Below, one piece after another: positions 1-64,000 of a stretch of DNA of 64,000 nucleotides. The translations under genes were made by a program, and so were the position numbers. Positions within the stretch are counted from its first letter, which is position 1, and every line of letters starts with the position of its first letter. Source of the DNA: Dehalococcoidia bacterium (GTDB lineage Bacteria; Chloroflexota; Dehalococcoidia; Lucifugimonadales; UBA1123); the NCBI GenBank assembly GCA_965116415.1, contig OZ220693.1, positions 1,580,753-1,644,752 on the forward strand, given 5' to 3'. The notes below the pieces were generated by a model. The model had not been told where the DNA came from and did no database searches. It worked only from the letters and a program-made list of their open reading frames with translations.

Positions 1-1385
1 GATCATCTGTCGTTAGTGGCACACCTTATGCGCAGGGCCGGGTTCGGAGCCACCCGGGACGAACTTGAACGTCGTCTCGCCGCGGGCTACGAAGCGACGG
101 TCGAGGACCTGTTACACCCAGAGTCGTACGAACCGCTCGACTTCTACGACTTCCTTCGCTACCTGCCCCTGCAGTGGAAGCCGGACACCCTGAACGGCAT
201 GGGACAGTCCGGATGGGTGTGGCGCATGATCAACACGAAGGCGCCGCTCCAGGAGAAGATGTGCCTGTTCTGGCACCAGATATTCGCCACCGGAGTCTCG
301 AAGGTCGATCACTACGACGAGGTCGTGGACATGATCGACGTCTTCAGAGAGAAGGGACTCGGTAAGTACCGCGAACTGCTGCTGGACATTGCACGCAATC
401 CCGCGATGCTGTACTGGCTCGACAACCACGAGAACCACGCCACAGCGGTCAACGAGAACTGGGGTCGCGAGCTTCTCGAGCTGTTCACCATGGGCGTCGG
501 CAACTACACCGAGGAAGACGTGTACGAGTGTTCCCGCGCCTTCACAGGCTGGACGATCAGCCCGAAGCTGCCCAGGTATCACATGGGACGGTGGGACTGG
601 CACTTCGAGTACCGTCCCGACGACCACGACGAGGGCGAGAAGACTTTCCTCGGCCATACTGGAAACTTCAACGGTGAGGACATCATCGACATCGCGCTTG
701 CACAGCCCGCGACGGCGAGGTTCATCGCACGTCATCTTTACGGCTTCTTCGTTGCTGACGAGGTGCAGGTACCAGCGTGGCAGGTGACGCCTCCGCGCGA
801 TCCTGAGGCCATCGAGGTCATCGCCAATGCGCTGACCGAATCAGACTTCGATATGCGCCATACGCTGCGGGTGCTGTTCAACTCCGACTTCTTCAAGGAG
901 ACCCGCTTCACGAAGGTCAAGAACCCGACTGAGGTCGTCGTCAGCGCGCTCAGGATGGTCGGCGGCGCTGAGCTCCCAAGCCTGGACGTGTACGACTACT
1001 GCAACCAGATCACGTACATGGGGCAGGACCTGCTCAATCCGCCAAGCGTGGAGGGATGGCACTACGGCGCAGAGTGGATCAACAGCAGCTCGCTGATGAA
1101 GCGCGCCAACTTCGTTGCCGACATTGTCGGCGAGACCGACCCGGTGTCCGCGACATCATCGAGCGGGTTAGAGCGTCCGGCGCGTCGCCGGAATCGGCTG
1201 TGGACGCCTGTATCGACCTGCTTGGGCCGGTCGCCCTGAATGACGAGACCCGTTTGGAGCTGATCGAGCACGCCCAGGTCTTCGGCGAGTTCGCCTGGGA
1301 CGAGGAGAACGTAGCCAGATCGGCCAAGCGGGTCGCAGAGCTGCTCCAGCTAATAGTTGCCACTAGGGAGTACCAGTTTGCGTGA
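1..1385 (+). pseudogene. DUF1800-family protein, 5' end cut by the window edge, reading frame broken near 1141-1145
   Basis: ORF 16..1239 is collinear with the intact paralog 27786..29189 up to MKRANFVAD. The conserved C-terminus (IIERVRASGASPESAVD...LLQLIVATREYQFA) continues in another frame (ORF 1056..1385). Comparison with 28900-28990 suggests loss of 1 nt in a CCCGG(G)T run. Codons 1-15 still match the paralog, so the start lies left of the window. Confidence 0.75.
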
Positions 1386-1462
1386 GTGACAGGGTTCACG
1401 GCCCAGCTGATCGATCTCTTCGGCCCCCATGCAAGCTAGCGCTTCCAGAAGGTATCGACATC

Positions 1463-2473
1463 ATGCTCACCAAGAAAATTGGCAGCCGCGTTTACGACTA
1501 TAGCTACGTCATCGGCGACCCGAACGAGACGCTGGAGCCGATAGCCCTCGCCGTCGGTGAAGAGAACGAACTGTTCGCGATCATCAAGGGCATCCTCGAG
1601 CTCTCACCCAATGTCACCCGGCTCTGGCTGGGCGACGGGCCCGGCGACGAGCGGATCGTCAACGTGATCGGCGACGGATACGGTGATGGTCCGGGGCAGT
1701 TCATCTGGCCGACAGGGGTTGCGCTGGACTCGGAGCGCAACGTCTACGTCACCGACGCCTGGACGGATCGCGTGTCCGTGTTCACCGTGGAGGGAGACTT
1801 CATCCGCTCGTTCGGGTCGCCCGGAGACGGCGACGGGCAGTTCAGGAGGCCCTCGGGTATCGCAATCGACGCGAACGACAACGTTCTGGTCGTCGACGCG
1901 CTCAACGACCGGGTTCAGAAGCTGACGCGAGACGGCAGCTTCATCTCGCAGTGGGGCTCCACAGGGTCAGGTGACGGAGAGTTCCTGTCGCCCTGGGGCA
2001 TCACGACCGACGTCTACGGCTATGTGTACGTCGCCGACTACAAGAACCACCGTATTCAGAAGTTCGACGGCGACGGCGGGTTCGTGTTCGCGCTTGGGAG
2101 TCGCGGCAGCGGCGACTACGAGTTCGATCACCCGTCGGACGTGGCAGTCGACCCGGACGGGGACATCTACGTCTGCGACTGGGCGAACAGCCGGGTGCAG
2201 GCGTACGACTCCGACGGGAAGTACATCACCACGTTTATCGGCGACGCCTACGAGCTGTCGAAGTGGCAGACGGATTTCGTGCGGGCCAATCCAGACGTTC
2301 ACAAGGCGCGGAGGCGGGTGTACTCGCTGGATCCCGAGAAGCGCTTCGCGCTGCCGATGGGAGTCGCGTTCGACCCGCACGGGTCGAGGCTGATGGTCGC
2401 AGACACTCAACGTTGGCGAATCCAGATCTACAACAAGGTTCTGGACTACAGCGAGCCGCAGTTCAATATTTGA
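1463..2473 (+). CDS. NHL-repeat six-bladed beta-propeller protein (paralog of 29374..30381)
   Basis: Repeated NHL-type units (GQFxxPxGIAxDxxxNVYVxDxxNxRVQKF). The ATG at 1463 (MLTKKIGSRVYDYSYV) aligns with the paralog start MMLTKIVGERVYDFSHV. Both share the C-terminus QRWRIQIYNK..PQFNI. Confidence 0.85.
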   Translation: MLTKKIGSRVYDYSYVIGDPNETLEPIALAVGEENELFAIIKGILELSPNVTRLWLGDGPGDERIVNVIGDGYGDGPGQFIWPTGVALDSERNVYVTDAWTDRVSVFTVEGDFIRSFGSPGDGDGQFRRPSGIAIDANDNVLVVDALNDRVQKLTRDGSFISQWGSTGSGDGEFLSPWGITTDVYGYVYVADYKNHRIQKFDGDGGFVFALGSRGSGDYEFDHPSDVAVDPDGDIYVCDWANSRVQAYDSDGKYITTFIGDAYELSKWQTDFVRANPDVHKARRRVYSLDPEKRFALPMGVAFDPHGSRLMVADTQRWRIQIYNKVLDYSEPQFNI

Positions 2474-2568
2474 GGGGGGGGGCACGCCGCCCATTCTGCG
2501 AACTCAGGCGCTCGTGACGCTTCAAGACACCACCAGCGGAGTTGGTCCCTTTCACGCGGACTGATGGA

Positions 2569-2590
2569 GGCCATCACACGTGTGATGGCC
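2569..2590. promoter_or_regulatory. Perfect 22-bp palindrome GGCCATCACACGTGTGATGGCC, candidate operator or hairpin
   Basis: Read directly. It lies about 75 bp upstream of the ATG at 2665 and about 96 bp downstream of the NHL gene stop. Confidence 0.4.
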
Positions 2591-2664
2591 TAGTCGGTCC
2601 GTGTAGAGTCTCCGTCGCGTTGCAACGGATTGACATGAGGGTCACACAACGGTATTGTTGTGTT

Positions 2665-3105
2665 ATGGTGCCTGACTTCGACCGATCGGGGCTCCTCCCT
2701 ACAGGAGTGCACTGGGCCAATTGGGAAGAGCTGTTCCAAAGGTTCGGACACAATCCTTGGAGGTTCCGGCTGCTCTTGGGACTCAGGGCTGCCTTGGAGA
2801 GTCTGAAGAATGCCGGCTGTCGGACTGCATACATTGATGGAAGCTTTGTAACTGACAAGGAATTCCCAAATGACTACGACGCCTGCTGGGAAGAGGAAGG
2901 TGTAGACCCACTGAATCTGGACCCTGTTCTCCTTACGTTCGACCCTGGCCGTATCACTCAGAAGGACAAGTACCTGGGAGAGCTGTTCCCTGCAACAGCT
3001 GTGGCAAATCCAGACGGGTTTTCCTTCCTAGAATTCTTCCAGACTGACAGAGACACGGGGAAGCGCAAAGGGATCGTCGCCATAGACCTGGAGCAACTGA
3101 ATTGA
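2665..3105 (+). CDS. Minimal nucleotidyltransferase-fold protein (Pol-beta superfamily, DUF6932-like)
   Basis: N-terminus MVPDFDRSGLLPTGVHWANWEELFQRFG. The motif IDGSFVTDKEFPNDYDAC fits the hG[GS]x9-13DxD NTase signature. The stop overlaps the start of the downstream HTH gene. The 2542 start is rejected as a GC-rich extension. Confidence 0.65.
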   Translation: MVPDFDRSGLLPTGVHWANWEELFQRFGHNPWRFRLLLGLRAALESLKNAGCRTAYIDGSFVTDKEFPNDYDACWEEEGVDPLNLDPVLLTFDPGRITQKDKYLGELFPATAVANPDGFSFLEFFQTDRDTGKRKGIVAIDLEQLN

Positions 3106-3530
3106 TTAAGAACGAACGTCAGTACCGGATAACCAGGGCACAGGCTGAGCGCTTTGAGCGCACACTTTCAGAACTACGAACTCGAGGGCAGAAGAGCAGT
3201 GATGTGCATCCTCTCATCGCCAAGGCTCAGAAAGAGGCGGTAGAGAGCCAGTTGGCAGACCTTAGAAGCGAACTGCGCGAGTATGAGTCACTAAAGGCCG
3301 GTGAGTTCCCGATAGACGATCTCAAGGTTGTATCCGGGCTGCCATCCATGCTCATCAAGGCGCGGATCTCCCGGGGGATGAGCCAGAAAGACCTCGCCGA
3401 GCGAATAGGTCTCAAGGAGCAGCAGATACAGAGATACGAGGCGACCGACTATTCATCTGCCAGCCTATCGCGGATCAGGGAGGTGGTGAGCGGGTTGTAC
3501 GAGAGTTCGGTGCCTCGGGACGAGGGTTGA
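3102..3530 (+). CDS. XRE-family helix-turn-helix protein with N-terminal helical extension (antitoxin-like)
   Basis: The C-terminal motif MSQKDLAERIGLKEQQIQRYEATDYSSASLSRI is HTH_3-like. It overlaps the upstream gene stop by 4 nt (TTGA), implying translational coupling. Confidence 0.75.
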   Translation: MIKNERQYRITRAQAERFERTLSELRTRGQKSSDVHPLIAKAQKEAVESQLADLRSELREYESLKAGEFPIDDLKVVSGLPSMLIKARISRGMSQKDLAERIGLKEQQIQRYEATDYSSASLSRIREVVSGLYESSVPRDEG

Positions 3531-3593
3531 ATGTCTTCAACGTGCTTTTGCCAATTTCGAAGCTAGCTAAGTCTGTCAGCCACACTCAAAGTT

Positions 3594-3650
3594 ACGATTG
3601 GACGGTACTCAACCTTACAATTGGACGCACCTGAACTCGACAATTGGACG
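3594..3650 (+). repeat. Three direct copies of ACRATTGGACG phased at exactly 23 bp (starts 3594, 3617, 3640)
   Basis: Counted from the sequence: ACGATTGGACG, ACAATTGGACG, ACAATTGGACG, separated by non-conserved 12-bp spacers. Confidence 0.85.
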
Positions 3651-3857
3651 ATTTTCAGAGGATCCCAGGAAGTGGCTTGCTGCTAGGCAATCCTGAAGGG
3701 TGTGGGTGTTGCCTAGAGGCTAGGATCACGGCCTTTTCTTTTCCCCTCACCGCAGCCGTTTCCTTAGCTTGGTTTGGGGTCTGCTTAAATTTACCTGCGT
3801 GATACTACTGGCAAATTGGCGGTGGAGGAGTAACACATTCAATTGGGAGAACGCGGT

Positions 3858-4595
3858 ATGAGCTATTTCGGTTACAGCGATGACTTCAATTTCGATGGGC
3901 ACGATCCTCTGTTCACATTTGATCATGGCCTGAGACACGATTACCTGTCTCAGTTGATATCCATTCGTGCGCTACTCTGGCGTCAACACCACGCTGACGC
4001 TCAGCTTCAAGCGCAGATTGAAAGTATGGAGGGGGTTGCCAGAAACTCCAGAGGAGAGGCTAACGACATTGCTGTTGACCGACACATCGAGTTGATACAT
4101 GACTCAATCTATCAGGATGCAGCGCACAGCATGGCAGCTGTCGGTATGGTGGCGCCGCTACTGGAGTCGATCTTCAAGCACGTCTTTGAACAGCTGGGAA
4201 GGAAGAAGCCAGAAGGATGGCTAGCGAAGAAGATAATGACGATGGTTGATGACGAGAGTCTAGATATGAGGGAATACATGCCGAAGGACCTCAATCTGAC
4301 TTTGGAAGCCCTATTTTTGTACCGAAACAAGATGTTTCACCACGGCCTCGAGTGGCCCCAGACTCAGCGTGAGGCGTTTGCGGACCGTCTACCGGACTGG
4401 CCAGAAGGCTGGTTTTTAAGCTCGACTTCAGATGGAGAACCGTGGATGTTCTACATGTCTGGGGAGTTCATCTCCCACTGCCTCGACACAGTTGAGGATG
4501 TCCTCAGAGGTCTCATCAGATTTCAACTAGGTCCTGGACGTGAAATCTGGAAGTACCCTTGGGAAGCACGAGACTCTACCGACACCCTCCAATGA
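3858..4595 (+). CDS. Hypothetical protein with HEPN-like Rx4H motif (LFLYRNKMFHHGLEW)
   Basis: ATG at 3858 is preceded by GGGAGA. The protein looks helical and carries a single RNKMFH motif in its C-terminal half. GC is visibly lower than in the flanks. Confidence 0.5.
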   Translation: MSYFGYSDDFNFDGHDPLFTFDHGLRHDYLSQLISIRALLWRQHHADAQLQAQIESMEGVARNSRGEANDIAVDRHIELIHDSIYQDAAHSMAAVGMVAPLLESIFKHVFEQLGRKKPEGWLAKKIMTMVDDESLDMREYMPKDLNLTLEALFLYRNKMFHHGLEWPQTQREAFADRLPDWPEGWFLSSTSDGEPWMFYMSGEFISHCLDTVEDVLRGLIRFQLGPGREIWKYPWEARDSTDTLQ

Positions 4596-4825
4596 ATGGT
4601 AGAAAGTCCGCAGACCCGTGGTAGTCGACACTCAATGACGATCGACGAGATTGGTCCGACAATCGCACATCTCTCAAAGAATCGGCAGACAACCCATTTG
4701 GTCTCGTTAAATCACCTTGCGGGGCGGGCTGGGTGAGAATCAATAATGCCCTTTCAGAGTCACGAGCAAAGTAGAATAAATCGAGTGAACGTGACTGGCA
4801 TGAGTGTCTGGCCGAGTGCAACCTT

Positions 4826-4905
4826 GCAATTGGACGCATATGAACGTTACGATTGGACGGTATATTACTCGACAATTGGACGCATAGCAGCCCGACAATC
4901 GGACG
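4826..4905 (+). repeat. Four direct copies of the same 11-bp motif phased at 23 bp (starts 4826, 4849, 4872, 4895), ending at the ATPase ATG
   Basis: GCAATTGGACG, ACGATTGGACG, ACAATTGGACG, ACAATCGGACG. The flanks of individual units match units of the 3594 cluster but in a different order. Confidence 0.85.
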
Positions 4906-6285
4906 ATGCCAGAACCTACCATCTACCCCAGGTATATCGAGTCGCGACTTGCTGAGGCGCTGGAAGACTCGCCGGTTGTTCTGATTCACGGACCTCGTCA
5001 GTGTGGCAAGACCACTCTCGCACAGACTGTGTGCGCGCCCTCCCAACTGACTTGGGGAGGAGAAGCCATTACTTGGCGAGAAACCCCTTTAAGCTTCCTG
5101 TCAAGCTCCACTCGGGATTACGAGTACGTAAGCTTCGACGATGACAACCTCAGGGCAGGGGCGCAGACTGATCCCATGGGGTTTGTGTATGACCTGCCTG
5201 AGCGCGTCATTCTGGACGAGGTCCAGCGAGTTCCTGAACTGTTCACTGCACTGAAGCTGGAGGTAGACCGCCGCCGGATGCCGGGCCGGTTCGTGCTGAC
5301 CGGATCATCCAACATATTGCTCATCCCGAAACTGGCCGACTCTCTAGCAGGCCGGATGGAAGTCGTACGTCTCCACCCTCTTGGACAGGACGAAATACAG
5401 GGGAGCTTCCCCAGGCCAGAGCCTCTGATTGTCGCTTCTGATCCTCGCTCAGGGTTTATCGATGCTCTGTTCAGTGGGAGATTCCGAACAAGCCACTCAG
5501 AGCGGCTCGGCAAACAACTTTACGAGCGCATTGTGGCTGGCGGGTTTCCTCCAGCCATAGCCCGACAAACGGGTCGCCGACGTGCCTCATGGTACCGAGA
5601 CTACGCCAAGGCCCACGTTCAGCGAGACGTTCAGGATCTAGCACGAATCAAGGGACTGGACGTTCTGCCTGACCTGCTCAATGCTACTGCATCTCAGACG
5701 GCGAGGCTATACAACCTCACTGACCTCTCTTCACCGTTCCAGCAGTCGCGGCAGACTATCGGGGACTACGTGACTCTTCTTGAGAGGGTGTTTCTGATCG
5801 AGCGACTGAGACCGTGGTACAACAACAGACTCAACCGACTGGTGAAGACACCGAAACTGCACATTGGAGACACCGGACTCGGCTGCGCTGTGCTGGGACT
5901 GGACGAACGTGGGCTGGCTGCCAACCGCGAAGTGCTGGGCCAGATGCTTGAGACCTTCGTGTACCAGGAGCTGCGACGGCAGGCTAGCTGGAATCCCAAT
6001 CCCGTCTCGTTCTTCCACTATCGGGACAAGGACCAGATCGAGGTGGACATCGTAGTCGAACGGGGGCCGAATGCTGTTGCCGGCGTGGAGGTGAAAGCTG
6101 GAGCTACGGTGAGACCTTCGGACTTCAGAGGGCTGCGTAGGCTGAAGAAGGTCGTTGGAGATCGATTTACTGCGGGAGTTGTTCTGTACGATGGCGAGAC
6201 CGCAGTGAGCTTCGGTGATGGGCTTTACGCCATTCCCATCCGCCAGATATGGGAGACGCCTTTCGCAACCGGCGTGGAGCGTTAG
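4906..6285 (+). CDS. AAA+ ATPase of the AAA_14/DUF4143 type
   Basis: Walker A GPRQCGKTTL and Walker B VILDEVQRVPELF. The C-terminal region is typical of DUF4143 ATPases (FHYRDKDQIEVDIVVE). Confidence 0.85.
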   Translation: MPEPTIYPRYIESRLAEALEDSPVVLIHGPRQCGKTTLAQTVCAPSQLTWGGEAITWRETPLSFLSSSTRDYEYVSFDDDNLRAGAQTDPMGFVYDLPERVILDEVQRVPELFTALKLEVDRRRMPGRFVLTGSSNILLIPKLADSLAGRMEVVRLHPLGQDEIQGSFPRPEPLIVASDPRSGFIDALFSGRFRTSHSERLGKQLYERIVAGGFPPAIARQTGRRRASWYRDYAKAHVQRDVQDLARIKGLDVLPDLLNATASQTARLYNLTDLSSPFQQSRQTIGDYVTLLERVFLIERLRPWYNNRLNRLVKTPKLHIGDTGLGCAVLGLDERGLAANREVLGQMLETFVYQELRRQASWNPNPVSFFHYRDKDQIEVDIVVERGPNAVAGVEVKAGATVRPSDFRGLRRLKKVVGDRFTAGVVLYDGETAVSFGDGLYAIPIRQIWETPFATGVER

Positions 6286-7172
6286 AGGCCAGTAGCTGTG
6301 TCGCGGGGGTCTTCGAGTTCTTCGGGGGTGATGATCACGGAGCGGGCTTCTATGGCGCCGTTCTCGGCGGCGGGGCCTGCTGCTCTGACCTGCATTCCGA
6401 CCTCAAGGTCGGTGAAGGCTCCCTCGCGTGTTTCGAGGATGACGGAGTCGTCGTCTATGGTTATCGGGAGTGAGCCCTGCTGGGTTTCGAGAGTGAATCC
6501 GGAGTCGGTTGCGCCTGTGACGGCGCCGAAGAGGCCGCCGCGTCCACCGGGAGCTCCCTGCCCGCCGCCAAGCCTTCCCAGTCCGGCGCCTCGGAAGCCT
6601 GTCTGACCCTCGGGAATGATGGTTATGGCCCTCGCGATGGTCTTTCCATCCTGGCGTTCGCTGACTACCATGACCTGGGTGTCGTCGGTCAGGGCCGTTG
6701 GTTCGAGGGCCGACGTGATTCTGATGATGGTGTCCGCTCCGACGTTTACTGAGACTGAGGCGAGGTCTGTCGCAACTGTGATGGTATTCTCTCCGATGCT
6801 CTCGATGGAGCCTGCTACCTGGCTGCCTCCGGGTCCGCCGGGGCCGTCGCCGAACTGTGATCTGATCCTCTGGAACGCCTGGCGGGCCTCCTCTTCGGTC
6901 AGTTGGCCGCTCTGAAGTCGCTGTCTTAGCTCCTGGATCTCTTCCTGGGTCATCGGCGCCTGCTCGCTGTCCGCGCCAGCACCCTGGGTTGTCTGTGCCT
7001 GGGTGACGACTGGCGGTGAGGTGGGCTGTGGCTCAGCCTGGGAGCGCGTGGGGGTTGGGAACTGGGACATATCGGCGACCTGGGCGGTGGTGGGGCTGGC
7101 TTCCTGTTCAGAGGAGCTGCACGCGACGGCTAGGAGGAGAAGGATGGCCAACCCTGTGAAGATGACCAGCAT
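6282..7172 (-). CDS. Secreted lipoprotein, low-complexity, function unknown
   Basis: Start chosen at MLVIFTGLAILLLLAVAC (lipobox LAVAC). It has Pro/Gln/Gly-rich linkers and is the last gene of the HlyD-permease operon on the minus strand. Confidence 0.6.
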   Translation of the reverse strand: MLVIFTGLAILLLLAVACSSSEQEASPTTAQVADMSQFPTPTRSQAEPQPTSPPVVTQAQTTQGAGADSEQAPMTQEEIQELRQRLQSGQLTEEEARQAFQRIRSQFGDGPGGPGGSQVAGSIESIGENTITVATDLASVSVNVGADTIIRITSALEPTALTDDTQVMVVSERQDGKTIARAITIIPEGQTGFRGAGLGRLGGGQGAPGGRGGLFGAVTGATDSGFTLETQQGSLPITIDDDSVILETREGAFTDLEVGMQVRAAGPAAENGAIEARSVIITPEELEDPRDTATGL

Positions 7173-7301
7173 TGTCTTCAATTGATTCTCGCTTTCTGTG
7201 GATTCCCGCTTTCGGAGACCTTTGCATGACATCGTCGTTCCGGCGGAGCCCGGAACCCAGAGGTGTGTGGTAAGTACCCGGTAGCTTGGACGAATGACCT
7301 T

Positions 7302-7340
7302 TTCACCCTCACCCTAGCCCTCTCCCTCAGGGAGAGGGGA
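7302..7340 (+). repeat. REP-like element, family A (TTCACCCTCACCC-N-CCCTCTCCC loop GGGAGAGGG)
   Basis: Stem CCCTCTCCC 7318-7326 pairs with GGGAGAGGG 7330-7338. Same consensus as the other family A copies listed. Confidence 0.85.
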
Positions 7341-7372
7341 TTTTGGAAGGATTTGCACTCGCTGGACTTGCG

Positions 7373-8584
7373 TCATTCGTATCTCAGGGCGTCTATTGGG
7401 TGGAGGCCGGAGGCTCTGGCGGCTGGGTAGATGCCGAAGAACAGGCCGATTCCGGCGGATACGGCCAGTGCGAGGATGGCGAACTCGAGGCTGAAGCTTG
7501 TCGTGAAGGTCTGGTTGCCCAGTGAGCGTCCGTCTACAAGGTTGGTCATTGCGAAGCCGAGGGCCGCTCCGAGGAGGCCGCCTCCGATGCTCAGGACCGT
7601 CGCCTCTGCCACGAACTGGAAGAGGATGTCACTGCGCTTCGCGCCCATCGTCTTGCGGATGCCGATCTCGCGGGTGCGCTCGGTGACAGACACGAGCATG
7701 ATGTTCATTATGCCGATACCGCCCACGAGCAGGGAGATGCCTGCGATCACGCCGAGGAAGACGACGAGCGTGTTCGTGGTCTCTTCAAGGGTCTCAATAG
7801 TGCTCTGCTGGCTGATGACTGTGAAGTCGTCCTCGCCGGTTATGCGGTGGCGCAGTCTGAGCACACCACTGGCCTCCTCGATGCTGCGGTCGACATCGTC
7901 GACGCTCCTGACCTGGACGTTGATGAGGCTTACGGAGACGTCGCCGGCAGAGGTGCGGTCTCCACTGAGCCGGTAGTAGGCTGTGGTGATGGGTATCAAC
8001 ACCTGGGTGTCGAACGTTCCGAATCCGGTTCCGCCCTGGCTAGCGAGCAGCCCTATCACCCTGAACCTACGTCCGTTTACTCGGACGTAGTCGCCTACCG
8101 GGTCACGGTTCTGGAAGAGCTGTTCTGCTACGTTGGCGCCCAGAACGATGACCTCGTCGCGGTTGTCGACGTGGGCAAACCTGATGAACATGCCACTGGC
8201 AAGGTCCAGGCTCCGTGCGCCGAGGTACTCGGGGGTCACGCCGACCACCTGGGCCGTGGTGTTCTCGCGGCCTGCGGCGAGGGTCGCAAAGCTGCGGATT
8301 TCAGGTGCGGCGGCAAGTATGGTCGGGGCGTAGACTGGGTCGACCAGAGCGTTGGCGTCGCCGAGCGTAAGCTGCGCATCGTCCCCCTCAGGCTGTACGA
8401 ACAGGAGGTTGGTGCCCAGACCCTGGATGATCCCCGTGATCTGCTGGGTTGCGCCGCGACCGATCGACATGAGCGTGATCACGGCGGTCACACCTATGAC
8501 GATACCCAGCAGCGCGAGGCCGGCGCGGAGCTTGTTGGCCTCTAGTGAGGCGATGGCTGTCCTTATGGTCTGTAGTGGTGACAT
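7373..8584 (-). CDS. ABC transporter permease, MacB/FtsX family
   Basis: N-terminal TM, a large periplasmic domain and a C-terminal FtsX-like 3-TM block (ERTREIGIRKTMGA motif). Confidence 0.85.
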   Translation of the reverse strand: MSPLQTIRTAIASLEANKLRAGLALLGIVIGVTAVITLMSIGRGATQQITGIIQGLGTNLLFVQPEGDDAQLTLGDANALVDPVYAPTILAAAPEIRSFATLAAGRENTTAQVVGVTPEYLGARSLDLASGMFIRFAHVDNRDEVIVLGANVAEQLFQNRDPVGDYVRVNGRRFRVIGLLASQGGTGFGTFDTQVLIPITTAYYRLSGDRTSAGDVSVSLINVQVRSVDDVDRSIEEASGVLRLRHRITGEDDFTVISQQSTIETLEETTNTLVVFLGVIAGISLLVGGIGIMNIMLVSVTERTREIGIRKTMGAKRSDILFQFVAEATVLSIGGGLLGAALGFAMTNLVDGRSLGNQTFTTSFSLEFAILALAVSAGIGLFFGIYPAARASGLHPIDALRYE

Positions 8585-8605
8585 TGGCAGATTAGGGCTG
8601 GCCGA

Positions 8606-10933
8606 TCAGTTTCTCGGCGGTCCGCCGCCTCGACCGCCGAATCCTCCGACGGCTCGGAACGTCGCTCCGATCCCTCCGAACTGGCTGGTGCTGCTGCCGA
8701 CCACCTCCATGCTGACGAACTCGCCCTCGGCGAGGCCGTCCTCGACCACGACCCAGAAGTCGTCGCTTATGCCGAGCGCAACCTGCCTGTCTACGATGCT
8801 GTCGCCGTTTACCACTCTCACGATCGGGGACTGCACAGAGCCGTAGAGCGCCTGGAGCGGTATCAGCAGCGAGTCGGTCTGTTCGCGTATGACCACCTGG
8901 GCCGTGGCGCTCAGGCCCTCGGGAAGCTGGTTGCCAGGGGCGGACTCCACCAGGATTGTCACCGGGTAGGTCACTACGCCCTGCTGAGAGGCGCCGACGC
9001 TGGCGATGGACGATACGGTGCCGGGCAGTGTCTGCGTTCCGAGTGCCTCCAGGCTGACTGCGGCACGCGCTCCCACCTGCAGGAACAGGACGTCGATCTC
9101 GTCGACCGAGCCGCTGACCTCGACGACGGTCGGGTCGGCTATCTCGATAGCCTGCGTGTTGGCGTTGACCTGCTCGCCGGACTCGATGTCTACAGCAACG
9201 ACAATGCCGTTGAACGGCGCGCGAAGCGTGGCGCTTTCGAGATCGGCGATGGCGGTCTCAAGAGTCGCCTGAGCCGCCACGACCTCGGCTCCTCTGAGTT
9301 CGATATCCAGTTGGTCTACGGTGTTGTACTCAGCCAGCGTTGCCTCGGCGTCTGCCAGTGACTCCATCGCAAGGTTCACCGCAGCCTGCTTCACGAGCAG
9401 GTCGACCGGGTCGGGGTCTTCTAACAGGGATGCGAGGGCTTCCTCGGCATCTGCGAGTCTCGCCTCGGCGAGCTCGATCTCGCGGTCGGCGAGGCCAATG
9501 TCCAGCTCTGCGGGCTGCGTGAGGTCAGCCAGTGCGGTCTGGGCATCGAGCAGGTCCGCTTCGGCGGTCACAATAGCTGCCTGTGCCGACTCGATCTCCA
9601 GCGGGTCCATCTCCTCTTCGATCTCGGCGAGGTAGTCGTCGAGGTCCTGTTGGCGAAGCTCGAGGGTGTCTTCGGCGTTGCTGAGGGCGACGGTTGCGTC
9701 CCAGATCTTCTCTGCCTCCTCAGCCTGCACAGTCTCGAGGTTGTCGGTCAGCTCCGTTACGGCCTCGTAGGCATTGTCGAACTCAGCGGTTACGCAGTAG
9801 CGATTGGGGCCGGCATCTTCGGACTCACAATCGACGACTATCTCTCCGAGGTAGAGCACCACCCAGGACATGACGATAAGCTCGTCCCAAGGAGTTTCTG
9901 GATCGTCGCGCAGTTCGCCCCTGAAGAACTGCTGCTGTATTTCCTCAGTGCGAGGCCCCTCGAAGACGTCCTGCAAGTCGATGCCGTTCGCGGCAAAGAT
10001 CGTTCCGGGTGATTCTCCGGCCATCGGAGTTACGTTCATGCCGAGCCACTTCTCGAAGAGGTCGTTGTAGTCGGCCTGGGCAGTGTCGAGGTCTTCTGCG
10101 ACCGGTTGAGTCCTGTCCTCGGCGTTGCGCTCAGCAGCCTCGAGGTCGAGCCTTTCGGTGACCACGGTCTCCTCGGCTGACTCGATGTCCGCCTGAAGTT
10201 CAGCGATGTGGTCGTCGATCTCCTCGCTGTCGGGGTTGAGAAGAGTGTCGAGGGCGTCTTTCGCGTCCTGCAATGCCACGCGAGCCGCCGTGATGTCGGC
10301 CTGAGCCCTCACGACATCTTCGTTTGTCGGAACGGCGAGGGTGGCCTTGTTCTCAATTGCAGTCTCGAGATCGGCCTGTGCATTCAGGATGTCCAACCTG
10401 GCCTGCGCCAGTTGGTCGGCGGCAGCGATTCCGAGATCGGCAAGCTCCTCCTGGGCATTCTGCAGCGCCAGGCGTGCGTCCGCCACGTCAGACGCGGCCT
10501 GGGCGATCTGTACAGCCGTGTACGGATTCCTGGCGTCTTCTAGGGCGTCGTCAGCGGCGCGCACGTCGACTCGGGCCTGGGCGATGGCCTTCTCAAGGTT
10601 CGCAATGGTCTCGGCGTCCAGGACTGCGAGCGGGTCACCGGCAGAAACGGTGTCGCCTTCGGATACGATGACTTCCGAAACGGTCCCCTGCTGGCCGAAC
10701 GTGAGTGTCTCGCGAGTGGTGTACGTGAGCGTTCCGGTCACGCTGACATCGTTGACGAGATCGCCGCGTGTGACCGGGACGAGCTGTGTCTGCCCCTCTT
10801 CTTCCTCGGCGCTGGAATCCGCCCAGATGCCGTAGCCATAGTAGCCGCCTGCGGCTACCGCGACCAGAATGACCACGCCGACCCATAACTTCCACGACGT
10901 GAGGCTTTCCAAGACTTTCGAGAGTGCGGTCAT
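8606..10933 (-). CDS. HlyD/MFP-family periplasmic adaptor with greatly extended coiled coil
   Basis: N-terminal TM, barrel-sandwich motifs (GDTVSAGDPLAVLD) and a long Ala/Glu/Asp/Leu-rich heptad region. It is 775 aa, against the 350-450 aa usual for this family. Confidence 0.8.
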   Translation of the reverse strand: MTALSKVLESLTSWKLWVGVVILVAVAAGGYYGYGIWADSSAEEEEGQTQLVPVTRGDLVNDVSVTGTLTYTTRETLTFGQQGTVSEVIVSEGDTVSAGDPLAVLDAETIANLEKAIAQARVDVRAADDALEDARNPYTAVQIAQAASDVADARLALQNAQEELADLGIAAADQLAQARLDILNAQADLETAIENKATLAVPTNEDVVRAQADITAARVALQDAKDALDTLLNPDSEEIDDHIAELQADIESAEETVVTERLDLEAAERNAEDRTQPVAEDLDTAQADYNDLFEKWLGMNVTPMAGESPGTIFAANGIDLQDVFEGPRTEEIQQQFFRGELRDDPETPWDELIVMSWVVLYLGEIVVDCESEDAGPNRYCVTAEFDNAYEAVTELTDNLETVQAEEAEKIWDATVALSNAEDTLELRQQDLDDYLAEIEEEMDPLEIESAQAAIVTAEADLLDAQTALADLTQPAELDIGLADREIELAEARLADAEEALASLLEDPDPVDLLVKQAAVNLAMESLADAEATLAEYNTVDQLDIELRGAEVVAAQATLETAIADLESATLRAPFNGIVVAVDIESGEQVNANTQAIEIADPTVVEVSGSVDEIDVLFLQVGARAAVSLEALGTQTLPGTVSSIASVGASQQGVVTYPVTILVESAPGNQLPEGLSATAQVVIREQTDSLLIPLQALYGSVQSPIVRVVNGDSIVDRQVALGISDDFWVVVEDGLAEGEFVSMEVVGSSTSQFGGIGATFRAVGGFGGRGGGPPRN

Positions 10934-11038
10934 TCCGATTCCTTGTGTCCAGTTAGCTCTTGATGCACAAATAAGGTAACGGTCTGTCTATGGAAAGGTT
11001 AGGTGTGGTTTATCCATGACTGCTGGGGGGGCGGCATA

Positions 11039-11076
11039 TTCACCCTCACCCCAACCCTCTCCCTGAGGGAGAGGGA
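11039..11076 (+). repeat. REP-like element, family A
   Basis: TTCACCCTCACCCCAACCCTCTCCCTGAGGGAGAGGG. Confidence 0.85.
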
Positions 11077-11105
11077 GTTGGTTGAATGTCTTTTGCAGAG
11101 GTCCG

Positions 11106-12047
11106 CTAGGTCAGGAATACGGGCTGGGTCCAGGCCTGGTGGCCGTTGGAGGAGGTGACGTGGGCGCGGACGTAGCCCTCGTCACCGGTGGGGTGATAGG
11201 TGACTTCGGCGCCGACCTGCTCATCGTAGACAGTGCCGTCTCTGCCGATGAATTTCGTCAGGTAGAGGGAGTAGGGTCTTTGCCGGATCTTCAGGGAGAC
11301 TTCGGCGGGTGACGACTTCAGCTCGGCAAGGAATACGCCTGTGGACGAGTAGAACCTGCCGGCTGCCATCGCCTCGACGAGTGCGTCGGTCTCGAGAGCT
11401 TCGGATTCGACCATCACCCAGCCGCGTCCGGGATTGTCCTTGTCGGGAGCGAAGTCGTGGTAGTGGTGGGAGTCGTCCGACGCGACTCCGAAGATCGGCA
11501 TTCCCGCGCTCAGGACGTTGTCCCAGATTTCAGTTGGGCTGAGAAAGCCGGGCACTGGAATGGGAAAGTTGTTGCAGTCGTTGGCGGCGTTGAAGACCTC
11601 CATGAGGCTGGCGCCGCGCGTCTTCAGGATCGGCTCGTGGTCAAACGCCCACTTCCAGCTTGGATGGTTGATGCAGGAGATGCCGCCCGCATCGCGGACT
11701 GCGTCTATGTTCGCCTGGAGAGTCTCGGCCACGTCGTCGCCGTAGATGGGTTCGACGAGGCGGTCGATTCCGATTGCGCCGACGTGCACAGGGATGACGT
11801 CGCTGTGGTCTGTCGGAATCGTGACCTCTTCGCCCGGAATCATCAGAGGCACATCAGCACCGCTGTGCCCGTCGCCGTAGTCTAGGAGGATGAGGTGGTT
11901 GTGTTCCGAGAGTACGAGAAAGTCGTAGCCGTGGTCCTTATACCATGCGGCCACGAACTCCGGCTCGGCGTCGCCGTCGGACTCAGTCGTGTGAGTGTGA
12001 AGGTTGCCCCTGAACCAGGTCTGCTCTGCCACTTGAAGCGCCTCCAT
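11106..12047 (-). CDS. PHP-domain metal-dependent phosphoesterase (CehA/McbA-like)
   Basis: Motifs NLHTHTTESDGD and LSEHNH, with a C-terminal beta-rich domain. Confidence 0.75.
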   Translation of the reverse strand: MEALQVAEQTWFRGNLHTHTTESDGDAEPEFVAAWYKDHGYDFLVLSEHNHLILLDYGDGHSGADVPLMIPGEEVTIPTDHSDVIPVHVGAIGIDRLVEPIYGDDVAETLQANIDAVRDAGGISCINHPSWKWAFDHEPILKTRGASLMEVFNAANDCNNFPIPVPGFLSPTEIWDNVLSAGMPIFGVASDDSHHYHDFAPDKDNPGRGWVMVESEALETDALVEAMAAGRFYSSTGVFLAELKSSPAEVSLKIRQRPYSLYLTKFIGRDGTVYDEQVGAEVTYHPTGDEGYVRAHVTSSNGHQAWTQPVFLT

Positions 12048-12133
12048 GCTGAGAAGTTATCTCCCAGCATGGTAAGGACGCGGATGGCGATGTGTCTAAC
12101 CGCGTTTAAGCGCTCTTAACTCCTGGCTGGCGT

Positions 12134-12643
12134 TCAGGAATCCCCAGCGGCAGAGGCCTGGCGCTGTCTGCTCTCCCGGTGTTTGATGAACGCCATGGCC
12201 TGGCGGACGCCCATGCGGCCGATTGGGCCTGAGGCGTACATGGAGCCGAAGACGACTCCGCGGCTTACGAGGAACTCCATGGGCTGGAGGTAGCGTCCGT
12301 GGGTCTTGTCCTCGGTCCACCACGGGGCGAGGGCGGCCACGGTCTCTTCAGTGACACCGTAGGCAATCGGGAAGGTGAGCCCCTCTTCCTCAGCCATTTT
12401 CGCGGCTGTATCGCGGTCCTCGACGGTCGCGCCGATTACGGTCAATCCCATCTCGTCGAGTTCTTCGAGGCTTCTCTGGTAGGTGGCCAACTGCCGCCTG
12501 CAGTACGGTCACCACTCGCCCCTGTAGAACAGCAGCGCGAGGTAGCGGCTGGGGACCTCACTGGGCAGCGTCATGGTCGAGCCGTCTATGAGGTCGAGTT
12601 TGATCTTGGGGAAGCGGTCTCCCTGTACCAGCTTTTCGGTCAT
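12134..12643 (-). CDS. Peroxiredoxin/redoxin-fold selenoprotein (UxxC), in-frame UGA at 12509-12511
   Basis: ATG at 12643 follows AGGAGG. Translation: MTEKLVQGDRFPKIKLDLIDGSTMTLPSEVPSRYLALLFYRGEW-UGA-PYCRRQLATYQRS, running in frame into ORF 12134..12490. The UGA occupies the first Cys of the WCPxC redox motif. Confidence 0.8.
12490..12504 (-). other. Candidate SECIS-like hairpin ACUGC-AGGCG-GCAGU just downstream of the UGA
   Basis: 5-bp stem and a GG-containing loop, starting 5 nt after the UGA. It is short, so only suggestive. Confidence 0.35.
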
Positions 12644-12731
12644 GGTGGTCCTCCTTTGTGATCTTTCGGGAAGTTTAACCTATTCTGGGTACAGGGGTGA
12701 GGGCCCGATACAGGGACTGCACGGGGGCGGT

Positions 12732-12759
12732 GTAGGGGCGGTTCGCGAACCGCCCCTAC
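12732..12759. repeat. Perfect 28-nt palindrome GTAGGGGCGGTTCGCGAACCGCCCCTAC (REP family D)
   Basis: Read directly, between the SBP gene stop and the Prx-like gene start. A related imperfect copy lies at 43128-43154. Confidence 0.8.
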
Positions 12760-12777
12760 AGGCCTGACGTGTGTCCA

Positions 12778-13839
12778 TCATCTCAGGGGTGGGGCGTAGA
12801 TCTGGCCGCCTTTGGGGCAGTCGGTGCAGGGGGCTCCTGACCAGAGGGCGTTTCTGCCGCCCTCTCTTGGGAGGCCGATTCCGGCAGAGCCGAGGTGGCG
12901 TTCGTAGATCTCGCCGTAGTTGCCGACCTGGGATATGACGGTCTGGGCTACGGTGGTCTCCAGTCCCAGGTCGGACTGCCCCCAAGCTCCCTCGGCGCCG
13001 AGCAGGCGCTTTACCTTCACGTTGTTGCCAGAGGCGAGCTCGGCGACGTTGCCGGAGTTGACGCCCAGCGCCTCGCCCTGGATCAGGATGGCCATTACGG
13101 TCTTCACGATGTCGAACCACTGGCTGTCGCCGTGCGGGACGAGAGGAGTGAGCGGCTCCTCAGAGATGATCTCAGGCAGAATCACGTGCTCACTGGGATC
13201 GGGCAGACTGGTCCTGAGAGCCGCCAGCGTGGAGCGGTCGGTCGTGAGGACGTCACAGGTCGCGTTGGTGTAGGCATCGAGTCCGAGGTCGAAGTTCTCG
13301 AAGATGACCGGAGAGTACTCCATCTGGTTCTGTCGGAAGTAGTCCTCCATGTTCAGCTCGCTGGTGGTACCTGACACCGTGCACACCGAGGCTCCACCAA
13401 GTTCGCTTGCGCTCGACACTCCCAGGCGTGTTGGCACCAGGAAGCCCTGGCCGTCGTAGAACATCGTCGGGACGAAGTCGCCCCAAGCGGCGTCCCGCGA
13501 GCTGGTCCACGTGGTCACAAACACGAGCAGGTCGACCTCGCCGGCCTGCATGACGGGGCCGCGCTCCGCTGCGTCGATGGTGCGAAGCTCGACGGCGTTG
13601 GCATCGCCCAGCACGGCAGCCGCCACGGCGCGGCAGAGGTCGATGTCGAATCCGAGGTGGTTGCCGTTCTCATCCAGGAAGCCGAATCCAGGAGTGTCGT
13701 CCAGGGTCGCGCAGACCACCTTGCCGCGGTCTTCTACCAGCGCGAGTCTCGACTCTCCGGTACCATCGTCAGCCTGTGTGCAGGCTACGGCGAATATCGC
13801 CGTGAGCAGGGCAACGGATATAATGGTTAGTGAACGCAT
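12778..13839 (-). CDS. Amino-acid ABC transporter substrate-binding lipoprotein (AapJ/BztA-like), orphan
   Basis: Start at MRSLTIISVALLTAIFAVAC (lipobox). Carries the motif GFDIDLCRAVAAAVLGD. No permease or ATPase gene is adjacent. Confidence 0.8.
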   Translation of the reverse strand: MRSLTIISVALLTAIFAVACTQADDGTGESRLALVEDRGKVVCATLDDTPGFGFLDENGNHLGFDIDLCRAVAAAVLGDANAVELRTIDAAERGPVMQAGEVDLLVFVTTWTSSRDAAWGDFVPTMFYDGQGFLVPTRLGVSSASELGGASVCTVSGTTSELNMEDYFRQNQMEYSPVIFENFDLGLDAYTNATCDVLTTDRSTLAALRTSLPDPSEHVILPEIISEEPLTPLVPHGDSQWFDIVKTVMAILIQGEALGVNSGNVAELASGNNVKVKRLLGAEGAWGQSDLGLETTVAQTVISQVGNYGEIYERHLGSAGIGLPREGGRNALWSGAPCTDCPKGGQIYAPPLR

Positions 13840-13996
13840 TGAACAACCCCTCCCATCCAAAATGCCAGTGTCTACTACCTGTATGCTGTGCAATACCCAA
13901 GCAGTAGCACAAGTACCATTGTAATCCCTTGCTCGGTAGACATTGTCCGTTAGTCGCACAACTTTTGCGATGTCACAGAAGAATTATGGAGTAGCT

Positions 13997-14629
13997 ATGA
14001 ACTTCGACTTCGAAAGTCACCTTGGCGCCTCTGAGCGTTCCGTATCGCTGATTGAGCGCGACGGAAAGCCCGCCAGCGCCGTCACTATCTCACGAAGACT
14101 CACTACGACCGTCGAGGACCTGTGGGACGCCGTTACCAGCGGTGATCGTATCCCGCGCTGGGCCATGCCGATTAGTGGCGACCTCGAACTCGGCGGTCGC
14201 TACCAGCTGGAGGCCAACGCGGGAGGCGAAATCACGGAGTGCGTGCGGCTGTCGCACTACTCGGTAACGTGGGAGTTCGCCGGTGACCTTAGCTGGGTGG
14301 ATATACGCGTCGTGGACGAAGGAGCGGGATGCTTGCGGCTATCGGTAACGCATACGGCACACCTGTCGCCACACTGGGACGAGTACGGCCCGGGCGCGGT
14401 CGGTGTCGGATGGGAGTCGGCTCTGGCCGGTCTGGCCCTCCATCTTGAGTTCCCGAATGAACCAAAGCCCGACGAGATGGAGTTCGTCACCTCTCCGGAA
14501 GGCAAGGCGTTCATCACAGGCAGCAGCGAGGCGTGGGGCGAGGCGGCTGTCGCAGCCGGGACAGACCCAGACGCTGCGAGCGCGGCAGTGCGCAGCACGA
14601 CCGCGTTCTACACGGGGGAGTCTGCCTAG
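13997..14629 (+). CDS. SRPBCC-superfamily protein (AHSA1-like)
   Basis: Motifs LWDAVTSGDRIPRWAMP, WEFAGD and VGWESALAGLALHL. Start at MNFDFESH. Confidence 0.7.
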   Translation: MNFDFESHLGASERSVSLIERDGKPASAVTISRRLTTTVEDLWDAVTSGDRIPRWAMPISGDLELGGRYQLEANAGGEITECVRLSHYSVTWEFAGDLSWVDIRVVDEGAGCLRLSVTHTAHLSPHWDEYGPGAVGVGWESALAGLALHLEFPNEPKPDEMEFVTSPEGKAFITGSSEAWGEAAVAAGTDPDAASAAVRSTTAFYTGESA

Positions 14630-14688
14630 CTTCCTAGCGCGAGTGCATCGGAATGTTCTAATGCGTCGTCCCCCCAGGGGCCAAATTC

Positions 14689-14931
14689 GTGAAGACTGAT
14701 CCGAAACCAAGCGTAATTCTCATCGGAGGGACATCGCACGTCGGCAAGAGCATCTTCGACTACCTGGTGGAGCTGACCACCGAGGCAGATGTCCGCGCCC
14801 TCGCACCGGACTTCAGCACGCTTGGGCGGGTGGACACGCGAGGCATCATGGTAACCAACCGGGCAGATAGCTCCGACGTTCTTCCACTACCCATGCTAGA
14901 ATGGTCGTCATCCAGCGAAATGTCTGTGTAG
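14689..14931 (+). pseudogene. Chimeric remnant: P-loop N-terminal scrap fused to an internal PhzF fragment
   Basis: ILIGGTSHVGKS fits Walker A GxxxxGKS. From GKSIFDYLVELT onward, nt 14743-14873 repeat nt 19015-19143 of the intact PhzF gene. The junction is at the shared GKS codons. Confidence 0.6.
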
Positions 14932-14963
14932 ACGCGAAAGTTCACAATTAACCTTATGAATGA

Positions 14964-16490
14964 GTGAAAGGCATGGCCAAGGACTCTGAAACGCGACGGC
15001 TGAGATACAAACAGGTGGGCATGCTCATGCGTGCCTACCGCCATGCTTACACCCGAGAGGGCACAAACAGGAGGCTCTCACAGAGCGGTCTGCTGGACCT
15101 CATGGGCCAGGTGGATCCAGAGTACCTGGACAGACACGACCACTCGACGGTCGCCAGGTGGGAGTCCGGCGCCAGGCGTCCCACCAGGGAGAGGCTGGTG
15201 GTGTTCGGACAGGCACTGGACCTGGCCCCCGCCGAGATCGACGGTCTGTTGCGCCTGGCCGGCCTGGATACGGACTTTGCGACGCCGGAGACCGCCTATG
15301 AGCATTATGAGCAGGCCGACGCTGACGAAGAGCCAGTGTTGGCAAATGTGGCTGAACGCTCGGCACTAGAGGAGGACGAAGCGGCTCCCGATGCCTTTCG
15401 CGGCCGCCATGCGTTGCGTTATGCCTTGTCCCGGTTTGTGTTGCCCAGTTTGTGCATCTCTCTTGCCGGATACTTTATAGCGACACTTGGCTGGAACTCA
15501 TCAGTCACACTGGCCCTGTATGCGGTAGTCGCGCTGTCCGCACTGCTTGCACTGGGATTCTGGCGATTGCGACGGTCGGACGACCTGGCGGACCTGCTCT
15601 TCGTTACGGTGTTCTTCCTGCTGAGCATACACGTGTTGAATGCGCCGCTGACCCGGATGGACATATACGGACTGTACAACCTCGGCGGCCTTGCGGGCAC
15701 CTCGATACCCTTCACACTGAGCCTGATCATGAACCTGCTCGTGGCCACTGTAGCAGGGCTGATGTTCGTTCTTCTCCGAAGATGGCAGTACTCCGATCCC
15801 TCAGCAAGGAGGAGCGTATACAGCCGGGCCGCCTGGATTGTGCTTCCACCGATCGCCTTCGTTTACGCCTTTATCCTGGCGTTTGCCAATGTCGGCATAT
15901 GGATACTAGGTCTGGTGCTGCTGGTCCCGCTGGCGGGTGCGTTCATCACTCTGGTGGTACTTCGCGACAGGGAAGTCAGCATAGGTGAGTGGGACCGGAA
16001 GTTCCTGCTCTGCACCACGGTGGCGGTCGTGATAGTCCTGTCAGTCATTGGCCTTGCCACGATTCTGTTGGCATGGATGCAGCCGATCCAGTACCCAGAG
16101 GGCCAAGGCCTATTCTACCCGCAGGACCTGGATTTCGACACCCTCGGGTACTCCGCCAGTGAGCACGGAAAGCGCTCCATGATGGCCGTTATCTGGATCT
16201 TATTGGCCACATTCGCGTACATGGTCATCGTTATTGCGGGCAAGCTGATCGTCACGATCTACCGGTTGGATGGTGGAGACTCATCCCTGGCTGCATCGGC
16301 CGCGGCTGTGGCGACGGGAAATGGCACCATCCTACAGCGGACCAGAAGGCGCTCTCGTCTCGACTTGCACCATTGGGCCGGCCTCCTGTCAGTCCCTGGA
16401 ATACTCAGGCTACGCGGCGGTCGCATTCGTTCTCCGTCCGGTTGGGTTCGGCGTAGTAGGTTCCGACGGCGCAGGACTGTTGGGGCCTGA
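14964..16490 (+). CDS. Membrane protein with N-terminal XRE-like HTH domain and polytopic C-terminal region
   Basis: HSTVARWESGARRPTRERLVVFGQALDL is followed by about 8 hydrophobic segments. The Arg-rich tail may be run-on. Confidence 0.6.
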   Translation: MKGMAKDSETRRLRYKQVGMLMRAYRHAYTREGTNRRLSQSGLLDLMGQVDPEYLDRHDHSTVARWESGARRPTRERLVVFGQALDLAPAEIDGLLRLAGLDTDFATPETAYEHYEQADADEEPVLANVAERSALEEDEAAPDAFRGRHALRYALSRFVLPSLCISLAGYFIATLGWNSSVTLALYAVVALSALLALGFWRLRRSDDLADLLFVTVFFLLSIHVLNAPLTRMDIYGLYNLGGLAGTSIPFTLSLIMNLLVATVAGLMFVLLRRWQYSDPSARRSVYSRAAWIVLPPIAFVYAFILAFANVGIWILGLVLLVPLAGAFITLVVLRDREVSIGEWDRKFLLCTTVAVVIVLSVIGLATILLAWMQPIQYPEGQGLFYPQDLDFDTLGYSASEHGKRSMMAVIWILLATFAYMVIVIAGKLIVTIYRLDGGDSSLAASAAAVATGNGTILQRTRRRSRLDLHHWAGLLSVPGILRLRGGRIRSPSGWVRRSRFRRRRTVGA

Positions 16491-16622
16491 TGCCGAACCA
16501 CGCGACTCTGTGGACGCGCTCACCGTGGCAGACAGATACCTGTTTGTTGCGAATCGACGAGCGGCCCCACCATGGACATCGCGTATCCCCGACCGAGGAC
16601 CGCACTTCAGGTTAACGCTCTC

Positions 16623-17771
16623 ATGAAACGCTCACTGCGCAGAGTGGGACTCTGGATACTCCGCTGTTCGGTGGTGACTCTAGCGCTGCTGATACTGTTC
16701 ATCTTGGTCACCCCGCAGGGGCGCACCGGGTTTAATACCGTGCTGTTCGTCATGCAGGTGCTGGATCTACCGATCAAACCCCAGTCCTGGGTCACCGGAG
16801 AGCCTCTCCGTCACCAGGTGGAACACGGCTTGGGTGGCGCCCACGTTGCTGAGGTGTACCGCCCGTCGGGAGATGGAACCCGGGCCGCGGTGCTCCTGTC
16901 CGTGGGCGCCACCACTGAGGGACTGGATAATCCGGCCGTCGTCATGCTCGGCGACGCCATGGCCCGGGCGGGCTACGTGACGATGCTGCACTGGTCCCCA
17001 GCGATGGGACTCGAGTCGAATATGGATCCGTCGGAGGTGGCAGCACTTGTCGAGGCGTTCGTGTACCTGGAGGGACTCGAATACGTTGACCCGGAGCGAG
17101 TTGGCATCGGCGGTTTCTGCGTCGGGGCCTCCCTGGCGCTGGTCGCAGCAGCCGATCCCAAGATCCGCGACCGCGTGGACTTCGTCAACGCCTTTGGCCC
17201 GTTCTACGATGCCGGGGCACTGCTACAGCAGGCCGTATCCCGAACGGTTGTATACGATGGAGAGACCACTCCGTGGCAGCCTGACACACGCACACTGCAA
17301 TTCCTGGCAACCGAGCTGATCGAGAACCTGGACGATCCATCGGATGTGCAGATGTTGACGCGCCACTACCTGGACGACCAGCCTTCCAGTACGATTGAGC
17401 CAGACAGGCTTTCCTCGCAGGGGAAGATCGTGGCACGTCTGCTGGATGGAGTACAGCCGCATGAGGCCGAGGCGCTCTACGAGATGCTGCCCCCTTCCCT
17501 TCACGAAGATCTCGCCATGATCTCACCGTCCACTCACGTCCAGGGCCTCAGAGCTCGACTGCTGGTCATGCACGACCGATACGATGAGTACATACCAGCC
17601 GCAGAGTCCCGCCGTCTTTTGGAGGCGACCGAGGACCGGCTAGACGTCTACTACACGGAGTTCATTGCGTTCGATCACCTGCTGCCCGACGATGACGGTA
17701 TCCTCTCACAGCTGAGAGAAGCATACGTTACGTACCGCCACATGTATTCCATCCTTCGCATAGCAGTCTGA
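16623..17771 (+). CDS. Alpha/beta hydrolase, dienelactone-hydrolase-like, with N-terminal TM anchor
   Basis: Start at MKRSLRRVGLWIL. The nucleophile elbow GIGGFCVGAS (GxCxG) is as in dienelactone hydrolases. Confidence 0.65.
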   Translation: MKRSLRRVGLWILRCSVVTLALLILFILVTPQGRTGFNTVLFVMQVLDLPIKPQSWVTGEPLRHQVEHGLGGAHVAEVYRPSGDGTRAAVLLSVGATTEGLDNPAVVMLGDAMARAGYVTMLHWSPAMGLESNMDPSEVAALVEAFVYLEGLEYVDPERVGIGGFCVGASLALVAAADPKIRDRVDFVNAFGPFYDAGALLQQAVSRTVVYDGETTPWQPDTRTLQFLATELIENLDDPSDVQMLTRHYLDDQPSSTIEPDRLSSQGKIVARLLDGVQPHEAEALYEMLPPSLHEDLAMISPSTHVQGLRARLLVMHDRYDEYIPAAESRRLLEATEDRLDVYYTEFIAFDHLLPDDDGILSQLREAYVTYRHMYSILRIAV

Positions 17772-17819
17772 CAAGAGTCTCTGCTCGTCCTTGAGGGTCA
17801 AAAGTCAAAGGCTATCATT

Positions 17820-18018
17820 CTTGAGTTCCCGAATGAACCAAAGCCCGACGAGATGGAGTTCGTCACCTCTCTGGAAGGCAAGGCGTTCATCTCAGGCAGC
17901 AGCGAGGCGTGGGGCGAGGCGGCTGTCGCAGCCGGGACAGACCCCGATGCTGCGAGCGCGGCAGTGCGCAGTACGACCGCGTTCTACACAGGGGAGTCTG
18001 CCGGGCCTTCCTGACGCG
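17820..18018 (+). pseudogene. Duplicated 3' fragment of the SRPBCC gene (copy of 14444-14640)
   Basis: About 195 bp, near-identical by eye with a handful of substitutions. There is no upstream coding part. Confidence 0.85.
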
Positions 18019-18041
18019 AAGGCGAAGTGAGAACCGGCAAG

Positions 18042-18467
18042 TCAGTCGCCCCCATACTCCTGCCACGGGTCGTAGGAGCCGACGCTCCAGAGCTGACCCT
18101 CGGGGTCGCGGACTGCGAAGAGGCTTCCGCCGTATGACTGCTCCTCGAGAGCCATGACGATGTTGGCTCCGGATGCCTTGACACGCTCGTACGAGGCTTC
18201 GATGTCTTCGACGACGATGTAGGCGCTCTGGGTGAGGTCTCCGGTCGGCGTGGATGCGATGACTGAGCCGCCGTCGTCTCGCTCCGAACCGAGCATGATC
18301 ATGCCGCTACCAAGCGTAAGCTGGGCGTGGGCGACTCCGCCTGCGCCGTCAGGAACGACGAGGTGGCTCTCGAATCCGAGAACATCGCAGAGCCATTCGA
18401 TGGCGGCGTGGGCGTCTCGGTAGCGCACACCGGGGATGATGTTTGATTTCGTGCTCGATTGGGCCAA
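18042..18467 (-). CDS. VOC/glyoxalase-bleomycin-resistance family protein
   Basis: IPGVRYRDAHAAIEWLCDVLGF...AHAQL...ALEEQSYGGSLFAVRDPEGQLW. Confidence 0.85.
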   Translation of the reverse strand: MAQSSTKSNIIPGVRYRDAHAAIEWLCDVLGFESHLVVPDGAGGVAHAQLTLGSGMIMLGSERDDGGSVIASTPTGDLTQSAYIVVEDIEASYERVKASGANIVMALEEQSYGGSLFAVRDPEGQLWSVGSYDPWQEYGGD

Positions 18468-18564
18468 GGCAGTCCTCCTGTAGAATTACACTCGCAGATC
18501 GTTTCGGATGATGTAAAGGCTGACCGAGATATTCTCGTCTATAGTTAGCGAACCGATTTCAGAG

Positions 18565-19380
18565 TTGACGACCATTCCGAGGAGACGTGAATTGAGCCAG
18601 CAAATCTACCAGGTCGATGCCTTTACAACGACGCCCTTCGCCGGCAATCCCGCCGTCGTGTGCGTGCTGCCTGAGTCGGCGTCCGAGCGCTGGATGCAGG
18701 ACGTCGCCCGCGAGATGAACCTGTCGGAAACGGCGTTCCTGGTAGGTGGCGATGACGGCTACCAGCTACGCTGGTTCACGCCATTGGTGGAAGTGGACCT
18801 GTGCGGTCATGCCACACTCGCCAGCGCGCACGTGCTGTGGGAGACGGGCGATGCGGATCCCGGAGAGACCATCCGGTTTCACACCAAGAGCGGGTTGCTG
18901 TCGGCGACGCGAGACGGTGATTGGATCGAACTGGACTTTCCAGCGACTCCTGTTGCCGCCTGCGACCCTCCTTCCGAGCTTCTTGATGGACTCGGTGTGT
19001 CGCCTGTATTCGTGGGTAAGAGCATCTTCGACTACCTGGTGGAGCTGACCAACGAGGCAGAGGTACGTGCCCTCGCACCGGACTTCAGCACGCTTGGGCG
19101 GGTGGATACGCGGGGAGTCATGGTAACCAGCCGATCCGACAGCCCAGAGCGCGACTTCGTGTCACGCTTCTTCGCGCCCGGCACGGGGGTCGACGAAGAC
19201 CCTGTGACCGGCTCTGCCCACTGCGCGCTTGGTCCGTACTGGCAGGAGCGACTTGGCAAGTCGGAGTTTGCGGCGCGACAGGTGTCGGCACGCGGAGGCG
19301 AGTTGCGTGTCAGTGTGGACGGCGACCGCGTTCGCATCGCGGGTCAAGCCGTGACGGTGATGAGGGCTACGTTGGTGTAA
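18565..19380 (+). CDS. PhzF-family isomerase
   Basis: Motifs QVDAFTTTPFAGNPAVV, NLSETAF, RWFTP, DLCGHATLA and PVTGSAHCAL. The exact start is uncertain. Confidence 0.85.
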   Translation: MTTIPRRRELSQQIYQVDAFTTTPFAGNPAVVCVLPESASERWMQDVAREMNLSETAFLVGGDDGYQLRWFTPLVEVDLCGHATLASAHVLWETGDADPGETIRFHTKSGLLSATRDGDWIELDFPATPVAACDPPSELLDGLGVSPVFVGKSIFDYLVELTNEAEVRALAPDFSTLGRVDTRGVMVTSRSDSPERDFVSRFFAPGTGVDEDPVTGSAHCALGPYWQERLGKSEFAARQVSARGGELRVSVDGDRVRIAGQAVTVMRATLV

Positions 19381-19553
19381 GGAGTACTCTCAACTGGCGC
19401 GTGACTACACTGTGATAAGATGGCAGTGAGTAACTGAGGTGAGTCAGGCCTTGCGGTCAATCGTGAACAACGATCTTATTGGGATCGTCGTAGGGATGTA
19501 CATCTGCCCACTTTTGGGGAGGACCTAGCTACTCGATCCACCAGAATCCTTTG

Positions 19554-19583
19554 AGAGCCTCCCCGAAACGGGAGGCTCTTTTG
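19554..19583 (+). terminator. Rho-independent-type terminator hairpin
   Basis: AGAGCCTCCC-CGAAAC-GGGAGGCTCT (10-bp perfect stem) followed by TTT, about 170 bp downstream of phzF-like. Confidence 0.55.
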
Positions 19584-19646
19584 GTTAGTGGGGAAACGGG
19601 CGCATAAGAGGGCGCATTTGGTCCAATTGGAGTCGGGAGAGTAACA

Positions 19647-20387
19647 ATGCGGGAGCAGTTCGTGGACGAGACATTCTGGGAGAAGATGTACACGTTCCTT
19701 TTCTCCGAGCGAAAGTTCAATGACGCCGAACAGGAGATAAGCAGCGTTCTCGATCTCACGGCCATCGAGAGTGGTGACGTTCTGGACCTGGCGTGCGGTC
19801 CGGGCCGTCATGCGACCGTACTTGCTAAGAGAGGATTCAATGTGACCGGCGTAGACCTTACGCCGTTTCTGCTGCGACAGGCAAAGGAACTGGCCAGAAA
19901 GGAGAGTATCACCATCGAATGGGTGCAGGAGGACATGCGGAGTTTCGAGCGCCCTGAGGCCTTCGATCTAGCTATCAACCTATTCACTTCGTTCGGGTAC
20001 TTCGAGGACAGCCGGGACGACATTAGGGTCCTGCGCAACGTGTATCAGAGTCTCCGAGAAGGTGGCGCGCTGGTCATGGAAATGGCCGGAAAGGAGTGCC
20101 TGGCAAGTGTCTTCGCGCCAACCGGGTCACAGAAGTTACCAGATGGCCAGGTACTTGTGGAACGTCGGCAAGTGATAAACGACTGGTCCCGAATCAGGAA
20201 CGAATGGATCGTCATAGAGGGCAACACGGCTACCACGTTCGAGTTCGAGGTTACGGTTTACTCCGGCCAGGAGTTAAAGGGCCGGTTGTTCGAGGCGGGA
20301 TTCAGCGAAGTAGCGCTGTTTGGCGGCTACGACGGCAGCGAGTACGGTCTGAACGCCCGCAGGCTTGTCGCCGTCGCTCGTAAGTGA
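19647..20387 (+). CDS. Class I SAM-dependent methyltransferase
   Basis: Motif I VLDLACGPGRHA; GGGAGA lies upstream of the ATG. Confidence 0.85.
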   Translation: MREQFVDETFWEKMYTFLFSERKFNDAEQEISSVLDLTAIESGDVLDLACGPGRHATVLAKRGFNVTGVDLTPFLLRQAKELARKESITIEWVQEDMRSFERPEAFDLAINLFTSFGYFEDSRDDIRVLRNVYQSLREGGALVMEMAGKECLASVFAPTGSQKLPDGQVLVERRQVINDWSRIRNEWIVIEGNTATTFEFEVTVYSGQELKGRLFEAGFSEVALFGGYDGSEYGLNARRLVAVARK

Positions 20388-20404
20388 AATAGACATAGAA
20401 CCAC

Positions 20405-21058
20405 ATGACCCAACCCGATTACTGGAGTGTGGGCACGCAGATAGTCCAGTACGAGATGTGGGGGGAGCGGATTGTTCTCGCACGGCCTGTCACGGTCGCG
20501 GAGGATAGCTCAACCCACTTGGCGCTTTACTCTCACCCGAAGACCCCGACAGCATCTCGCGTCATCGAGAATCGCTACTCCCTCGAAGTGTCCGAACGTA
20601 TCGACATATACATGCAGATGCTGGACTCGGATGACGTGGAAGAGTTCAGGAAGCGGACGTCGCCGAATAACCATGTCCTGACGCTGACACCTCCGAATTC
20701 GTGGCATTCGGTGTGGCTGTTCTGGGACTCCGAGTGGCGGTTCGAGAACTGGTACGTCAACTTACAGGCCCCGATTCGTCGGCTGCGTCGTGGAGTACAG
20801 GTCCATGACTACGCTCTCGACATCATTGTCCGTCCCGACATGACGTGGTCGTGGAAGGATGAGGACGAGTACGAGGAGCTGATCGCACGGGGTTTCTTTA
20901 CCCTGGAGCACGAGTCGTCGATTCGGGCTGAAGCCGATCGGATGATCGCGACGATTGAGCGTTGCGGAGTTCCTTTCAGTGATGGCTGGGAGAATTGGCG
21001 TGCAGACCAGCACTGGCCCGTCCCGCGACTTCCTGAAGAGTGGGCTCAACTGGTGTAA
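20405..21058 (+). CDS. DUF402-domain protein (FomD-like nucleoside-phosphatase family)
   Basis: WYVNLQAPIRR...HDYALDIIVRPD...WKDEDEY pattern. Confidence 0.7.
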   Translation: MTQPDYWSVGTQIVQYEMWGERIVLARPVTVAEDSSTHLALYSHPKTPTASRVIENRYSLEVSERIDIYMQMLDSDDVEEFRKRTSPNNHVLTLTPPNSWHSVWLFWDSEWRFENWYVNLQAPIRRLRRGVQVHDYALDIIVRPDMTWSWKDEDEYEELIARGFFTLEHESSIRAEADRMIATIERCGVPFSDGWENWRADQHWPVPRLPEEWAQLV

Positions 21059-21147
21059 GTGCGAGTCGCCCTCATACGCTGCGTTGGGACTCTCTAGGCG
21101 AGCGCCACAATCTAGTGATGGTCTGCATACCACCATTCGACAGGCTT

Positions 21148-21171
21148 CCTTCGACAAGCTCAGGACGAACG
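21148..21171 (+). repeat. REP-like element, family B (CCTTCGACAAGCTCAGGACGAACG)
   Basis: The same 24-mer occurs at 53907-53930 and, with one change, at 22958-22983. Confidence 0.85.
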
Positions 21172-21203
21172 AATGTGACCATCAGAACTGAGTGATCTAT
21201 ACA

Positions 21204-22724
21204 CTAGGGCAGCGAGTCTTGCGCCTGTTCGGCGAAGTGGGATTTGAGGTGTGGGTAGAGACTTCGGTAGCGGACGTAGGCCTCGGAGTACGCGGTGGTG
21301 GTCTCCGGGTCTGGTTCGATGCGGTCGAGCGGTCTGATCCATGCTTGGCACGCTTCTTTGACCGACGGGAACGTGCCGGAGCCTACTGCGGCGAGCACGG
21401 CGGCTCCGTAGGGGGCGCCGCCTGACGGGCCGACCGTGACCACGGGCACGCCGAGAACGTCGGCCTGCATCTGACGCCAGAATGCGCTGCGCGCGCCTCC
21501 TCCGACTGCCACGGCCTCGGTTGCATCGACCCCGAGGTCCCTCATCAACTCGAGCGAGTCTCGCAGAGCGAAGACCACTCCCTCCATTACGGCGCGCACG
21601 AGGTGTCCCCGGTGATGTCCAGTGTGCATCCCGACGAAGGCGCCGCGGGCATTCGAGTCGGCGTGAGGCGTGCGTTCTCCGGTCAGATATGGGAGGAACG
21701 TCAGGCCGTCCGCTCCCGGTGGGACGCTGTCGGCCTCGGTCGTCAGCTCATCGTAGGTGGACGGCGTCATGTTGGGTCCGGACAGTGCGCGTCTGAACCA
21801 GTCGAAGGCCGCGCCCGCGGACAGGACGACTCCCATCAGGTACCAGGTGTCGTCGACAGCGTGGTTGAACGAGTGTATGCGCATTCCCGGGTCGACACTG
21901 GCCTGTTCAATCGGCGCAACCACCGCGCCGGAGGTGCCGATGGAGGTCTGCAATGCGCCCTCCCCTACTACGCCCGAGCCGACCGCGGCTGCGGCGTTGT
22001 CCGCGCCTCCGCCGACTACAGGTGTGCCCGGCTTCAGACCCAGTGCCTCCGCTGCAGACGTGGTGAGTCCTCCAGTGACGCTGGCGGAGCCTCGCACTGG
22101 CGCGAGAATTGAGGGGTCGAGCTGGAGCGCGGTCACCATCTCGTCAGACCAGCATCTCCGTTGTACGTCGAACAGCAGGGTTCCGGCGGCGTCGGAAGGC
22201 TCAGTCGCCTTTTCGCCGGTCATGAGCAGTCGCACGTAGTCCTTGGGGAGAAGGACTGTCCGGGTCTGGTCGAATGTCTGGGGCTCCTCATCGCGCACCC
22301 ATAGGAGCTTTGGAGCCGTGAAGCCCTCGAGGGCGGGATTGCCCACAAGTCGTCGCAGGCCGTCCGTGCCGACCGTGTCGGTTATGGAGCGACACTGTGC
22401 TGTGGTGCGGACATCGTTCCAGAGTATCGCGGGCCTAAGCACGCGGTCCGACTCGTCGAGCAGCGTGGAACTGTGCATCTGCCCTGAGAGTCCGATCGAG
22501 TCGACTTCACGAACGCCTGCCTGATCGCACGCGGCCCTGACAGCGTTGATAGTGCCCTGCCACCAGTCGGAAGGGTACTGTTCTGCCCAGCCCGGTCCTG
22601 GGACCGATACCTCGAGGGGCGATTCAGTCTCGCCGACGACGGTTCCATGATCATCCACGACAAGCGCCTTGACCGCGGTGGTGCCGATGTCTATTCCGAG
22701 GTAGTGGTGTGGCATGGTGGTCAT
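21204..22724 (-). CDS. xylB: Xylulokinase (FGGY carbohydrate kinase)
   Basis: YLGIDIGTTAVKALVVD, GLSGQMHS, GGGADNAAAAVG and VAVGGGARS motifs. Length 506 aa. Confidence 0.85.
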   Translation of the reverse strand: MTTMPHHYLGIDIGTTAVKALVVDDHGTVVGETESPLEVSVPGPGWAEQYPSDWWQGTINAVRAACDQAGVREVDSIGLSGQMHSSTLLDESDRVLRPAILWNDVRTTAQCRSITDTVGTDGLRRLVGNPALEGFTAPKLLWVRDEEPQTFDQTRTVLLPKDYVRLLMTGEKATEPSDAAGTLLFDVQRRCWSDEMVTALQLDPSILAPVRGSASVTGGLTTSAAEALGLKPGTPVVGGGADNAAAAVGSGVVGEGALQTSIGTSGAVVAPIEQASVDPGMRIHSFNHAVDDTWYLMGVVLSAGAAFDWFRRALSGPNMTPSTYDELTTEADSVPPGADGLTFLPYLTGERTPHADSNARGAFVGMHTGHHRGHLVRAVMEGVVFALRDSLELMRDLGVDATEAVAVGGGARSAFWRQMQADVLGVPVVTVGPSGGAPYGAAVLAAVGSGTFPSVKEACQAWIRPLDRIEPDPETTTAYSEAYVRYRSLYPHLKSHFAEQAQDSLP

Positions 22725-22920
22725 CCCCTGATACCAGCAGTTAACTCAGCAAAGCTAGATGGACAGAGTGGCTGCAATTCCGAAGTGGTCTGACAGTCAT
22801 GCGATATAATACACTTACCTTTTGACAATGTCAGAGCATGAGCACGATGGGAAGTCGTTCTCAATTCCCTTCACAAGATCGGCTTCAGGAGCTTCTCGTT
22901 ATCTACGAATCTAGCTAAAT

Positions 22921-22984
22921 ACGTTCGTGGTGAGCCTGTCGAACCATGAACGGGCAGCCCTTCGACAAGCTCAGGGCGAACGGC
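22921..22984. repeat. Family B element in palindromic form (two inverted half-sites)
   Basis: CGTTCGTGGTGAGCCTGTCGAACC at 22922-22945 is the imperfect reverse complement of CCCTTCGACAAGCTCAGGGCGAACGG at 22958-22983. Confidence 0.75.
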
Positions 22985-23029
22985 ATCGGGCGATTGATCG
23001 AAAGATCCTGGATCGGCTTAGAGGATCGC

Positions 23030-24253
23030 ATGCAAGAGTATGAAGTCACCGGAATAGACCCCAGAACGCTAGGTCGCCGAATCCAGGAAGCGCGTAAGGC
23101 GAGGGGGCTCACCCAGCAGGATGTTGCGGAAGCGCTTTCCCTGGCGCGAACGACGGTTACGGCCCTGGAGAAGGGTGAGCGCCGGGTCCGTCCTGACGAG
23201 ATAATAAGTATGGCTGGTCTCTTCGGCAGGTCGGTGAGTGATCTAGTCGGCTCCAGAGAACCGATGTCGGACTTTGCCGTTCAGTTTCGCACTGCCATAG
23301 GCGCAGTTGGGTCGCATCAGGCTCAAGAGGATATGGCTCAGGCTGTCCAGGAGTTCCAGAGACTGTGTGAAGATTATCTGTACCTTGAGAACCTGAATAG
23401 GTCGGCTCTCCATCAGAACTACATCTCAGAGTATCCGATTAACGTCGCCTCACCTGAAGATGCGGCAGAAGACGTGGCGTCGGCAGAACGCAACAGATTA
23501 GGCCTTGGAGACGGACCGGTCCTGAACCTAAGAGAAGTGCTTGAGAACGACGTCGCCACGCGCGTCTTCTCCATGAAGCTGCCGTCGCGAGTCGCTGGAA
23601 TCTTCTCCTACAGCCAGGAGCTTGGGGGCTGCATCGCAGTAAACGCTCAACACCCGGAGGAACGACGCCGGTGGTCGATGGCCCACGAATATGGGCACTT
23701 CCTGACTAGCCGCTTCCAATCGGAGATTTCGATACTGGGTGCGTACAGGCGTGTTCCGGCAAAGGAGAGATTCGCGGACTCTTTCGCTGGCTGCTTCCTC
23801 ATGCCAGCGGCGGGTCTGAGACGCAGATTCAATGAGATTTCTCGCGCAGCGGCTGGTGAGATGACCGTGGCGGACGTATGCCGAATCGCCCACTACTACT
23901 TCGTATCGATCGAGGCGGTTACCCTACGCCTGGAGGAGTTGAGACTCCTTCCGGGAGGGACATGGGACAGGCTCAAGGACAGAGGATTCAGGGTACGAGA
24001 GGCCCAGGAACAGTTGGGACTGTCGCCCCGCAGCGACAGCGATCAGTTACTCCCGTTACGCTACCAATTCCTAGCTATCCGTTCTTATGAGGAGGGCCAG
24101 CTCACTGAGGGAGAGCTTGCTCGGCTTCTGAGGACTGACCGAGTATCGGCCAGACGGACTGTACAGAGGCTGACCCACACGCCACACCTTCGCGATGAAG
24201 GAGACCTTCAATCGCTGTCCATAGACCTCGCCGGCAGCCTACTTGGGCAGTGA
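23030..24253 (+). CDS. Fused XRE-HTH / ImmA-IrrE (COG2856, DUF955) zinc metallopeptidase
   Basis: HTH LTQQDVAEALSLARTTVTALEKGER, then HExxH as SMAHEYGHF. The start is taken at MQEYEV (23030) because 22946-23029 is REP sequence. Confidence 0.85.
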   Translation: MQEYEVTGIDPRTLGRRIQEARKARGLTQQDVAEALSLARTTVTALEKGERRVRPDEIISMAGLFGRSVSDLVGSREPMSDFAVQFRTAIGAVGSHQAQEDMAQAVQEFQRLCEDYLYLENLNRSALHQNYISEYPINVASPEDAAEDVASAERNRLGLGDGPVLNLREVLENDVATRVFSMKLPSRVAGIFSYSQELGGCIAVNAQHPEERRRWSMAHEYGHFLTSRFQSEISILGAYRRVPAKERFADSFAGCFLMPAAGLRRRFNEISRAAAGEMTVADVCRIAHYYFVSIEAVTLRLEELRLLPGGTWDRLKDRGFRVREAQEQLGLSPRSDSDQLLPLRYQFLAIRSYEEGQLTEGELARLLRTDRVSARRTVQRLTHTPHLRDEGDLQSLSIDLAGSLLGQ

Positions 24254-24274
24254 TCTCAGGGTAAACAGGCAGCC

Positions 24275-24832
24275 GTGACGAACTCCGCTGAGTGTCTCCT
24301 ATTGGATGCCAGTTGTCTCCTCAACCTGTATGCAACCGGGAGTCTCCGAGAGATCGCCGCTGCAACCGATACACGGTTCCAGGTAGCCCAGTATGTGCTC
24401 GAACACGAAGCTATCTACACATGGGTACCCAACGCCCAAAGTGGACATGACGAGCCAGTGCCCGTAGACGTATCTCCTCTGATTGCTGAGGGTTTGATCC
24501 ACGTCATCGATCTTAAAGACTTAGCGGAACAGGCCACATTCGTCGAACTGGCTACCCTGGTTGACGATGGCGAGGCTGTGACCGGCGCGCTCGCCTTCCA
24601 TCGCGGCTGCTCTGTCGCAACTGATGATCGCAAGGCCCGTCGAGTATTTGGAGAACGCATTCCGTCAGTGCAATTGGTTTCAACTCTGGAACTGCTGAGA
24701 CTGTGGGCCGACGATGGACAAGTTACAGACATCAACCTGCGCATGGCCATGATCGCAATGCGTTCGGGGGCCAGCTATATCCCCAGCAGAAGGGACCCTC
24801 TCTTTGAGTGGTGGGCAGAGATCACAAGATAA
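24275..24832 (+). CDS. PIN-like domain protein (putative toxin nuclease)
   Basis: Acidic positions LLLDASCL, DDGEA and VATDDRKA are spaced as in PIN domains. It lies 21 nt downstream of the ImmA gene. Confidence 0.65.
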   Translation: MTNSAECLLLDASCLLNLYATGSLREIAAATDTRFQVAQYVLEHEAIYTWVPNAQSGHDEPVPVDVSPLIAEGLIHVIDLKDLAEQATFVELATLVDDGEAVTGALAFHRGCSVATDDRKARRVFGERIPSVQLVSTLELLRLWADDGQVTDINLRMAMIAMRSGASYIPSRRDPLFEWWAEITR

Positions 24833-24913
24833 TCAGCCCTCTTTCTGAGGATGAGGGGCATCTAATCGCGAGATGTCGCACGTACTAGACTGTAGTCGGC
24901 ACCGGGCTGGAGC

Positions 24914-25001
24914 CTGTGTCGGTTTGGTAGGCAGTGTTTTCACCCTCACCCCAACCCTCTCCCCCGGATTAAGTCCGGGGCAGGCTCTGAGGGAGAGGGG
25001 G
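24914..25001 (+). repeat. REP/MITE-like element, family A, with a nested extra hairpin CCCCGGA-TTAAG-TCCGGGG
   Basis: CTGTGTCGGTTTGGTAGGCAGTGTTTTCACCCTCACCCCAACCCTCTCCC...GGGAGAGGGGG. The left arm matches the copies at 27552 and 48485. Confidence 0.8.
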
Positions 25002-25084
25002 ATATGCGAAGATCTTTATCCCCTTGACAGTGGGGAGTGCCTTGGCTACTGTTCAATACAGGGTAGTCACCTCAGGAGGATGGC

Positions 25085-25258
25085 ATGAAGAGGGCGTACG
25101 AGCTTCTGAAGAAGTTTTCGGCCAGCAAGATTGCGGGCGGACTAGCCGTCTTCGCCTTCGTGTACATGATCCGGGGGACCGGCGCCGGCGGCGTCTGCCC
25201 GTTCTGCGGCGGCAGCGGCTTCCATCCCTGGGAGTGGGGAGGCTTCGGCGGCATCTAG
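25085..25258 (+). CDS. Small protein (57 aa) with one hydrophobic segment, a CPFC motif and a Gly/Trp-rich tail
   Basis: Not in the ORF track (under 60 aa). AGGAGG lies 5 nt before the ATG. Translation: MKRAYELLKKFSASKIAGGLAVFAFVYMIRGTGAGGVCPFCGGSGFHPWEWGGFGGI. Confidence 0.5.
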   Translation: MKRAYELLKKFSASKIAGGLAVFAFVYMIRGTGAGGVCPFCGGSGFHPWEWGGFGGI

Positions 25259-25277
25259 CCCGTCCCCCAGCTTCCGC

Positions 25278-25937
25278 CTAGCCCCTTGCGGCCCTCACCT
25301 TTTCGAGCATCACGGGCGGCAACGGAAACACCCAGCCCCTGTTCGTGATAATCTCACGCGTCAAAGCAGCGGGGACCGCCACGATAATCTCCGGCTCGAT
25401 GGAGAACCTTCCGTCGAACCCTCCTAACGCGCTCCTCGCATGGATCCCGGCAAATCCTCCTGCGTCGACGCCGTTCTCAGCGTAGTCGCTTCGCGGCCCC
25501 CCGAAGACCGAGTGCCACCTGAACGAGAAGCCGTTCGTGACAGCGGGTGCGGCACTGCTGGCCCCGCCACCGGGCGAGACCACCATGCCCAGCGCCTTCA
25601 CGGTGTACAGAACGTCGTTTAGGTCGCCCTCGCCGCCGCAGCTCAGCGTCCAGTGGAGCCTGCGGATCAGCACGTCGGCCGCATCCTGCGCCCCCTGTTG
25701 ACCATGCTCAATGCGCTCTCCGTCGTCGTTCATCGGAAGTGTCCCGCCGGTCGTGCCGGACAGGTAGACGAGGCCGCTCTCATGGACGACGGCTCCCGCT
25801 ATTCCCGCGCCCTCCAGCGACACGACATCCTCATCGAAGCTGCCGAGTTCAATGCCGATCTCCCGAATCCTGTCGTAGACGTCGAAGTCACGTCGCAGCT
25901 CGTCGGGTAGTAGGGCTTCGTCGTAGTGCTTGCTCAT
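25278..25937 (-). CDS. RidA/YjgF-like domain protein (tentative)
   Basis: LVYLSGTTGG...QGAQDAADVLIRRL...DVLYTVKALGMV resembles the RidA pattern. AGGAGG lies upstream. At 219 aa it is longer than canonical RidA. Confidence 0.45.
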   Translation of the reverse strand: MSKHYDEALLPDELRRDFDVYDRIREIGIELGSFDEDVVSLEGAGIAGAVVHESGLVYLSGTTGGTLPMNDDGERIEHGQQGAQDAADVLIRRLHWTLSCGGEGDLNDVLYTVKALGMVVSPGGGASSAAPAVTNGFSFRWHSVFGGPRSDYAENGVDAGGFAGIHARSALGGFDGRFSIEPEIIVAVPAALTREIITNRGWVFPLPPVMLEKVRAARG

Positions 25938-25968
25938 GTTTGATTCCTCCTAAAGTTAGGTCTGACAT

Positions 25969-26850
25969 TCAGTTCACGCGCACGTACTTGTCCACGCTCT
26001 GGGCTATTGTAAGTCCGAGATAGATGTCGCCCTGGGAGTCGACCCATAGGCCGTGGGCGTGGCGGTGCAGATTCCAGCGCGCCAGCACCTCGCCGTTGCC
26101 GTCCCGGATGGCGACGCGAGAGGGATTTCCGTCGGCCGCCTGCTCACAGATGTAGAAGAGGCCGTCCGGGCCCTGAGAAATGTCGTTCGGCCCACCCATG
26201 CCGGTCCACTCGGTGATGAACTCGCCTTCGCTGTCGAATATCTGGATGCGGCGATTGGCGCGGTCGCAGACGTAGACCTTCTCGTCTGCATCCACCATCA
26301 GGCTGTGCGGCAGGTGGAACTCACCCGGCTCTGAGCTCCCCGGCGTACCCCAGGACTTGATTAGATCGCCCCCGCCGGTGAACTTGTGAATCCGGCTGTT
26401 TCGATAGCCGTCGGAGACGTAGATGTTGCCGGAGGGGCCCTTCACCATCTCTGTGGGATAGTTGAAAGGCCCGGCGGCGCGGGGGACCATGTCACCGGGT
26501 CCCTCACAGCCGGTGTCGGAGTGAACGCCCCGATCTCCCAGCACCATCAGAGGGCGGCCCTCCAGGGTGTATGACATCGCTACGGAGTCGTCACGATCAG
26601 TCAGGTAAATGACATCGTCGCTGATGCTCATGCCGTGCGGCGAATTGATATTGCCGTGTCCCCAGGCGTCCAGGTAGTTGCCCTCCCTGTCGAAGACGAC
26701 TACGGGCGGGTCGGTCCGCTGGAAGACGTAGAGCCTGTCCTGCGAGTCGGTAGCGACGGTGCTGACTACGTCGAACGCCTCGCCGTCGGGGAGCTTGGGG
26801 AAATCCTGGGCAAGTTCGAAAGTGAGGGTATCTGTGCCAACAGAAGTCAT
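25969..26850 (-). CDS. NHL-repeat beta-propeller, peptidyl-alpha-hydroxyglycine-lyase-like
   Basis: Repeats such as NIYVSDGYRNSRIHKF and KVYVCDRANRRIQIFD, plus GEFHLPHSL. Confidence 0.8.
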   Translation of the reverse strand: MTSVGTDTLTFELAQDFPKLPDGEAFDVVSTVATDSQDRLYVFQRTDPPVVVFDREGNYLDAWGHGNINSPHGMSISDDVIYLTDRDDSVAMSYTLEGRPLMVLGDRGVHSDTGCEGPGDMVPRAAGPFNYPTEMVKGPSGNIYVSDGYRNSRIHKFTGGGDLIKSWGTPGSSEPGEFHLPHSLMVDADEKVYVCDRANRRIQIFDSEGEFITEWTGMGGPNDISQGPDGLFYICEQAADGNPSRVAIRDGNGEVLARWNLHRHAHGLWVDSQGDIYLGLTIAQSVDKYVRVN

Positions 26851-27019
26851 GAGTCATCTCCCCCAGAGTCAGCCAATCAGATGGCAAGTACGGAACGACG
26901 TAGAGTGTAGCACCGTAGGGAAGACTAGGCTATTCGTTGGCGCAACGGGGCGCATTCACTCCAAGACCTTGAGTGCAGTAGGATAGGGTCATCTGTGCAG
27001 GGGCTATCCTTGCGGCACA

Positions 27020-27547
27020 ATGGAGACCTACATGACGACTGACATTCCTCACGAGGTACATGGTGACGAACTTCCAAAGCGGGTGACGCGACGCACGGTC
27101 GCGGTTGACTGCGAGCACGTCGAGAAGATGCTGCACAAGGGGACTCGCGAACAGTTCGTGATCTACTGCGACGAGCCGGAGAGGATGGGCGGAGAGGACG
27201 CCTATCCCCCACCGCTGACCTACATCACCTCCGGCATCGGGTTTTGACTGCTTACCCAGTTGAAGCGGTACGCTACAATGAGAAAACTCCCGATCACCAA
27301 GGCCCGAGTCCACGTCGAGATGGACTACTACCTGTCTGGCTCAGTGCTTGCCGGAACCGTCACCAGCGGGGTTACAGAGGTGCGCTCCGAGTTCGAGGTG
27401 ACCTCCGACGCTCCTGAGGAAGAGGTAGCCTACGTCATCCGGCTCGCGAAGCAGGGCTGCTTCGCCGAGAGGCTTGTCGAGACCGCCGTGCCCATCAAGA
27501 GCACGCTCAAGCTCAACGGCAAAGAGGCGACAAGCCGCCTGGAGTGA
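27020..27547 (+). CDS. OsmC-family selenoprotein, in-frame UGA at 27245-27247
   Basis: ORFs 27020..27247 and 27260..27547 are in the same frame. The joined reading is AYPPPLTYITSGIGF-UGA-LLTQLKRYA. That is the position of the first conserved OsmC/Ohr Cys, and the second conserved Cys is present (AKQGCFAERL). Confidence 0.75.
27250..27273 (+). other. Candidate SECIS-like stem-loop after the OsmC UGA
   Basis: Hand-folded pairs: G50-C73, C51-G72, U53-A70, A54-U69, C55-G68, C56-G67, C57-G65, with loop AGUUGAA. Imperfect and close to the UGA. Confidence 0.3.
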
Positions 27548-27551
27548 GTGC

Positions 27552-27665
27552 GAGACTGTGTCAGCTTGGTAGGTGAACACTTCACCCTCACCCTAGCCCT
27601 CTCCCGTCAAGGGAGAGGGGATTCTCGATCCTGCAAGGCGGCGCATACTAAACTGGCACAGTCTC
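27552..27665 (+). repeat. MITE-like element, about 110 bp, family A core with terminal inverted repeats
   Basis: The left end GAGACTGTGTCAGCTTGG is matched by the right end CTAAACTGGCACAGTCTC. The core is TTCACCCTCACCCTAGCCCTCTCCCGTCAAGGGAGAGGGG. Confidence 0.8.
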
Positions 27666-27785
27666 AGTGAGTGCTCTCGTGGTGCGTGATGGTGTGGTCA
27701 CGGGGTATAATCCGGTTGATGGCCGTTTTGACTTTGGGCAGCTACGGGTCGGGCGGACATTTCTTACTATCACGTACCGGGAGAC

Positions 27786-29189
27786 ATGCACATGTCCAGC
27801 AACGAACTATCACATATGGCGCACCTCATGCGGAGGGCCGGATTTGGGGCCACGAGGGATGAGCTCGAGCGTCGCGTCGCCGCGGGGTACGAGGCGACCG
27901 TCGAGGACCTGCTCCATCCGGAGAACCAGGAGCCGGTGGACATCTACCAGTTCCTGCGCTACTACCACTTCCAGTGGAAGCCCGGCACCCTGGGGGGCAT
28001 CGGGCAGTCCGGGTGGGTTTGGCGCATGATCAACACGAAGGCGCCGCTCCAGGAGAAGATGTGCCTGTTCTGGCACCAGATCTTCGCGACAGGCGTCTCG
28101 AAGGTCGATCACTACGACGAGATTACCGACATGATCGACATCTTCCGGGAGAAGGGACTGGGGAAGTACAGGGACCTGCTGCTGGACGTCTCCAGGAATC
28201 CAGCGATGCTGTACTGGCTGGACAACCACGAGAACCACGCCACGGCGATCAACGAGAACTGGGGCCGCGAGCTTCTCGAGCTGTTCACGATGGGAGTCGG
28301 CAACTACACGGAAGAGGACGTGTACGAGTGCTCCCGCGCCTTCACAGGCTGGACGATGACGCCCAAGCTGCCGAGGTTCCACATGGGACGCTGGGACTGG
28401 TACTTCGAGTACCGGCCTGACGACCACGACGAGGGTGAGAAGAACTTCCTGGGCCACACCGGCAACTTCAACGGCGAGGACATCATAGACATCGTGCTCG
28501 CCCATCCTGCCACGGCGAGGTTCATCGCGCGGCACCTGTACAACTTCTTCGTCGCCGACGAGGTACAGGTACCGGCATGGGAGCATACGCCGCCACGGGA
28601 TCCAGAGGCCATAGAGATCATCGCCAACGCGCTCACAGAATCGGACTTCGACATACGCCATACGCTGCGCGTGCTGTTCAACTCCGACTTCTTCAAGGAT
28701 GCCCAGTTCACCAAGGTCAAGAACCCGACCGAGGTGGTCATCGGCACGATGAGAATGGTCGGCGGCGGCGAGCTAGCCGGTCCCGAGATATTCGAGTACT
28801 CCAACCACATCACCTACATGGGACAGGAGCTGCTCAATCCGCCGAGCGTGGAGGGATGGCACTCTGGTGTGGAGTGGATCAACAGCGGCTCGCTGATGAA
28901 GCGCGCCAACTTCGTAGCCGACAGGGTCAGCGAGTTAGACCGCCCAGGAGTCAGCGCGATCATCGAGCGAGTGAAGTCCTCAGGCGCGTCGCCGGAGTCG
29001 GCCGTCGACACGTGCCTCGACCTTCTCGGGCCGGTCGTCGTCAAGGACGAGACCCGCGACGAGCTGATAGAGCACGCGTCGGCGCACGGCGATCTCGTCT
29101 GGGATGAGAACAATGAGGCGAAATCGGCACGGCGCGTGGCGGAGCTGCTTCAGCTTATCGTGGCCACTAGGGAGTACCAGTTCGCGTAA
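27786..29189 (+). CDS. DUF1800-family protein (intact paralog)
   Basis: AHLMRRAGFGAT, FWHQIFATG, NENWGRELLELFTMGVGNYTEEDV and GWT motifs; ends REYQFA. Confidence 0.85.
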   Translation: MHMSSNELSHMAHLMRRAGFGATRDELERRVAAGYEATVEDLLHPENQEPVDIYQFLRYYHFQWKPGTLGGIGQSGWVWRMINTKAPLQEKMCLFWHQIFATGVSKVDHYDEITDMIDIFREKGLGKYRDLLLDVSRNPAMLYWLDNHENHATAINENWGRELLELFTMGVGNYTEEDVYECSRAFTGWTMTPKLPRFHMGRWDWYFEYRPDDHDEGEKNFLGHTGNFNGEDIIDIVLAHPATARFIARHLYNFFVADEVQVPAWEHTPPRDPEAIEIIANALTESDFDIRHTLRVLFNSDFFKDAQFTKVKNPTEVVIGTMRMVGGGELAGPEIFEYSNHITYMGQELLNPPSVEGWHSGVEWINSGSLMKRANFVADRVSELDRPGVSAIIERVKSSGASPESAVDTCLDLLGPVVVKDETRDELIEHASAHGDLVWDENNEAKSARRVAELLQLIVATREYQFA

Positions 29190-29220
29190 TCTGCCTGGCT
29201 GTCGTTCTGGCCACATTATG

Positions 29221-29283
29221 CCCCCTCTCCCTTGAGGGAGAGGATTGGGGTCGTGGATGCGCCGTGGCGTGTGAGGGTGAAAA
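29221..29283 (-). repeat. REP-like element, family A, reverse orientation with an enlarged spacer
   Basis: CCCCCTCTCCCTTGAGGGAGAGG...GTGAGGGTGAAAAG. It lies in the DUF1800-NHL intergenic region, which is absent from the 1386-1462 counterpart. Confidence 0.8.
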
Positions 29284-29324
29284 GCCCTTCGTAGGAACCT
29301 ACCAGGAATCATCCGCCACCCTCT

Positions 29325-29350
29325 GGATTCCCGCTTTCGCGGGAATGACG
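29325..29350. repeat. REP-like element, family C (GGATTCCCGCTTTCGCGGGAATGACG)
   Basis: 8-bp stem ATTCCCGC/GCGGGAAT. A degenerate half copy lies at 7198-7216. Confidence 0.75.
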
Positions 29351-29373
29351 AATTAACCCAAGGAATCTGCAAA

Positions 29374-30381
29374 ATGATGCTAACGAAGATAGTTGGAGAA
29401 CGAGTCTACGACTTCAGCCACGTGGTGGGCGGTCGCGACCAGGTTATGGGGCCGCTGGCGCTGGCGTTCGGCCGGGACAACGAGATGTATGCCGTCGTGT
29501 CTGCCCTTGGCGGCGGACGCGGAATAACGAAGTACACGGTCGGGCTCTACCCGGGCGAGGAAGAGCTGGTCCAGCGCATCGGGGAGTCCGGCGAAGGTCC
29601 GGGACAGCTGATGTGGACCTCTGGCATCGCGCTCGACTCGGACTACAACATCTACGTCACAGATGCCATGACCGATCGGATATCTGTGTTCTCGGAGGGC
29701 GGCGACTTCATCCGCTCATTCGGTTCATCTGGAGACGGCGAGGGCCAGTTCGGAAGGCCGTCGGGCATCACAGTCGACCAGGACGACAACCTGCTGGTCG
29801 TCGACACCCTCAACCACCGGGTGCAGAAGCTCGACCGCGATGGCCGCTACCTGTCCGAGTGGGGCAGCGAAGGGTCGGCTCCCGGCCAGTTCAGGTCTCC
29901 CTGGGGCATCACTACGGACGCCGACGGCTGCATCTACGTCGCCGATCACCTGAACCATCGCATCCAGAAGTTCGACGCGGATGCCGGCTTCATGTTCGAG
30001 CTCGGCAGTCACGGCTCGGGCGACTACGAGTTCGATCACCCGTCGGATGTCGCCATAGACCCGGACGGGGACATCTACGTGTGCGACTGGGCCAACCACA
30101 GGGTCCAGGCATACACCGCCGACGGTGAATACGTCACGACGTTCATCGGCGACGCTCAGGAGCTGTCGAAGTGGCAGTTGGAGTACGTCCGCTCCAACCC
30201 AGACGTGTACAAGGCGCGACGCCGGGTCTACACGCTGGAGCCGGAATGGCGCTTCGCCCTGCCGTCAGCGGTCGCGTTCGACAGTCGCAACTCGAGGCTG
30301 ATGGTGGCCGACACCCAACGCTGGCGCATCCAGATCTACAACAAGCTCCACGACTACGCCGACCCGCAGTTTAATATTTGA
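29374..30381 (+). CDS. NHL-repeat six-bladed beta-propeller protein (paralog of 1463..2473)
   Basis: Same repeat architecture and C-terminus as the first copy. Confidence 0.85.
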   Translation: MMLTKIVGERVYDFSHVVGGRDQVMGPLALAFGRDNEMYAVVSALGGGRGITKYTVGLYPGEEELVQRIGESGEGPGQLMWTSGIALDSDYNIYVTDAMTDRISVFSEGGDFIRSFGSSGDGEGQFGRPSGITVDQDDNLLVVDTLNHRVQKLDRDGRYLSEWGSEGSAPGQFRSPWGITTDADGCIYVADHLNHRIQKFDADAGFMFELGSHGSGDYEFDHPSDVAIDPDGDIYVCDWANHRVQAYTADGEYVTTFIGDAQELSKWQLEYVRSNPDVYKARRRVYTLEPEWRFALPSAVAFDSRNSRLMVADTQRWRIQIYNKLHDYADPQFNI

Positions 30382-30401
30382 GGGGTGTGTATCCAGATGG
30401 T

Positions 30402-33400
30402 CTAGTACCTCACTGATCGGAGGATGTGCCGGTCAGTATTCAGGCCTGTGACACCGATGAATCCCATGTATCCGTTAAACGGGGTAAATGCCTCGATGGC
30501 ATGGTCTAAGACCAACGTCCTCTCCATGGCTGCCTCAGCATTCGACAGATAGACATTTACCCGCCCACCTTCGCTGAACTCTATCTCTGCATCAAAGGTC
30601 CCTGAATTCCTAAGTGGCACTTTTAGATTTCTGGTCGCCAGATGAGCAATGTCCAACTCTTCACTGCCTGCACCCAACTCTGTAAGTGAAACGAAATTGC
30701 TCGAAGGGTCGTCAACTGGGAAGTACCAATCGGGAGGCTGCCCTGCTGAGTTCTTGCCAGTGTCGAAGGCGACAAGGAATCCATCGAGAGGACGGGACGC
30801 CCAAGTTCCTCCGCTGTCCAGACTTGGGTCGATACTGTCGAATTCGGGCAAGGTTCTAAGAAGCACGAACCCTAAACCATCAGCTCCATTTCCACCGCCG
30901 ATTTCAAATGAGAAATCTACTCGCAACCCGCTCGTGCTGACGGGTTGCCGATTCAACAGAATACCTAGCTGGATCTTGCGTGCAGGGGTAAGCTCAACTA
31001 CTTCCTCAGATTGCATGTGGCTGGCAGAACCGAAGAGAAGCCAGCGGTCAGCGTCTAGTGGACCACTAAAGTCCTCGTCGACTAACTGACTTGATCCTCC
31101 TTGCTGGGTCGGAGTTGGAGACGCAACAGGCTGATTCGGTGTGCCCACAGGGATGCTTACAGAGTCTACGAACCAACCTTGCTGGTCAGTCACTGATCCG
31201 GCCTTTGGCTGACGCCAACACGGGTCGTAAGCTTGCTCGCACAACCAGCCACGGACCTGTATGGGGAACTTGCCTGCCTGCTTCGGTGTGATACGCAGCA
31301 CCAGGGTCCTGTCATCAGACTGAGACCACGAGGGATCGTCAGACTCCACCAGCAGGTAGTCTGCCGGGAACCGCTCGTTGTCCACCCTGTGGTAGATCAT
31401 CGCGTCCGGCTGGTGGAACGTGACGTTCGACAGCCCAGAGGTGTAGTCGATCTTGTCCACATCGGCGACTCCTGAGGAGTGCGCGTCAGTAGAGCCGCCG
31501 GGGTCGGTAATTGCAGGGAACGACACTGATATGCCGCCGTGCTCACCCGCCTCTTTAACGTCGTACATGCGGACGGTGAGAGTGAAACTCTCGCCCGGCT
31601 CGATTGTCGCCGCGGAGGTCTGCCATTCGAGCCTGAACGGCGCCTCCGCAGTATTAGTCGGAGGAACGACTTTTGGCTGCGGCTCAGGTGGCGGAGTAAC
31701 AGTATCGGTTCCTGGTTCTCGGGTCGTTCCGAATAGTTGGTCTGTGATTTGCTCAGTGCACTTTGGGAGGTCATCCGTGCATAGACGAGCCCATACCTGC
31801 GGTTCATTCCACCTGGTCTCCTCATCAGGGCCGGAAATCCCTGACTCGCCCCACTTGCCCCTGTATGCTACCCACGGCGTATCTTCATCAATGAAGTACA
31901 GGTTGTAGCCGCAGTCACGAGCATCGGGTGAAGTCTCGTGGCAGAGTTGTGTGCCCTCAGACAGTTCGGGCGGGAGGAGTTTACTGCCCATGTCCGATAT
32001 TACGTCCCCGACAATAGAGACTGTCCACCTGTTGTTTTCGACACCCTCGCACATGGTGGTTATCCAGGGCGACTCCTGGATTGTCAGAGGCGTCAGGACT
32101 TGCGTCTGGTTGTCTAAATGAGGAAAGAGGGCAGGCAGCAACGATGCTCCCTGGCCCGCCGAGCTCTGATCGCACACGTTCCACGTGTTGTAGGTCGACG
32201 AATCATCGCTGGGACCGAAGTAGTTGGCGTGCTTGCCCAGTGCTACGTACGCTACGGGGTGGCCATCTTGAGTTTCAGTGTTCGGATAGGATCTGTTCTC
32301 GCTCCAGCCATGCTGGGAGTACGCCACCCTGTCCGGCGGTATGCTCTGTCCGAGAACCGTCGCTGCATCGTCCGCTGCAAACTCAAGCTGTATGAGTTCC
32401 CAGTCCGCCTCGTGCGGAAGGCACATCTCAACATCCGTCACTAAGCTGCATACTGCCTGCTGCTCTGGATTCAGTTCGTCGTAGTGATAGAAGAGGTAGT
32501 ACTGCAGATACAGCCTGCCTTCAACGCCGTCGATGTCTCCGCCATCACGGATGGTCCAGTACACCGTCGATGGATGGAGTGTAGAGTCCTCTATGTTGTC
32601 GGGGACGTCCAGGTAATGGTTTTCGTCGTAGGTGTCGCTGGCAAGTTCATCCAGGCCGGCAATGTCTCCACGTGGGACGATCGTCGCGTCGTTGCCATCC
32701 ATTACGCGGGCCTTGGTCACGAACCCCTCAACGCCCCTGGGCAGGAACCGCTCGTCATGGTGCATACGCAAAACAGGAGCGTACATTTGCGCTAGGTCGC
32801 AGGCCGCCTGCAAGTCCGCGTCGGAGTCCCTCTGTGTGCATCTGTCTTTCTGGTGGAGCGAGAGAAACTCAGTCATATCGTTTGGCGGCTGTACGGACAG
32901 TAATTCTCCGGCTAACCTGTGAACTTCAGGGGCAAGCCAGGCGGCCAGCCGGTGGCCCCCAAATGCCGGTTGAAGAAACATCGACTCATGAAGAGGTACA
33001 CCCACTCGCAGTACGCATTCGGCGTTCTCCCAAGCGTAATCGTCGATGTCTCTGGCGACACTAAAATCGTTGCTCTCGTCAATGTCCAGACTGGCGCTGC
33101 TCGACTCCAGTCTTTTCGCAACACCACTATCGGGGTCATCGGTAACGAACTCCACGTACATGCTGTCCGTGACAGAGTGGTTGGTGACGTAGGCACTTAT
33201 GGTGTCGTCGTACGGTTCTTCCGTCGAACCTATGTGACAGTGCTCGATCTTCGCATCGTCAGAGGTGTAGCTGAGAGTGAGGACATTCCTGACGATGGTC
33301 GAGAACCAGCTCAGATCCGACACCTCGACCCTGATCTCGCTCCTGGACTCATCTACCTCTCCCTCCAGCACTTCCCAGCCCTCCAGGTCTTCGTCCCAGT

Positions 33401-33836
33401 GCAGCGCCAGAACGTCTTCCGCGGTGGTCCCGACCTGCGGCTCGTACGGGATGTGTAGGGTGACGGGCATTGCGAGCTCGGCCTGACCGATTGAGATGTC
33501 GAATACCTTGCCAAGCTGCACACCGGTGGGTACATCCGCCTGGGGCGATTCCACTACAGAGATGGATGCTGTGACAGACTCTTCGACAGCGCCGGCCGGG
33601 ATCTCAATGCGGGCGCCACTCTCATGTTCGAGCGTGCCGGACTCTCCGACGGGAATACTCAGGGAGACTGGCTTCGGATCAGCAGTCGGGACATCTTTCT
33701 TCACCACAGGCCGTATCGGCAATCGAGGGGGCTCCTGTGAGGGCTGTCCTGAGGTCGCGTTCAGCAGCAGGTAGGCTCCAATGGCAACCGTGATGACTAT
33801 CACTACGACTGTGACGATCTGCGGAAGGTTGTTCAT
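30402..33836 (-). CDS. Large membrane-anchored surface protein with Vps62-like central region and C-terminal L-type-lectin-like domain
   Basis: N-terminal TM IVTVVVIVITVAIGAYLL. Central region YLQYYLFYHYDE...PHEADWELIQLEF. C-terminal GGNGADGLGFVLL and GFLVAFDTGKNS resemble legume-lectin motifs. Confidence 0.6.
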   Translation of the reverse strand: MNNLPQIVTVVVIVITVAIGAYLLLNATSGQPSQEPPRLPIRPVVKKDVPTADPKPVSLSIPVGESGTLEHESGARIEIPAGAVEESVTASISVVESPQADVPTGVQLGKVFDISIGQAELAMPVTLHIPYEPQVGTTAEDVLALHWDEDLEGWEVLEGEVDESRSEIRVEVSDLSWFSTIVRNVLTLSYTSDDAKIEHCHIGSTEEPYDDTISAYVTNHSVTDSMYVEFVTDDPDSGVAKRLESSSASLDIDESNDFSVARDIDDYAWENAECVLRVGVPLHESMFLQPAFGGHRLAAWLAPEVHRLAGELLSVQPPNDMTEFLSLHQKDRCTQRDSDADLQAACDLAQMYAPVLRMHHDERFLPRGVEGFVTKARVMDGNDATIVPRGDIAGLDELASDTYDENHYLDVPDNIEDSTLHPSTVYWTIRDGGDIDGVEGRLYLQYYLFYHYDELNPEQQAVCSLVTDVEMCLPHEADWELIQLEFAADDAATVLGQSIPPDRVAYSQHGWSENRSYPNTETQDGHPVAYVALGKHANYFGPSDDSSTYNTWNVCDQSSAGQGASLLPALFPHLDNQTQVLTPLTIQESPWITTMCEGVENNRWTVSIVGDVISDMGSKLLPPELSEGTQLCHETSPDARDCGYNLYFIDEDTPWVAYRGKWGESGISGPDEETRWNEPQVWARLCTDDLPKCTEQITDQLFGTTREPGTDTVTPPPEPQPKVVPPTNTAEAPFRLEWQTSAATIEPGESFTLTVRMYDVKEAGEHGGISVSFPAITDPGGSTDAHSSGVADVDKIDYTSGLSNVTFHQPDAMIYHRVDNERFPADYLLVESDDPSWSQSDDRTLVLRITPKQAGKFPIQVRGWLCEQAYDPCWRQPKAGSVTDQQGWFVDSVSIPVGTPNQPVASPTPTQQGGSSQLVDEDFSGPLDADRWLLFGSASHMQSEEVVELTPARKIQLGILLNRQPVSTSGLRVDFSFEIGGGNGADGLGFVLLRTLPEFDSIDPSLDSGGTWASRPLDGFLVAFDTGKNSAGQPPDWYFPVDDPSSNFVSLTELGAGSEELDIAHLATRNLKVPLRNSGTFDAEIEFSEGGRVNVYLSNAEAAMERTLVLDHAIEAFTPFNGYMGFIGVTGLNTDRHILRSVRY

Positions 33837-34210
33837 GTTCGAGCTCGTTCCCCTGTTCGGTGTCTGATTGATGACATGCTCACCAAGTCATCGGCCATCC
33901 GGGTTCAAATGTCATCGTAGGTAGCACCAAGGATCCTTGGTTCTAGATCTCACGAGTGACAGCGCCACTCCAGCTGCCAAGTTGACGGGCGCACTATTTG
34001 AATATCAGAACCGGGCACCGATGTCTGTGACAGTGGTGTCACACTCTGGCTTGCAGTCGTGACTTTGGGAGGTTAGCTCGACCCTCGGCGGCCGAATTCG
34101 ACAGCCAAGACTCCATGCTGATGGGGCCGACACGCGGCGCTGGCGCGTCGGGGTCTACGGCGGGGTACGGGACTGGAGAGGGACGCGGTTCAACATCTAA
34201 GGGGGCGGAA

Positions 34211-34768
34211 TCACCCCTTGGCTTTCATTAGCCAGGTCTGGTCTCTGGCTGGGCTTGCGAGCCAGGTCTCTACGTCGGACTGGCGCTCGTTGGGGACTTC
34301 GACTCCCAGGCCGTCGGCGAGGCGGGTCATGAAGTTGAACGTGCAGGTGATTAGCACGACCGACAGGATCTGCTCGTCGGTCAGACCGTGCTCCCTGAGC
34401 CTTAAGACGTCGGACTCTTCCATGGCGGCTGGCTCGCGCGTGAGCTTGGTGGCGAAGTCCAGCATGGCCCTCGTCACCGGGTCCAGGTCGGCGTTCCTGT
34501 AGTCGTGCATGACGTGGCTCGCCAACTCGGTATCGTCCGAGACGTTACGGAGAAACTCCCCGTGGGCCATCGTTCAAAATCGGCACTCGTTCTGAACGGA
34601 CACCGCGGTCGCAATCGCCTCTTCCTGCGTTCGAGTGAGCGCAGACGATCCGAACGTTATGGCGTTGTTCAGGTCGTTGACGGCCTTCATCGCGCTGGGG
34701 TTGATCGACATGACGTTGATGACATTCGCCCAGTGCAGCCGTTCGTCAGCTTCGCGTATCCATGACAT
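34211..34768 (-). CDS. AhpD/carboxymuconolactone-decarboxylase-like selenoprotein (CxxU), in-frame UGA at 34574-34576
   Basis: ORFs 34574..34768 and 34211..34570 are in frame. The joined reading is VSVQNECRF-UGA-TMAHGEF, which reproduces the family motif CxxCxxxH with the second Cys replaced by UGA. Confidence 0.8.
34547..34563 (-). other. Candidate SECIS-like hairpin ACGGGG-AGUUU-CUCCGU
   Basis: 6-bp stem including one G-U pair, starting 10 nt after the UGA. Confidence 0.35.
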
Positions 34769-34910
34769 GATGGGCCCCTCGCTATTCTCCGGTTGGGTGG
34801 GTCAGGTGATGATCGTTTGTTGGGGACACTATACACAAGAAGGCTGATGTCGCCGGTGAAAGGGGGAGGGTTAGAGTGGGAGTAGAAAGGTGGTACAGTG
34901 TCTTTGCTGA

Positions 34911-35915
34911 ATGACCTCCGTGAGCAAGGAGATGGACATGGCGGGCGCACAGACTGAACGCGGCTTCTACCGCAACTACTTCCGCGAGATCGACGTCCTC
35001 CACAGCCTGCAGTCCACGCCTGAGGAGCGCGACTGGCTGCTGACCACCCCGAAGGACAACGTTGAGCCGTCCGACATCGTGCTGTATCTCGGCTGCAACG
35101 TCATGCGCACCACCCATCTCGTGCGCACAGTCATGGACGTCTTCAGGCTTCTGGACGTGGATTTCACCGCCGTCGGCGGCGCGGCCTACTGCTGCGGCAT
35201 CCAGCACCACCAGCGCGGCGACGTAGCGTCGGCCCACTCCTTCGCCCAGACCACCGCCTCCAACTTCCGCAAGTTCCAGCCGGAGCAGGTGGTGATGTGG
35301 TGTCCATCGTGCATCTTCTTCTACGACGACATCATGGACATGCGCGAGGACTTCGCCTTCCAGCACGTCACCGAGTACCTGGTCCAGAATCTCGATAAAT
35401 TGGCGCTCCGGCCCCAGCCCGAGACCACGGTCGCTCTCCACTACCACACCGGACGCCCGCAGTCCGACGCCGAAGCCCGGAGCGCCCTGACCCTTCTCCG
35501 CGCGCTTCCTGGCGTTAGCGTCGTAGACATCGGCTGCGACGAGCGCTTTGGCCGCCACTGCACCCCCGCCGTCCGCCAGCAGCTAGGCCCCGAGACGTGG
35601 GACGAAATGTCAGGCCAGTGGGTCCAGAATGCGGTGGACGCCGGAGCCGACACCTACGCCACGCTCTACCACGGCTGCCAGCGTCACATGTGCAGCCTCG
35701 AAGCCGAGTACCCCGTCCGGGTCGAGCACTACCTCACCCTCGTGGGTCGCGCCCTCGGCATCGAGTACGAAGACCTCTACAAGAAGCACACCCTCCTCGG
35801 CAACACCGACGCCATCCTGGCCGAGACCGCCCCATGCGCCGTAGCCAACAACATCCCCATAGAGGAGGCGAGGGAGGTCATCGGCCGTGCGTTCCCGGCG
35901 CGGGAGGGGGCGTAG
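34911..35915 (+). CDS. CCG-domain (HdrB/GlpC-like) cysteine-rich Fe-S oxidoreductase subunit
   Basis: Motifs LYLGCNV, AYCCG, MWCPSC and TLYHGCQRH. The start may be 34911 or 34932. Confidence 0.7.
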   Translation: MTSVSKEMDMAGAQTERGFYRNYFREIDVLHSLQSTPEERDWLLTTPKDNVEPSDIVLYLGCNVMRTTHLVRTVMDVFRLLDVDFTAVGGAAYCCGIQHHQRGDVASAHSFAQTTASNFRKFQPEQVVMWCPSCIFFYDDIMDMREDFAFQHVTEYLVQNLDKLALRPQPETTVALHYHTGRPQSDAEARSALTLLRALPGVSVVDIGCDERFGRHCTPAVRQQLGPETWDEMSGQWVQNAVDAGADTYATLYHGCQRHMCSLEAEYPVRVEHYLTLVGRALGIEYEDLYKKHTLLGNTDAILAETAPCAVANNIPIEEAREVIGRAFPAREGA

Positions 35916-35956
35916 GGGGTAGCAGACTTAGGCCCCTTCCTGCGGGGAGCACCCAC

Positions 35957-37141
35957 ATGCCACTGTTCTCCACCCGGCCCACGGCCCTCTCCGTGATCGC
36001 GCTAGCGGTCCTGTTCGCTGTCGGCTGCTCATCGGGACCGCCTTCGCCGGCGCCCGCTTCCGCTCTTGCACCGTCCCCAGAGGCGCCGCCAACGCAGACA
36101 CCTGTTCCCACTCTCACACCCGTTCCAGCGACCGTCGAGTCTCTTTCACAGCCGTCTGCAGTGGCAGTGGTCTTCCCGGATGACGAAGGGCCGCATGATA
36201 CGCCCATCGAATGGTGGTACTTCAACGGGATGCTGCGGGACGAGGACGGCGGCGAGTACAGCTACCACTTCGTCACTTTTCAGTCGGAAGGGAGTAGTGG
36301 CGGTATACCTCACCTGTTGCAGGCGACACTGGGGGACCACAGGAGCGGTAAGCACTACCACGCGGAAACACCGGCGCTGGCGCCGGTGCTGCCCGAAGCT
36401 GCCGGGGTGGACATCGCCACCGGCAACTGGCTCATGCGCGGCGGACCTGACGGCTACGACATGCGCTTCCAGCTCAGCGGACCGAATGGTCCGGTTGGCC
36501 TGGAACTGAGCGCGGTGTCCCGGCGCGAGCCTGTGCTGCACGGTGGCAGCGGCCTGGTGGAAATGGGGCCGGAGGCAGGTTCAACGTACTACTACTCCCG
36601 TACTCGTCTCGCCGTATCCGGTTGGATAGAAGACACCGGAGGGCGTCGCGAGGTGACCGGTCCGGGATGGATGGACCACCAGTGGGGCGACGTCACCCGA
36701 AGAGACATCGGGTGGGACTGGTCCAGCATTCAGCTGGATGACGGCTCGGACCTGATGGTTGCTGTTATATGGCACCCGGACGGGCGCCGACGCCTGGCCG
36801 GACACGGCACCTACCTGGAGCCCGACGGTGACGTGACCCACTACCACGAGGATGATATTTCGATCACCCCGCTGGGAGCCTGGGTGAGCCCGGAAACCGG
36901 CATCGAATACCCATCGGGCTGGCGGGTGGAGGTCGCACCGCTGGGACTGGAGCTGGAGTTGACGCCTTACGTGGAACAGGCCGAGTTCACCAGTGGCTTC
37001 ATAAAGGTCTCCTACTGGGAGGGAGCGGTCTCAGTGACAGGGCAACGCGGGGGCCAGTCTGTGACGGGCTGGGGCTTCGTGGAACTGGTGGGCTACGACC
37101 CGAAGCAACTGGAAGCTACGCCCAGACCGCAACAGCAGTAG
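35957..37141 (+). CDS. AttH/CrtC-like lipocalin-fold lipoprotein
   Basis: Start at MPLFSTRPTALSVIALAVLFAVGC (lipobox). Motifs DEGPHDTPIEWWYFNG, YYYSRTRL and GPGWMDHQWGD. The 35597 start is rejected. Confidence 0.7.
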   Translation: MPLFSTRPTALSVIALAVLFAVGCSSGPPSPAPASALAPSPEAPPTQTPVPTLTPVPATVESLSQPSAVAVVFPDDEGPHDTPIEWWYFNGMLRDEDGGEYSYHFVTFQSEGSSGGIPHLLQATLGDHRSGKHYHAETPALAPVLPEAAGVDIATGNWLMRGGPDGYDMRFQLSGPNGPVGLELSAVSRREPVLHGGSGLVEMGPEAGSTYYYSRTRLAVSGWIEDTGGRREVTGPGWMDHQWGDVTRRDIGWDWSSIQLDDGSDLMVAVIWHPDGRRRLAGHGTYLEPDGDVTHYHEDDISITPLGAWVSPETGIEYPSGWRVEVAPLGLELELTPYVEQAEFTSGFIKVSYWEGAVSVTGQRGGQSVTGWGFVELVGYDPKQLEATPRPQQQ

Positions 37142-37149
37142 TACCAGGA

Positions 37150-37362
37150 CTAGGCGCAATCCTCAGTCGTGCTTTGTTTACTGAGCATGGACTCCACCTG
37201 CTTCGCTTCAGATTCGCTCACGATTCGGAAGATGGTGTACTGGGGAGCATCTTTGGCCCGGCCCCGTATCGCCTTGCGACCATTTTTCAGGGTTACCACA
37301 CCGGGTTCCACAATCTCGCACATCCTGCGCAGCGGTAAGCAGTAAGCAGTTAGTCCTTCCAA
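37150..37362 (-). CDS. Small hypothetical protein (start uncertain, possibly 37323)
   Basis: Open frame immediately downstream of 37350..37922 in a lower-GC block. No recognisable motif. Confidence 0.3.
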   Translation of the reverse strand: MEGLTAYCLPLRRMCEIVEPGVVTLKNGRKAIRGRAKDAPQYTIFRIVSESEAKQVESMLSKQSTTEDCA

Positions 37363-37922
37363 GGGATACCTCCGTTGATCTGTTGGTTTTGGCCTTCATC
37401 CTCTAACAGGCCGTGAGAACCATTTCCATTTTGCAGGGCATGGTTTTCCCCTCCGCGCCGGGCTGTAGTTAGAGCAACGATGTCATCGTCCAGGTACTCT
37501 TTAATCAACTCAACAGCCTGGCTAATGGCCTGGTCCAGGTTGTTTCGGGCGGTTTCTGGTTCGGCATGGTTGACCTGGAACCCCAGCCACTGCTCCCACC
37601 GTTCCCTGTCATCCCGTATTATCAATTGGACATCTTTCCAGTCCTGGGCCAGCTTCAGTAACCGATGCAGCACCCAGTCCCACTGACTGGGACTGTTCAC
37701 ATAGCACAGGACATAAGCCGTTCCACCGGTGGTCTCCCACCAGTCTGGCAACTCAGGGTGACCTTCACAGGAGGAGAGGGTTTCTACCAGGTCGGTCTGG
37801 TTCAATGTCCACACCAGCTCCCTGATCCCTGGTTCCAACTGCTCGTAGTCCATGAACCAGGGGTGCATCGCCTGGGCGCCAGGGAAAGTCTTAAGGAGAA
37901 CCGCTCGTTTGAACCACCACAT
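37350..37922 (-). CDS. Hypothetical protein
   Basis: 190-aa ORF with Trp-rich, non-repetitive composition (SSCEGHPELPDWWETTGGTAYVLCYV). Lower GC than the flanks. Confidence 0.5.
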   Translation of the reverse strand: MWWFKRAVLLKTFPGAQAMHPWFMDYEQLEPGIRELVWTLNQTDLVETLSSCEGHPELPDWWETTGGTAYVLCYVNSPSQWDWVLHRLLKLAQDWKDVQLIIRDDRERWEQWLGFQVNHAEPETARNNLDQAISQAVELIKEYLDDDIVALTTARRGGENHALQNGNGSHGLLEDEGQNQQINGGIPWKD

Positions 37923-38313
37923 ACTGCCTCCTCACGAACCCTTGATTCAGGTCACAATAGACCTGCGACATATTGATAGTTACTCTCATTAGATGGATCT
38001 CAATCGCTCATCCGCTCGTTCGTTTAACGACAGGATATGCAACGGCGATCGATCTCTATATGCTGGTCTGCAGGCGCGATTATTTTGATAGTTTATATCA
38101 ATACTGTTCAGGTGTGGGAGATTAGCACCTTTCTCGCGGGGCTGTCAATTCGGCGCGCGGTTATGGGTCTCCGCCAGTGACCACAGACCTGTTCTCACAG
38201 AGCACCGCTCCTGTACTCTACTGCCAAAAGTTCAGGTCGAGGGAGAATTGAGATCAGGTCACGGGCCATGTCTCCTGGAGAATTAGCCCTCGCCGCTCCC
38301 AGGGAGCCTGACT

Positions 38314-39038
38314 ATGAGAATCACCCTCGCCGATGCGTGCGTGTTTGCGCTCTTGATAGGGTTGCTGAACGCCTGCGACGGTGGCCAGCAGACGACATCT
38401 ACAGCGTCAACCCCACTCACCGCCACTCAGCTTTTGCCCGATGGGTCCGTCGTCGTACGGGGCGAGGTGTGGGCCGATAACTGGTTCGCCTTCTATCTCG
38501 GCGAGCGCCTGATTGTCGAGGACTCGACGCCGATTACTACAGAGCGGTCGTTCAATGCGGAGACGTTCGTCTTTGAGGGCGAGTACCCTATGCAGATGAA
38601 TTTTGTCGCCAAGGACTTCAAGGAGAACGACACAGGCCTGGAGTACATAGGCCGTCGCAATCAGCAGATGGGCGATGGAGGTCTCATTGCGCAGTTCACG
38701 GACACTGCAACGGGTGGCACAATCGCGGTCACAGACTCCAACTGGAGATGCCTGGTCATCCACGCGGCGCCACTCAATCGCTCTGGTGCAGACGAGTCCA
38801 ATCCAGAGGCCGGCGTCAGCCCTTGCCAATTCCGTGCGATGGATGAGCCCGAAGGCTGGCGTATGCCGGACTACGACGACAGCGAATGGGGTCAGCAGTG
38901 GAGTACAGTGAAAGCGATGTGCGCCCGAAGGACGGTTACGACCGAATTGACTGGAGCAGCGAGGCGCAACTAATCTGGGCCGCCGACCTCGAGAGGGACA
39001 ACACCCTGCTATGCCGCCTCTCAGTGGAGCGACCCTGA
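38314..39038 (+). pseudogene. Lipoprotein of unknown function with probable frameshift near 38890-38900
   Basis: Lipobox LLNAC. After DDSEWG the annotated frame turns Arg/Thr-rich. The +1 frame reads VEYSESDVRPKDGYDRIDWSSEAQLIWAADLERDNTLLCRLSVERP up to the TGA at 39036-39038. Confidence 0.45.
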
Positions 39039-39070
39039 AGGCACGCATACACTTCGCTCAGGTAATCTCC

Positions 39071-39166
39071 CACCCTTCTCGTGCGCACAGTTATGAACGT
39101 CTTCAACTGGTGAACGTGGAGGTCATCGGGCGCGTGTTCCCGGCGCGGGAGGGGGCGTAGGGGGTA
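39071..39166 (+). pseudogene. Remnant of an HdrB-like paralog with a clean internal deletion
   Basis: 39071-39119 matches 35111-35160. 39119-39166 matches about 35873-35920, including the stop and GGGGCGTAGGGGGT. About 0.7 kb between the two matches is missing. Confidence 0.75.
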
Positions 39167-39274
39167 TAAAGGTCTTAGTCAGTGACTTTGCTGAACGCGG
39201 TTGCCAGCCTGGGGGGGACTTGCTGAAGTTGGGCGACGGGCGCCGTGGGTTCGTGCGTGACTCTTCGTGAACCT

Positions 39275-40570
39275 CTAAGTTGCTTCTGCCATTTCCACCA
39301 CAGCGTCCTCCACTCTCAGTACGGCAAGCTGGACCTGCCTAAGGTCATGGACAACGGCGGCAATCGAGTCAATATCAGTGTTCCCTATAGCCGTATCAAG
39401 TTCATTGAACTTCGCACCAAAATCTCGGAGGGCTAGAACAATCTCGTGGAGTCTCACTCCTAGCGAGTATCTCCTATTTAGGTGAAATTCCCTGCTTAGT
39501 GTCGATAAGGCTCTCATCTTCTCATCGATTTGCTCAAACCTCAGCTTGAGAGCCTCACGAATTGAACGTAGATCTGCGAGAGGAATATTGGGGCCGATCG
39601 GCTCAATTATCTGAAGTGTCTCGTTGACGAACTGCTTGATTCCTATCGACCCGAGCTTGGAGACAAACTCCCGCCGCAAGGGCCCTACCACGTCGTCGGG
39701 AAGGCTGGTGATCCTGCGAATCTGGAATAATCTGTTGGCGTCAACTTCTCCGAACAGTTCAAATTCGATGCCAATCAGCTGCTTCGCCGGAAAACGCATC
39801 ACATCCCGCTTGGTTTCACCTGGCTGAAGAGTGCCTATTTCTGTCCTGTATCGCCCCGCAGCTTCTATGACGACGGAGTTGAACCACACGTCTGGCCAGT
39901 CCGCACGATCCGGTGCGGTGTTATGAACCGTAAGCGTGACCTCTGCGTTCCCATCTGTACCCTCATCCGGCATCCTCACTGTCTTCTCCAAGACCAAGCA
40001 GGACTGTAATATCCGCCACAGATCGGATGTCGGAGTAGGAGCCTCCTGAACCTCTACACCGCGCTCGGGATGGTCGAACTCGTCCATGGGGTCTTCTTCC
40101 TCCACACTACTGGAATCTCCTTCCAACTCATTACTCATCGTCTCGATTTCCAAGGCCTCATCGCAGCTCAGAGCCGTGAGGATACGTCTCATTTGCTCTG
40201 CTGCCCTTCTCGCACGTGCCAAAGAAATGTTGTCTAGGTGTGCCCAGTCATTCCGTATGGCTGTCAACCGCCGGAGTTCCTCAGATGTCCTTACCGTGTC
40301 CCTAAAAGCATCTGAAAACACGTTGGAGTTTCGGCCAATGATGCGCATGAAGTGAGGAGCGTCCAAAAGGAGGTGCCGATCACGAGCTGGGTCTCTTTCG
40401 AAGTGTGGCTTCAGAGCTTCCAGTTGGGCTTCCGTTAAGGATCTCTCCACTCCATTCTGCCACCAGTCATCCCCATGTTCGCCGACCAAGCGTTCGTAAA
40501 TCGCTCTCCTGACTCCTGTTATGTAGAGAACATGGCATCGCGTGAAGAACATATAGACATCCAAGTTCAA
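39275..40570 (-). CDS. Swt1-like HEPN domain protein with an uncharacterised C-terminal two-thirds
   Basis: N-terminal GDDWWQNGV...LTAIRNDWAHL (RNxxAH fits Rx4H). It continues with an acidic linker, a beta-rich middle and a helical C-terminus. Lower GC. Confidence 0.6.
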   Translation of the reverse strand: MNLDVYMFFTRCHVLYITGVRRAIYERLVGEHGDDWWQNGVERSLTEAQLEALKPHFERDPARDRHLLLDAPHFMRIIGRNSNVFSDAFRDTVRTSEELRRLTAIRNDWAHLDNISLARARRAAEQMRRILTALSCDEALEIETMSNELEGDSSSVEEEDPMDEFDHPERGVEVQEAPTPTSDLWRILQSCLVLEKTVRMPDEGTDGNAEVTLTVHNTAPDRADWPDVWFNSVVIEAAGRYRTEIGTLQPGETKRDVMRFPAKQLIGIEFELFGEVDANRLFQIRRITSLPDDVVGPLRREFVSKLGSIGIKQFVNETLQIIEPIGPNIPLADLRSIREALKLRFEQIDEKMRALSTLSREFHLNRRYSLGVRLHEIVLALRDFGAKFNELDTAIGNTDIDSIAAVVHDLRQVQLAVLRVEDAVVEMAEAT

Positions 40571-40773
40571 GGAGACACCTCTTGCTAGCTGGTCACACTA
40601 ATTTGGTGCTGGGCCATAGTGTATACCTACTTCAGGATCGCTCAACCGTGGTTGCCGGCTCTCCAACAGCTTAAGGGATGTAACGGCTAAGAAGAACTCG
40701 GCCAAATGCCACAGTTCCCCATCTCTATGTCACTGGGACTTGCGCATGACGGCCTGAAATATTGGCTGTCAGT

Positions 40774-41643
40774 TCATCCGTCGCTCTCCTGTGTGGCTCG
40801 CCACAGGTAGCTCGCAAACGAAGCGCAGACACCAAGCATAAACACTGCCTCGTCTCGTCCCGAGGGTGAAGCCGAGTGGTCCAACAAGGCGTGGCGGATT
40901 CCCTCCTCATCCGATGTGTATCCGTAGAGTTTACTGAAAGCATCCTTTAGCGCCGGATGAATGTGCTTTCTTTCTTCGAGCGACTTCAAAGCTGGTGCTA
41001 ATGTACTGGCTGATTCTGGAGCCAGCGTACGCGCTACGGATTCAACAGAGTGAATGCTCTCTCTAATTGACCCTGGCCAGTCGCCTTGATTTATCAGCTC
41101 TGTCGCTTTCCGGAGATGTGTTCTCGCTCCATCAAGGCCCGTCTCACTTAACGTGTGCATAGCGTCCGTGATTGCTTCACCTTCCTGCCAAGTGGCCATG
41201 GGGAAAATGGTAGGAGGCCCATTCGTGTCCACGCAGTAAGCCAACTGACAGTATTCAAATAGGGCTTTTACTTCGACGGTGAATTCAGATGGGCATTTTG
41301 GATGACGCATGATGATCTGTAGTACATCGAATACCTTGTTGAATTCTAAGTCCTCTAGTATTTGATACCTGTAGATGCCAAGGAATTCATCTATTGTGCC
41401 TCTGAATTCCTCTAGTGGTATCTCTAGAAACTCCCGATGCAGTTCCGCTGCTATTGCCCTCCAATTAACTCCTAAGTGGCCACCTCCAGAGGATCTACGT
41501 AAATATATATACAGCAAATCCCATAGCCTGTGACGAGCATCAGAACTAAGTTCTTCAAGTGCTAGCGGACCAGGTAGACCCTCGTAGCCTTGGGCTTGCG
41601 AGAATGTGAGGTTTCTGGGATCAAGTCTCTCGTTATCTTGCAC
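40774..41643 (-). CDS. AbiJ-like protein (AbiJ N-terminal domain 4 plus HEPN-like C-terminus)
   Basis: N-terminal LTFSQAQGYEGLPGPLALEELSSDARHRLWDLLY. C-terminal SIRESIHSVESVAR...LYGYTSDEEGIRHAL. Confidence 0.55.
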   Translation of the reverse strand: MQDNERLDPRNLTFSQAQGYEGLPGPLALEELSSDARHRLWDLLYIYLRRSSGGGHLGVNWRAIAAELHREFLEIPLEEFRGTIDEFLGIYRYQILEDLEFNKVFDVLQIIMRHPKCPSEFTVEVKALFEYCQLAYCVDTNGPPTIFPMATWQEGEAITDAMHTLSETGLDGARTHLRKATELINQGDWPGSIRESIHSVESVARTLAPESASTLAPALKSLEERKHIHPALKDAFSKLYGYTSDEEGIRHALLDHSASPSGRDEAVFMLGVCASFASYLWRATQESDG

Positions 41644-41763
41644 GTATATTCTCCGGATCGATTCTCATTGCATTAGGCCTTCACGGCTCGGGTCGAGACT
41701 CCCGCCAGTTCTGCAACAAGCCTTGTCTGTAGCAGAACCCAGATGCGCACCGCAGTGGTGGTC

Positions 41764-43017
41764 TCAGCCGACCACCTTCCTGAACGCCGTCGCCAGCCTC
41801 GGCCCCACCTCTCTGAGCTGCTCGACGGTTGCGCTGCTGAAGGCTAGGCGGAGGTACCTGTCGCGGGCCTTCTCGGAGTCGTGGAAGAACGACGAACCGG
41901 ACGCAAGCATGAGTCCCACTTCGGCGGCCGCGGCTCTCACCTCGGACGCGGGCGCGCCGATGCACTCCAGCCACAGGAAGAACCCTCCCTCGGGACGGGT
42001 GAACCTGACGTATTGGCCGCAGTGCTCTTCGATGGAGTCGCACAGCGTCCGGCACTTGAGCGCGTACAGCTCGCGCATCTCCTCAACGTGGGGCTCGAGG
42101 TGGCCGGCGTCCACGTAGCGCGCCATCGCCATGAGCAGCAGGGGGCTGCCACCCATGTCCTGCCTGACCTTGGGCAGCGCCCTTATGAACTCGTGCCTCG
42201 CCTGCACCCAGCCGATTCGCAGGCCGGTGGCGGCGACCTTGCTGAAGGTGCCGATGCGCATTACGCCGTAGCCTTCGGACAGTGCGTACATCGAGGGAGG
42301 AGGCGAGTCGTCGAAGTGGAGCTCGCTGTAGGTGCCGTCCTCGACGACCAGGACGCGGTGGCGGGCGCACAGCTCGAGCAACGCCCTGCGGCGGGCCTCG
42401 GACATCGTGACGCCTGTCGGATTGTGGTAGTCGGGGATCGTGTAGAGCATCTTGACCGTCTTGCCGGCGGCCTCAGCCTCGGCGATGGCAGCCGCAACGG
42501 CCTCCAGCGAGATGCCGTCTTCGTCGACGGGGACCTCGGCGATCTCGGCCTGGCAGGCCCGGATCGTCTGGACGAAGCCGCTGAAGCTCGGGCCCTCTGA
42601 TATGACCACGTCGCCCGCGCGGACGAACGTCCTGGCGATGTTGTCCATCGCCGCGGAGCCGCCGTTGTGAACGATGAAGTTGCCAGCGTCGAGGTCGAGG
42701 CCGTCGATGCGGCTCTGGCGGTCGGCCAGCGCCTCTCGCAGGCCATCGAATCCCATCCAGCCGCCGTAGACCATGGCGTCGTCCGCTTCTTCGTCGAGGA
42801 CGGCGTTCAGCGCGTTCCTGAGATCCTCGACAGGGATAGTGGGCGCGTCGGGAATGCCGCCTCCCAGCGGGATGAGGTCGGGGTGCTCAGACGGCAGCGT
42901 CCATGTCCACTCTCCTTCAGCGTCGTCTCCAACACCCGCCATGAGCGCCGCCTCTGACGCGAGCTCGCCGAGTCGCACATCCTGCCAGGCTGCGCGCGAT
43001 ATTTCCCTCTGGTCCAT
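41764..43017 (-). CDS. PLP-dependent aminotransferase, class I/II
   Basis: Motifs YHNPTG and GTFSKVAATGLRIGW (PLP lysine context), with LRLAFS near the C-terminus. Confidence 0.85.
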   Translation of the reverse strand: MDQREISRAAWQDVRLGELASEAALMAGVGDDAEGEWTWTLPSEHPDLIPLGGGIPDAPTIPVEDLRNALNAVLDEEADDAMVYGGWMGFDGLREALADRQSRIDGLDLDAGNFIVHNGGSAAMDNIARTFVRAGDVVISEGPSFSGFVQTIRACQAEIAEVPVDEDGISLEAVAAAIAEAEAAGKTVKMLYTIPDYHNPTGVTMSEARRRALLELCARHRVLVVEDGTYSELHFDDSPPPSMYALSEGYGVMRIGTFSKVAATGLRIGWVQARHEFIRALPKVRQDMGGSPLLLMAMARYVDAGHLEPHVEEMRELYALKCRTLCDSIEEHCGQYVRFTRPEGGFFLWLECIGAPASEVRAAAAEVGLMLASGSSFFHDSEKARDRYLRLAFSSATVEQLREVGPRLATAFRKVVG

Positions 43018-43127
43018 GTTTACCTCACCGTCGGCGGCTCTGTGACCGCAGTTAACTCTCTAGTCTGGAAATTGTAACGGAACCCGGCTCAGGGTCTACA
43101 GCGGTACGGCTGGTCAGAGGCCCTAAC

Positions 43128-43154
43128 GTAGGGGCGTCCCTTGTGGGCGCCCTG
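43128..43154. repeat. REP family D-like imperfect palindrome GTAGGGGCGTCCCTTGTGGGCGCCCTG
   Basis: Shares the GTAGGGGCG arm with 12732-12759. Intergenic. Confidence 0.6.
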
Positions 43155-43198
43155 GGCATGATGACCAACATGGGACAGCCACTCGCCGGGGCGAGCCC

Positions 43199-43603
43199 CT
43201 ACCCGATCTGGAAGAAGGGGTTCCATGCGACCTCCCACAGGTGGCCGTCGGGGTCGGTAAAGTAGCCGGAGTACCCTCCCCAGAAGACGTCCTCGGCAGG
43301 CTTTACCAGGGTCGCACCGGCGTCCACTGCCACCTGGAGCAGCTCGTCCACATCGCTCCTGGTACGCACGTTGTGGGCCAGGGTCACGCCGGAGAATCCG
43401 GTGCCGTCCGAGGGTATGCCGACATCTTCGGCGAGGGCGGCTCGTGGGTAGAGCGCGAGCCACGTGCCGCTGGTCTCGAAGAAGGCGATCGACTCGGTAT
43501 CCTCGTCGTCACGCAGAGGCAGTCCGAGGCCGTCGCGGTAGAACTGTATTGCGCGGGGGAGGTCGGTTACTCCGAGGGTAATGATGCTGATTCGTGGTTC
43601 CAT
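43199..43603 (-). CDS. VOC/glyoxalase family protein
   Basis: ISIITLGVTDLPRAIQFYRDGLG...GYSGYFTDPDGHLWEVAWNP. Confidence 0.85.
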   Translation of the reverse strand: MEPRISIITLGVTDLPRAIQFYRDGLGLPLRDDEDTESIAFFETSGTWLALYPRAALAEDVGIPSDGTGFSGVTLAHNVRTRSDVDELLQVAVDAGATLVKPAEDVFWGGYSGYFTDPDGHLWEVAWNPFFQIG

Positions 43604-43708
43604 GGCGCTTCTCTCTTATTCATAAGTGGTCTGGGAAACAGGATAGACGAGAATGCTTATAGGCTGTCATCACTGTCTCTCAGAATGACAGGGATTGGTA
43701 TTCGTGCC

Positions 43709-43748
43709 TTTCACCCTCACCCCAACCCTCTCCCTGAGGGAGAGGGGG
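43709..43748 (+). repeat. REP-like element, family A
   Basis: TTCACCCTCACCCCAACCCTCTCCCTGAGGGAGAGGGGG. Confidence 0.85.
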
Positions 43749-43844
43749 CCGCCGGCTGGAGTCAGGCAATATACCGTGATCTGATCCAGGGGTATAGAAT
43801 TCGGTTGCCCCTTGAATCCAAGACTATTAGTAGAGGAGCGTGCA

Positions 43845-44828
43845 ATGGTTGGTGACTCACAGTGGACTCCTGAGCTGAGCCGGCGCTGGGACGAGGGGAT
43901 AGTACGTTACCCTGACCCGGCGGTGGAGGTGCTGGACCCGCGCTTCGGCGCATACCGGGTCGGGAATACCGCCGTGGAGCGCCTGTTTACCGGGACGCGA
44001 TGGGCGGAAGGGCCGGTGTGGTTCGGCGACTTCAGGTCGCTGGTCTTCAGCGACATTCCCAACAACCGTATGCTGCGCTACTGCGAGGTGACCGGCGAGG
44101 TCACGCTGTTTCGTCAGCCCTCCAACTACACCAACGGCAACACGCGAGACCGGCAGGGTCGGCTGATTAGCTGCGAGCACCTGACGCGACGGGTCACCCG
44201 CACCGAGCACGACGGGACGATCACCGTGTTGCTGGACAGCTTCGACGGCAGGCGACTGAACGGCCCGAACGACGTGGTCGTCCACTCCGACGGCGCCGTC
44301 TGGTTCACCGACCCGGGCTATGGGATCCTGGTGGCATACGAGGGAGCGAAGGCCGAGGCCGAGCTGCCCACGCACGTCTACCGGCTGGATACAGAGACAG
44401 GTGAAGTCACGGTGGTGGCTGACGACCTGGTGAAGCCCAACGGGCTGGCCTTCTCACCTGACGAGTCGCGGCTGTACATCACGGACACCGGCAGGTCCCA
44501 CGACCCGAACGGGCCGGGGCACATCCGGGTCTTCGACGTGGCGGACGGCCGGGAGCTGCGTGGCGGAGATGTCTTCGCGGACATGGCCCCCGGATTCGCC
44601 GACGGCATACGGACCGACCGCGACGGCAACGTGTGGTCGAGCGTGGGCTGGGCCGGACAGGGTACTGACGGCGTCCACTGCCTGACGCCTGATGGCGACC
44701 TGATCGGCCGGATCGTCCTTCCTGAACCCTGCGCGAACCTGTGCTTCGGGGGCCTCAAGGGGAACCGCCTGTTCATGACGTCCAGCCAGTCCCTCTACTC
44801 GCTCTACGTGGAGGCCGTGGGGAACTAA
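43845..44828 (+). CDS. SMP-30/gluconolactonase/LRE-family protein
   Basis: Motifs EGPVW, LVFSDIPNNRMLRY, NGNTRD, NDVVVHSDGAVWFTDP, PNGLAFSPDE and ADGIRTD. GAGGAG lies before the ATG at 43845. Confidence 0.85.
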   Translation: MVGDSQWTPELSRRWDEGIVRYPDPAVEVLDPRFGAYRVGNTAVERLFTGTRWAEGPVWFGDFRSLVFSDIPNNRMLRYCEVTGEVTLFRQPSNYTNGNTRDRQGRLISCEHLTRRVTRTEHDGTITVLLDSFDGRRLNGPNDVVVHSDGAVWFTDPGYGILVAYEGAKAEAELPTHVYRLDTETGEVTVVADDLVKPNGLAFSPDESRLYITDTGRSHDPNGPGHIRVFDVADGRELRGGDVFADMAPGFADGIRTDRDGNVWSSVGWAGQGTDGVHCLTPDGDLIGRIVLPEPCANLCFGGLKGNRLFMTSSQSLYSLYVEAVGN

Positions 44829-44912
44829 ATCCTCTTCCCAAACCGGGGACTCGTGTGCCGTGAAGACAGTACTTCCAGATACCCCAGCAGGTACCGAGGT
44901 GATGTTTCCCGG

Positions 44913-45833
44913 TTAAGTCGTCTCCCAGGTAATCAGCACCTCCCGGAGTGACCGTCTCCATCGCGGACGATATCCGGCCTGCCCACTGACGAACAGCTTG
45001 TCGAAGTTGTCCTCAAGAATGCCGGAGGCCCGCTCCCTGTCCTCGGTCCGGAACCACGAGCCTCCCAAAGCCCATGCCAGGGCGTCTTCACGGCTCGCGT
45101 GGCTTGTATCCTCCCACCAGGGGCCATCCGGCAACACAAGCAGATCGGGCAGGACATCCATCTCCCACAGCACCGACATGAGCTGACGATAGCCGGGCAG
45201 TGGCTCCTGCGGCTCACCGTACACCAGCTCGAACAGCGGACCGGCGCTGCAGGCCGGTGGTTCGCTCCATAAGGTAACCATCACTCTTCGGCGAGCCGAC
45301 GCCTGCAGTTTCTCCACGAATGGGACGATGTCCCGTACGAAGTAGGTGACACAGCCCGCGAACACCACGTCGCCCTCGATGCCGTTTGCGACCATCCACT
45401 CGGCCTGTATGCGACTGGCGTTGCCTATGCCAGCCTCCCTGCGGCTGGCGTCGAACTCAGCGCCCATTCCTGGTGAGGGCTCCACAACGACGACCTCCCG
45501 GCAGCTCTGCGCAAGGGGTAGGGATACCCTGCCGGCCCCGCCTCCCACGTCGATGAAGACGTCATCAGGCCGCAGGTACGAGACGATCACCTGCAGGCTG
45601 GCGTCTAGTTCACGACAAGGGTCCATCCGAAACCACCTGGCCATTGCGCCCCAGGAATCGCTCGAAGGTTGAGGTCCAAAGAGACGAGCGTGCTGATCGT
45701 CAACCGCGTCATGATGGTGGGCGAAGTCCCTGGCGGCGGACATTCGGTTGGGTCCTATAGCTGTTCCAGGTGGATGTTGAAGTGAACTCAGTTCATCGAT
45801 TCTCATAATTGATGTCTCTTTTAATATGTGCAA
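44913..45833 (-). CDS. SAM-dependent methyltransferase (class I)
   Basis: Motif I FIDVGGGAGRVS. The exact start is uncertain. Confidence 0.65.
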   Translation of the reverse strand: MHILKETSIMRIDELSSLQHPPGTAIGPNRMSAARDFAHHHDAVDDQHARLFGPQPSSDSWGAMARWFRMDPCRELDASLQVIVSYLRPDDVFIDVGGGAGRVSLPLAQSCREVVVVEPSPGMGAEFDASRREAGIGNASRIQAEWMVANGIEGDVVFAGCVTYFVRDIVPFVEKLQASARRRVMVTLWSEPPACSAGPLFELVYGEPQEPLPGYRQLMSVLWEMDVLPDLLVLPDGPWWEDTSHASREDALAWALGGSWFRTEDRERASGILEDNFDKLFVSGQAGYRPRWRRSLREVLITWETT

Positions 45834-46006
45834 TTTATTGTATATAGTATAATATATCTATTGCATGGATTGGAAAAGGGGCTGCATGACTTTCACCAGC
45901 GCAAATTCGCGCTGTCGAAGCTCCCGATGCACGGTACAGCGCATCTTAGTAACGACTAGCAGACTACCGAAGACATACGGATACGGCAACGGAGGCACAG
46001 AATCTA

Positions 46007-46441
46007 ATGCACATTCTCAAGAAGGTCATCGGCATCTTTCTCGTACTTGCCGGGTTTGCGGTTGCAGTCCACCTGGTTGTCGAGCCGCTCTATTACACTT
46101 CTACCGATGCCGACCCATCCAGCCCACTGTGGCAGGCTTTTCATCCGGTCGTGATTGCGGCGATCGTGTTCACGCTAATATTCAGCTATGCGAGAAAGCG
46201 CGATGTCGAACATGGCTGGGACGGCGCAGTGGTGAGCCGGGAGTTCCTGTCAGCCAATGTCGTCTTCTACGCCAGTCTGGTCGTGGGGATCCTGTACTTC
46301 TGGAACTGGTTCAACGACATCAGCCCAGCGTTCACGGCCATTGGCGGTGATGTCATCACGGTAACGTGGACGATCGTTGGCGTCGCACTTCCGCCCCTGG
46401 CAGCTGCAATGGGCGTCTCCTTGATGAAGTCTCGCTACTAG
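46007..46441 (+). CDS. Small integral membrane protein (about 4 TM), unknown function
   Basis: Four hydrophobic segments. An AT-rich divergent intergenic region lies upstream. Confidence 0.55.
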   Translation: MHILKKVIGIFLVLAGFAVAVHLVVEPLYYTSTDADPSSPLWQAFHPVVIAAIVFTLIFSYARKRDVEHGWDGAVVSREFLSANVVFYASLVVGILYFWNWFNDISPAFTAIGGDVITVTWTIVGVALPPLAAAMGVSLMKSRY

Positions 46442-46711
46442 CCCGCACGCACACGGGGTCTGCTCACTCCCATTCTGGAATATTCGCGAATCATACTGCC
46501 GCGCCGGCAGGCTATTCCTGGATGAAAACGGTCGTGCCGGACGGCCATCGCTTACGCCATAGTTGGTCAGCCGGTACATCGGCCCATCTCCCCTGCCAGG
46601 CCTGAGCGCTCCCTTCGAGGTCACTCATCATGAGTATTCCTCGGCGTAACTGCACATTCACCACTCTCTCCTTTATAGTGTTGCCTGCACGAATAGAGGG
46701 AGAGAGATTAG

Positions 46712-48415
46712 ATGGACTGGAGTGTTCTGCCTTTCATCACGGAAACGCAAGAACTGTTCACTCTGGCGGCCCGGGGAGACGAGATCCATGAGTCGCTGCT
46801 GGCGTTGGGCCTGCTGATCATCGTTGCAAAGCTGGCGGAGGGTGTCTTCCGACGGCTGCATCTGAGCTCCATCCTGGCGTACGCGCTGACAGGCGTCCTA
46901 CTGGGTCCGGCGCTAAATGCCCTGGGACTGTGGTCGATCCATCCCACAGGACACATCGATCTCCTGCTGACCCTGGGTGTGTTCGTCTTCTTCTTCCTGA
47001 TAGGCCTTGACGAGATCGATATTCCCAGCTTCGTGGCCAGCCTCAGGGGCCACTACTTCCTTGCCGCAGTTGTGTCCGTCCTCTTCTCGCTGGGCATTGC
47101 CATGCTGGTGACCACCGACTTCGTTCACGACTTCGGATTCGGTCTGAGCTTCAACCACTCGCTTGCGCTGGCGGGGATCCTGTCCATGAGCAGCCTCGGC
47201 ATAGTGGCCAAGGTGCTGGCCGACGAGGGAAAACTGCGGAACCCGATAGGGCTCCAGATCTTTACCGTGGTGGTGATCGCAGAGCTGATCACGCTGCTTG
47301 TCATCGGGTTCAGCATCGGCGATTACGTCTACGAGGTGTCGCTAACAGGGGTACTGGTGCTGGTCGCCAAGATCGGTGGGTTCGCTGCAGTCTGCTGGCT
47401 TCTGTCCTCCCGCGTACTCCCCCGGGTGGTCTCCGTACTTCAGAGGCTGATCAGGGTGCCGCAGCTCTCCCTGGGCCTGCTGCTGGGCTCGCTGTTCCTG
47501 ATGGTGGACGCGGCGGAGCTCATGGGACTGCACGGCACGCTGGGAGCCCTTCTCATGGGCGCGGCGCTGTCCAGTCTGCCCTACCAGACCCGACAGGAGG
47601 TTACGCCGGGACTGCGCGGCACCGCCGAGGGCCTGTTCGTGCCGCTATTCTTCGCGTCGGCTGGACTTCACTTTAGCTTCACCTTCGTGGAACTGCCTCT
47701 TTCGACCATGGCCGTCCTGGCGTTGATACCACTGGCAGGCAACTTCGTTGGCGCGTTTGTGGGCGCCTACGTGTCCAGGCTCACCGTGCCCTACGCGGTT
47801 GCCTCCGGCCTGATGGGAAAGGGCGTGGCCGAGATAGCCCTCCTGCTGGTCCTCTGGGAATCCGGGGCCGTCAGTGAGCCCCTGTTCTCATTCCTGGTGC
47901 TGGTGATGTTCGGCTACATCCTGCTGATGCCCACGGTGATCAGCTTCACGGTGAACTATGCCAGCAGACGTCTGACACCGGACACCCGGATACACGATGT
48001 CCCAAACGGTGTCATTCGATTCCCTCTGAACGAAGTCAGGGTGGATGACATCATGGACCCCGGTCGACCCCACCCCGATCCATCCCTCTCGGTTAGCGAC
48101 TTCACCGAGCAGTGGACCGTCCCACGCCAGCATGACTACGTACTGGTGAATGGCGACGATGAGGTCGGAATCGTCTCCCTGGGAATGCTGCGGTATCTGC
48201 CCGAGGACGCATGGCCCACGACCAGGCTGCGAGATGTCGTGCGAAGCGGCACGCCTGTCGCCCGGCCCGATGAATATGTCGAAGACGTGCTGCAGCGAAT
48301 GACGGAGAACCATCTCTCTGCCATCCCGGTAGTCGACAGCGAGTCCGGGAAGTTCCTGGGCTCTCTGACCAGCGACGACATCGTCGACCTGGTGGTCGAC
48401 AGAGGACGACTGTAA
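46712..48415 (+). CDS. Cation/proton antiporter (CPA-type Na+/H+ exchanger family) with C-terminal CBS pair
   Basis: About 11-12 TM segments, followed by VDDIMDP... and HLSAIPVVDSESGKFLGSLTSDDIVDLV. Confidence 0.85.
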   Translation: MDWSVLPFITETQELFTLAARGDEIHESLLALGLLIIVAKLAEGVFRRLHLSSILAYALTGVLLGPALNALGLWSIHPTGHIDLLLTLGVFVFFFLIGLDEIDIPSFVASLRGHYFLAAVVSVLFSLGIAMLVTTDFVHDFGFGLSFNHSLALAGILSMSSLGIVAKVLADEGKLRNPIGLQIFTVVVIAELITLLVIGFSIGDYVYEVSLTGVLVLVAKIGGFAAVCWLLSSRVLPRVVSVLQRLIRVPQLSLGLLLGSLFLMVDAAELMGLHGTLGALLMGAALSSLPYQTRQEVTPGLRGTAEGLFVPLFFASAGLHFSFTFVELPLSTMAVLALIPLAGNFVGAFVGAYVSRLTVPYAVASGLMGKGVAEIALLLVLWESGAVSEPLFSFLVLVMFGYILLMPTVISFTVNYASRRLTPDTRIHDVPNGVIRFPLNEVRVDDIMDPGRPHPDPSLSVSDFTEQWTVPRQHDYVLVNGDDEVGIVSLGMLRYLPEDAWPTTRLRDVVRSGTPVARPDEYVEDVLQRMTENHLSAIPVVDSESGKFLGSLTSDDIVDLVVDRGRL

Positions 48416-48484
48416 CCGGGCAAGGGCGGCGTCCTCGAACCATACGATTGCGAGGCGCTCTACCATCATTCCGGAAGGTGCGAG

Positions 48485-48593
48485 GAGACTGTGTCAGTTT
48501 GGTAGGCGGTGTTTTCACCCTCACCCCAGCCCTCTCCCTGAGGGAGAGGGGACCGCAGATTCCGTAGAGAGTCACCTACCAGATTGACACAGC
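48485..48593 (+). repeat. MITE-like element, about 110 bp, family A core with terminal inverted repeats
   Basis: The left end GAGACTGTGTCAGTTTGGTAGG is matched by the right end CCTACCAGATTGACACAGC. The core is TTCACCCTCACCCCAGCCCTCTCCCTGAGGGAGAGGGG. Confidence 0.85.
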
Positions 48594-48994
48594 TTCAGGT
48601 GCGATTGCTGACTTGCACAGGTCTCCGCGTCAGATGTAAAGTCCCTTCTCGGCCAATGCTGGATCGAGTTGTGCAAGTCTCGCATGTAGTTTTGTGTAGC
48701 TCTTTGTATCCCTGAAACCGGTACAGACAGAAAGACCTACCTATCGAGTCATACCTCCGAAACTCAAGCTCGATTTGTGTACAAACGAACCTATGAAAGA
48801 GGCCTGGGTGGTCGTAAGGTGATTGCAGTGATTCCACCTTGAGCACCAGCTATGATAGGGGAAACCCATCTAATATAATTCCATTTGAGGGCAGGAACAG
48901 TAAAGACGTTGCACATGGTGTCATTGAAGTAAGGGGCAGTGGAGTCAGGAAGTGGGCGATACATTGCAACTGAAGGTGAACATCGAGGGAAGCA

Positions 48995-49738
48995 ATGGAC
49001 TACAGAGATAGTGGACAACCCTTTCCCACAAGGGCGGGCGGTCCGAACCTCTTTCAGCGTGCCGGCAACCACTTCCAGTCCACGACGGTTTCAGCACTGA
49101 TTGGTCTTCTGCCCATAATCATTCCCATCGCAGTCATCGTGTATGTCGTGAACCTGGTCGACTCCATGGTCATACCGACGCTCACCATGGCGGTGAGGGA
49201 AATATCAGGTGAGAGACTGACACTCCCACAGATCTGGGGCCTTGGACTCGCGGTGGCGCTATTGGTGTGCTACCTGGTAGGGCTGACGGCTTCGTTCACG
49301 GTCGGCCGACGCCTTATTCGCTCTGCCATGAGTGTCATGAAATGGATACCGGTGGTCCGCACCATTGTACGAGTGACCGAGCAGGCCACCACGGTAGTGA
49401 CCGCGCAGTTCAGTTTCAGCCGAGTGGTGTTCCTCGAGTGGCCGAGGGAGGGTATGGTGGCAATGGGGTTCGTGACGGCAAGGGTCGAAAAGCTCGACAC
49501 GGAAGAGTCCCTGGCTATCGTCTACATCCCGACCGCTCCGAACCCGACATCAGGCAACATGGCCCTCGTTGCTGAGGACGATCTGTTTGAAACAGACATG
49601 TCGGTAGAGGATGCGATGAAGCTGGTGTTCTCAGGCGGCATCGCCACGCCGGATGCGATCTCGCTGGCCCGGATGCCTATTGAGTATCGTGTGCGGTCCG
49701 ATTACACGGGTCGATTCGACAAAGACTCACCGGACTGA
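48995..49738 (+). CDS. DUF502-domain membrane protein
   Basis: TM pair followed by VVFLEWPREGMVAMGFV and VYIPTAPNPTSGNMALV. Confidence 0.8.
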   Translation: MDYRDSGQPFPTRAGGPNLFQRAGNHFQSTTVSALIGLLPIIIPIAVIVYVVNLVDSMVIPTLTMAVREISGERLTLPQIWGLGLAVALLVCYLVGLTASFTVGRRLIRSAMSVMKWIPVVRTIVRVTEQATTVVTAQFSFSRVVFLEWPREGMVAMGFVTARVEKLDTEESLAIVYIPTAPNPTSGNMALVAEDDLFETDMSVEDAMKLVFSGGIATPDAISLARMPIEYRVRSDYTGRFDKDSPD

Positions 49739-49980
49739 AGGACGGGCGTTCCAGCAAACGTAAAGGCCACACCGACCGTCAGCATCGCCGCCATGAGGGA
49801 CTTCTACCCTCGCGCGGTGTGGTGACGCTTCCCGAGGCCGCGCAGATGTTGACCGATCTGTATAGTAACCCCTCGGTCGATTCTGCAGTTCCAGCATTGG
49901 CGCGCCCTGGTGAATCTATGTCAGGTAGGGCGCTTGCTTCAGGTGGTAGAGTTGATGACAACTCTCGCCTGAGGTGGTGC

Positions 49981-50616
49981 ATGCGTATTCTGAAATCGGT
50001 CGTCTGGGGACATCTCCGAAAAGTGATGGCCGAGGGGCTGATCATAGTCGTGCCGCTGGCCATCACCTTCTGGGTGCTTCGCCTGGTGTTCAACCTGATG
50101 GACGGGTTTCTGGGGCCCCTGATCGAAGACACGATCGGGCGCGACCTTCCTGGGATAGGCATTGCGGCGATGTTGCTGCTCGTCTACGTCGCCGGGCAAC
50201 TGTGGGAGCTTAGTCGCCTGAGCAGAAGGATGATCGAGGCCATTCAGAAGTGGGTACTGTCAATTCCCATCGTGGGCGCCGTATATAGCCCTGCCAGGCA
50301 GCTCATAGACTCCTTCTCAGGGACCTCCGACACAGGTTTCAAGCGTGTTGTACTGATCGAATACCCGAAAGCCGGCACGTGGATGATAGGCTTCCTGACG
50401 GCAACCACTATGACCAAGGATGGAGAGATGGGAGTCATCTACGTACCCACGGCGCCGACGCCCAACTCAGGCTGGGTTGGCGTCGTGCCGATCGACGGGG
50501 TGTACGACGTCGACATGAGCGTCCAGCAGGCCATGAGCATGGTGTTGTCGGGCGGTATAGTTACCCCTGATGAGATTTCCATGACCGATGTAAGCCCCTC
50601 ACCGTTGTCTGACTAA
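49981..50616 (+). CDS. DUF502-domain membrane protein (tandem paralog)
   Basis: Start at MRILKSVVWGHL. Motifs VVLIEYPKAGTWMIGFL and IYVPTAPTPNSGWVGVV. Confidence 0.8.
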   Translation: MRILKSVVWGHLRKVMAEGLIIVVPLAITFWVLRLVFNLMDGFLGPLIEDTIGRDLPGIGIAAMLLLVYVAGQLWELSRLSRRMIEAIQKWVLSIPIVGAVYSPARQLIDSFSGTSDTGFKRVVLIEYPKAGTWMIGFLTATTMTKDGEMGVIYVPTAPTPNSGWVGVVPIDGVYDVDMSVQQAMSMVLSGGIVTPDEISMTDVSPSPLSD

Positions 50617-50696
50617 CCAGCGAGGTCCAGGCATCGCGCAAGGTGAACTTGACCAGGGACTCACCCGAAGGCAACGAGTCTACCCAGCCCGACCCC

Positions 50697-50850
50697 CTAG
50701 CTAGGGTACTTGCCGAACATGATGAAGCCGTTGCTGTCGGGGATGTTGCATCCGGCGAGGGCGGTTTCGGCCTTGACTGTCACCTGCCGTGCGCCCGCTG
50801 TCCCCCGGAGCTCTCCACATCTTCCGTGCCATGCTGGCGACGGGCTGGTG
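50697..50850 (-). pseudogene. 3'-terminal fragment of a thiolase-like paralog
   Basis: Encodes ...LRGTAGARQVTVKAETALAGCNIPDSNGFIMFGKYPS, matching the C-terminus of 53963..55258. It carries the same internal deletion junction as the 51351 fragment. Confidence 0.8.
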
Positions 50851-50875
50851 ACGTACTTATTATCGATAAGCGCGT

Positions 50876-50916
50876 TTAGCGATAACAAGACTCCTCGCTA
50901 TTCTCGTTATCGCTAA
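50876..50916. other. 11-bp perfect inverted repeat TTAGCGATAAC ... GTTATCGCTAA (19-nt spacer), plus palindrome TTATCGATAA at 50859-50868
   Basis: Read directly. It lies at the junction between the thiolase fragment and the 3' side of the YgiT-type gene. Confidence 0.5.
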
Positions 50917-50988
50917 CAGCGAGCGACTTGTCATCTTCGCCCAGTCACGGGCGTTCACCGCATGAGCAGATGGTTCTCTACCGGATGC

Positions 50989-51222
50989 TCACGACACAAA
51001 CTCGTACACCTGCATGGAGACTGACCTCGTTGGCTCAGCTTCACCACGAAGCATCATCCGGACCTTTTCGGCTGTCTCACGGCTGAATGACTGCTCTCCA
51101 CACCGCGAACACACCGTGCACGGTACGCCCTCCACCAAATAGTGACGACCGTTGACATTGAAGACCTCCTCAGCAAGCTCTTCACGGCTGTCGTCAGCGC
51201 CGCAGACCGCACAGACGAACAT
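50989..51222 (-). CDS. YgiT-type zinc-finger protein (MqsA N-terminal-domain-like), orphan
   Basis: The CAVCG...CTVCSRCGE four-Cys pattern and 77-aa size are typical of the family. No toxin partner is seen. Confidence 0.7.
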   Translation of the reverse strand: MFVCAVCGADDSREELAEEVFNVNGRHYLVEGVPCTVCSRCGEQSFSRETAEKVRMMLRGEAEPTRSVSMQVYEFVS

Positions 51223-51350
51223 GTCTACCTCCTGACAGAATGGTCAATCCATTCATCCAGACTCGAGGATAGTGCCAAAATACCGCCATTCACAGACGCA
51301 GTAATGGGCAACCTCTCATAGCTCAACAGAGTTCCACACCACCCCACCCC

Positions 51351-51800
51351 CTAACTCGGGTACTTGCCGAACATGATGAAGCCGTTGCCGTCGGGGGTGT
51401 TGCAGCGTGCTAGAGCGGTCTCGGCCTTCACCGTTACCTGGCGGGCGCTTCTGTGCCGCGGAGCCCTCCCACATCTTCCGCGCCATGCTGGCGACCGCCT
51501 CCTGGTGCTCGGCCAGGGCACCGTGGAACTCCTGCCCCTGCTGTTCTACTGTGCGTGGCTGAGGATGTAGACTGGCTTCTGTCTCAGGTCCCTGGCACGC
51601 TCAGCGGTGGTGAAGATGAAGGCAGCACAGGTGTTGACCGGTCTGTCGCAGTCGTAGATTACCAGCGGCTCCTCGATCACGAGCCCATTCAGGTAGTCCT
51701 CGAGCGCAAGCTAGTAGGGCTCGTGCAAAGCGTAGAAGCCCCATGGCGTCATCAGGCCGTTTCGGCGCAGGTTAATGCAGAGAGGCACCCAGTCCGCGTT
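51351..51800 (-). pseudogene. Decayed fragment of a thiolase-like paralog with an internal deletion
   Basis: Collinear with 53963 to about 54650, except that about 0.2 kb (about 54082-54300 in the intact copy) is missing. In-frame stops are present. Confidence 0.8.
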
Positions 51801-52167
51801 TAGAAAACCCTGCTGATGGATCACTCAGAACATGGGAGTGACGAACCCCCTGGGATCTGATATGGGGAGAAACCCCGCGACCGGTTTCGAGGTCCCGCCG
51901 CTGGTTCGTTATGTGCATATTATGCAAAGTTGAACCTAGGAAGGTCATCGTATGCTAGCGCAAGCCATCCATTACTGGTCGATTGAAGCTGGAGGCAACT
52001 CACAGGCCGCCGCAGTACGTAGTTGACTTATGGTAGCATTAGGCCTCTGTTAAAGTTCCAGTCTGCTCCTCGCTACCACTTGGCCGTTTTCGCAGCTAGA
52101 CCGCCTCTGAAATCCTCCAAATGCCGAAAGATTGCCGACACTCATTTGAAGACATGGGGTTCTGGAC

Positions 52168-52518
52168 ATGCGCGACACCCTAAATCTGTACTTTTGGTTC
52201 AATGGAAGAATCATCCGATGGACCTATTGGTGGCGCGCCATTCCAGTCCTTCTCATTCTACTCGTAGCCTACGGGATGATGGTGGAGGGCATAGCCCCTC
52301 TGGGAGCTGCCGCGATCCTGCTGGCCAGCGGATGGGTCTACTGTGCCCTAACCATCAAGCGACTTCACGACAGGGGAAAGTCTGCTTGGTGGACTCTGAC
52401 CCTGTTCATTCTCTTAATTATCGGGGTGGGCTGGCTGAGTTGGGAATGTTCGAAGAAGGGATCCTACAGCAGAAACCGCTACGGCCTGTCGCCGGAGTAC
52501 CTACGGGATAATGAGTGA
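52168..52518 (+). CDS. DUF805-family inner membrane protein
   Basis: GRIIRWTYWW, TIKRLHDRGKSAWW and NRYG motifs. Confidence 0.8.
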   Translation: MRDTLNLYFWFNGRIIRWTYWWRAIPVLLILLVAYGMMVEGIAPLGAAAILLASGWVYCALTIKRLHDRGKSAWWTLTLFILLIIGVGWLSWECSKKGSYSRNRYGLSPEYLRDNE

Positions 52519-52746
52519 TTGAAAAGGGCCTTCGGATCGAGTCGCAACAAGACAGCCGCCATCGCCTTCATAGTACTCTGCTTGGTCGTGATCGCCAGTG
52601 TGCTCCTTCTCTTCGGCGACTCGCCTCAGATGTATGACAATAGCCTGACCTACCTTGTGGGGAAGGGAGATAGCGGGGGAACCGAATTATCGGACATGAT
52701 ATGGAAGAGCTACACGTATACCTTGACGAAAAGTATGCTGATCTAG
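52519..52746 (+). CDS. Small hypothetical membrane protein (weak)
   Basis: TTG start abutting the DUF805 stop, with one hydrophobic segment. Its end overlaps the next gene. Confidence 0.3.
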   Translation: MKRAFGSSRNKTAAIAFIVLCLVVIASVLLLFGDSPQMYDNSLTYLVGKGDSGGTELSDMIWKSYTYTLTKSMLI

Positions 52747-53465
52747 GCACCATCCATGACCTGCAAGTGACATCATTGACTGGAGTATTACTGGTATCCA
52801 GCCAGTTGGTTCCTTTCAGGCATAAGTACTTCGACTTGTTGAACGACCTTTTCCCCTCTCCACCAAAACGGCTGCCGAATTTCATTGAGGTTCATGCGAG
52901 TAAACTGTTTCCCGATGAACCAAATGACGAGGTTCGCTACGAGTTCATGCAGAATTTAGTCTCGATAATAAATGAAATGCAATTACCTGTTGTGAGAGTA
53001 GGCTATCGCCGAAATAGTGACGCGCAGGAGCTGTATGAATCTGCGGGATTGTGGAGAAACTATCAAGAGTTTGAGAAAAAAGCTCTGTTGAGCCTCTGCT
53101 TCTCAGGGTTCCAGAGTACACTTGATTCGTCTGAAGCACTCGTTTTCTATCACATGGAGACGGACAATTCAGATCTGCAATACCATACATTCCAGAGAAG
53201 TACCACCAACACTCAGTGGGTTGGTAGATTCTTGTTTCCAGAGAGCATGTCCGTTGACCCAGACAAAACTGGAGACGTGTCGTTTTACGCGAAAGGTTCT
53301 CCTTACGGGGTGTTGCCGGATTGTCTCGGATACCTGCTTCATCTGAGATGGAGAAATGATCAAGGTGATTATCTCAAGCCCTACGGATTGCGAATGGCAG
53401 AAATCTTCAATGAAATCAATGCGGAGCTAATTCAAGAGCAGGTTGTGGACATTCAGTCATCCTAA
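52701..53465 (+). CDS. Hypothetical protein, possibly DUF3800-like
   Basis: The N-terminal VYLDEKY resembles the DUF3800 YxDESG start, and LPDCLGYLLH near the C-terminus resembles its second motif. GC is clearly low. Confidence 0.4.
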   Translation: MEELHVYLDEKYADLGTIHDLQVTSLTGVLLVSSQLVPFRHKYFDLLNDLFPSPPKRLPNFIEVHASKLFPDEPNDEVRYEFMQNLVSIINEMQLPVVRVGYRRNSDAQELYESAGLWRNYQEFEKKALLSLCFSGFQSTLDSSEALVFYHMETDNSDLQYHTFQRSTTNTQWVGRFLFPESMSVDPDKTGDVSFYAKGSPYGVLPDCLGYLLHLRWRNDQGDYLKPYGLRMAEIFNEINAELIQEQVVDIQSS

Positions 53466-53906
53466 TGCATCTTGCCAAAGAGATACGTAAGAGAGGCGTG
53501 TGCTCCCAATGGATGCACCAGCGTGTGAACCCCTACAGAAAGCAAGGCACCTTCAGAAAACAGAGGGAGCACACTTATCATAGAGACGTTACCCATGCAT
53601 CATTACAGACGTTATAGTTGCAGTTCTCTTAGTTCGCTGATTTCTCCCTTCAACCCGTGGATCTCGGATCGCTTGGCTAAGAAACATGATGCCCCAGTTC
53701 ACACTACAGAATGAGTCTCTGAAGATTATCTGGTCACTCATTTAGTTCTCTAGCGTTCCGAACTCCTTCTCCCACCTGAACCCTGAATTAGTGCCTCCAC
53801 AAACCCAGCCGCGGGCAGCACCTCACAACCCACCCAAGAGCAACCAGCCCCACACCTAGTACCGTTTCGAGGTGGTTTTGCCATTTTGGCTTGACTGGCG
53901 AACCGT

Positions 53907-53930
53907 CCTTCGACAAGCTCAGGACGAACG
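53907..53930 (+). repeat. REP-like element, family B
   Basis: CCTTCGACAAGCTCAGGACGAACG, identical to 21148-21171. Confidence 0.85.
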
Positions 53931-53962
53931 ATCCTAGTCACCAGAATTAAGTGGAACCGGGA

Positions 53963-55258
53963 CTAGCTCGGGTGCTTGCTGAACATGATGAAGCCGTTGC
54001 TGTCGGGGGTGTTGCAGCCGGCGAGCGCGGTCTCGGCCTTCACTGTCACCTGGCGTGCTCCGGCTGTTCCCCGGAGCTGCTGGATGCTGTCGGCGTAGAG
54101 GACGGCGCGGTTGCGGCCTGTTCCGTTGTTGCCTCCGCTGGAGAGGAACGGGTGCGGACCCTCGACCCTGATGTCTTCGGCGTAGAAGTCATGTGCCTCG
54201 CCCCATCCGACGCCGTGCCACTGGAAGCCCTCCAGGAACTGCTGCGTGAACGTGAGGTAGCCGTCGTACGGGTTGAAGATATCGACGTCGCCAGGACCCA
54301 ACCCTGAGCCCTCCCACATCTTCCGCGCCATGCTGGCGACCGCCTCCTGGTGCTCGTCCAGGGTCGCCATGGAGCTCCTGCCCCTGCCGTTCTGCTGCGC
54401 GTGGTTGAGGACGTAGACCGGCTTCTGTCTCAGGTCCCTGGCGCGCTCTGCGGTGGTGAAGATGAACGCCGCGCAGGTGTTGACCGGCCTGTCGCAGTCG
54501 TAGATGATCAGCGGCTCCTCGATCACGCGACCGTTCAGGTAGTCCTCGATCGTGAGCTGATAGGGCTCGTGCAACGCGTAGAATCCCCAGGGAGTCTTCA
54601 GGCCGTTCCTGCGCAGGTTTATGCAGAGAGGCGCCAGCCCGTCGTGGGTCTTGCCGTACTTCTGGCAGTACTGGAGGAAGACCACCAGGTTGTTGAACAT
54701 CGCGCCGCTCTGGTATCCCCACGGAAGCGTGAAGGCGCTGTTTCCATGGGCCTCTTCGCTGACGTTCTGTGGGTTGTTGTGCCCGTACCGACCTGAGAGG
54801 TTGACCATCGGGTACCACACCAGGGCGGTCTCGCACAGACCATCGCCGACCGCCTGGGCGGCCAGGCCCATCATCGGGCCGATATAGGGCGCGTCGGACT
54901 TGAGGTACTTGACGTTCTTGAGACCAAGCTCCCGCTGTATCCACTCCGCCGACGTGTAGGTGAGGCCGTCTTCGGTGTCGAAGGGAGGATCGAAGTAGGG
55001 ACGAGGCGCCCAGGTCTGCTCGGCACGGGTCTCCGGGCTGGTGATTAGCCCGTCGATGTCGTCCAGCGACAGGCCCGCGTCGGCAATTGCGCTGAGACAA
55101 GCCTCCTTGGTCAGCCCGCCGCAGCTCCTGTCCAGGGACACGCCGTCCCAGCGACGGTCCATGTGGGACTGTCCCCAGCCCACCACGGCGACCTTGCCCC
55201 GGTGCTCCCAGACTCCCATGCCTTCCTGGTCTCTCATCCAACCTGTGTTGCTTGGCAT
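53963..55258 (-). CDS. Thiolase-like protein (SCP-x / DUF35-associated type)
   Basis: 431 aa with a thiolase-fold pattern. It is co-oriented with and adjacent to a DUF35 OB-fold gene, the usual partner. Confidence 0.8.
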   Translation of the reverse strand: MPSNTGWMRDQEGMGVWEHRGKVAVVGWGQSHMDRRWDGVSLDRSCGGLTKEACLSAIADAGLSLDDIDGLITSPETRAEQTWAPRPYFDPPFDTEDGLTYTSAEWIQRELGLKNVKYLKSDAPYIGPMMGLAAQAVGDGLCETALVWYPMVNLSGRYGHNNPQNVSEEAHGNSAFTLPWGYQSGAMFNNLVVFLQYCQKYGKTHDGLAPLCINLRRNGLKTPWGFYALHEPYQLTIEDYLNGRVIEEPLIIYDCDRPVNTCAAFIFTTAERARDLRQKPVYVLNHAQQNGRGRSSMATLDEHQEAVASMARKMWEGSGLGPGDVDIFNPYDGYLTFTQQFLEGFQWHGVGWGEAHDFYAEDIRVEGPHPFLSSGGNNGTGRNRAVLYADSIQQLRGTAGARQVTVKAETALAGCNTPDSNGFIMFSKHPS

Positions 55259-55352
55259 TTCGGCTCCCTTTGTGCTCTAGTTGATTGGCTTGATCCCCAT
55301 TCCCTCAAAGGAGAGGTGGTTGGTTGGGGAAGAAGGGGTTGGTTGTCGAGGT

Positions 55353-55394
55353 TTTCACCCTCACCCCAGCCCTCTCCCGTCAAGGGAGAGGGGG
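55353..55394 (+). repeat. REP-like element, family A
   Basis: TTTCACCCTCACCCCAGCCCTCTCCCGTCAAGGGAGAGGGGG, between the thiolase and DUF35 genes. Confidence 0.85.
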
Positions 55395-55428
55395 TCTGTT
55401 GGTTGGAGAGGAGACTGTTGAAGGTGGG

Positions 55429-55857
55429 CTAGGTGACCACCTGCCACTCGTGGACCAGCTGGCCGGTGCTCGTCTCTTCGAAGATCAGTTCCACCTGCGC
55501 TCCGACGGGGACCTCGCCCGGCGGTGTGCCCGGAAGGTTCGACAGGAAGTTGATGCCCGGGTCTTCGTCCAGGGTTATCACAGCGAAGTTGATGGGCTGC
55601 GCGGAGCGAAACCCCCTGATGCGGGAGTCGCGTATCACCATGTACACGTCGATGTGCCCCTTGCCCTCCACCTCTCTCCACTCGAAGGTGCCGGACTCTC
55701 CGCACTTGTCACAACGTGGGGTTGGGGGGTATTGCAGCCTCTCGCACATGGTGCACATCTGCAGCACCAGCCGCCGCTCGTTACAGGCGTCCCAGAAGGG
55801 CTTGGTCAGCTCGTTGGGGACGGGTGCGGGTCTCTCCAGGCCTGGGATCAATGACAT
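55429..55857 (-). CDS. DUF35 Zn-ribbon/OB-fold protein
   Basis: FWDACNERRLVLQMCTMCERLQYPPTPRCDKCG. The start at MSLIPG follows GAGGTGA. Confidence 0.85.
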   Translation of the reverse strand: MSLIPGLERPAPVPNELTKPFWDACNERRLVLQMCTMCERLQYPPTPRCDKCGESGTFEWREVEGKGHIDVYMVIRDSRIRGFRSAQPINFAVITLDEDPGINFLSNLPGTPPGEVPVGAQVELIFEETSTGQLVHEWQVVT

Positions 55858-55902
55858 GGTTCTCACCTCAGTCTTTGTCTGAGAAGATGGCTCCTCACGC
55901 CT

Positions 55903-55996
55903 CCTCTCCCTTGATGGGAGAGGATTGAGGTGAGGGTGGCCCGCCGCGGCGGGTAATCCCCCTCATCCTAACCTTCTCCCGCCAGGGGAGAAGGGA
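55903..55996. repeat. Two family A REP copies: reverse at 55903-55938, degenerate forward at 55958-55996
   Basis: CCTCTCCCTTGATGGGAGAGGATTGAGGTGAGGGTG and CCCCCTCATCCTAACCTTCTCCCGCCAGGGGAGAAGGGA. Confidence 0.75.
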
Positions 55997-56046
55997 CTTT
56001 TCAGGTGCCCTCTCGCATGAATTCTCTCGTACCGCTTAATGTCTTG

Positions 56047-58539
56047 TTATCGCTCTCCGCCGACCGACGGGTCTGCCCACTGGACTACCCCGCGCGCTCC
56101 GAGGTCTTCGATCTGCTGGTCGTCGTAGCCGATCTCCCTTAGCAGGGGCTTCGTGTGCTGGCCGATCTGCGTGGAGGTCCGGTAGATCCCCGGAGTCATG
56201 GAGAACTCGACGAGTCCGCCGTAGCGCCGGTACCTGCCGATATATGGGTGCTCCACCTCGACGCTCAGGTCGTTCGCCCTGGCGTGGGGATGGTCTGCGT
56301 AGAAGTCTCCCTCGACAGCCTCGTCTGCGCGGACGCAGCCGACGTCTGCCTTGGTCAGCAACTCCTCCCACTCGTCAGCGGTGCGCCCTGCGAGGATCGC
56401 CGAGATCTCGGCAACGAGGGCTTCGTCGTTTGCCTGTCGTGCCTCTGGTGTGGAGAATCGGCTGTCGGCCTGCAGGTCTTCCCGCTGGACGCTCCGGCAG
56501 AACTTCTCCCACTCGTCCTGGAACAGGCAGGCCAGGAACACCCACCCTTCGCTGCAGCGGTAGAGGCGATACAGGGCGTGAAGGCCGTGGACGTCTTCGT
56601 CGGGCATGGCGATGGGAGGGCGGTCTGCGTAGTCGAAGTACTCGTCGGCGTTGGTCCAGGCATTGGCGGTGAGCATGTTTAGCTGGACGGTCTGGCCCTT
56701 GCCGGTTATGTCCCTCGACCGGAGGGCCAGGACGATACCCGTGGCGATGGCGGGTGAGGTGTTCTGGTCCGGCCCCCAGTTGGACTTCATGATCCAGCGT
56801 GTCGCCTCAACGGTCTCCTCGATGTCCATGACTCGTTCGGGAGGCGGAGGCATGCCCCGGCCCATCTGTCGCATTGCGCCACCGATGATCGCGCCGGGAA
56901 TGGGATGGGCTCCCGGCCTGCGCGCGTGTTCCCCGTGTTCTCCATAGGCCGCCATCCAGACGTGGATGATACGGGGGTTGATCTTCCGGCATGTCTCCCA
57001 ATCGACTCCGAGACGCTCGGGCACTCCGAGCCTGAAGTTGTGAGAGAGAACGTCGGCCTTCGCGATGAGCTTATGGATGATCTCCTTGCCCTCGTCTGTC
57101 TGAAGGTCGATCTGAATACACTCCTTGCCGGCGTAGGTCCGCGGGTCGGCCACGGTCTGCTCCGTGGAACGCCGTCCCGCGTCCAGCCGCCTGTCGGTGG
57201 CGTCGACCTTGATGACCCGCGCCCCGAGGTCCGCAAGGAGCGCGGCGCCGTAGGGCCCGGCCTGGATCGTCGCGAGGTCCAGCACCGTCACTCCTGACAG
57301 CGGGTGGGCTGGTACTTTTGTGTTATTAACAGCCCAATGTGAATCGTCGACTATGCCTGTCTCCTGCCGCAGGCGCCGCAGTACTTCGGCACTGAGCAGC
57401 ACGCCTTTAGTGTGCTGTCCCACGTCGGGGGCCGGTCCGCTTGGTTCTCCAGGCGTTTCACTCAAGTCAGCGATGGGGGCAAGGGTGCGCAGGGGCCCAA
57501 CCCTGGGGTCATCGATCGTTACCACCAGAGAGTTATCGACCACTGCGGGATGGTCCATCGCCTCGACGCTATCGCGGTAGGGCTCGGCGGCGATGTTGCT
57601 GTCCTCTATGTATATCTCCATCCATTCGTCGGCGGTCTTCTCCGCCTGCTTCTTCAGAATCTCGCGGCGCAGGACCTCCCGGTCCTCCAGGCTGACGGCG
57701 GGAACTCTATTGAACCGCTCGTCCTCAAGCAGGTGCCCAAGTCCAATGGCCTTGAGGTGCCCCCGGATGTGCGGGACACGCTGGTTGGCGTGCTGGAGCC
57801 ATGCGCCGTCCTTTGTCCGCACCGGAACGTACCCGATCGAGGAGTGGCCCCGGCTGCCACCGGGCCTGCCGGGAAACCGCTCCGGGTCCCTCCGTCGGAG
57901 CTGCAGGTTCACCAGTCCGCCGTCGCCGACGTTGTTGTCGTGAGGAGAGGCCAGGTTCTGGACTATGCTCGTCTGTACCCACTGCCCGCGTCCGCACTGG
58001 TCGCGCACACGTAGCGCGCCTATGATTCCGCGTACTGCGGCCTGGCTGGTATGCCAGCTTCCGGTGTACACCGCCGAGTACACGGGACCTTCCCGGTTGG
58101 GCTGTCCCTGCAGGTTGAGCATCCGGCCTGCCTTGGCTGCGACAAGTCCCTCGTACCCTTTTACGCGGCGGAGCGGGCCCTTCTGCCCGAAGCCTGTGAT
58201 GGAGCAGTAGACCAAGCCAGGGTTGAGCTTCGACAGGTCGTCATACGCCAGTCCCCAGCCGGCCATGTCTCCGGGACGAAACGACTCGACCAGCACGTCG
58301 GCCTCGCCTGCGAGCCGGATGGCCTGCTCTCGGCCTTCCTCGGTGTCGAGGTCGAGCACGATGCCCTTCTTGCCACGGTTCCACGAAATCCAGGCGGGCT
58401 GAAATCGGAAGGGGTCTCCGCCGGGAGGCTCAACCTTGATCACCTCGGCGCCGTAGTCGGCCATCACCAGGGTGCAGAGGGCCCCCGGCATTCCCAACGA
58501 GAAGTCCAGGACGGTTAGGCCGGTACACAGTGCTGCCAC
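56047..58539 (-). CDS. Tandem-fused family III CoA-transferase (two CaiB/BaiF-like modules in one 830-aa protein)
   Basis: Module 1 starts LTVLDFSLGMPGALCTLVMADYGAEVIKVEPPGGD. Module 2 starts VTVLDLATIQAGPYGAALLADLGARVIKVD, near residue 415. Confidence 0.85.
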   Translation of the reverse strand: MAALCTGLTVLDFSLGMPGALCTLVMADYGAEVIKVEPPGGDPFRFQPAWISWNRGKKGIVLDLDTEEGREQAIRLAGEADVLVESFRPGDMAGWGLAYDDLSKLNPGLVYCSITGFGQKGPLRRVKGYEGLVAAKAGRMLNLQGQPNREGPVYSAVYTGSWHTSQAAVRGIIGALRVRDQCGRGQWVQTSIVQNLASPHDNNVGDGGLVNLQLRRRDPERFPGRPGGSRGHSSIGYVPVRTKDGAWLQHANQRVPHIRGHLKAIGLGHLLEDERFNRVPAVSLEDREVLRREILKKQAEKTADEWMEIYIEDSNIAAEPYRDSVEAMDHPAVVDNSLVVTIDDPRVGPLRTLAPIADLSETPGEPSGPAPDVGQHTKGVLLSAEVLRRLRQETGIVDDSHWAVNNTKVPAHPLSGVTVLDLATIQAGPYGAALLADLGARVIKVDATDRRLDAGRRSTEQTVADPRTYAGKECIQIDLQTDEGKEIIHKLIAKADVLSHNFRLGVPERLGVDWETCRKINPRIIHVWMAAYGEHGEHARRPGAHPIPGAIIGGAMRQMGRGMPPPPERVMDIEETVEATRWIMKSNWGPDQNTSPAIATGIVLALRSRDITGKGQTVQLNMLTANAWTNADEYFDYADRPPIAMPDEDVHGLHALYRLYRCSEGWVFLACLFQDEWEKFCRSVQREDLQADSRFSTPEARQANDEALVAEISAILAGRTADEWEELLTKADVGCVRADEAVEGDFYADHPHARANDLSVEVEHPYIGRYRRYGGLVEFSMTPGIYRTSTQIGQHTKPLLREIGYDDQQIEDLGARGVVQWADPSVGGER

Positions 58540-58702
58540 GGTTCACCTCCTCAGCCCAGGCTGGCTTAGGAGTCCGAGTATGCAACTGCTGAAGTTGCGC
58601 GTCAACCTCCTACACGAAGGCAGAAGAACACAACAGCAGTGGATCAGGACTCTATGAGCCCCTCTTGAGGCATGGTCCGGGGCAGGCTCTAGCCCTCTCC
58701 CT

Positions 58703-58728
58703 GACTCGACTTTGTACAAAGAGTAGTC
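58703..58728. promoter_or_regulatory. Imperfect 26-bp palindrome with perfect 12-bp core CTTTGTACAAAG, upstream of the CoA-transferase operon
   Basis: GACTCGACTTTGTACAAAGAGTAGTC, about 165-190 bp upstream of the 58539 start. Confidence 0.3.
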
Positions 58729-58972
58729 AAAGTAAAGAGGGCAGGGTAAGCGTAACCGTCCCGTAGTCGGTGTGGAAAGAAGAGAGCAGGGAGTCTTGGT
58801 AGAGTTTGGGTTACAACAACAGACCCAGACCAATCCGCCGCGGCGGACGCCAATGCCCAGAGTAAGAATCGCACTTCCACAGGTCAAGCTCTCCAGACAC
58901 GCGACCGGCAGCCTGCACATACTGCGGCAGCGTGTACCCCGGCCTACGCCGGGGCAGGATCTCCGTGGCTGT

Positions 58973-59182
58973 ATGACGTACAGGGAGTTGACAAGAATGC
59001 TCAGAAGGCTTGGATGCGCTTTTCACCGCTAGGCCGGAGGTTCGCACGAAATCTGGATCAACCCGGCCAATAATCAGGAGACCACCGTTCCAAGGCACGG
59101 CAGTCGAGATCCGGCCACGGGGACGATCCACGGGATTCGGCGAGACCTGGGCATCAACCGACAGGACTTTGACCGGGCATAG
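58973..59182 (+). pseudogene. HicA-family toxin gene interrupted by an in-frame TAG at 59030-59032
   Basis: MTYRELTRMLRRLGCAFHR-TAG-AGGSHEIWINPANNQETTVPRHGSRDPATGTIHGIRRDLGINRQDFDRA. In family members the TAG position is usually Gln (CAG). Confidence 0.7.
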
Positions 59183-59483
59183 CAGCTATGGGCATTGTGG
59201 GACAAATGATTTCCAAAGAGTGAGAGATGGCAGAACAAGCGCCGCCTGCAATCGGAAAGGGAGCCATTCCAAACGACAGATTCAATCAGTGGTGTGAGGA
59301 GCTTCTCGCAACGTACACCCGCAGCAATCAACAAGCTGTCGCAAGACATCTCGAAAGCCTGCGTAATTCCCTCCGATCGCAAGGCAACCACGTGTGTCCT
59401 CAGATCGTCCACCTCCTGAACACACCAATTCGCCTTACAGCTCCACAGCGAACTCAATAGTGAGGGTGCTCACTTGAGACACT

Positions 59484-59864
59484 CTACAGCAACCATTGTC
59501 CAATGACGTGTCTATGTCCCCATGGCTTCCAGTTCAAGTCCAACCGGCGGCGGTCGCCGAGTATCTCACGCGCGCGGTGACCATCGACACGAGATCCACT
59601 TCGGGACCTCGCTGAGTTTCTCCCGTCGTCAGGCGACCAGAACCTCGTTTCTCTCCAACCAGAACCCATGAAGGACATAGGGAGGATTCCAATCGCCTCA
59701 CGAAACCTCCCGGCGACCACATCGTCTACGATACCGTATAGCCGCTCGATCTCACCCTCTGCCGACTCATCGCACGCATCGCAGCCACAGTCTGGAAAAG
59801 ACTCGATGTACCATCGCCCAAATCGTACACGCAGCCCGGGAAAGGTCGAGAACACCACCACCAT
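59484..59864 (-). CDS. Hypothetical protein with FPDCGCDACDE motif
   Basis: 126-aa ORF with a non-repetitive sequence. Confidence 0.45.
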   Translation of the reverse strand: MVVVFSTFPGLRVRFGRWYIESFPDCGCDACDESAEGEIERLYGIVDDVVAGRFREAIGILPMSFMGSGWRETRFWSPDDGRNSARSRSGSRVDGHRAREILGDRRRLDLNWKPWGHRHVIGQWLL

Positions 59865-60353
59865 AGGAGCAGCGTCAAGGGCAACTGCAGCTTAGCAGAG
59901 TCGTTGCCGAGTAGACCCGGCAACGACAGGACGAAGGTCAAGCTGAGAGTTCCTGATTGCGTCAAGCCTGGCGGGCCTGAGCGTGCTGTGCTGCGAACTT
60001 TTCGAAGGGGCGCATCGCAGAGCAGGCAGCGCCAACTGGTTAGTTGACACAATCCTTTTCGCGCCAAATCCAAAAGCTCAGTCGCAAGCCCCGGAGGTAT
60101 TTGGCCGCTGTGACGGTTGTCATAAAGTGATTGTGCCGAAGTTCCTTCAGCCCAACGGTCCCCACGGCCTGGCAGGCCTGTCCATCTCAGGCGGAATCAC
60201 GCCTGTTAGTTCGTTGCCCGATCGGTCCAGAGTCCGTATGTTGGACAGGGTAACAGTCTAGGTGATTCCCCTCGTTAAAGCCTGACCTGACGATGGGCGC
60301 TGCCATCTCCGAGAAGTGGATGTAGCTGTGTGTAGAGAGGACGGACCAGACAC

Positions 60354-62762
60354 TCATGGCTTCGTCTGTGCCGGTGTCCATCCCTTCTCCATGCGGTAGC
60401 CCACGCGGGGCTCGGTATGGATGTACCTGGGATTCTTCGCGTCGTCACCCAGCTTGCGGCGCAGGTTCTTTACGGCTGCACGTATTATCTGGCTGTCCCC
60501 AAGGTACGTCTCATCCCAGACCCGTTGGATGATCTGGCTGTGCGTCAACACACGTCCAGCATTGGTGGCAAGCTCGAATAGCAGCTTATATTCGGTCCTC
60601 GATAACTGCACCGGACTCCCGGATACAGTCACGCTGCGGTCTGCAAAGTTGGCCGTCAAGTCTCCCAGTTGGTAGACATGGCGAGACGCGGGTGTAGTCT
60701 CCGCTCCCCGCCTCCGCAGGGATGCCGCGATTCTCGCCAGCAGTTCGGTCGAAGAGAAGGGCTTCACTATGTAGTCGTCGGCTCCCATGTTCAGAGCCTT
60801 CAATACGCTCTCCTCCCTGTCGTTCGCGGACAGGAAGATGATCGGAACCTGGGACACGTCGCGGATGCGGTTCATCATCTCGAATCCGCTGGTCCCGGGC
60901 ATCATCAGGTCCAACAGAACGAGATGGGGCTGCTCCATCTCCAACAGATGCATCATCTCATCCGGGTTGCCGGTCCCAAACACCGTGTACCCGTGGTCCG
61001 AGAGTATGTTTCTGATGAGCCACAGCGCCTGGGGTTCGTCATCCACCGCGAGAACCCTCCATTCATTCGGGCCAACTAAAGGATCAGCGGCTGGCTCTCG
61101 AGGGACATCGGCGGCCACGGGAACCGTGAAGGTGACACGTGTGCCTCGTCCTTCACCACCACTCTCGGCCCAGATGCGCCCCCCATGTGCCTCGACTATT
61201 CCCTTGCAGATCGCAAGCCCCAGGCCTTCGCCTGCCACATTCTGCTTTCTGCCGTCGTGACCTATCCGGGAGAACTTCCTGAACAGTTTGCTCAGCTGAT
61301 CTTCGGGTATCCCGTGGCCCTCGTCTTCCACGGAGACGGTGACGTGGAATTCGTCACGCGATACGGTTACCAGGATTGTCGAAGCGTCAGGCGAGTATTT
61401 GGATGCATTGGACAGCAGGTTGTCCAGCACCTGGGTAATACGCTGCCTATCCGCCTGGATATGGGGCAGGGCCGGGACGAGTTCTACCTCGACGCGGTTC
61501 CTTGCCCCGCGGCGAATGAACGCGGTCCTCGCTTCGTCGACCAGGGTCTCCACATCTGTGGGTTCAAGACTCACTGACAGCGCTCCGGCCTCTATCTGCG
61601 TCATGTCAAGGAGGTTGTTGACGAGATCGCGCAGGCGATCAGACTGCTCGTCTATCATTCGAAAGTACTGGAGGAACTCAGAAATGCTGACACGACTGGA
61701 GCTGTCCAACACGATACCAGTGCAGCCCTTGATCATTGTCAGAGGGGTTCGTAGCTCATGGCTCACCATTGCCAGGAACTCGTTGCGCAGGCGCTGCAAC
61801 TCCTCCAAAGGCGTCATGTCTTGGATAACGGCGATGGCGGATACTATCTTCCCGTCGTCCGAGTAGATCGGCGTCGCATTGACCAGGGTGGTCACCCTCC
61901 GCCCGTCCGGTAGGTTCACCAGGATCTCCTCGGCCCGCACGACCTCACCGCGATCCAGCGCTCTCGCCAGCGGACGCTCGTGGCTTTCGTATCTCTTCCC
62001 GTCCGTCCGCCGGTAGATCGCCACCTCGTGGTATCGCACGAGTGTGGAACCGGTCTCCGGAGACATACCCAGGATGCGCTCCGCCTCCCGATTCACCGAC
62101 GCGAAGGTCCTGGTCGAGGCGTCAACCACCATGACGCCCACAGGTGACGACTCCACCAGAGCTGCCAGCCGCCGCCTCTCGGTCTCCATTTCATCCCTGG
62201 TCCGCTGCTCTTCCTGGTACTTGAGGGCGTTGCCTATGGCGATCGCAGCCTGTGAAGCGAACATGACCAGTGTCTCCTGGTCTTCTTCCGAAAACTCTTC
62301 GGCGTCCTCCTTTTCAGTGAGGTAGATGTTGCCGACAGGTTCGCCCAGGTGTCGGATCGGCACTCCGAGGAAGGTCTTCATCGGCGGATGGTTCTCAGGG
62401 AAGCCGACAGAGTGGGAGTGCCGGGCGAGGTCCGGGAGTCGCAGCGGCCCCTGAATCTCGTTCAGGTAGCCGAGGATCCCCAAGCCCCTGGGTGGTTCTC
62501 CCAACATCTGGCGCTGTTCAGGGGTAATGCCGGAAGTGATGAACTCTCGAATACGCCCCGAGTCGTCGAACACCCCGACTGCACCATATTGGGCATCAGT
62601 CAGTGAGCGGGCTCCGTCCACGACCTCCTGAAGCACCGTGTTGAGGTCCCAACTCTCGGTAATGCGGCGGCTGACCTCGCTCATCATGGCGAGCCGCTCA
62701 CGCAGCCTGTCGACCTCTCGCATTTCCGATTCGTCCATCCCCAATGACCGCCTCCTGCCCAT
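60354..62762 (-). CDS. Single-polypeptide two-component system: GAF-PAS-HisKA-HATPase-receiver-OmpR/PhoB winged helix
   Basis: H-box SHELRTPLT; ATPase boxes DEGHGIP and GEGLGLAICK; receiver VLAVDDEP...LVLLDLMMPG; wHTH LSRTEYKLLFELA...RVGYRM. The start is taken at MGRRRS and is uncertain. Confidence 0.85.
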   Translation of the reverse strand: MGRRRSLGMDESEMREVDRLRERLAMMSEVSRRITESWDLNTVLQEVVDGARSLTDAQYGAVGVFDDSGRIREFITSGITPEQRQMLGEPPRGLGILGYLNEIQGPLRLPDLARHSHSVGFPENHPPMKTFLGVPIRHLGEPVGNIYLTEKEDAEEFSEEDQETLVMFASQAAIAIGNALKYQEEQRTRDEMETERRRLAALVESSPVGVMVVDASTRTFASVNREAERILGMSPETGSTLVRYHEVAIYRRTDGKRYESHERPLARALDRGEVVRAEEILVNLPDGRRVTTLVNATPIYSDDGKIVSAIAVIQDMTPLEELQRLRNEFLAMVSHELRTPLTMIKGCTGIVLDSSSRVSISEFLQYFRMIDEQSDRLRDLVNNLLDMTQIEAGALSVSLEPTDVETLVDEARTAFIRRGARNRVEVELVPALPHIQADRQRITQVLDNLLSNASKYSPDASTILVTVSRDEFHVTVSVEDEGHGIPEDQLSKLFRKFSRIGHDGRKQNVAGEGLGLAICKGIVEAHGGRIWAESGGEGRGTRVTFTVPVAADVPREPAADPLVGPNEWRVLAVDDEPQALWLIRNILSDHGYTVFGTGNPDEMMHLLEMEQPHLVLLDLMMPGTSGFEMMNRIRDVSQVPIIFLSANDREESVLKALNMGADDYIVKPFSSTELLARIAASLRRRGAETTPASRHVYQLGDLTANFADRSVTVSGSPVQLSRTEYKLLFELATNAGRVLTHSQIIQRVWDETYLGDSQIIRAAVKNLRRKLGDDAKNPRYIHTEPRVGYRMEKGWTPAQTKP

Positions 62763-64000
62763 GTTGATGCATCCCGCAGGCTGTGATGACGCGGGACTGA
62801 GGTGCCCAGAATCGTACCACAGCCGTCGGATCAGGAGCGCCTTCACAAATTTTGCACGGGTTCTGTCACACAAGAAGGGCTGTTCTTCACGGCTATTTCA
62901 CACGGCCTCTCTATGATGGAGAGTGTCACGGATCATAGGAGGTGTGAAATGGTCAGGCGAGTGATGACGGTTTCCCTGGTGATGAACTGCGCCTGTGGCC
63001 GTCTTCTCTGCAGGAGGCACGGCGCAGGCGGGCAGATCGAACCACAATTCGGTGAAGTAACTGATTGCCCGGCGCCGGGCCGGGGGCCGGTCGAGTGTCC
63101 CGACGGACCCCCAGTGGAGTATCGACTCCGGTCCGTGGAGATAGACACACCGACCGGGGCAGCGACAGCCGCGAATGAGGGAGTCGCTCGCTACCACATG
63201 CCGATGCCATTCTCGTACATGGGCATGAGCGGTGTCGGTCGGACACAGCGCCGTAGTCGGTCCGTGCAAAGGGAACCAGTCAATAGTACAGCATCAGCAG
63301 GCGTACGATGATGTGCGGTTCGAGGTGGTTGCTTATTCCAATTCCTTCCACGGTTCTCAGGATTGGCGAGATGATCCACCTTGGAGAACCACCGGTAGAC
63401 CGGGCCGTCGCTGATCTGCATGTTGGGAAACTGGTTAGCGTGAGCAGGTCAGATGTTTGCCCCGAAGGAACTGGATATCCGAAAGCGTAGCGCATCCAGG
63501 ATCGTTCTCACCTCACTGAATTCATTGAGTCTGTTATCTGTCCTATCCGCGTGACAGCTGGGAATCTCCCTCACTACCCCCACTGTGCCTGGCTGTAACG
63601 CAGGAAGGCCCGTACACATGGGCATGTTTGGGAAGGACACCCGGGGATTGGTGTCCTTCCTCCGTGACAGTGAAACGATGTAGCCATTTGCGAGAGAGGA
63701 CTCAATTGCTTAAACGGACTGGCCAGTGGATTCTCTACTCATAGCTGGAGCCTTTGGTCTGGGAGTGGCCTTTGTTGGCTTTGGACTCGCGCTTAGAACG
63801 TGTTGATAGGCGGGTACATGGCAATGCGGTCGAAGGCAGACTTCGTTCATGCGACCGGGTTCGGGATGGTGGCGGCAGGGGCAGCCCTCGCGGTTGAGAT
63901 CACGGTGATCGCGTTGGTGTTCGGCTAAGTATCGGGCAGCGATGAAAGCTCGCCCAATCGCAGTGCGGTGCAGGCGGCGTCATTCACGGCTATGTCGATC

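Follow-up and report, generated by a model that had tools for sequence, protein, structure and literature searches.

The 64-kb stretch of Dehalococcoidia DNA analysed here (the window) contains two clusters of a short direct repeat and, directly behind the second cluster, a gene encoding a predicted ATPase-nuclease. A further open reading frame, ORF245, lies between the clusters. The neighbourhood is island-like and includes genes for an XRE-HTH protein and for a DUF6932 protein, the latter matching PDC-M63A (PADLOC). Table 1 lists the features of the locus.

Table 1. Features of the repeat and ATPase locus, with positions in the window.
Feature	Position	Strand	Details
Cluster 1, three-unit orphan array	3592..3650	+	cores 3592-3604, 3615-3627, 3638-3650; 23-bp period
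ORF245, between the clusters	3858..4595	+	no Pfam, NCBIfam or PADLOC match
Cluster 2, four-unit array abutting the ATPase start codon	4824..4905	+	cores 4824-4836, 4847-4859, 4870-4882, 4893-4905; 23-bp period
Putative core promoter in cluster 2	4869..4899	+	-35-like TCGACA 4869-4874, 19-bp spacer, -10-like GACAAT 4894-4899
AAA_14 + DUF4143 ATPase gene, 459 aa, PADLOC PDC-S01	4906..6285	+	Pfam and PADLOC profiles
Predicted winged helix-turn-helix, aa ~251-320	5656..5865	+	recognition helix aa 282-294, RQTIGDYVTLLE
PD-(D/E)XK nuclease motif D381 ... E395-V-K397	6046..6096	+	invariant columns; Foldseek

Two phased repeat clusters

Seven copies of ACAATTGGACG, each with at most one mismatch and all on the + strand, start at positions 3594, 3617 and 3640 (cluster 1) and 4826, 4849, 4872 and 4895 (cluster 2). 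Within the clusters the spacing is exactly 23 bp. The final unit of cluster 2 ends at 4905, and the ATG of the ATPase gene follows at 4906. These starts, the single orientation, the phasing and the contact with the start codon had been described in a sequence-only reading of the locus and were all confirmed in the sequence. The rest of the window holds no further copy at the same threshold of one mismatch. By chance 0.87 copies (sd 0.86) are expected in 64 kb, and seven or more occurred in 0 of 100 shuffles. Together with the family-wide conservation of the array described below, this shuffle test rules out a chance or generic repeat.

The unit had initially been divided into an 11-bp core and a 12-bp variable spacer. 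The core is present, but the conserved unit is longer and the spacer is partly conserved. In the family comparison the core extends to 13 bp, TTNCAATYRGMCG, and the spacer has a conserved 3'-terminal AAMC, so that no more than about 4-6 positions per unit are free to vary. Flanks common to both clusters in shuffled order, also noted before, were recovered: the best inter-cluster matches pair the unit at 3594 with that at 4849 (18/23), 3617 with 4826 (20/23) and 3640 with 4872 (19/23), so that cluster 1 corresponds to units 2, 1 and 3 of cluster 2. A CRISPR array, which has repeats of about 24-48 nt and unique spacers of similar length, was rejected. As already stated from the sequence, the units are too short, with a core of 13 bp and partly conserved spacers of 9-10 bp.

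The adjacent gene encodes a predicted DNA-binding ATPase-nuclease

The gene product matches AAA_14 (1.4e-24) and DUF4143 (2.5e-43) in Pfam and belongs to PDC-S01 by its match to the PADLOC profile (PDLC04790, E 2.1e-153). Walker A (G29-T37), Walker B (D104/E105) and D381...E395-x-K397 do not vary among 42 homologs. According to Foldseek the ATPase module is clamp-loader/RuvB-like, and the nuclease part matches Can2/Card1/VC1899 nucleases. DUF4143 is listed among the PD-(D/E)XK families (PMC3424549). Solved structures of homologs were not found by sequence search.

Since a first full-length model was weak in the region of the putative winged helix-turn-helix (wHTH; pLDDT 36-59), the C-terminal half was re-modelled with a broader alignment. 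AlphaFold model ma79086cd2ce2 (pLDDT 81.7) has the wHTH topology H1-b-H2-H3-b-wing-b, with pLDDT 84-93 in this region. Foldseek matches of the predicted wHTH are the MarR/MepR/MexR and ArsR/SmtB/CzrA repressors (prob 0.97-1.0). Pfam reports no HTH on aa 235-325, only DUF4143 itself, and the wHTH call rests on the structure model. The predicted domain order is AAA+, wHTH, PD-(D/E)XK nuclease. According to this model the gene next to the array would encode a sequence-specific DNA-binding domain, as is expected for an autoregulatory operator.

The array is conserved at the start of the ATPase gene

We compared 80 genome loci from about 10 phyla that encode AAA_14/DUF4143 homologs of the ATPase with 56-85% identity. 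An upstream array is present at 80/80 loci and has at least three phased units at 79/80. In the family array, 3-13 units of ..AAcc-TTGCAATyrGaCG recur every 22-23 bp, and their orientation relative to the ATPase gene is constant. Unit spacing is 23 bp in 227 cases, 22 bp in 85 and 21 bp in one. At 70 of the 80 loci an ATG or GTG directly follows the last unit. Most genome loci have a single array; an array-gene-array layout, with a second array downstream of the gene, is found in L018, L030, L035, L045, L069 and L073.

Metagenomes were scanned blind for three phased units, without reference to the gene. This yielded 120 array loci, with the ATPase immediately downstream in 91, a contig end in 6 and no ATPase in 23. 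Orphan arrays make up about 15-20% of the metagenome arrays.

Gene and array move jointly between unrelated flanks: L106 and L148 share 94.7% identity from -83 to the stop codon. Besides the ATPase, there is no conserved neighbour gene across the 80 genome loci, the largest neighbour family occurring at 17/80 loci in scattered positions. Loci of close relatives lie on chromosomal MAG contigs of 3-5 Mb. ATPase homologs of 27-44% identity occur on plasmids too, and only 5 relatives were found on viral contigs. In the literature on DUF4143, COG1373 and PDC-S01 no description of these repeats was found. The 23-bp-phased array is a previously undescribed DNA element at the start of a common, uncharacterised ATPase-nuclease family.

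A promoter signature in the last units

In the family the last unit reads TTACAAT, providing a TACAAT -10 box 7 nt from the start codon, and the penultimate unit supplies a TTGCAA -35 box. Together they imply a leaderless promoter within the array. Among the genome loci, 90% of last units have A at unit position 3 (TACAAT, with its first T at -12), and 79% of penultimate units have G there (TTGCAA); the remaining units have G or T. Sigma-70 criteria are passed by the last unit pairs of 47/78 loci versus 7/232 upstream pairs. For L070 the promoter scan calls TTGCAA-18-TACAAT, ending 7 nt before the ATG. Between array end and start codon there is no room for a Shine-Dalgarno (SD) sequence. TANNNT about 12 bp upstream of the start codon is a mark of leaderless genes (PMC3160421). 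To judge from sequence, at least the last units would serve as a promoter, since the -10/-35 signature is specific to their position.

In the window copy, the putative -35 and -10 boxes are weak and atypical, with a 19-bp spacer, and the consensus promoter scan did not call them. In the family the last unit pair shows no enrichment of the 22-bp period (17-bp spacer): 69% of loci have it at 23 bp (18-bp spacer), which is not an improvement on upstream pairs. Both points count against the proposed promoter-operator. We infer that transcription from cluster 2 would start at or next to the A of ATG 4906, without a leader. By consensus match only, the repeated sites overlap -35, -10 and +1 of the adjacent gene, an arrangement typical of autoregulatory operators.

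Such a signature raises the question whether the whole array is a stack of duplicate promoter modules for RNA polymerase with sigma-70 alone, its period being the -35 to -10 distance and no dedicated regulator being involved. TTGCAA and TGCAAT resemble both hexamers, a period of 22-23 bp results in 17-18-bp spacers, and sigma-70 is the sole DNA reader common to all phyla involved. However, upstream units have G or T instead of A at -11 and would therefore be poor -10 boxes, yet GGACG and the spacer AAMC are kept in all units, upstream ones included. A Rhizobiales subfamily of 40-44% identity (L090, L215, L216), whose gene has an SD leader, retains phased units in a different register relative to the TTGACT/-10 boxes, and in distant homologs this place is taken by unrelated repeats or palindromes. 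We regard recognition by RNA polymerase alone as quite unlikely. Rather, the array units would be more than RNA-polymerase contacts, which we take as support for an operator bound by a dedicated protein.

The array binder is likely the ATPase itself

This binder is likely encoded by the ATPase gene, because no other conserved gene adjoins the array and because gene and array travel together. Conservation of the motif across phyla argues against a host-specific factor. Homologs with 27-44% identity have other recognition-helix residues as well as other repeats at the same place, either direct repeats of 22/23 bp or perfect palindromes of 20-22 nt that end at the ATG. Motif position 11 (A versus C) is associated with residue 286 (G/R) of the recognition helix more than with any other protein column. 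The association is weak and is mostly one clade split, with exceptions: R occurs with A-type units in L178 and L101, and G with C-type units in L206, L210 and L012-15. Binding by the adjacent HTH protein, which had been suggested along with the ATPase, is unlikely, as among about 200 array loci an XRE-HTH accompanies arrays only in the window and in L091. The local DUF6932 protein was rejected as cognate binder, being found at no other array locus among these.

The repeats might instead act as RNA, be it a 5' leader or a small RNA, for instance one that resembles a type III antitoxin or serves as a sponge for the nuclease. In the type III system ToxI/ToxN, the ToxI repeats have a length of 36 nt, are transcribed and structured, and are followed by a terminator, and the toxin is an endoRNase with a different fold. 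The locus recalls this system by its tandem direct repeats just ahead of a nuclease gene, the defence context and the fixed orientation of the array relative to the gene. In contrast to ToxIN, the units here measure 23 bp and the promoter signature lies within the array. Conservation of the block sets in only at the first unit, which leaves no conserved promoter upstream, and no terminator separates the repeats from the ATG. Predicted folds of the two clusters are no more stable than shuffles (z -0.34 and +0.88), and Rfam gave no match at E<=1 in 3300-5100. The A-versus-G difference that sets the last unit apart is as expected of a -10 box, and distant homologs have palindromic DNA sites. A type III toxin-antitoxin system was rejected, the gene being AAA_14/DUF4143 and not ToxN/AbiQ-type, and any role of the repeats as RNA seems highly improbable.

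Cluster 1, ORF245 and mobility

Cluster 1 is an orphan copy of an ATPase-type array. An ATPase remnant after it was not found by tblastn in 2401-4905. Over 62 nt cluster 1 is 100% identical to relative L091, while the flanks are only about 60-85% identical. Recombination or gene loss may have left it behind, or it may serve as an auxiliary operator or as a decoy, and through it ORF245 could come under the same control as the ATPase.

The two clusters had been thought to bracket ORF245. The gene does lie in between, but the bracketing is not tight, leaving 207 nt upstream and 230 nt downstream. The suspected variability of this gene between relatives was found: ORF245 is absent in L003 and L004 and present in L091. 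The strain-variable segment missing in L003/L004 spans about 2485-4800 of the window. We found 347 ORF245 homologs; those examined lie in defence-island contexts without arrays, and relatives adjoin SMODS, AbiE and SIR2-STAND genes. ORF245 as a regular array partner was rejected, arrays with ORF245 being confined to the window and L091 among about 200 loci.

These data bear on whether arrays are recombination or attachment sites, array plus gene or array plus ORF245 being mobile by inter-array recombination. Array and ORF form a discrete block of 93-95% identity between unrelated flanks, bounded by the first unit and the stop codon. Homology breakpoints fall exactly at the 3' end of the last unit in L137/L150, L111/L177 and L097/L100, and ATPase remnants directly follow the arrays in L107, L134 and L137. 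The orphan arrays and the loss of ORF245 from L003 and L004 would fit as well. However, there is no consistently neighbouring recombinase or transposase, neither a repeat unit nor a target duplication was found where the block ends on the right, the arrays are direct and not inverted, and ORF245 homologs occur elsewhere without arrays. Sharp boundaries can also come from homologous exchange in the only conserved non-coding stretch combined with rapid island turnover. We consider such mobility very unlikely. The suggestion of arm-type recombinase sites or a cassette thus found no support, also because a nearby recombinase is lacking in the window and the variable segment exceeds the bracketed interval.

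Tn7 ends comprise three plus four TnsB sites of about 22 bp in inverted clusters with TGT/ACA termini, and a DDE transposase is required. The locus resembles them in its clusters of three and four sites of similar length, and the Tn7 system likewise includes an AAA+ ATPase and a PD-(D/E)XK nuclease. Tn7/Mu-type end clusters were nevertheless rejected, as both clusters here are direct, the array is tied to the gene start, no transposase lies between or beside them, and the 80 loci have no conserved neighbour.

Discussion

We propose that the array is probably the promoter-operator of the ATPase gene, bound head-to-tail by the ATPase itself in an autoregulatory manner. Cluster 2 is the window copy of a family-wide cis-element with about 18 conserved bp per 22-23-bp unit, which would form promoter and operator of the gene. 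Each unit would be taken by the winged helix of one ATPase protomer, and protomers would assemble head-to-tail, possibly in an ATP-dependent way. Occupied last units, covering -35, -10 and +1, would repress the gene's own leaderless transcript, and release of the protein would de-repress the ATPase gene. Of the options that the sequence-only reading offered, the data speak for cooperative regulator sites, with the array most likely forming the conserved promoter region of the ATPase family. Against simple autorepression count the arrays downstream of the gene and the orphan arrays, which it does not need, and the variation in array length from 3 to 13 units.

Alternatively, the array might mainly be an assembly or loading platform for the real function of the ATPase-nuclease, with promoter overlap being secondary. 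It might, for example, be bound by an initiator in the manner of iterons, with handcuffing between arrays, resemble a centromere, or be a 'home' site keeping the nuclease inactive. In P1/F replicons the rep promoter lies inside one iteron cluster and a second cluster lies beyond the gene. The P1/F iterons (RepA incC/incA; RepE incB/incC) are direct repeats of about 19-22 bp, phased by roughly two helical turns; the promoter of the binder's gene, which is autorepressed, is overlapped by one cluster, and a second cluster of the same orientation can lie across the gene. The array-gene-array loci, the two clusters in the window and the varying number of units are reminiscent of this layout, and an AAA+ module with a wHTH behind it is the domain plan of Orc1/Cdc6 and RuvB too. 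The term iteron-like is therefore apt as to form: the spacing expected of iterons (17-22-bp direct units, about two helical turns) is matched by the 23-bp period of the window and the 22-23-bp period of the family, and the array overlaps a putative promoter. It is not apt as to the rest of an origin. A Rep-family initiator (Rep_3/RepA/RepE/Pi; WH1-WH2 in P1/F) has no Pfam or NCBIfam match here, the adjacent gene being AAA+-wHTH-PD-(D/E)XK. An AT-rich unwinding element is absent (GC >=0.46 in every 100-bp window over 2500-6500), as is the DnaA box TTWTNCACA in the whole 64-kb window. Moreover, a leaderless start codon directly follows the array, second arrays are missing from most loci, and the position-specific signature marks the last units at least as a promoter. 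The replication-origin reading was rejected as unsupported, and it is unlikely that the array supports replication of its own molecule, because close relatives' loci lie on chromosomal contigs. A platform in the wider sense we hold to be unlikely.

Other systems share parts of the proposed autoregulatory design. At R1 parC-ParR and pB171 parC1/parC2-ParB, the operon promoter lies inside an array of short direct repeats, to which the operon product binds cooperatively. These partition loci are alike in having promoter-containing arrays at the adjacent operon and in that two clusters can flank the locus. Their repeats, however, are 6-11 bp and are read by RHH proteins together with ParM/ParA, whereas here a 22-23-bp unit adjoins a single gene and a ParA/ParM-type ATPase is lacking. 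Repeated DNA boxes are read by AAA+/STAND ATPases at the DnaA boxes of dnaA, archaeal Orc1/Cdc6-ORB, MalT boxes and SARP/AfsR direct repeats. Common features are an ATPase module fused to a (w)HTH and boxes overlapping promoter elements; oligomerisation on multiple boxes of the same orientation, which takes place there, is a proposed likeness. The ATPase described here differs by its AAA_14 subfamily and extra C-terminal nuclease, and box sequence, 23-bp period and start-codon contact are specific to the DUF4143 family.

A more far-reaching and doubtful idea is that the array is the native DNA ligand of a head-to-tail polymerising ATPase-nuclease in a self-contained one-gene module that is horizontally mobile. 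Occupancy would set expression and hold or license the nuclease, and array edges would be preferred points of breakage or recombination giving rise to orphans and array-gene-array loci. If true, array and ATPase-nuclease gene would constitute a new type of DNA-anchored single-gene conflict or selfish element.

PDC-S01, a PADLOC candidate anti-phage gene, is reported to be among the most frequent candidate defence genes of bacteria and archaea, with about 29,000 bacterial and 10,000 archaeal detections and fourth place in overall frequency, and to await validation (PMC12988326). One tested representative did not appear among the systems protecting E. coli from T7/T5/T4 (bioRxiv 10.1101/2024.09.26.614923). 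The window ATPase agrees with this family in its profile match and island-like neighbourhood, but the PDC-S01 definition is protein-only and includes no cis-element, and the defence role is a candidate one. Heterologous tests of PDC-S01 may behave differently depending on whether the native array is kept or omitted. In genomes, the array is a sequence signature that flags functional, decayed and lost gene copies. Experiments are feasible, since culturable Rhizobium, Agrobacterium and Sinorhizobium relatives bear the same kind of array. An array that contacts the start codon across phyla is a concrete candidate DNA ligand for biochemistry and cryo-EM, and it gives a testable regulatory model for the DUF4143/COG1373 ATPase-nucleases, which would be leaderless and self-repressed.

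Results

Seven copies of ACAATTGGACG, all on the + strand and with at most one mismatch, were found in a scan of the 64-kb window, and no further copy at this threshold occurs elsewhere in the 64 kb. Shuffled sequence gave 0.87 +/- 0.86 matches, and seven were obtained in 0 of 100 shuffles. The phased same-strand copies described in the sequence-only reading are thus borne out by their starts, their exact spacing and the shuffles. The abutment on the ATPase start, which that reading also proposed, is confirmed, since the final unit of cluster 2 extends to 4905 and the 459-aa ORF opens with its ATG at 4906. Flanks are indeed shared in shuffled order: the unit pairs 3594/4849, 3617/4826 and 3640/4872 agree at 18-20 of 23 positions, which makes cluster 1 a permuted relative of cluster 2.

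Features of the window, and palindromes upstream of distant ATPase genes (locus coordinates)
Feature	Position	Strand	Remark
DUF1800 gene	16-1239	+	
NHL-repeat protein gene	1382-2473	+	
DUF6932 gene	2542/2776-3105	+	gene-caller start 2776
XRE-type HTH gene	3102-3530	+	
Cluster 1	3592-3650	+	
Cluster 1 copies of ACAATTGGACG	starts 3594, 3617, 3640	+	exact 23-bp spacing
ORF245	3858-4595	+	no Pfam match
Cluster 2	4824-4905	+	
Cluster 2 copies of ACAATTGGACG	starts 4826, 4849, 4872, 4895	+	exact 23-bp spacing
AAA_14 + DUF4143 ATPase gene	4906-6285	+	
Palindrome, L089	1452-1492		
Palindrome, L087	1442-1486		
Palindrome, L084	1462-1508		

The DUF6932 and XRE-type HTH genes overlap by 4 nt, as in toxin-antitoxin or defence pairs; DUF6932 matches the PADLOC candidate PDC-M63A (E 1.3e-8), and in the related locus L091 the two counterparts are called as a single 288-aa product. 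ORF245, the gene between the clusters, is a member of a Pfam-less family with 347 homologs found. Since homologs on other contigs (L092-L094) adjoin SMODS, DUF6602, AbiEi/AbiEii, SIR2-STAND and PLD-nuclease genes, ORF245 may be an unrecognised defence-island gene. From DUF6932 to the array (2800-4900) the GC content is 0.46-0.55, whereas the 3' half of the ATPase gene and the sequence past it have 0.55-0.67, a difference that would fit an acquired island. About 65 nt past cluster 1 (3676-3745) lie an imperfect hairpin, whose stem is not kept in L091, and a terminator-like site (AGAGGCTAGGATCACGGCCTTT + TCTTTTCCCC).

The window ATPase matches the PADLOC candidate PDC-S01 (E 2.1e-153) and has its nearest relatives in Dehalococcoidia MAGs. 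A protein-guided scan, one genome per species, gave 80 loci with ATPases 56-85% identical, from Dehalococcoidia, other Chloroflexota, Binatia, Latescibacterota, Gamma-, Alpha- and Deltaproteobacteria, Polyangiaceae, Planctomycetota, Nitrospirae, Opitutales and Acidimicrobiales. Same-orientation units precede the ATPase gene in 80/80, at least three of them phased in 79/80 (mode 4, maximum 13), with spacings of 23 bp (n=227), 22 bp (n=85) and 21 bp (n=1). ATG or GTG directly follows the last unit in 70/80; among the exceptions, the array of L067 is degenerate and stops 24 nt short of the ATG, and that of L073 is interrupted. The unit consensus, (t)AAcc-TTGCAATyrGaCG, leaves only about 4-6 positions free. 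Conversely, when metagenome contigs were searched blind for three units in phase, at least 120 loci were returned; among the matches listed, an ATPase homolog starts right after the array in 91, six arrays stop at a contig edge and 23 are without ATPase. The motif is therefore neither a local oddity nor scattered without phasing, the case that would have spoken for a generic repeat. Arrays of 8-13 units near-identical even in their spacers (L080, ~3800-4000; L020, ~3720-4000; L044) point to recent expansion, putatively by slippage or unequal exchange.

Within the arrays the last unit is distinct. Its position 3 is A in 90% of cases, giving TTACAAT, mostly with aG before it, so that it reads as the -10 hexamer TACAAT, with the first T at -12 and the end 7 nt from the start codon; penultimate units have G at position 3 in 79% of cases, and units farther 5' have G or T there. 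The penultimate unit supplies TTGCAA 17-18 bp 5' of TACAAT. Under the criteria of a promoter scan, the last pair counts as a promoter in 47/78 genome loci vs 7/232 upstream pairs; in L070 the scan calls TTGCAA-18-TACAAT, ending at 3994 before an ATG at 4001. The window copy is weaker (TCGACA-19-GACAAT) and receives no call. The layout leaves no space for a Shine-Dalgarno sequence, and a TANNNT box ~12 bp 5' of the start codon is a published mark of leaderless bacterial genes, Chloroflexi included (PMC3160421). Transcription would thus start from the last units, and the gene would be leaderless.

A tandem promoter read by polymerase only leaves two observations unexplained. Upstream units retain the GGACG tail and spacer AAMC despite having no usable -10 A, and these conserved non-promoter positions indicate that the units are more than polymerase contacts. 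Also unaccounted for is the register shift in other subfamilies: in 40-44% identical relatives (Sinorhizobium L090, viral-contig L215 and L216) 22/23-bp phased units persist next to a gene with a Shine-Dalgarno leader; this gene has a separate TTGACT/-10 promoter, whose spacer and +1 are where the units lie. Where the ATPases are 27-32% identical, other elements occupy this 5' position: Mycobacterium L085 (GTGGAATCAG) and Sulfitobacter L086 have direct repeats of 23 bp, L217 has direct repeats of 22 bp, and the plasmid-borne genes of Runella L089, Moraxella L087 and Azotobacter L084 have in their place perfect or near-perfect palindromes of 20-22 nt that run up to the ATG or overlap it. An element of this kind is present in nine of 11 distant loci. 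The palindrome arms approximate the unit length of the direct arrays. An iteron-type replication origin, suggested by the likeness to iterons, is not supported: a Rep protein, an AT-rich element and a DnaA box are all absent. A function at the RNA level fails because no conserved promoter precedes the first unit, a terminator and a structure signal are lacking, and Rfam gave no match.

As to a binding protein, no gene other than the ATPase is conserved beside the array in the 80 loci (the largest flanking family reaches 17/80, with scattered positions and strands), and among the array loci examined only the close relative L091 shares the window HTH, DUF6932 and ORF245. Array and gene travel together: where the ATPase DNA of two loci is 85-95% identical, the similarity is confined to the block between first unit and stop codon, and the flanks are unrelated (L106/L148, 94.7%, -83 to +1243; also L139/L176). 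The window compared with L003 and L004 gives the same picture. By structure matches, the ATPase has an AAA+ module of clamp-loader/RuvB type. A predicted winged helix (aa ~251-320, H1-b-H2-H3-b-wing-b, pLDDT 84-93) matches MarR/MepR/MexR and ArsR/SmtB repressors, and the PD-(D/E)XK nuclease part resembles Can2/Card1, with D381, E395 and K397 invariant. No solved structure of any homolog was found. Recognition-helix residues differ among subfamilies with different repeats; in the close subfamily unit position 11 (A vs C) has its strongest association with protein column G/R286, which lies in this helix; the association is only suggestive because it is mostly a single clade split, with exceptions. 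Taken together, the lack of another conserved neighbour, the co-transfer and the winged helix make it the most economical reading, held with moderate confidence, that the ATPase would bind the units of its own gene and thereby repress it.

Arrays also occur apart from the gene start. A second array directly follows the ATPase stop in six loci (L018, L030, L035, L045, L069, L073), with 3-5 units in the close relatives L018, L030, L035 and L045, and L004 and L032 carry partial array duplicates plus the first few ATPase codons. Among the matches listed, three of the 23 ATPase-less arrays are immediately followed by ATPase fragments and one by a 30% identical relative; the remainder (~15 distinct loci) lie in contexts rich in toxin-antitoxin and mobile elements. 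Around an orphan array in L100, L125 and L097, ~110-nt dispersed repeats in several copies (in L100, for example, at 1-111, 1545-1686 and 2683-2790) may be a small mobile repeat. Further cases of defence-island context are L171 and L198, where the ATPase gene and an hsdM-like type I methylase gene overlap stop-to-start (ATGA), and L006, with a large helicase/restriction-like ORF nearby.

The proposal that the repeats mark a cassette or recombination site has circumstantial support. Array and gene form discrete blocks, orphan arrays exist, and several homology breakpoints fall at array edges: related contigs cease to match precisely where the last unit ends on its 3' side (L137/L150, L111/L177, L097/L100), the array of L137 is joined straight to ATPase codons ~364-414, and L111 and L177 have only a 149-nt module (92 nt + array) in common, the remaining sequence being unrelated. 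Against it, there is no recombinase, terminal repeats are missing on the right side, and ORF245 lacks array association elsewhere.

Cluster 1 belongs to a common class of orphan arrays. L003 and L004 are syntenic with the window for the DUF1800-NHL genes and the array+ATPase block, and segment 2485-4800 (DUF6932, HTH, cluster 1, ORF245) is missing or replaced. The L003 ATPase sits between paralogs, as DUF1800 + NHL-repeat pairs lie on both sides (473-2943; 5608-8093), 85% and 76% identical to window 6-2475. In L091 (ORF245 91% identical) both clusters are present, and the 100% identity of cluster 1 over 62 nt amid flanks of ~60-85% argues for probable constraint or recent conversion. No ATPase remnant was found 3' of cluster 1. 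Cluster 1 could be what recombination or the loss of a gene left behind, and may have been kept to serve as an auxiliary operator or decoy; given the GACAAT box in its last unit, 207 nt 5' of ORF245, it might drive that gene.

Discussion

DUF4143 is entered as a PD-(D/E)XK family of unknown function (PMC3424549). Surveys rank PDC-S01 fourth in frequency among defence candidates and describe it as not yet validated (PMC12988326), and in one test the clones that protected E. coli did not include the PDC-S01 clone (bioRxiv 10.1101/2024.09.26.614923). Full-text searches on DUF4143, COG1373 and PDC-S01 returned no published description of the repeat array. In kind it resembles autoregulatory operator and iteron-type arrays; it differs from them in having an AAA+-wHTH-nuclease encoded next to it, a 22-23-bp period, a last unit that at the same time serves as -10 box of a putatively leaderless gene, and frequent orphan copies. 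A functional link between array and ATPase gene is near-certain. The window array is a local case of a cis-element that is widespread, belongs to a very abundant and uncharacterised gene family, and has apparently not been described before.

Follow-up and report, generated by a model that had tools for sequence, protein, structure and literature searches.

Evidence for a selenocysteine-encoding, peroxiredoxin-like gene in a Dehalococcoidia bacterium

The question raised by this locus is whether a TGA triplet in the middle of a redoxin-like reading frame ends a gene or encodes a residue. In the mechanical list of open reading frames (ORFs) for the window (the whole 64-kb stretch of Dehalococcoidia DNA analysed here) the gene appears as a C-terminal piece of 118 aa (12134-12490) and a separate piece of 44 aa, and the gene calls at this locus in the public assembly ERZ25072184 are likewise of 44 and 118 aa. 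We conclude that selenocysteine is genuinely encoded at this locus, in a gene whose product is a small redox protein of peroxiredoxin-like type, and that the locus very probably is a single gene (12643-12134, minus strand) for a cytoplasmic selenoprotein of the Prx-like 1 type, 169 residues long, in which UGA is read as selenocysteine (Sec) by means of a downstream hairpin. The parts of the gene are as follows.

12650..12655, minus strand: Shine-Dalgarno sequence AGGAGG, 6 nt 5' of the ATG, seen directly in the sequence
12643-12641, minus strand: start codon ATG
12134..12643, minus strand: complete selenoprotein coding sequence, 169 residues (44 + Sec + 124) plus stop, active site W-U-P-Y-C
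12509..12511, minus strand: in-frame UGA for Sec, residue 45, first position of UxxC; TGA at 153 of the 160 related loci; all 23 full-length homologues have Cys
12500..12502, minus strand: TGC for Cys48, second residue of UxxC, from phmmer alignments to 5xbs and 2e2g; column invariant in the family
12134..12490, minus strand: spurious 118-aa 'ORF' of the ORF list, whose TTG 'start' is Leu52 of the real protein

A preliminary description of this DNA had named most of these elements, and the AGGAGG (12655-12650) followed by the ATG at 12643, the run of 44 codons in frame into TGA-CCG-TAC-TGC, with W-U-P-Y-C as the resulting motif, and the C-terminal 118 aa as the product in the ORF list are all found as it described them, the 44-aa piece being listed in addition. 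The 44 codons translate as MTEKLVQGDRFPKIKLDLIDGSTMTLPSEVPSRYLALLFYRGEW and terminate at the TGA at 12511-12509, after which CCG, TAC and TGC follow in frame, then 121 more codons and a TGA stop at 12136-12134. Joined across the TGA, the 169-aa translation is recognised by the Pfam models PF00578 (AhpC/TSA; 8.7e-18, with 64.9 bits where 26 is the cut-off) and PF08534 (1.8e-13), and tblastn matches in related genomes span residues 1-169. As TGA closes more of the long ORFs of the window than any other stop (21 of 46) and also ends the Prx-like gene itself, the genome is not recoded, in agreement with the preliminary description, and UGA has a dual meaning in it; relatives of the gene end in TGA, TAG or TAA. 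The neighbouring genes, for a CehA/McbA-type PHP hydrolase, SBP_bac_3, AHSA1 and HlyD, are conserved in the four closest genomes only, and thus no function is deduced here from an operon.

As to the residue that the TGA stands for, the column in question is Cys in every one of the 23 full-length protein homologues (WCPYC). Of the related loci, 160 in number, 153 have TGA here, six a Cys codon (TGT or TGC) and one Ser, a recurrence of an in-frame TGA at one column that is far beyond chance. The counts are 77 TGA, two TGT and one TCA in 80 species-level genomes of Dehalococcoidia/Chloroflexota, and 76 TGA and four Cys in 80 metagenome loci, the latter fetched with a Cys-type query that was meant to gather Cys-type controls and that returned mostly Sec-type genes, the Cys-type control set amounting to six sequences only. 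The loci are not near-identical copies, with 129 unique 63-mers among them, and the overall protein identity of the TGA-bearing loci drops to about 50%. Across the 80 genome loci the 42 codons upstream are free of other stops, pN/pS before and after the TGA is 0.36 and 0.44, indicative of purifying selection on both sides, and the third-position entropy upstream is 1.44; from the absence of stops, the upstream pN/pS and this entropy it follows that the N-terminal piece is translated and under selection. Other assemblies, in which the preliminary description had suggested looking for a sense codon or for a truly truncated gene, show neither a sense-codon nor a decay pattern, but the same TGA with coding conservation on either side of it.

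The place of the UGA within the active site is somewhat different from the one originally proposed. In phmmer alignments to 5xbs and 2e2g, 'gewCpyC' is matched with 'adfTpvC' (W-U-P-Y-C against F-T-P-V-C), so that Sec45 aligns with the conserved Thr of the peroxiredoxin motif PxxxTxxC, and Cys48 with the peroxidatic Cys. The expectation that homologues have Cys in the UGA column is thus borne out, by the 23 homologues and by six of the loci, but this Cys is not the peroxidatic one; since Sec aligns with the peroxiredoxin Thr, it opens a CxxC of the thioredoxin type. For the Cys-type homologue P0017, an AF2 model (pLDDT 83.7) has a helix, 46-57, that starts directly after position 45, and in Foldseek this model matches 3hjp, 6q5v, 3a2v and 5ovq, with TM of 0.72-0.76. 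Placed directly before the first helix, Sec45 would stand where a thioredoxin-type CxxC has its attacking Cys, and there it may react with an oxidised substrate, such as a disulfide, a sulfenate or a peroxide. A selenenylsulfide would then form between Sec45 and Cys48, its presumed resolving partner, and would be re-reduced by a thioredoxin-like donor.

A Prx-like selenoprotein family was reportedly treated by Kryukov and Gladyshev in 2004. The family to which the protein belongs is already known, having been catalogued as a selenoprotein in 2005-2008, with its UxxC motif and its relation to peroxiredoxins described in 2004-2008. Judged by sequence similarity, it is the 'Prx-like 1' family (Prx-like thiol:disulfide oxidoreductase, UxxC) of the Sargasso Sea and GOS surveys: two catalogued GOS members, JCVI_READ_1161201 and JCVI_READ_286511, are 40% (E = 4e-32) and 37% (E = 1e-30) identical to the protein. 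Prx-like selenoproteins are defined by a thioredoxin-like UxxC that replaces the TxxC/TxxU of Prx (PMC1088965), they are represented in the Sargasso Sea (PMC1088965), in GOS (PMC2398784) and in a review (PMC13188914), and the broad family counts 225 Sec forms versus 2,740 Cys homologues in GOS (PMC2398784). In Dataset S1 of the GOS survey, '...LFYRGHWUPYCRRQL...IQPSEF...SPIGRM' is found under 'Prx-like 1' (PMC2398784). The gene and the family share homology to PF00578, UxxC where peroxiredoxins have TxxC, CxxC in the Cys homologues, and an in-frame UGA followed by a hairpin, along with the strings LFYRGHWUPYCRRQL, IQPSEF and SPIGRM of catalogued members. Nothing categorical separates the two, although identity between the Dehalococcoidia clade and the surface-ocean reads used for comparison is only some 40% and the clade is nearly all of the Sec form (153 TGA versus six Cys codons in the retrieved loci). 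Scored against NCBIfam, the joined protein reaches the cut-off of none of the models, and it therefore remains without a curated name.

Other groups of redox proteins come near it. One example is PrxU (TxxU; Eubacterium acidaminophilum; NF040737), a selenoprotein of the same fold and Pfam family, in which Sec replaces the peroxidatic Cys, whereas here Sec stands three residues earlier, in the position of Thr, and the Cys of the peroxidatic position is kept; the NF040737 model gives 15.7 bits against a cut-off of 270. Another is presented by the canonical peroxiredoxins and Bcp-PrxQ (3hjp, 5xbs, 2e2g, 3a2v), which are likewise cytoplasmic, of similar size and possess a Cys in the peroxidatic position, and which provide the best structural matches (the TM range given above), but at identities of only 16-24%. 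In sequence alignment the protein differs from them at three of the four catalytic positions, where Arg41 stands for Pro, Sec45 for Thr and Gln120 for Arg; it shares the fold, but of the PxxxTxxC residues and the Arg that mark a peroxiredoxin in the strict sense it retains only Cys48. A third is the ResA/TlpA/DsbE group (4nmu, 3c71), with W-C-x-x-C opening helix 1, weak matches in sequence (E about 6e-4) and matches in structure (TM 0.61-0.66). Those proteins are exported or membrane-anchored, in contrast to this one, which starts (MTEKLVQGDRFPKIKLD...) without any hydrophobic segment and in its C-terminal half (HGxYxQPxE, MYASGPIGR) is of Prx-type architecture; neither a signal peptide nor an anchor is seen in its N-terminus MTEKLVQGDRFPKIKLDLIDGS, and the NCBIfam models of the group all stay below cut-off. 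SelL and the SelL-related proteins (Prx-like, with a UxxU diselenide) have in common with it a Prx-like fold, Sec as the first residue of an xCxxCx-type motif and an aquatic distribution, but the motif here is UxxC and not UxxU, and NF040769 gives 25.8 bits against a cut-off of 120, which places the protein outside this group.

UGA at 12511-12509 is very probably decoded as Sec by SelB and Sec-tRNA(Sec), and a hairpin that the mRNA forms within the coding sequence, shortly after the UGA, would direct the insertion. Two mutually exclusive hairpins are present in this zone.

12481..12499, minus strand: hairpin H2, best candidate for the SECIS element; stem 12499-12493/12487-12481 with one C-A mismatch, loop AGUUG at 12492-12488
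12484..12514, minus strand: hairpin H1, which contains the hairpin of the preliminary description; stems 12504-12500/12494-12490 and 12514-12511/12487-12484, loop AGGCG at 12499-12495

Compared as single sequences with dinucleotide shuffles, the hairpins of the window are not significant (z = -0.32; -1.21), and a gathering scan of the 64-kb window with Rfam gave no match. Folding of single sequences was replaced by synonymous-codon shuffles and by a comparison of Sec-type with Cys-type genes, and these reveal a constraint on the RNA after the UGA that is specific to Sec-type genes. Third-position entropy in the 12 codons that follow the UGA is 0.85, versus 1.44 and 1.60 elsewhere, and the minimum free energy (MFE) lies below that of synonymous-codon shuffles (z = -1.38, with 96% of sequences below 0), as opposed to about 0 in two control zones. 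Codon choice in Sec-type genes is skewed in the same place, with TTG/TTA at 89% for Leu (16% in the background), CAG at 98% (68%) and CGG at 71% (25%), while the same Leu codon is CTC in five of the six Cys-type genes. Likewise, the energies of H1 and H2 are -11.5 and -9.9 in Sec-type versus -3.0 and -4.1 in Cys-type genes, for a Cys control of n = 6.

The SECIS element is most probably H2 (12499-12481). The spacing from the UGA to the start of its loop is 16 nt, at the bottom of the range of 16-37 nt that the bSECIS model allows (PMC13188914), with the loop G at 18 nt and an energy of -10.5 kcal/mol; the loop is of 5 nt with G second and then U, the stem is of 3+3(+3) bp with a single mismatch, three further pairs lengthening it to 12503-12476, and in all of this H2 agrees with the bSECIS criteria (PMC13188914). 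Its energy is at or below -7.5 in 75% of the 129 unique Sec-type sequences. Covariation is seen as well: pairs 23-39 to 27-35 are paired in 75.5% of cases versus 62.8 +/- 1.1% in shuffles (0/2000, with phylogeny ignored), pair 24-38 being composed of GC61/CG25/UA9/UG7. H2 also shares the A-G-U-U loop motif and the 18-nt distance from UGA to G with the SECIS of another gene of the window, an AhpD-like one. It is weak in a minority 'AGC' clade (-4.8 kcal/mol, loop AGCUA), in which H1 is the stronger of the two. A SECIS-like element past 12509 is thus present, as anticipated, in the form of the covarying H2, and together with the Cys column and the conserved TGA it supports the original proposal of a UxxC selenoprotein of the AhpC/TSA-redoxin fold.

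The hairpin originally pointed out (12490-12504, ACUGC-AGGCG-GCAGU) does exist, as the upper part of H1, and that it, rather than H2, is bound by SelB is possible, albeit rather unlikely. With its lower stem, H1 is the MFE structure (-16.0 kcal/mol) and the choice of RNAalifold, it is paired in 95.8% of cells (74 sequences), its loop carries GG at positions 2 and 3, it is the sole strong hairpin of the AGC clade (-9.7 versus -4.8 for H2), and some bacterial SECIS elements deviate from the consensus model (PMC13188914). However, the H1 loop starts 9 nt after the UGA, outside the range of the model, and its 5' arm only 4 nt after it, a zone that would be unwound with the UGA in the A site, the ribosome being described to unwind the lower helix of the SECIS (PMC13188914). 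Nor does H1 covary, with zero compensatory pairs in the RNAalifold consensus, and its complementarity is largely dictated by the fixed residues Tyr-Cys...Arg-Gln. Once the stem that contains the UGA is excluded, H2 is the stronger in the majority clade, to which the window belongs (-10.5 versus -7.1), and the loop motif and spacing of the AhpD-like SECIS are those of H2 and not of H1. The 5'-proximal H1, including the UGA, would be unwound as the ribosome arrives, the lower stem UGGU (12514-12511) taking in the U of the UGA. An improbable extension would have the two exclusive hairpins act as a ribosome-actuated switch, in which H1 keeps both the UGA and the 5' arm of H2 hidden up to its melting by the oncoming ribosome and H2 can only thereafter fold and offer its AGUUG loop to SelB, or else would have the AGC clade use a non-canonical SECIS with its loop about 10 nt from the UGA; either would mean a new class of bacterial SECIS geometry in a known selenoprotein family.

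It is very unlikely that the UGA is read as anything but Sec, i.e., as Cys or Trp by near-cognate suppression, or under a lineage-wide reassignment. What speaks for such readings is the Sec machinery, of which nothing was found in the window or in the flanks of related loci: ARAGORN detected neither tRNA nor tRNA-Sec in the 64-kb window and no tRNA-Sec in 698 kb of window and related loci (Ser and Ala tRNAs only), a Pfam scan of 40 window ORFs showed no SelA, SelB or SelD, and motif scans of the related-locus flanks (about 700 kb) no signatures of these three. Reassignment, however, conflicts with the ordinary use of TGA as a stop in the window and in the gene itself, the UGA column is that of a redox Cys, the classic position of Sec/Cys exchange, and a selected RNA element follows the UGA in TGA-type genes only. 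In addition, two other genes of the window, belonging to the known selenoprotein families AhpD-like CxxU (match at E = 2e-25; its SECIS agrees with the published model) and OsmC-like UxxT, have an in-frame UGA exactly at the catalytic Cys, their U aligning with that of solved structures. The use of Sec is also documented in the lineage: Dehalococcoidia MAGs are among the top ten selenoprotein-rich bacteria, with 46-49 genes (PMC13326102), and Dehalogenimonas possesses selC, genes for Sec synthesis and an elongation factor specific for Sec (PMC4918011). We infer that the source genome encodes Sec machinery.

That two products are made, a 44-residue peptide released at the UGA and the C-terminal 118 residues from an internal start, is extremely unlikely. 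In its favour, many relatives offer a TTG or ATG at which the 118-aa ORF could start, and both pieces appear in public annotation. However, the internal 'start' is the conserved Leu of RRQL, is CTA or CTG, which are not start codons, in 14 of the 129 unique sequences, and has no ribosome-binding site before it. The two pieces are always in the same frame with the TGA alone between them, the Cys-type homologues are single chains of 167-177 aa, and a split would cut both the redox motif and a beta-alpha unit of the fold. Finally, comparison among the loci already refutes the view of a pseudogene or truncated redoxin gene, inactivated by a nonsense mutation in its catalytic Cys codon and yielding a 118-aa remnant or no product: gene callers do give truncated products only, and one relative, L058, is really degraded (W*PYY, with a stop 29 codons on), but a dead gene would lose the TGA pattern and the synonymous-site constraint after it, whereas the same TGA stands in 153 of the 160 loci, at overall protein identities down to about 50%, other stops and frameshifts are absent, and both halves are under purifying selection.

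The Prx-like gene leaves knowledge of selenoproteins in general unchanged, while it bears on the substrate of Prx-like selenoproteins and on the variety of bacterial SECIS geometries. Its main value is in annotation: the selenoprotein is real, and standard gene callers break it up into ORFs of 44 and 118 aa. With three genes with in-frame TGA in its 64 kb, the window illustrates the selenoprotein richness of marine Dehalococcoidia, many of whose redox proteins have no entry in protein databases. Truncations of 93-122 aa that begin at the Leu52 column make up 92 of the 120 database homologues that match this protein best.

The gene has the anatomy set out in the preliminary description in every detail, from the ribosome-binding site and the ATG to the 44 codons and the TGA-CCG-TAC-TGC run that follows them:

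12655-12650, minus strand: Shine-Dalgarno AGGAGG, with a 6-nt spacer before the ATG at 12643, as read from the sequence.
From 12643, minus strand: N-terminal coding part, ATG and 44 sense codons in all, ending in ...YLALLFYRGEW on translation.
12511-12509, minus strand: in-frame TGA (residue 45), with CCG TAC TGC directly after.
Down to 12136-12134, minus strand: C-terminal part, a further 121 sense codons past CCG TAC TGC on translation, closed by the stop TGA at 12136-12134.

The joined 169-aa protein (U replaced by C) matches the Pfam families AhpC/TSA (PF00578, 8.7e-18) and Redoxin (PF08534, 1.8e-13), while the mechanical ORF list of the window presents the locus only as a 44-aa ORF and a 118-aa ORF with a TTG 'start'.

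The search for protein homologues, covering 5.8 billion proteins, returned a two-part pattern, of truncated close relatives versus full-length distant ones. Every one of the closest relatives (60-95% identity) is 93-122 aa long and starts at the same internal position, whereas the full-length relatives (48-58% identity, 167-177 aa in those aligned) possess Cys in the UGA column, as W-C-P-Y-C, in 23 of 23 cases, the residue that the preliminary description had predicted for homologues. At the DNA level, 80 species-representative genomes (each a Dehalococcoidia or Chloroflexota MAG) gave tblastn matches that continue through the stop, the column being TGA in 77, TGT in two and TCA in one. Likewise, the metagenome loci (L081-L160), retrieved by a scan seeded with the Cys-type alignment and with contig names pointing mainly to marine samples, have TGA in 76 cases and a Cys codon in four. 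Other assemblies thus overwhelmingly keep the TGA, rather than revealing a sense codon or a decayed gene. None of the 80 genome loci has another stop within the 42 upstream codons, which vary mainly at third positions, and pN/pS is 0.36 upstream and 0.44 downstream of the TGA. The terminal stops of the related genes are TGA, TAG or TAA; in the window TGA closes 21 of the 46 long ORFs, and it closes the gene itself as well, in agreement with the earlier view that this is not a recoded genome.

Taken together, these data exclude four alternatives: a reassigned code, two independent genes, a sequencing error and a pseudogene. The pattern that remains reads, at the level of sequence, as the classic Sec/Cys signature, and we consider it very probable that the gene encodes Sec at the UGA.

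Nine of the related loci carry two Prx-like copies each (L049, L087, L088, L089, L091, L095, L096, L115, and L117). At L049 the copies are in tandem (L049:2587 and L049:3124), a Sec-type copy (W-U-P-Y-C) directly upstream of a Ser-type one (W-S-P-Y-C, TCA), and the lone 'Ser' case is therefore a paralogue beside the Sec form and not an orthologous replacement. One relative, L058:3133 (W-*-P-Y-Y), looks decayed, with the second Cys lost and a stop 29 codons past the TGA; it is probably a genuine pseudogene within the family.

As to family membership, the GOS survey lists "Prx-like 1, pfam00578, UxxC, 225 selenoproteins" (PMC2398784), and a 2026 review lists a "Prx-like thiol:disulfide oxidoreductase, PF00578, UxxC/UxxU", predicted with high confidence (PMC13188914). 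Reads labeled "#Prx-like 1" in GOS Dataset S1 carry LFYRGHWUPYCRRQL...IQPSEF...SPIGRM, and two of them are 40% and 37% identical to the window protein (E = 4e-32 and 1e-30). By its domain, its motif and its similarity to these sequences the gene thus falls within Prx-like 1, a selenoprotein family already described, of which it is an ordinary member, and its lineage is known as selenoprotein-rich; the selenoprotein reading of the preliminary description, well reasoned from raw sequence, was right. PrxU (NF040737, 15.7 bits versus 270) and a SelL-related protein (NF040769, 25.8 bits versus 120) were rejected, and the clade lacks an NCBIfam model. Sec forms dominate this Dehalococcoidia clade (76 Sec-type versus four Cys-type metagenome loci), the reverse of the GOS ratio for the broad family.

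A scan of the window for in-frame TGAs with coding-like flanks uncovered two further genes:

34768-34211, minus strand: CMD/AhpD-like gene, 185 aa, ECRF-U-TMAH (CxxU), TGA at 34576-34574, spanned by the Pfam CMD match.
27020-27547, plus strand: OsmC-like gene, 175 aa, SGIGF-U-LLT (UxxT), TGA at 27245-27247, spanned by the Pfam OsmC match.

Both are families catalogued as selenoproteins with exactly these motifs (PMC1088965, Table 3; PMC2398784, Table 2), the former being AhpD-like 2 (pfam02627, CxxU), and they are probable second and third selenoprotein genes. In the solved AhpD-like structures 3c1l and 2pfx (E = 2e-25), the counterpart of the AhpD-like U is the second Cys of the CxxC...H site, and the hairpin after its TGA fits the published SECIS model (7-bp stem, loop G-U-U closed by A-U); the ORF list includes only its 119-aa C-terminal part. 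The OsmC-like U falls on the conserved Cys of OsmC-like 3cje (E = 2.3e-10); CCC-AGUUG-AAG lies downstream of the TGA, with no clear SECIS established there.

The zone after the UGA of the Prx-like gene is constrained beyond its protein sequence. Third-position entropy drops to 0.85 over the 12 codons that follow the UGA, versus 1.44 upstream and 1.60 further downstream. Compared to synonymous-codon shuffles, which keep the protein fixed, the zone gains 3.8 kcal/mol in stability (mean z = -1.38, 96% of sequences scoring below 0), with z ~0 for two control zones within the same genes. Among 129 unique Sec-type sequences, the Leu codon after the UGA is TTG/TTA in 89% (background 16%), Gln is CAG in 98% (68%), Arg CGG in 71% (25%), and Ala GCC in 78% (46%); of six Cys-type genes, five use CTC for that Leu, and folding is weak. 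Two hairpins that cannot form at the same time can account for this constraint:

12504-12490, minus strand: H1, extended by a lower stem in which the U of the UGA takes part, in the MFE fold.
12499-12481, minus strand: H2, whose A-G-U-U-G loop begins 16 nt past the UGA; the window copy reaches -10.5 kcal/mol.

H1 is the hairpin of the preliminary description; it exists and is part of the MFE fold, but as a SECIS it falls outside the required spacing, its loop beginning 9 nt past the UGA, and although 95.8% paired it never shows covariation. H2 does covary (pair 24-38 is GC 61, CG 25, UA 9, UG 7), its five variable pairs being 75.5% paired versus 62.8 +/- 1.1% in shuffles (0/2000), an excess that also holds inside the majority clade. 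The bacterial SECIS model specifies a 3-9 nt loop with a G within its first two positions and a G or U next, a spacing of 16-37 nt and MFE <= -7.5 (PMC13188914), all of which H2 satisfies. H2 also shares with the AhpD-like SECIS the A-G-U-U motif and a loop G 18 nt from the UGA. On these grounds H2 is the favoured candidate SelB-binding element, with the caveat that in the minority clade whose UGA is followed by AGC (16 of 129 sequences) H2 is weak (-4.8) and H1 strong (-9.7). H1 would be the part unwound by the ribosome, if the lower-helix unwinding described in the literature (PMC13188914) applies here.

In phmmer alignments to PDB sequences, FYRGEW-C-PY-C-RRQL pairs with HPADF-T-PV-C-TTEF of archaeal peroxiredoxins, placing Sec at the conserved-Thr position and Cys48 at the peroxidatic one. 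The UGA proposed to lie at the catalytic Cys thus does correspond to the redox Cys of W-C-P-Y-C homologues, but not to the peroxidatic Cys. These alignments also have Arg41 and Gln120 in place of the peroxiredoxin Pro and catalytic Arg, and a peroxiredoxin sensu stricto was rejected, three of four catalytic residues being replaced; against ResA-type redoxins the motif is a plain W-C-x-x-C. In an AlphaFold model of a Cys-type homologue (pLDDT 83.7, pTM 0.80), position 45 directly precedes helix 46-57; the model is structurally closest to peroxiredoxins of the Bcp and Prx6 types (TM 0.72-0.76), with ResA next (TM 0.61-0.66). Fold, as modeled on that homologue, and motif together show a thioredoxin-type U-x-x-C centre set in a peroxiredoxin fold, in a protein that is cytoplasmic given the lack of a hydrophobic segment in its N-terminus. 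The Sec45 selenolate would attack the substrate as a nucleophile, a Sec45-Cys48 selenenylsulfide would form, and a thioredoxin-like donor would reduce it; we infer this cycle, as well as the substrate, and regard it with moderate confidence as the most likely chemistry.

No tRNA, Rfam match, SelA, SelB or SelD was detected in the 64-kb window, as expected for 64 kb of a ~3 Mb genome, nor was Sec machinery found in the flanks of related loci. The indirect evidence for Sec decoding in the organism is strong. It includes the AhpD-like and OsmC-like in-frame-TGA genes of the window. Two Dehalococcoidia MAGs, with 49 and 46 genes, are among the top ten selenoprotein-rich bacteria in BSepDB, a database restricted to species having two or more Sec-pathway genes (PMC13326102), and the cultured Dehalogenimonas alkenigignens possesses selC, Sec-synthesis genes and a Sec-specific elongation factor, its SelD and FdhA themselves containing Sec (PMC4918011).

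Public gene calls for the window's own locus (ENA ERZ25072184 contig_2, L161:2848-3357) also split the gene, into a 44-aa call with no Pfam match and a 118-aa call with a weak AhpC-TSA match, and similar truncation affects 92 of the 120 best-matching homologues in the database. The gene is mildly noteworthy for this splitting, its mostly truncated database relatives and the missing NCBIfam model, and equally for the almost entirely Sec-form clade and the two conserved alternative hairpins.

Elsewhere in the window, a DUF1800 gene (PF08811, E ~1e-100) followed by an NHL-repeat beta-propeller gene occurs twice (16-2473 and 27786-30381), with a third NHL-repeat gene at 25969-26850. Two adjoining minus-strand genes at 39275-41643, with GC3 of 0.58 and 0.48 versus ~0.75 for most window genes, encode HEPN_Swt1 (39275-40570) and, below the Pfam cut-off, AbiJ_NTD4 (40774-41643), domains typical of defence or abortive-infection proteins, and are possibly a defence islet gained by horizontal transfer.

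Follow-up and report, generated by a model that had tools for sequence, protein, structure and literature searches.

An in-frame TGA at a redox cysteine position in Prx-like, OsmC-like and AhpD-like genes of a Dehalococcoidia genome: very probable selenoprotein genes of families already described

In bacteria, following the E. coli fdhF paradigm, selenocysteine (Sec, U) is decoded at a UGA with a SECIS hairpin immediately downstream, using SelB, tRNA-Sec, SelA and SelD. The Sargasso Sea survey of 2005 described a Prx-like UXXC, an AhpD-like CXXU and an OsmC-like UXXT protein (PMC1088965), and the same three families and motifs were reported in the GOS survey of 2008 (PMC2398784) and likewise in PMC13188914; the original prediction, which named marine selenoproteome surveys as the source of these families, was correct on this point. 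As for the organisms, BSepDB (2026) gives 46-49 selenoproteins for Dehalococcoidia MAGs retained by its Sec-pathway filter (PMC13326102), the largest bacterial selenoproteome in this database being 63.

We analysed a 64-kb stretch of a Dehalococcoidia genome (64,000 nucleotides, hereafter the window), in which exactly three ORFs are broken by one in-frame TGA each. These had been proposed as Sec recodings of three unrelated thiol-redox folds; the single TGA per gene was borne out at the given gene ends, within 12134-34768, and the recoding itself is backed by the Sec/Cys pairing with homologues and by the conservation of the TGA across species. The three very probably encode genuine bacterial selenoproteins, in families that are already described (Prx-like UxxC, OsmC-like UxxT and AhpD-like CxxU), and each mRNA contains one UGA, located at the redox Cys of the homologues. 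The features are listed below, with their positions in the window.

12134..12643, minus strand: Prx-like selenoprotein gene (AhpC/TSA fold, Trx-like UxxC), 169 codons, U at codon 45
12509..12511, minus strand: in-frame TGA of the Prx-like gene, read as Sec, context FYRGEW-U-PYCRRQ
12476..12503, minus strand: SECIS-like hairpin of the Prx-like gene, apical stem GGC/GCC, loop AGUUG, 16 nt after the UGA
27020..27547, plus strand: OsmC-like selenoprotein gene (UxxT), U at codon 76, second invariant Cys at residue 147
27245..27247, plus strand: in-frame TGA of the OsmC-like gene, read as Sec, context SGIGF-U-LLTQ
27259..27279, plus strand: SECIS-like hairpin of the OsmC-like gene, GUUG-A-AGCG (GUA) CGCU-A-CAAU, loop 20 nt after the UGA
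34211..34768, minus strand: AhpD-like selenoprotein gene (TIGR01926 peroxidase-related, CMD fold), 185 codons, motif C62-x-x-U65-x-x-x-H69
34574..34576, minus strand: in-frame TGA of the AhpD-like gene, read as Sec, context NEC-RF-U-TMAHGEF
34547..34563, minus strand: SECIS-like hairpin of the AhpD-like gene, ACGGGGA (GUU) UCUCCGU, 7 bp, loop 17 nt after the UGA

The Prx-like ORF, translated on the minus strand from ATG 12643 to the stop at 12134, is preceded by a strong Shine-Dalgarno sequence, AAAGGAGG, and with U replaced by Cys it matches Pfam AhpC-TSA (8.7e-18, 64.9 bits). It shares this match and the W-U-P-Y-C motif with the 'Prx-like protein' of 2005 and the 'Prx-like 1' of 2008, and belongs with these Prx-like UxxC selenoproteins (pfam00578), in which UxxC replaces the TxxC or TxxU of Prx. 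Its Cys homologues carry W-C-PYC (those of Chloroflexi being annotated as redoxin or peroxiredoxin family), and the alignment places U on the first Cys. When aligned to true peroxiredoxins, however, W-U-PY-C lies over T-PV-C, with U at the conserved Thr of TxxC, and the peroxidatic position falls on Cys48, three residues downstream of U. The claim that each TGA sits exactly at a catalytic Cys thus holds insofar as all three align with a Cys of the homologues, but not for the peroxidatic position of the Prx-like protein, which differs from the canonical Sec-peroxiredoxin in having U in the Thr place and an ordinary Cys as the peroxidatic residue. Assignment to the Sec-peroxiredoxin PrxU (NF040737, TxxU) was rejected (15.7 bits compared to a cut-off of 270, with U off the peroxidatic position). 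No specific NCBIfam model matched the Prx-like protein at its cut-off, and it is therefore the likeliest of the three to stay unannotated. A metagenome scan with this protein mostly returned distant Cys-type redoxins, with just two usable full-length Cys homologues. All fetched Prx-like relatives (L163-L170, i.e., three distinct sequences) keep the TGA and are likewise split into a 44-aa piece and a fragment; the GCAGUUGG core of the hairpin is also kept, and in L168 an A-to-G change pairs up its internal C/A mismatch.

The OsmC-like protein, again with U replaced by Cys, matches Pfam OsmC (1.6e-13) and passes NCBIfam NF041052, 'OsmC-related (seleno)protein', with 167.6 bits compared to a cut-off of 95 and over model positions 2-144 of 144. 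Its U stands at the first conserved OsmC Cys and the second Cys is retained, which places it in this family; indeed, the U-L-L-T at the first OsmC/Ohr Cys position is common to NF041052 and to the UxxT 'OsmC-like protein' of the Sargasso and GOS surveys. The Cys homologues read GIGF-C-LLT with C147 invariant, and PDB 3cje has a Cys at the U site. The TGA was kept in every OsmC-like relative fetched (L003, L004, L171-L173 and L175), and the hairpin core AGCG-GUA-CGCU was identical in all six distinct ones. OsmC-like sequences were rare in the surveys (3 and 5), while at least 20 database clusters were found here, mostly fragments. Note that ATG 27032, with GGAG 6 nt upstream, is probably the true start rather than ATG 27020.

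The AhpD-like ORF runs on the minus strand from ATG 34768 to the stop at 34211 when translated, and its U-to-Cys version matches Pfam CMD (3.4e-11) and TIGR01926 (128.1 bits compared to a cut-off of 81.8). Its score, its CMD core and a Sec where homologues have the second Cys of CxxC-xxx-H place it among the AhpD-like CxxU selenoproteins. It shares its fold, the C-x-x-U-x-x-x-H motif and a hairpin after the UGA with the 'AhpD-like 1' CxxU family (Zhang, Fomenko and Gladyshev 2005; Zhang and Gladyshev 2008), from which it shows no substantial difference, and it represents the Dehalococcoidia orthologue. The TGA is shared across 38 species representatives of Dehalococcoidia/Chloroflexota with 59-94% amino acid identity, for which tblastn alignments run through the stop over residues 1-184/185. 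At the U site, TGC or TGT is present in 32 distant homologues and in AhpD-like homologues of Proteobacteria and Actinobacteria, and the PDB homologues 3c1l and 2pfx align a CxxC-xxx-H there, Sec being the second Cys of CxxC. The relative with 94% identity is OZ247432.1. In some homologues with 51% identity, the U site is a true Gly codon, GGC.

All three hairpins have a G within the first two loop positions, and their loops (AGUUG, GUA and GUU) lie 16, 20 and 17 nt past the UGA. An in-frame UGA followed at 16-20 nt by an apical loop with an early G is common to the E. coli fdhF paradigm, compared to which the hairpins of the window are short (6-8 pairs) and thermodynamically undistinctive. Indeed, their stability did not exceed that of dinucleotide shuffles (z = -0.15, +0.88 and -0.75). 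The AhpD-like hairpin folds at -11.0 kcal/mol in Sec forms and at -9.4 kcal/mol over the same codons of Cys-type homologues (p = 0.04); the latter fold almost as well because GC-rich codons also fold. With energies this close, stability is no evidence, and it is geometry and conservation that argue for a SECIS: the hairpins lie immediately 3' of the UGA, carry the loop G and are kept in orthologues, as in SelB-dependent recoding, although they are not energetically distinctive. In the 38 AhpD-like sequences, 97.7% of the hairpin cells are paired, with an AU/GC/CG exchange at the loop-closing pair. Covariation is thin, being limited to this pair, since protein coding constrains the sequence as well. 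Rfam returned no SECIS or other RNA family, either across the whole window at gathering thresholds or at the AhpD-like site at E<=10. In favour of a SECIS role, just 17% of the TGA trinucleotides across the window carry such a hairpin under a loose rule set after the fact.

Gene callers take the three TGAs as stops and emit fragments, and the hairpin energies are unexceptional, as would suit pseudogenes with nonsense mutations, or artefacts of sequencing or assembly. However, the 38 species share the AhpD-like TGA at one codon with both protein halves conserved, the Prx-like and OsmC-like TGAs are found in every relative fetched, and the stop is always on the Cys-aligned codon. The window is also 100% identical to two other assemblies (L001 over 10.9 kb and L002 over 4.9 kb); the OsmC-like and AhpD-like TGAs both lie inside these identical spans and are no assembly errors. 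In two coding-potential scans with good GC3 on both sides, these three were the only credible TGA-interrupted genes in the 64 kb, and no further Sec gene in the window, including those with U near the protein end, was credible. Four other Sec candidates (at 1383, 30379, 33888 and 52516) were rejected as ordinary stops. Reading the genes as decayed or erroneous is next to impossible, since a TGA conserved across species already effectively refutes it. Moreover, among ordinary stops in the window TGA is the most frequent and ends 20 of the 42 confident genes, therefore pointing to local Sec recoding and neither to an altered genetic code nor to a set of pseudogenes.

Proteins without selenium would result if UGA encoded a standard amino acid here: Trp or Gly under a genome-wide reassignment (codes 4 or 25), a residue supplied by near-cognate read-through, or Cys that a tRNA(Sec)-like tRNA(Cys) inserts with the help of SelB. 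In line with this, some database entries (P0001, P0002 and P0152) have W at the codon, and the Sec machinery is unobserved in the window, where neither tRNA-Sec (selC) nor SelA, SelB or SelD was found; ARAGORN detected ordinary tRNAs only, and no tRNA-Sec, in the flanks of relatives (42 loci, ~ 0.7 Mb). Yet the 20 of 42 ordinary genes ending in TGA rule out a genome-wide reassignment, and the entries with W belong to short contigs whose codon is TGA, so that the W reflects the code choice of the caller. The constant location at a redox Cys site together with a conserved hairpin is a Sec signature, unlike leaky read-through, and two of the families match curated NCBIfam models, namely NF041052 (named (seleno)protein) and TIGR01926. 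We consider a selenium-free reading extremely unlikely, and retain that of genuine selenoprotein genes.

The clustering of the three genes should be considered separately. A functional selenium-dependent peroxide/thiol-stress island, co-regulated or co-inherited, might be suggested by the presence of three thiol-redox proteins inside 22.6 kb, by the OsmC-like gene lying 6.5-9.4 kb from the AhpD-like gene in the two closest relatives (L003 and L004), by the adjacency of Prx-like and AhpD-like genes on GOS reads (PMC2398784) and by a UxxC candidate located 0.6-3.3 kb from the AhpD-like gene in L018 and L040. In contrast, the strands differ, and the gaps of 14.4 kb and 6.7 kb are filled by unrelated genes (including those for a solute-binding protein, an FGGY kinase, a methyltransferase, ImmA/IrrE, DUF1800, NHL propellers and a 1144-aa orphan). 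All 36 other Dehalococcoidia/Chloroflexota loci (L005-L040) are devoid of an OsmC-like gene within 10 kb of the AhpD-like gene, three relatives show three different Prx-like neighbourhoods, and the CCG-domain neighbour occurs in only three relatives, at varying positions. Among the possible partners of the AhpD-like gene (the CCG-domain protein, the 1144-aa ORF and the NHL and DUF1800 genes), no linkage was conserved. In addition, random scatter predicts about two such triples per genome (~ 1.9 within 22.6 kb, calculated for ~ 48 selenoprotein genes, taken from BSepDB counts, placed at random on 3.5 Mb). An island is thus very unlikely; each of the three genes forms a transcription unit of its own, they make up no operon, their closeness is fortuitous and their linkage is not conserved. 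The novelty attached to their density in one locus was overstated, in view of this chance expectation, the lack of a unit and the variable linkage.

It is also highly improbable that three Sec genes in 64 kb (one per 21 kb) represent the whole genome, which would then hold well over 100 selenoproteins; if true, this would exceed the largest bacterial selenoproteome of BSepDB and imply a wholesale Cys-to-Sec conversion of thiol-redox enzymes. A selenoprotein-density scan of the relatives' flanks, which is crude, GC3-dependent and not quantitative, gave two extra UxxC candidates.

In the mechanism that we propose for these genes, the hairpin located 16-20 nt downstream would act as a bacterial SECIS and recruit SelB-GTP-Sec-tRNA(Sec) to the ribosome, where the UGA would be decoded as selenocysteine with no termination, and UGA elsewhere in the genome would still be an ordinary stop. 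By analogy, the selenol may take over from the nucleophilic thiol in a two-residue redox centre, predicted as U45/C48 in a thioredoxin-like motif for the Prx-like protein, C62/U65 with H69 for the AhpD-like protein, and U76/C147, as peroxidatic and resolving positions, for the OsmC-like protein. The Sec forms should then be more reactive peroxide or disulfide reductases.

Altogether, the literature already covers the families, their motifs, the mechanism, the mis-annotation and how rich the lineage is in selenoproteins, and no open biological question is raised. The idea of a selenoprotein-rich organism fits the lineage, since the relatives are Dehalococcoidia MAGs, for which BSepDB gives the 46-49 selenoproteins mentioned above (PMC13326102). 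Likewise, the expected mis-annotation as fragments was seen directly, as public gene calls split all three genes or read the TGA as Trp, and very many database proteins start just past the TGA (more than 100 clusters for AhpD-like). The value of these observations thus lies in annotation: from standard callers, long-read Dehalococcoidia MAGs receive two ORFs per gene and short contigs receive Trp, and databases therefore contain very many truncated 'proteins'. As a consequence, functional profiles under-count the peroxide/thiol-redox capacity and the selenium dependence of an abundant marine or host-associated lineage.

Three genes of the window are each interrupted by a single in-frame TGA, as the original prediction had claimed, and their translations and family matches bear this out (Pfam and NCBIfam, with the putative selenocysteine, U or Sec, replaced by C).

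Interrupted genes
12643 (ATG) to 12134 (stop), minus strand: Prx-like gene A, TGA 12511-12509, LALLFYRGEW-U-PYCRRQLATYQ; Pfam AhpC-TSA (8.7e-18) and Redoxin, no NCBIfam model at cut-off
27020 (ATG) to 27547 (stop), plus strand: OsmC-like gene B, TGA 27245-27247, TSGIGF-U-LLTQLKRYA; Pfam OsmC (1.6e-13), NF041052 'OsmC-related (seleno)protein' (167.6 bits, cut-off 95)
34768 (ATG) to 34211 (stop), minus strand: AhpD-like gene C, TGA 34576-34574, VQNEC-RF-U-TMAHGEF; Pfam CMD (3.4e-11), TIGR01926 'peroxidase-related enzyme' (128.1 bits, cut-off 81.8)

For gene B, translation more probably begins at ATG 27032, since GGAG lies 6 nt upstream and the relatives' alignments begin at residue 5. Two scans of the 64 kb for in-frame TGAs with good third-position GC before and after them, one permitting U near the protein end, gave no further credible gene of this kind. 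The window (GC ~60%) contains no tRNA, none of selA, selB, selD and selC, and no Rfam match at gathering thresholds.

The TGA was said to fall exactly at a catalytic cysteine in all three folds, which probably holds for two of them. In the AhpD-like protein, U65 matches the second cysteine of the C-x-x-C-x-x-x-H motif in the TIGR01926-type structures 3c1l and 2pfx, presumably the nucleophilic Cys by analogy with M. tuberculosis AhpD. In the OsmC-like protein, U76 falls on the Cys of 3cje, which is the first, peroxidatic member of the conserved OsmC/Ohr cysteine pair; the second member (C147) does not vary in the homologue alignment. The Prx-like case differs slightly: its U lies opposite the conserved Thr of the T-x-x-C motif in the true peroxiredoxins 5xbs and 6q5v, while C48 occupies their peroxidatic position; gene A is thus a thioredoxin-like UxxC on a Prx scaffold, an exact match to the 'Prx-like' family of the 2005 Sargasso paper (PMC1088965). 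Assignment to PrxU was rejected (NF040737, 15.7 bits, cut-off 270).

Could the interruptions reflect a changed code, decay or faulty sequence? TGA is the normal stop of 20 of the 42 confident genes in the window, so the genetic code is standard. Two other assemblies match the window at 100% identity, an ENA contig (L001) over 10.9 kb and a Logan assembly of run ERR14375724 (L002) over 4.9 kb, and together they cover both the OsmC-like and the AhpD-like TGA. The decisive evidence is comparative. When one genome per GTDB species was scanned, the AhpD-like Sec codon was TGA in all 38 Dehalococcoidia/Chloroflexota representatives (59–94% identity, aligned over residues 1-184/185), and TGC or TGT in 32 more distant homologues (33–39% identity) from Alpha-, Beta- and Gammaproteobacteria, Rhodococcus and Acidimicrobiia. 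Likewise, W-TGA-PYC is present in every Prx-like relative from the Mb-scale contigs (L163-L170, which comprise three distinct sequences with 84%, 68% and 61% identity), and full-length homologues read W-C-PYC, several of them carrying a Chloroflexi redoxin or peroxiredoxin family annotation; GIGF-TGA-LLT is kept in all six OsmC-like relatives (L003, L004, L171, L172, L173 and L175), with GIGF-C-LLT in full-length homologues. This TGA conservation, the Cys homologues and the database fragments described below exclude pseudogenes and sequencing errors. The observation itself is confirmed, and we consider the Sec reading of all three genes very probable, resting mainly on Sec/Cys pairing and TGA conservation, with the hairpins secondary. 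Separately, one AhpD-like homologue (P0210, locus L174, 51% identity) has a true GGC (Gly) at the Sec/Cys position, giving CxxG.

All three UGAs are followed by a hairpin with a G within the first two apical-loop positions.

Candidate SECIS hairpins (loop in brackets)
Hairpin A: GGC [AGUUG] GCC inside a longer interrupted stem, 6 pairs, UGA to loop 16 nt
Hairpin B: GUUG-A-AGCG [GUA] CGCU-A-CAAU, 8 pairs, UGA to loop 20 nt
Hairpin C: ACGGGGA [GUU] UCUCCGU, 7 pairs, UGA to loop 17 nt

Their geometry fits that of bacterial SECIS elements in bSECISearch (UGA-to-loop 16–37 nt, G in the first two loop positions). In hairpin C, 97.7% of cells are paired over 38 sequences, against 41–67% when one strand is slid, and the loop-closing pair is AU in 24 sequences, GC in 12 and CG in 1. 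The GCAGUUGG core of hairpin A is kept in relatives, with an A-to-G change in L168 that shuts the internal mismatch, and the AGCG-GUA-CGCU core of hairpin B is identical across all relatives. Under a loose rule set after data inspection, 17% of the TGA trinucleotides anywhere in the window are followed by a comparable hairpin, so that all three sites passing is only a ~0.5% event. The SECIS reading is backed by geometry and conservation but not by fold stability, which does not exceed that of shuffles (z = -0.15, +0.88 and -0.75 for A, B and C), nor by Rfam, where no SECIS or other RNA model matched the hairpins. Over these codons, Cys-type AhpD homologues form folds of almost equal stability (-9.4 vs -11.0 kcal/mol, p = 0.04). 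The hairpins are conserved and appear compatible with SECIS function.

The proposed novelty, the density of the three genes in one locus, did not survive. They are not all on one strand, and unrelated genes intervene: between A and B, a solute-binding protein, AHSA1, DLH-like hydrolase, glyoxalase, PhzF, methyltransferase, DUF402, FGGY kinase, ImmA/IrrE-HTH and an NHL propeller with a hypothetical gene; between B and C, DUF1800, an NHL propeller and a 1144-aa orphan ORF. Synteny is not kept either, as the OsmC-like gene lies <10 kb from the AhpD-like gene only in the two closest relatives (L003 and L004), and in three relatives the Prx-like gene sits among different neighbours each time. Dehalococcoidia MAGs with 46 and 49 selenoprotein genes are already catalogued in BSepDB among the richest bacteria (PMC13326102), in line with the selenoprotein-rich organism predicted. 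With ~48 genes placed at random in ~3.5 Mb, our own calculation, 48 x P(Poisson(0.31) >= 2), gives ~1.9 genes per genome with two more inside the next 22.6 kb. Chance alone thus yields this density in such a genome, and the three-gene 'locus' is therefore no functional unit. The adjacent CCG-domain gene was rejected as a conserved partner, its linkage to the AhpD-like gene not being conserved among relatives.

Other features of the window were also recorded. A two-gene module, DUF1800 then an NHL-repeat six-bladed beta-propeller, is duplicated (1-2473 and 27786-30381; copies with ~83% and ~78% nucleotide identity); since DUF1800 is usually paired with DUF1501, the NHL gene as its partner may be a variant specific to the lineage. 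In L171 and L172, the OsmC-like gene is followed co-directionally by an NHL-propeller gene and by a hypothetical gene of 219-220 aa; in the corresponding region of the window (25278-27547, OsmC-like gene included) this pair lies upstream on the opposite strand, indicating a local inversion around the OsmC-like gene. The 1144-aa ORF (30402-33836, minus strand), with a single weak lectin-like match and no Pfam domain above cut-off, turned up only in L001 and L002, the two identical assemblies, is missing from the otherwise syntenic L003 and L004, and looks like a strain-specific insertion. Defence- or toxin-antitoxin-like genes (2542-3530, 4906-6285, 22946-24832 and 39275-41643) comprise DUF6932 with an HTH protein, an AAA_14/DUF4143 ATPase, HEPN_Swt1 and AbiJ_NTD4 proteins, and an ImmA/IrrE M78 peptidase-HTH followed by a small ORF. 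In two stretches (~50600-53500 and 58540-60350) GC is lower, the third-position GC signal is poor and the only ORFs are short and doubtful; these may represent decayed or foreign DNA, or regions of non-coding RNA.

The three Sec families are indeed on record from marine surveys: Prx-like UXXC, AhpD-like CXXU and OsmC-like UXXT proteins with predicted SECIS elements were described by Zhang, Fomenko and Gladyshev in 2005 (PMC1088965), and Zhang and Gladyshev (2008, PMC2398784) counted 299 AhpD-like 1, 225 Prx-like 1 and 5 OsmC-like GOS selenoproteins, with one read carrying neighbouring Prx-like 1 and AhpD-like 2 genes. A similar arrangement is seen in two other Chloroflexota genomes (L018:11120 and L040:13898), where an extra in-frame TGA in a Trx/Prx-like W-U-P-L/V-C context lies 0.6–3.3 kb downstream of the AhpD-like selenoprotein gene. 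A 2026 review lists AhpD-like as TIGR01926 CxxU and OsmC-like as PF02566 UxxT (PMC13188914). The organism belongs to the Dehalococcoidia, and its closest AhpD-like match is the MAG OZ247432.1 (94% protein identity).

The suspected mis-annotation as fragments is directly visible in databases, where very many 'proteins' begin directly after the TGA (93–122 aa for A, 96–102 aa for B and 118–124 aa for C, the AhpD-like forms alone making >100 clusters), and in L163-L170, where the caller likewise splits the Prx-like gene into a 44-aa ORF and a 109–122-aa fragment. A few short-contig calls have W at the Sec site; in the OsmC-like P0001 (L175) this 'W' codon is TGA, rendered Trp by a gene caller that thus applied code 4. 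Altogether, the three genes belong, as orthologues, to selenoprotein families already described, the lineage is known to be rich in selenoproteins, the proximity of the genes is ordinary, and the useful message is one of annotation hygiene for Dehalococcoidia MAGs.

Follow-up and report, generated by a model that had tools for sequence, protein, structure and literature searches.

In-frame stop codons inside conserved genes may end a small protein, mark a decayed gene or be decoded as an amino acid. This question is raised by two open stretches on the plus strand, 27020..27247 and 27260..27547, of a 64-kb stretch of DNA from a Dehalococcoidia bacterium (the whole stretch analysed is called the window below). 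Both stretches are present in a common frame, as had been stated, and are separated by a TGA codon. The original prediction, made from the letters alone, read them as one OsmC-family gene split by an in-frame UGA at the codon of the first conserved Cys. Our analysis supported this interpretation: we give a probability of about 0.9 to the reading that 27032-27547 (plus strand) is one gene of a known OsmC-like selenoprotein family in which UGA 27245-27247 is recoded as selenocysteine (Sec), as judged from sequence comparison.

Reading frame, start codon and fold

Read from 27020, the plus-strand frame gives METYMTTDIP...YITSGIGF, then TGA, then LLTQLKRYATMRKL...AKQGCFAERL...SRLE and the terminal stop. 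TGA 27245-27247 is the sole internal stop, and TGA 27545-27547 is the terminal one. The features of the gene are as follows.

27032..27547, plus strand: predicted gene of an OsmC-like selenoprotein, 171 codons (Sec at codon 72) followed by the terminal TGA (27545-27547)
27022..27025, plus strand: Shine-Dalgarno-like GGAG, 6 nt 5' of the conserved start codon, read from the sequence
27245..27247, plus strand: in-frame UGA, predicted U72 in the motif GIGF-U-LL-T (UxxT), assigned by TGA conservation and by Cys in homologues
27458..27460, plus strand: second conserved Cys, C143 of the 171-residue protein, motif AKQGCFAE, invariant in 32 of 32 aligned homologues

The joined protein had been counted from 27020 as 175 residues, and this part of the prediction was revised. 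Relatives place the start 71 codons before the TGA (72 codons in three of them), which corresponds to ATG 27032, and the frame is often closed upstream of this conserved ATG, in many relatives two codons 5' of it. Because the start position is conserved and the frame is closed so close upstream in many relatives, 27020 is probably not the start and would lie 12 nt too early. GGAG/GGTGA-type motifs are found in relatives at the same spacing to the conserved ATG.

A scan of the GC-rich window found 34 cases of two open stretches flanking a TGA. Since the pattern is common in this DNA, it is homology and conservation that argue for a single gene. When the TGA was translated as Cys, the joined protein matched Pfam OsmC (PF02566) with 51.4 bits (gathering score 27.5; E=1.6×10−13), and the match, residues 58-160 and model positions 1-98 of 100, spans the TGA. 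With U entered as C, the NCBIfam model NF041052, "OsmC-related (seleno)protein", scored 167.7 bits (cut-off 95; E=1.5×10−49) and was covered from position 2 to 144 of 144 by protein residues 23-163. Membership of the joined protein in the OsmC family across the UGA was thereby confirmed. AlphaFold2, given 32 homologues, modelled the protein as a single compact domain (pLDDT 85, pTM 0.80) with the TGA residue at a break between two helical segments, and in a fold search 50 of the 50 best PDB matches were OsmC/Ohr structures, 3cje being first. The model and the sequence matches indicate that the 171 residues of the joined protein form one OsmC-fold domain.

The nearest solved proteins by sequence, and in a profile search, were 3cje (the best), 2opl, 9wo1 and 1vla. 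In all four the first conserved Cys pairs with the U72 column, which is where the UGA had been predicted to lie. The second conserved Cys, likewise predicted to be kept (KQGCFAE), aligns as C143 with KKGCF of 3cje. C143 was also weakly aligned with KAKAGC (Cys125) of E. coli OsmC in a profile-profile alignment of low probability, in which the C-terminal Cys region alone aligned. The two conserved redox residues, U72 and C143, stand at the canonical Ohr/OsmC positions, and C143 is likely the resolving cysteine.

With the Ohr/OsmC thiol peroxidases (E. coli OsmC 1qwi/1nye; Ohr 1n2f, 1zb9 and 6ecy) the predicted protein shares the fold (Foldseek probability 1.00) and equivalent redox positions, the first being located on a kinked helix and the second within a G-C motif. 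However, identity to them is 13-17%, and no significant sequence match to canonical OsmC/Ohr entries was obtained. Inspection by eye did not reveal the Arg and Glu found beside the peroxidatic Cys of Ohr/OsmC, and in the P-x-P-L-T-Y segment of the window protein no Glu corresponds to that of the OsmC 'PEEL' motif. YhfA-type members lack both Arg and Glu (PMC8945050). From these sequence features the OsmC-like selenoprotein subfamily looks YhfA-like rather than canonical OsmC/Ohr.

Conservation of the TGA among relatives

We scanned one genome per species and obtained 136 relatives, from which 80 loci were kept (Dehalococcoidia/SAR202, Nitrospinota, Tectomicrobia and unclassified MAGs). The gene count used below, 83, was reached by adding to the 80 loci the window, L081 and the two tandem copies that occur in L059 and L079. 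A TGA was present at the homologous codon, between G-x-G-[FQL] and LLT, in all 83 genes; TAA or TAG was found at that codon in none, and none of the genes had another in-frame stop. The TGA is conserved in relatives as distant as about 48% identity. At their 3' ends these genes use mixed stops (TGA 42, TAA 34, TAG 8), so the invariance of the internal TGA does not reflect a stop-codon preference.

These counts bear on the possibility that the gene is a pseudogene in which a Cys codon (TGC/TGT) mutated to TGA, or in which the TGA is a sequencing error. A single base change does turn TGY into TGA, and public gene callers split the gene and thereby create many C-terminal fragments of 96-100 residues. 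However, a mutation that inactivated the gene would not be retained between proteins as far apart as about 50% identity, and the same TGA stands in 83 independent genes of several phyla that carry no further stop; frameshifts or extra stops were not found in the relatives. Variability at the three codon positions was 0.20/0.13/0.48 in the 30 codons 5' of the TGA and 0.21/0.14/0.48 in the 85 codons 3' of it. As variation is mostly at third positions on both sides, both halves appear to be under protein-coding constraint in one frame. Decay or sequencing error is therefore a negligible explanation, the least probable of those we considered.

A protein search returned full-length relatives of 163-203 residues, ten of which read GIGF-C-LLTQ (P0006, P0007, P0010, P0012, P0016, P0020, P0021 and P0023-P0025) and two GIGF-W-LLTQ. 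Cys-containing orthologues had been predicted, and these ten full-length homologues carry Cys in the UGA column; the DNA of the five that were examined has TGC or TGT there. The 'W' of one of the remaining two (P0001) is TGA in the underlying DNA (L081) and stems from a gene call with code 4, and the 'W' of the other (P0002) is assumed to be TGA likewise. The search also returned about twenty fragments of 96-102 residues, most of which begin at a Met eleven codons past the TGA and a few slightly earlier. These fragments are gene calls truncated by the TGA.

The Cys OsmC-like proteins (P0006, P0007, P0021 and 3cje from Jannaschia sp. CCS1 among them) have the same length, fold and motifs as the window protein, including DEP..GG...P.PL.Y..G.GF-C-LLTQ and AK.GCFAE, and identity to database homologues is 43-58%. 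They differ in having Cys (TGC/TGT) in place of the predicted Sec (TGA) and in their gene neighbourhoods. In addition, the third base of the Arg codon that corresponds to the hairpin loop G (see below) is free in the Cys proteins.

A second possibility is that the locus holds two small genes, one for a 71-residue product that stops at the TGA and one for a product of 91-95 residues that begins at TTG 27260 or ATG 27278; the two products might together make a split OsmC fold. The ATG encoding the Met of RYATM, eleven codons past the TGA, is almost invariant and is used by gene callers. This Met is, however, equally conserved in the single-chain Cys homologues, which identifies it as an internal residue, and the window has no RBS-like motif before ATG 27278. 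Under the two-gene explanation it would also have to be accepted that the first gene always ends in TGA and never in TAA or TAG, and that LLTQLKRYAT, between the TGA and the ATG, is conserved as protein and matches the Cys homologues. The Pfam, NCBIfam and AlphaFold2 models all describe one domain. When we looked for two independently conserved small genes in the relatives, these showed one frame with a conserved TGA. Two separate genes are thus very improbable. Taken together, a Pfam match across the TGA, the TGA in 83 of 83 genes and Cys in the full-length homologues that lack the TGA are far beyond chance, and they favour a single gene.

In two loci of Candidatus Tectomicrobia, two tandem OsmC-like paralogues lie about 600 nt apart (TGA at ~1262 and ~1868 in L059, and at ~5596 and ~6184 in L079). 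Each paralogue has an in-frame TGA and the same downstream hairpin.

A putative SECIS hairpin downstream of the TGA

Bacterial SECIS elements of the E. coli fdhF type are hairpins within the coding sequence, ~11-12 nt past the UGA, with G-U placed about 23-25 nt from the U of the UGA within a small apical loop. The prediction for the window had included a SECIS downstream of the UGA. A candidate lies at the following position.

27260..27278, plus strand: putative bacterial SECIS hairpin, with 5' arm 27260-27267 UUGAAGCG, loop 27268-27270 GUA and 3' arm 27271-27278 CGCUACAA

The hairpin begins 12 nt from the UGA and spans +16 to +34 (U of UGA being 1), positions 16-23 pairing with 27-34, and G24-U25 lie in its small apical loop. 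It resembles the fdhF-type element in its location within the coding sequence, its 12-nt spacing and its G24-U25 loop. In contrast to fdhF, the stem is shorter (6-8 bp), the loop has three nucleotides (GUA) and a bulged U is not evident. In the window's clade the stem contains an A.A mismatch (27263/27275).

We aligned 67 distinct sequences across the hairpin. Paired bases were found in 84% of the cells, and double substitutions that keep the pair occurred at four pairs: 18-32 (GC to UA), 19-31 (AU to GC), 20-30 (AU to CG or GC) and 23-27 (GC to AU). The covariation score was 0.249, compared with a mean of 0.068 for shuffled alignments and 0.003-0.110 for controls slid along the alignment. Positions 21-29 (G-C-G-G-U-A-C-G-C) were almost invariant. 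The wobble bases 21, 24 and 27 vary in 0-1%, whereas third positions vary in about 48% on average. Some pair-keeping substitutions alter the protein (K-R-Y-A-S to A-R-Y-A-H, and R to Q in L080), which points to a constraint on the RNA. The inner two pairs count for little, since the conserved Arg-Tyr-Ala codons partly require them. Five Cys homologues had G, C, G, C and U at +24 and form no more than 4-5 of the 8 pairs. The core of the hairpin was part of the minimum-energy fold in 52 of the 67 relatives, and a competing hairpin was found in 10.

The window copy of the hairpin is weak, with about −3.9 to −5.7 kcal/mol; it is the weakest variant, and other clades reach −7 to −9.7 kcal/mol. Single-sequence folding of 27245-27310 and of 27245-27294 gave results no better than shuffled sequences, with z-scores that were not significant. 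The minimum-energy fold of the window over 48-66 nt past the UGA instead contained the competing hairpin, 27247-27269, which takes in the A of the UGA. We considered whether 27247-27269 is itself a conserved element and rejected it: 34 of the 67 sequences break its pair 6-22, and it covaries less (score 0.099) than 27260-27278 (0.249). The two hairpins are mutually exclusive, and the SECIS-type hairpin dominates in most other clades. More speculatively, the two exclusive hairpins could modulate recoding efficiency in the window's clade.

Searches against Rfam gave no match, either for the whole window at the gathering threshold or for 27150-27400 at E≤10. Because Rfam lacks a fitting bacterial SECIS model, this result says little. 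The prediction of a SECIS was borne out by the comparison of relatives: covariation over 67 of them favours the hairpin at 27260-27278, whereas folding of the window sequence by itself was not significant and favours the other hairpin. The 27260-27278 hairpin fits a bacterial SECIS, and we regard it as putative.

Probable selenocysteine use, proposed mechanism and known families

If the source organism uses Sec, further genes may be interrupted by TGA at redox positions. Two such genes were found in the window.

12643..12134, minus strand: AhpC/TSA-Redoxin gene, 169 residues, TGA at 12511-12509, motif FYRGEW-U-PYC (UxxC)
34768..34211, minus strand: CMD/AhpD-like 'peroxidase-related enzyme' gene, TGA at 34576-34574, motif NECRF-U-TMAH (CxxU)

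The AhpC/TSA gene matched Pfam AhpC-TSA with 64.9 bits, and the match spans the TGA. Its ATG is preceded by AAAGGAGG, and a small hairpin (loop AGGCG) is located 3' of the TGA. From its sequence, 12134-12643 is likely a second selenoprotein gene. The CMD-like gene matched TIGR01926 with 128 bits (cut-off 81.8). More than 100 database clusters of this family are C-terminal fragments of 118-119 residues that begin just past the TGA, and the TGA is present in relatives with 70-84% identity over the fragment. In L088-L091 the TGA is kept together with a 7-bp downstream hairpin that shows compensatory changes. One of the CMD-like relatives with TGA is presumably located on the same MAG contig (3,500,881 bp, i.e. 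3.5 Mb) as the OsmC-like TGA gene of L006. By the same kind of comparison, 34211-34768 is likely a third selenoprotein gene. Both UxxC Prx-like and CxxU AhpD/CMD-like proteins are among the listed selenoprotein families (PMC1088965).

A branch of the CMD-like family that is 51% identical (L092 1001-1564, P0090; also P0091 and P0093) has a GGC glycine codon at the Sec/Cys position (CRY-G-ALTH). At the second redox position, the P0090 branch thus lacks Sec as well as Cys.

At the DNA level the window shares 86-91% identity, and synteny, with Dehalococcoidia MAGs. The genes selA, selB, selC (tRNA-Sec) and selD were found neither in the 64-kb window nor in the ~12-kb loci of the relatives. A tRNA scan of the window and 60 loci detected no tRNA-Sec, and Pfam annotation of 30 further window genes together with tblastn using an E. 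coli SelD sequence revealed no Sec machinery. The source organism looks like a selenocysteine user, because the window carries the two further TGA-interrupted redox genes. If so, the OsmC-like gene would indicate a selenium dependence of this Dehalococcoidia lineage.

The remaining explanation is that the UGA is read through without Sec, either by SECIS-independent suppression with Trp or Cys or in a reassigned code (UGA=Trp or Gly). The codon is indeed translated as W in the database entries P0001 and P0002. The 'W' of P0001, however, is the artefact of the code-4 call on a TGA described above, and Cys, not Trp or Gly, occupies the column in homologues. TGA also serves as the ordinary stop of the OsmC-like gene itself, of 42 of 84 homologues and of many high-GC3 genes in the window, so that the genetic code is not reassigned. 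Moreover, a hairpin that is conserved 3' of the UGA and carries G in its small apical loop is the signature of SelB-dependent recoding, and the two other window genes place TGA exactly at the redox Cys of CxxC-type motifs. We consider readthrough without Sec improbable, albeit less so than decay or two genes. The UGA that splits the OsmC-like gene is, on comparative grounds, almost certainly read as selenocysteine.

From the anatomy of the locus and the general bacterial mechanism, we predict that the 27260-27278 hairpin would recruit SelB-GTP-Sec-tRNA(Sec) as the ribosome meets the UGA, and that Sec would be inserted. No hairpin of this kind follows the second UGA, at 27545, which would terminate the protein. 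Sec72 would take the place of the first conserved (peroxidatic) Cys in the OsmC/Ohr/YhfA fold. By analogy with Ohr/OsmC thiol peroxidases, its selenolate may attack a hydroperoxide or another oxidised substrate. The resulting selenenic acid would be resolved by Cys143, which would yield a Sec-Cys selenenylsulfide, and a cellular thiol or lipoyl system may then reduce the latter. This peroxidase chemistry and the reductant are likewise predicted by analogy.

An "OsmC-like protein" (COG1765, UXXT) is among the 15 selenoprotein families that the Sargasso Sea metagenome study was the first to describe (PMC1088965), and the family was kept with exemplar accessions in later reviews (PMC9312934, PMC13188914). 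The predicted gene of the window is like these OsmC-like selenoproteins (Zhang, Fomenko & Gladyshev 2005; NF041052; COG1765/YhfA-type) in its OsmC domain and UxxT motif (here U-L-L-T), in a SECIS-like hairpin with G in the loop, in the existence of Cys homologues and in its occurrence in marine uncultured bacteria. There is no difference of kind: the window copy is from Dehalococcoidia (SAR202-like), and its stem is slightly weakened by the A.A mismatch. The gene is a rediscovery of an already described and curated family. Since this family was reported in 2005 together with its UxxT motif and SECIS, and NCBI has a curated model of it, no new question is opened; the gene would be another case of Sec in place of the first conserved Cys of an OsmC/YhfA-type protein.

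The practical consequence concerns annotation. The locus should be annotated as one 171-residue selenoprotein (U72) and not as two hypothetical ORFs or a pseudogene, and the correction extends to the two other TGA-containing redox genes of the window. Public protein entries for OsmC-like and CMD-like selenoproteins are mostly C-terminal fragments, and a few have W at the Sec position. The W apparently arises from gene calls with TGA=Trp, as the DNA confirmed for P0001 alone. Truncated fragments and W entries are a systematic annotation artefact for these lineages. A tentative extension, which we think somewhat doubtful, is that this Dehalococcoidia/SAR202-like lineage is unusually dense in redox selenoproteins, with at least three in 64 kb (OsmC-like UxxT, AhpC/TSA UxxC and CMD/AhpD-like CxxU), and that, since databases hold truncated halves, the selenoproteome of these abundant marine or sponge-associated Chloroflexota might be substantially under-counted.

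We also sought a functional partner among the neighbouring genes of the clades compared and found no partner common to them. Neighbourhoods of the OsmC-like gene are conserved within clades only: NHL and DUF1800 genes in the window's clade, carB and an SbcC-like gene in marine SAR202, and an FAD oxidoreductase and a CCG/Fe-S protein in Nitrospinota. The plus strand of the window carries two copies of a pair made up of a DUF1800 gene and, 3' of it, an NHL-repeat beta-propeller gene (16-1239/1382-2473 and 27786-29189/29374-30381). The DUF1800 copies are ~83% identical in DNA, and one DUF1800/NHL pair lies directly 3' of the OsmC-like gene. A further NHL-repeat gene (25969-26850, minus strand) is located upstream of it.
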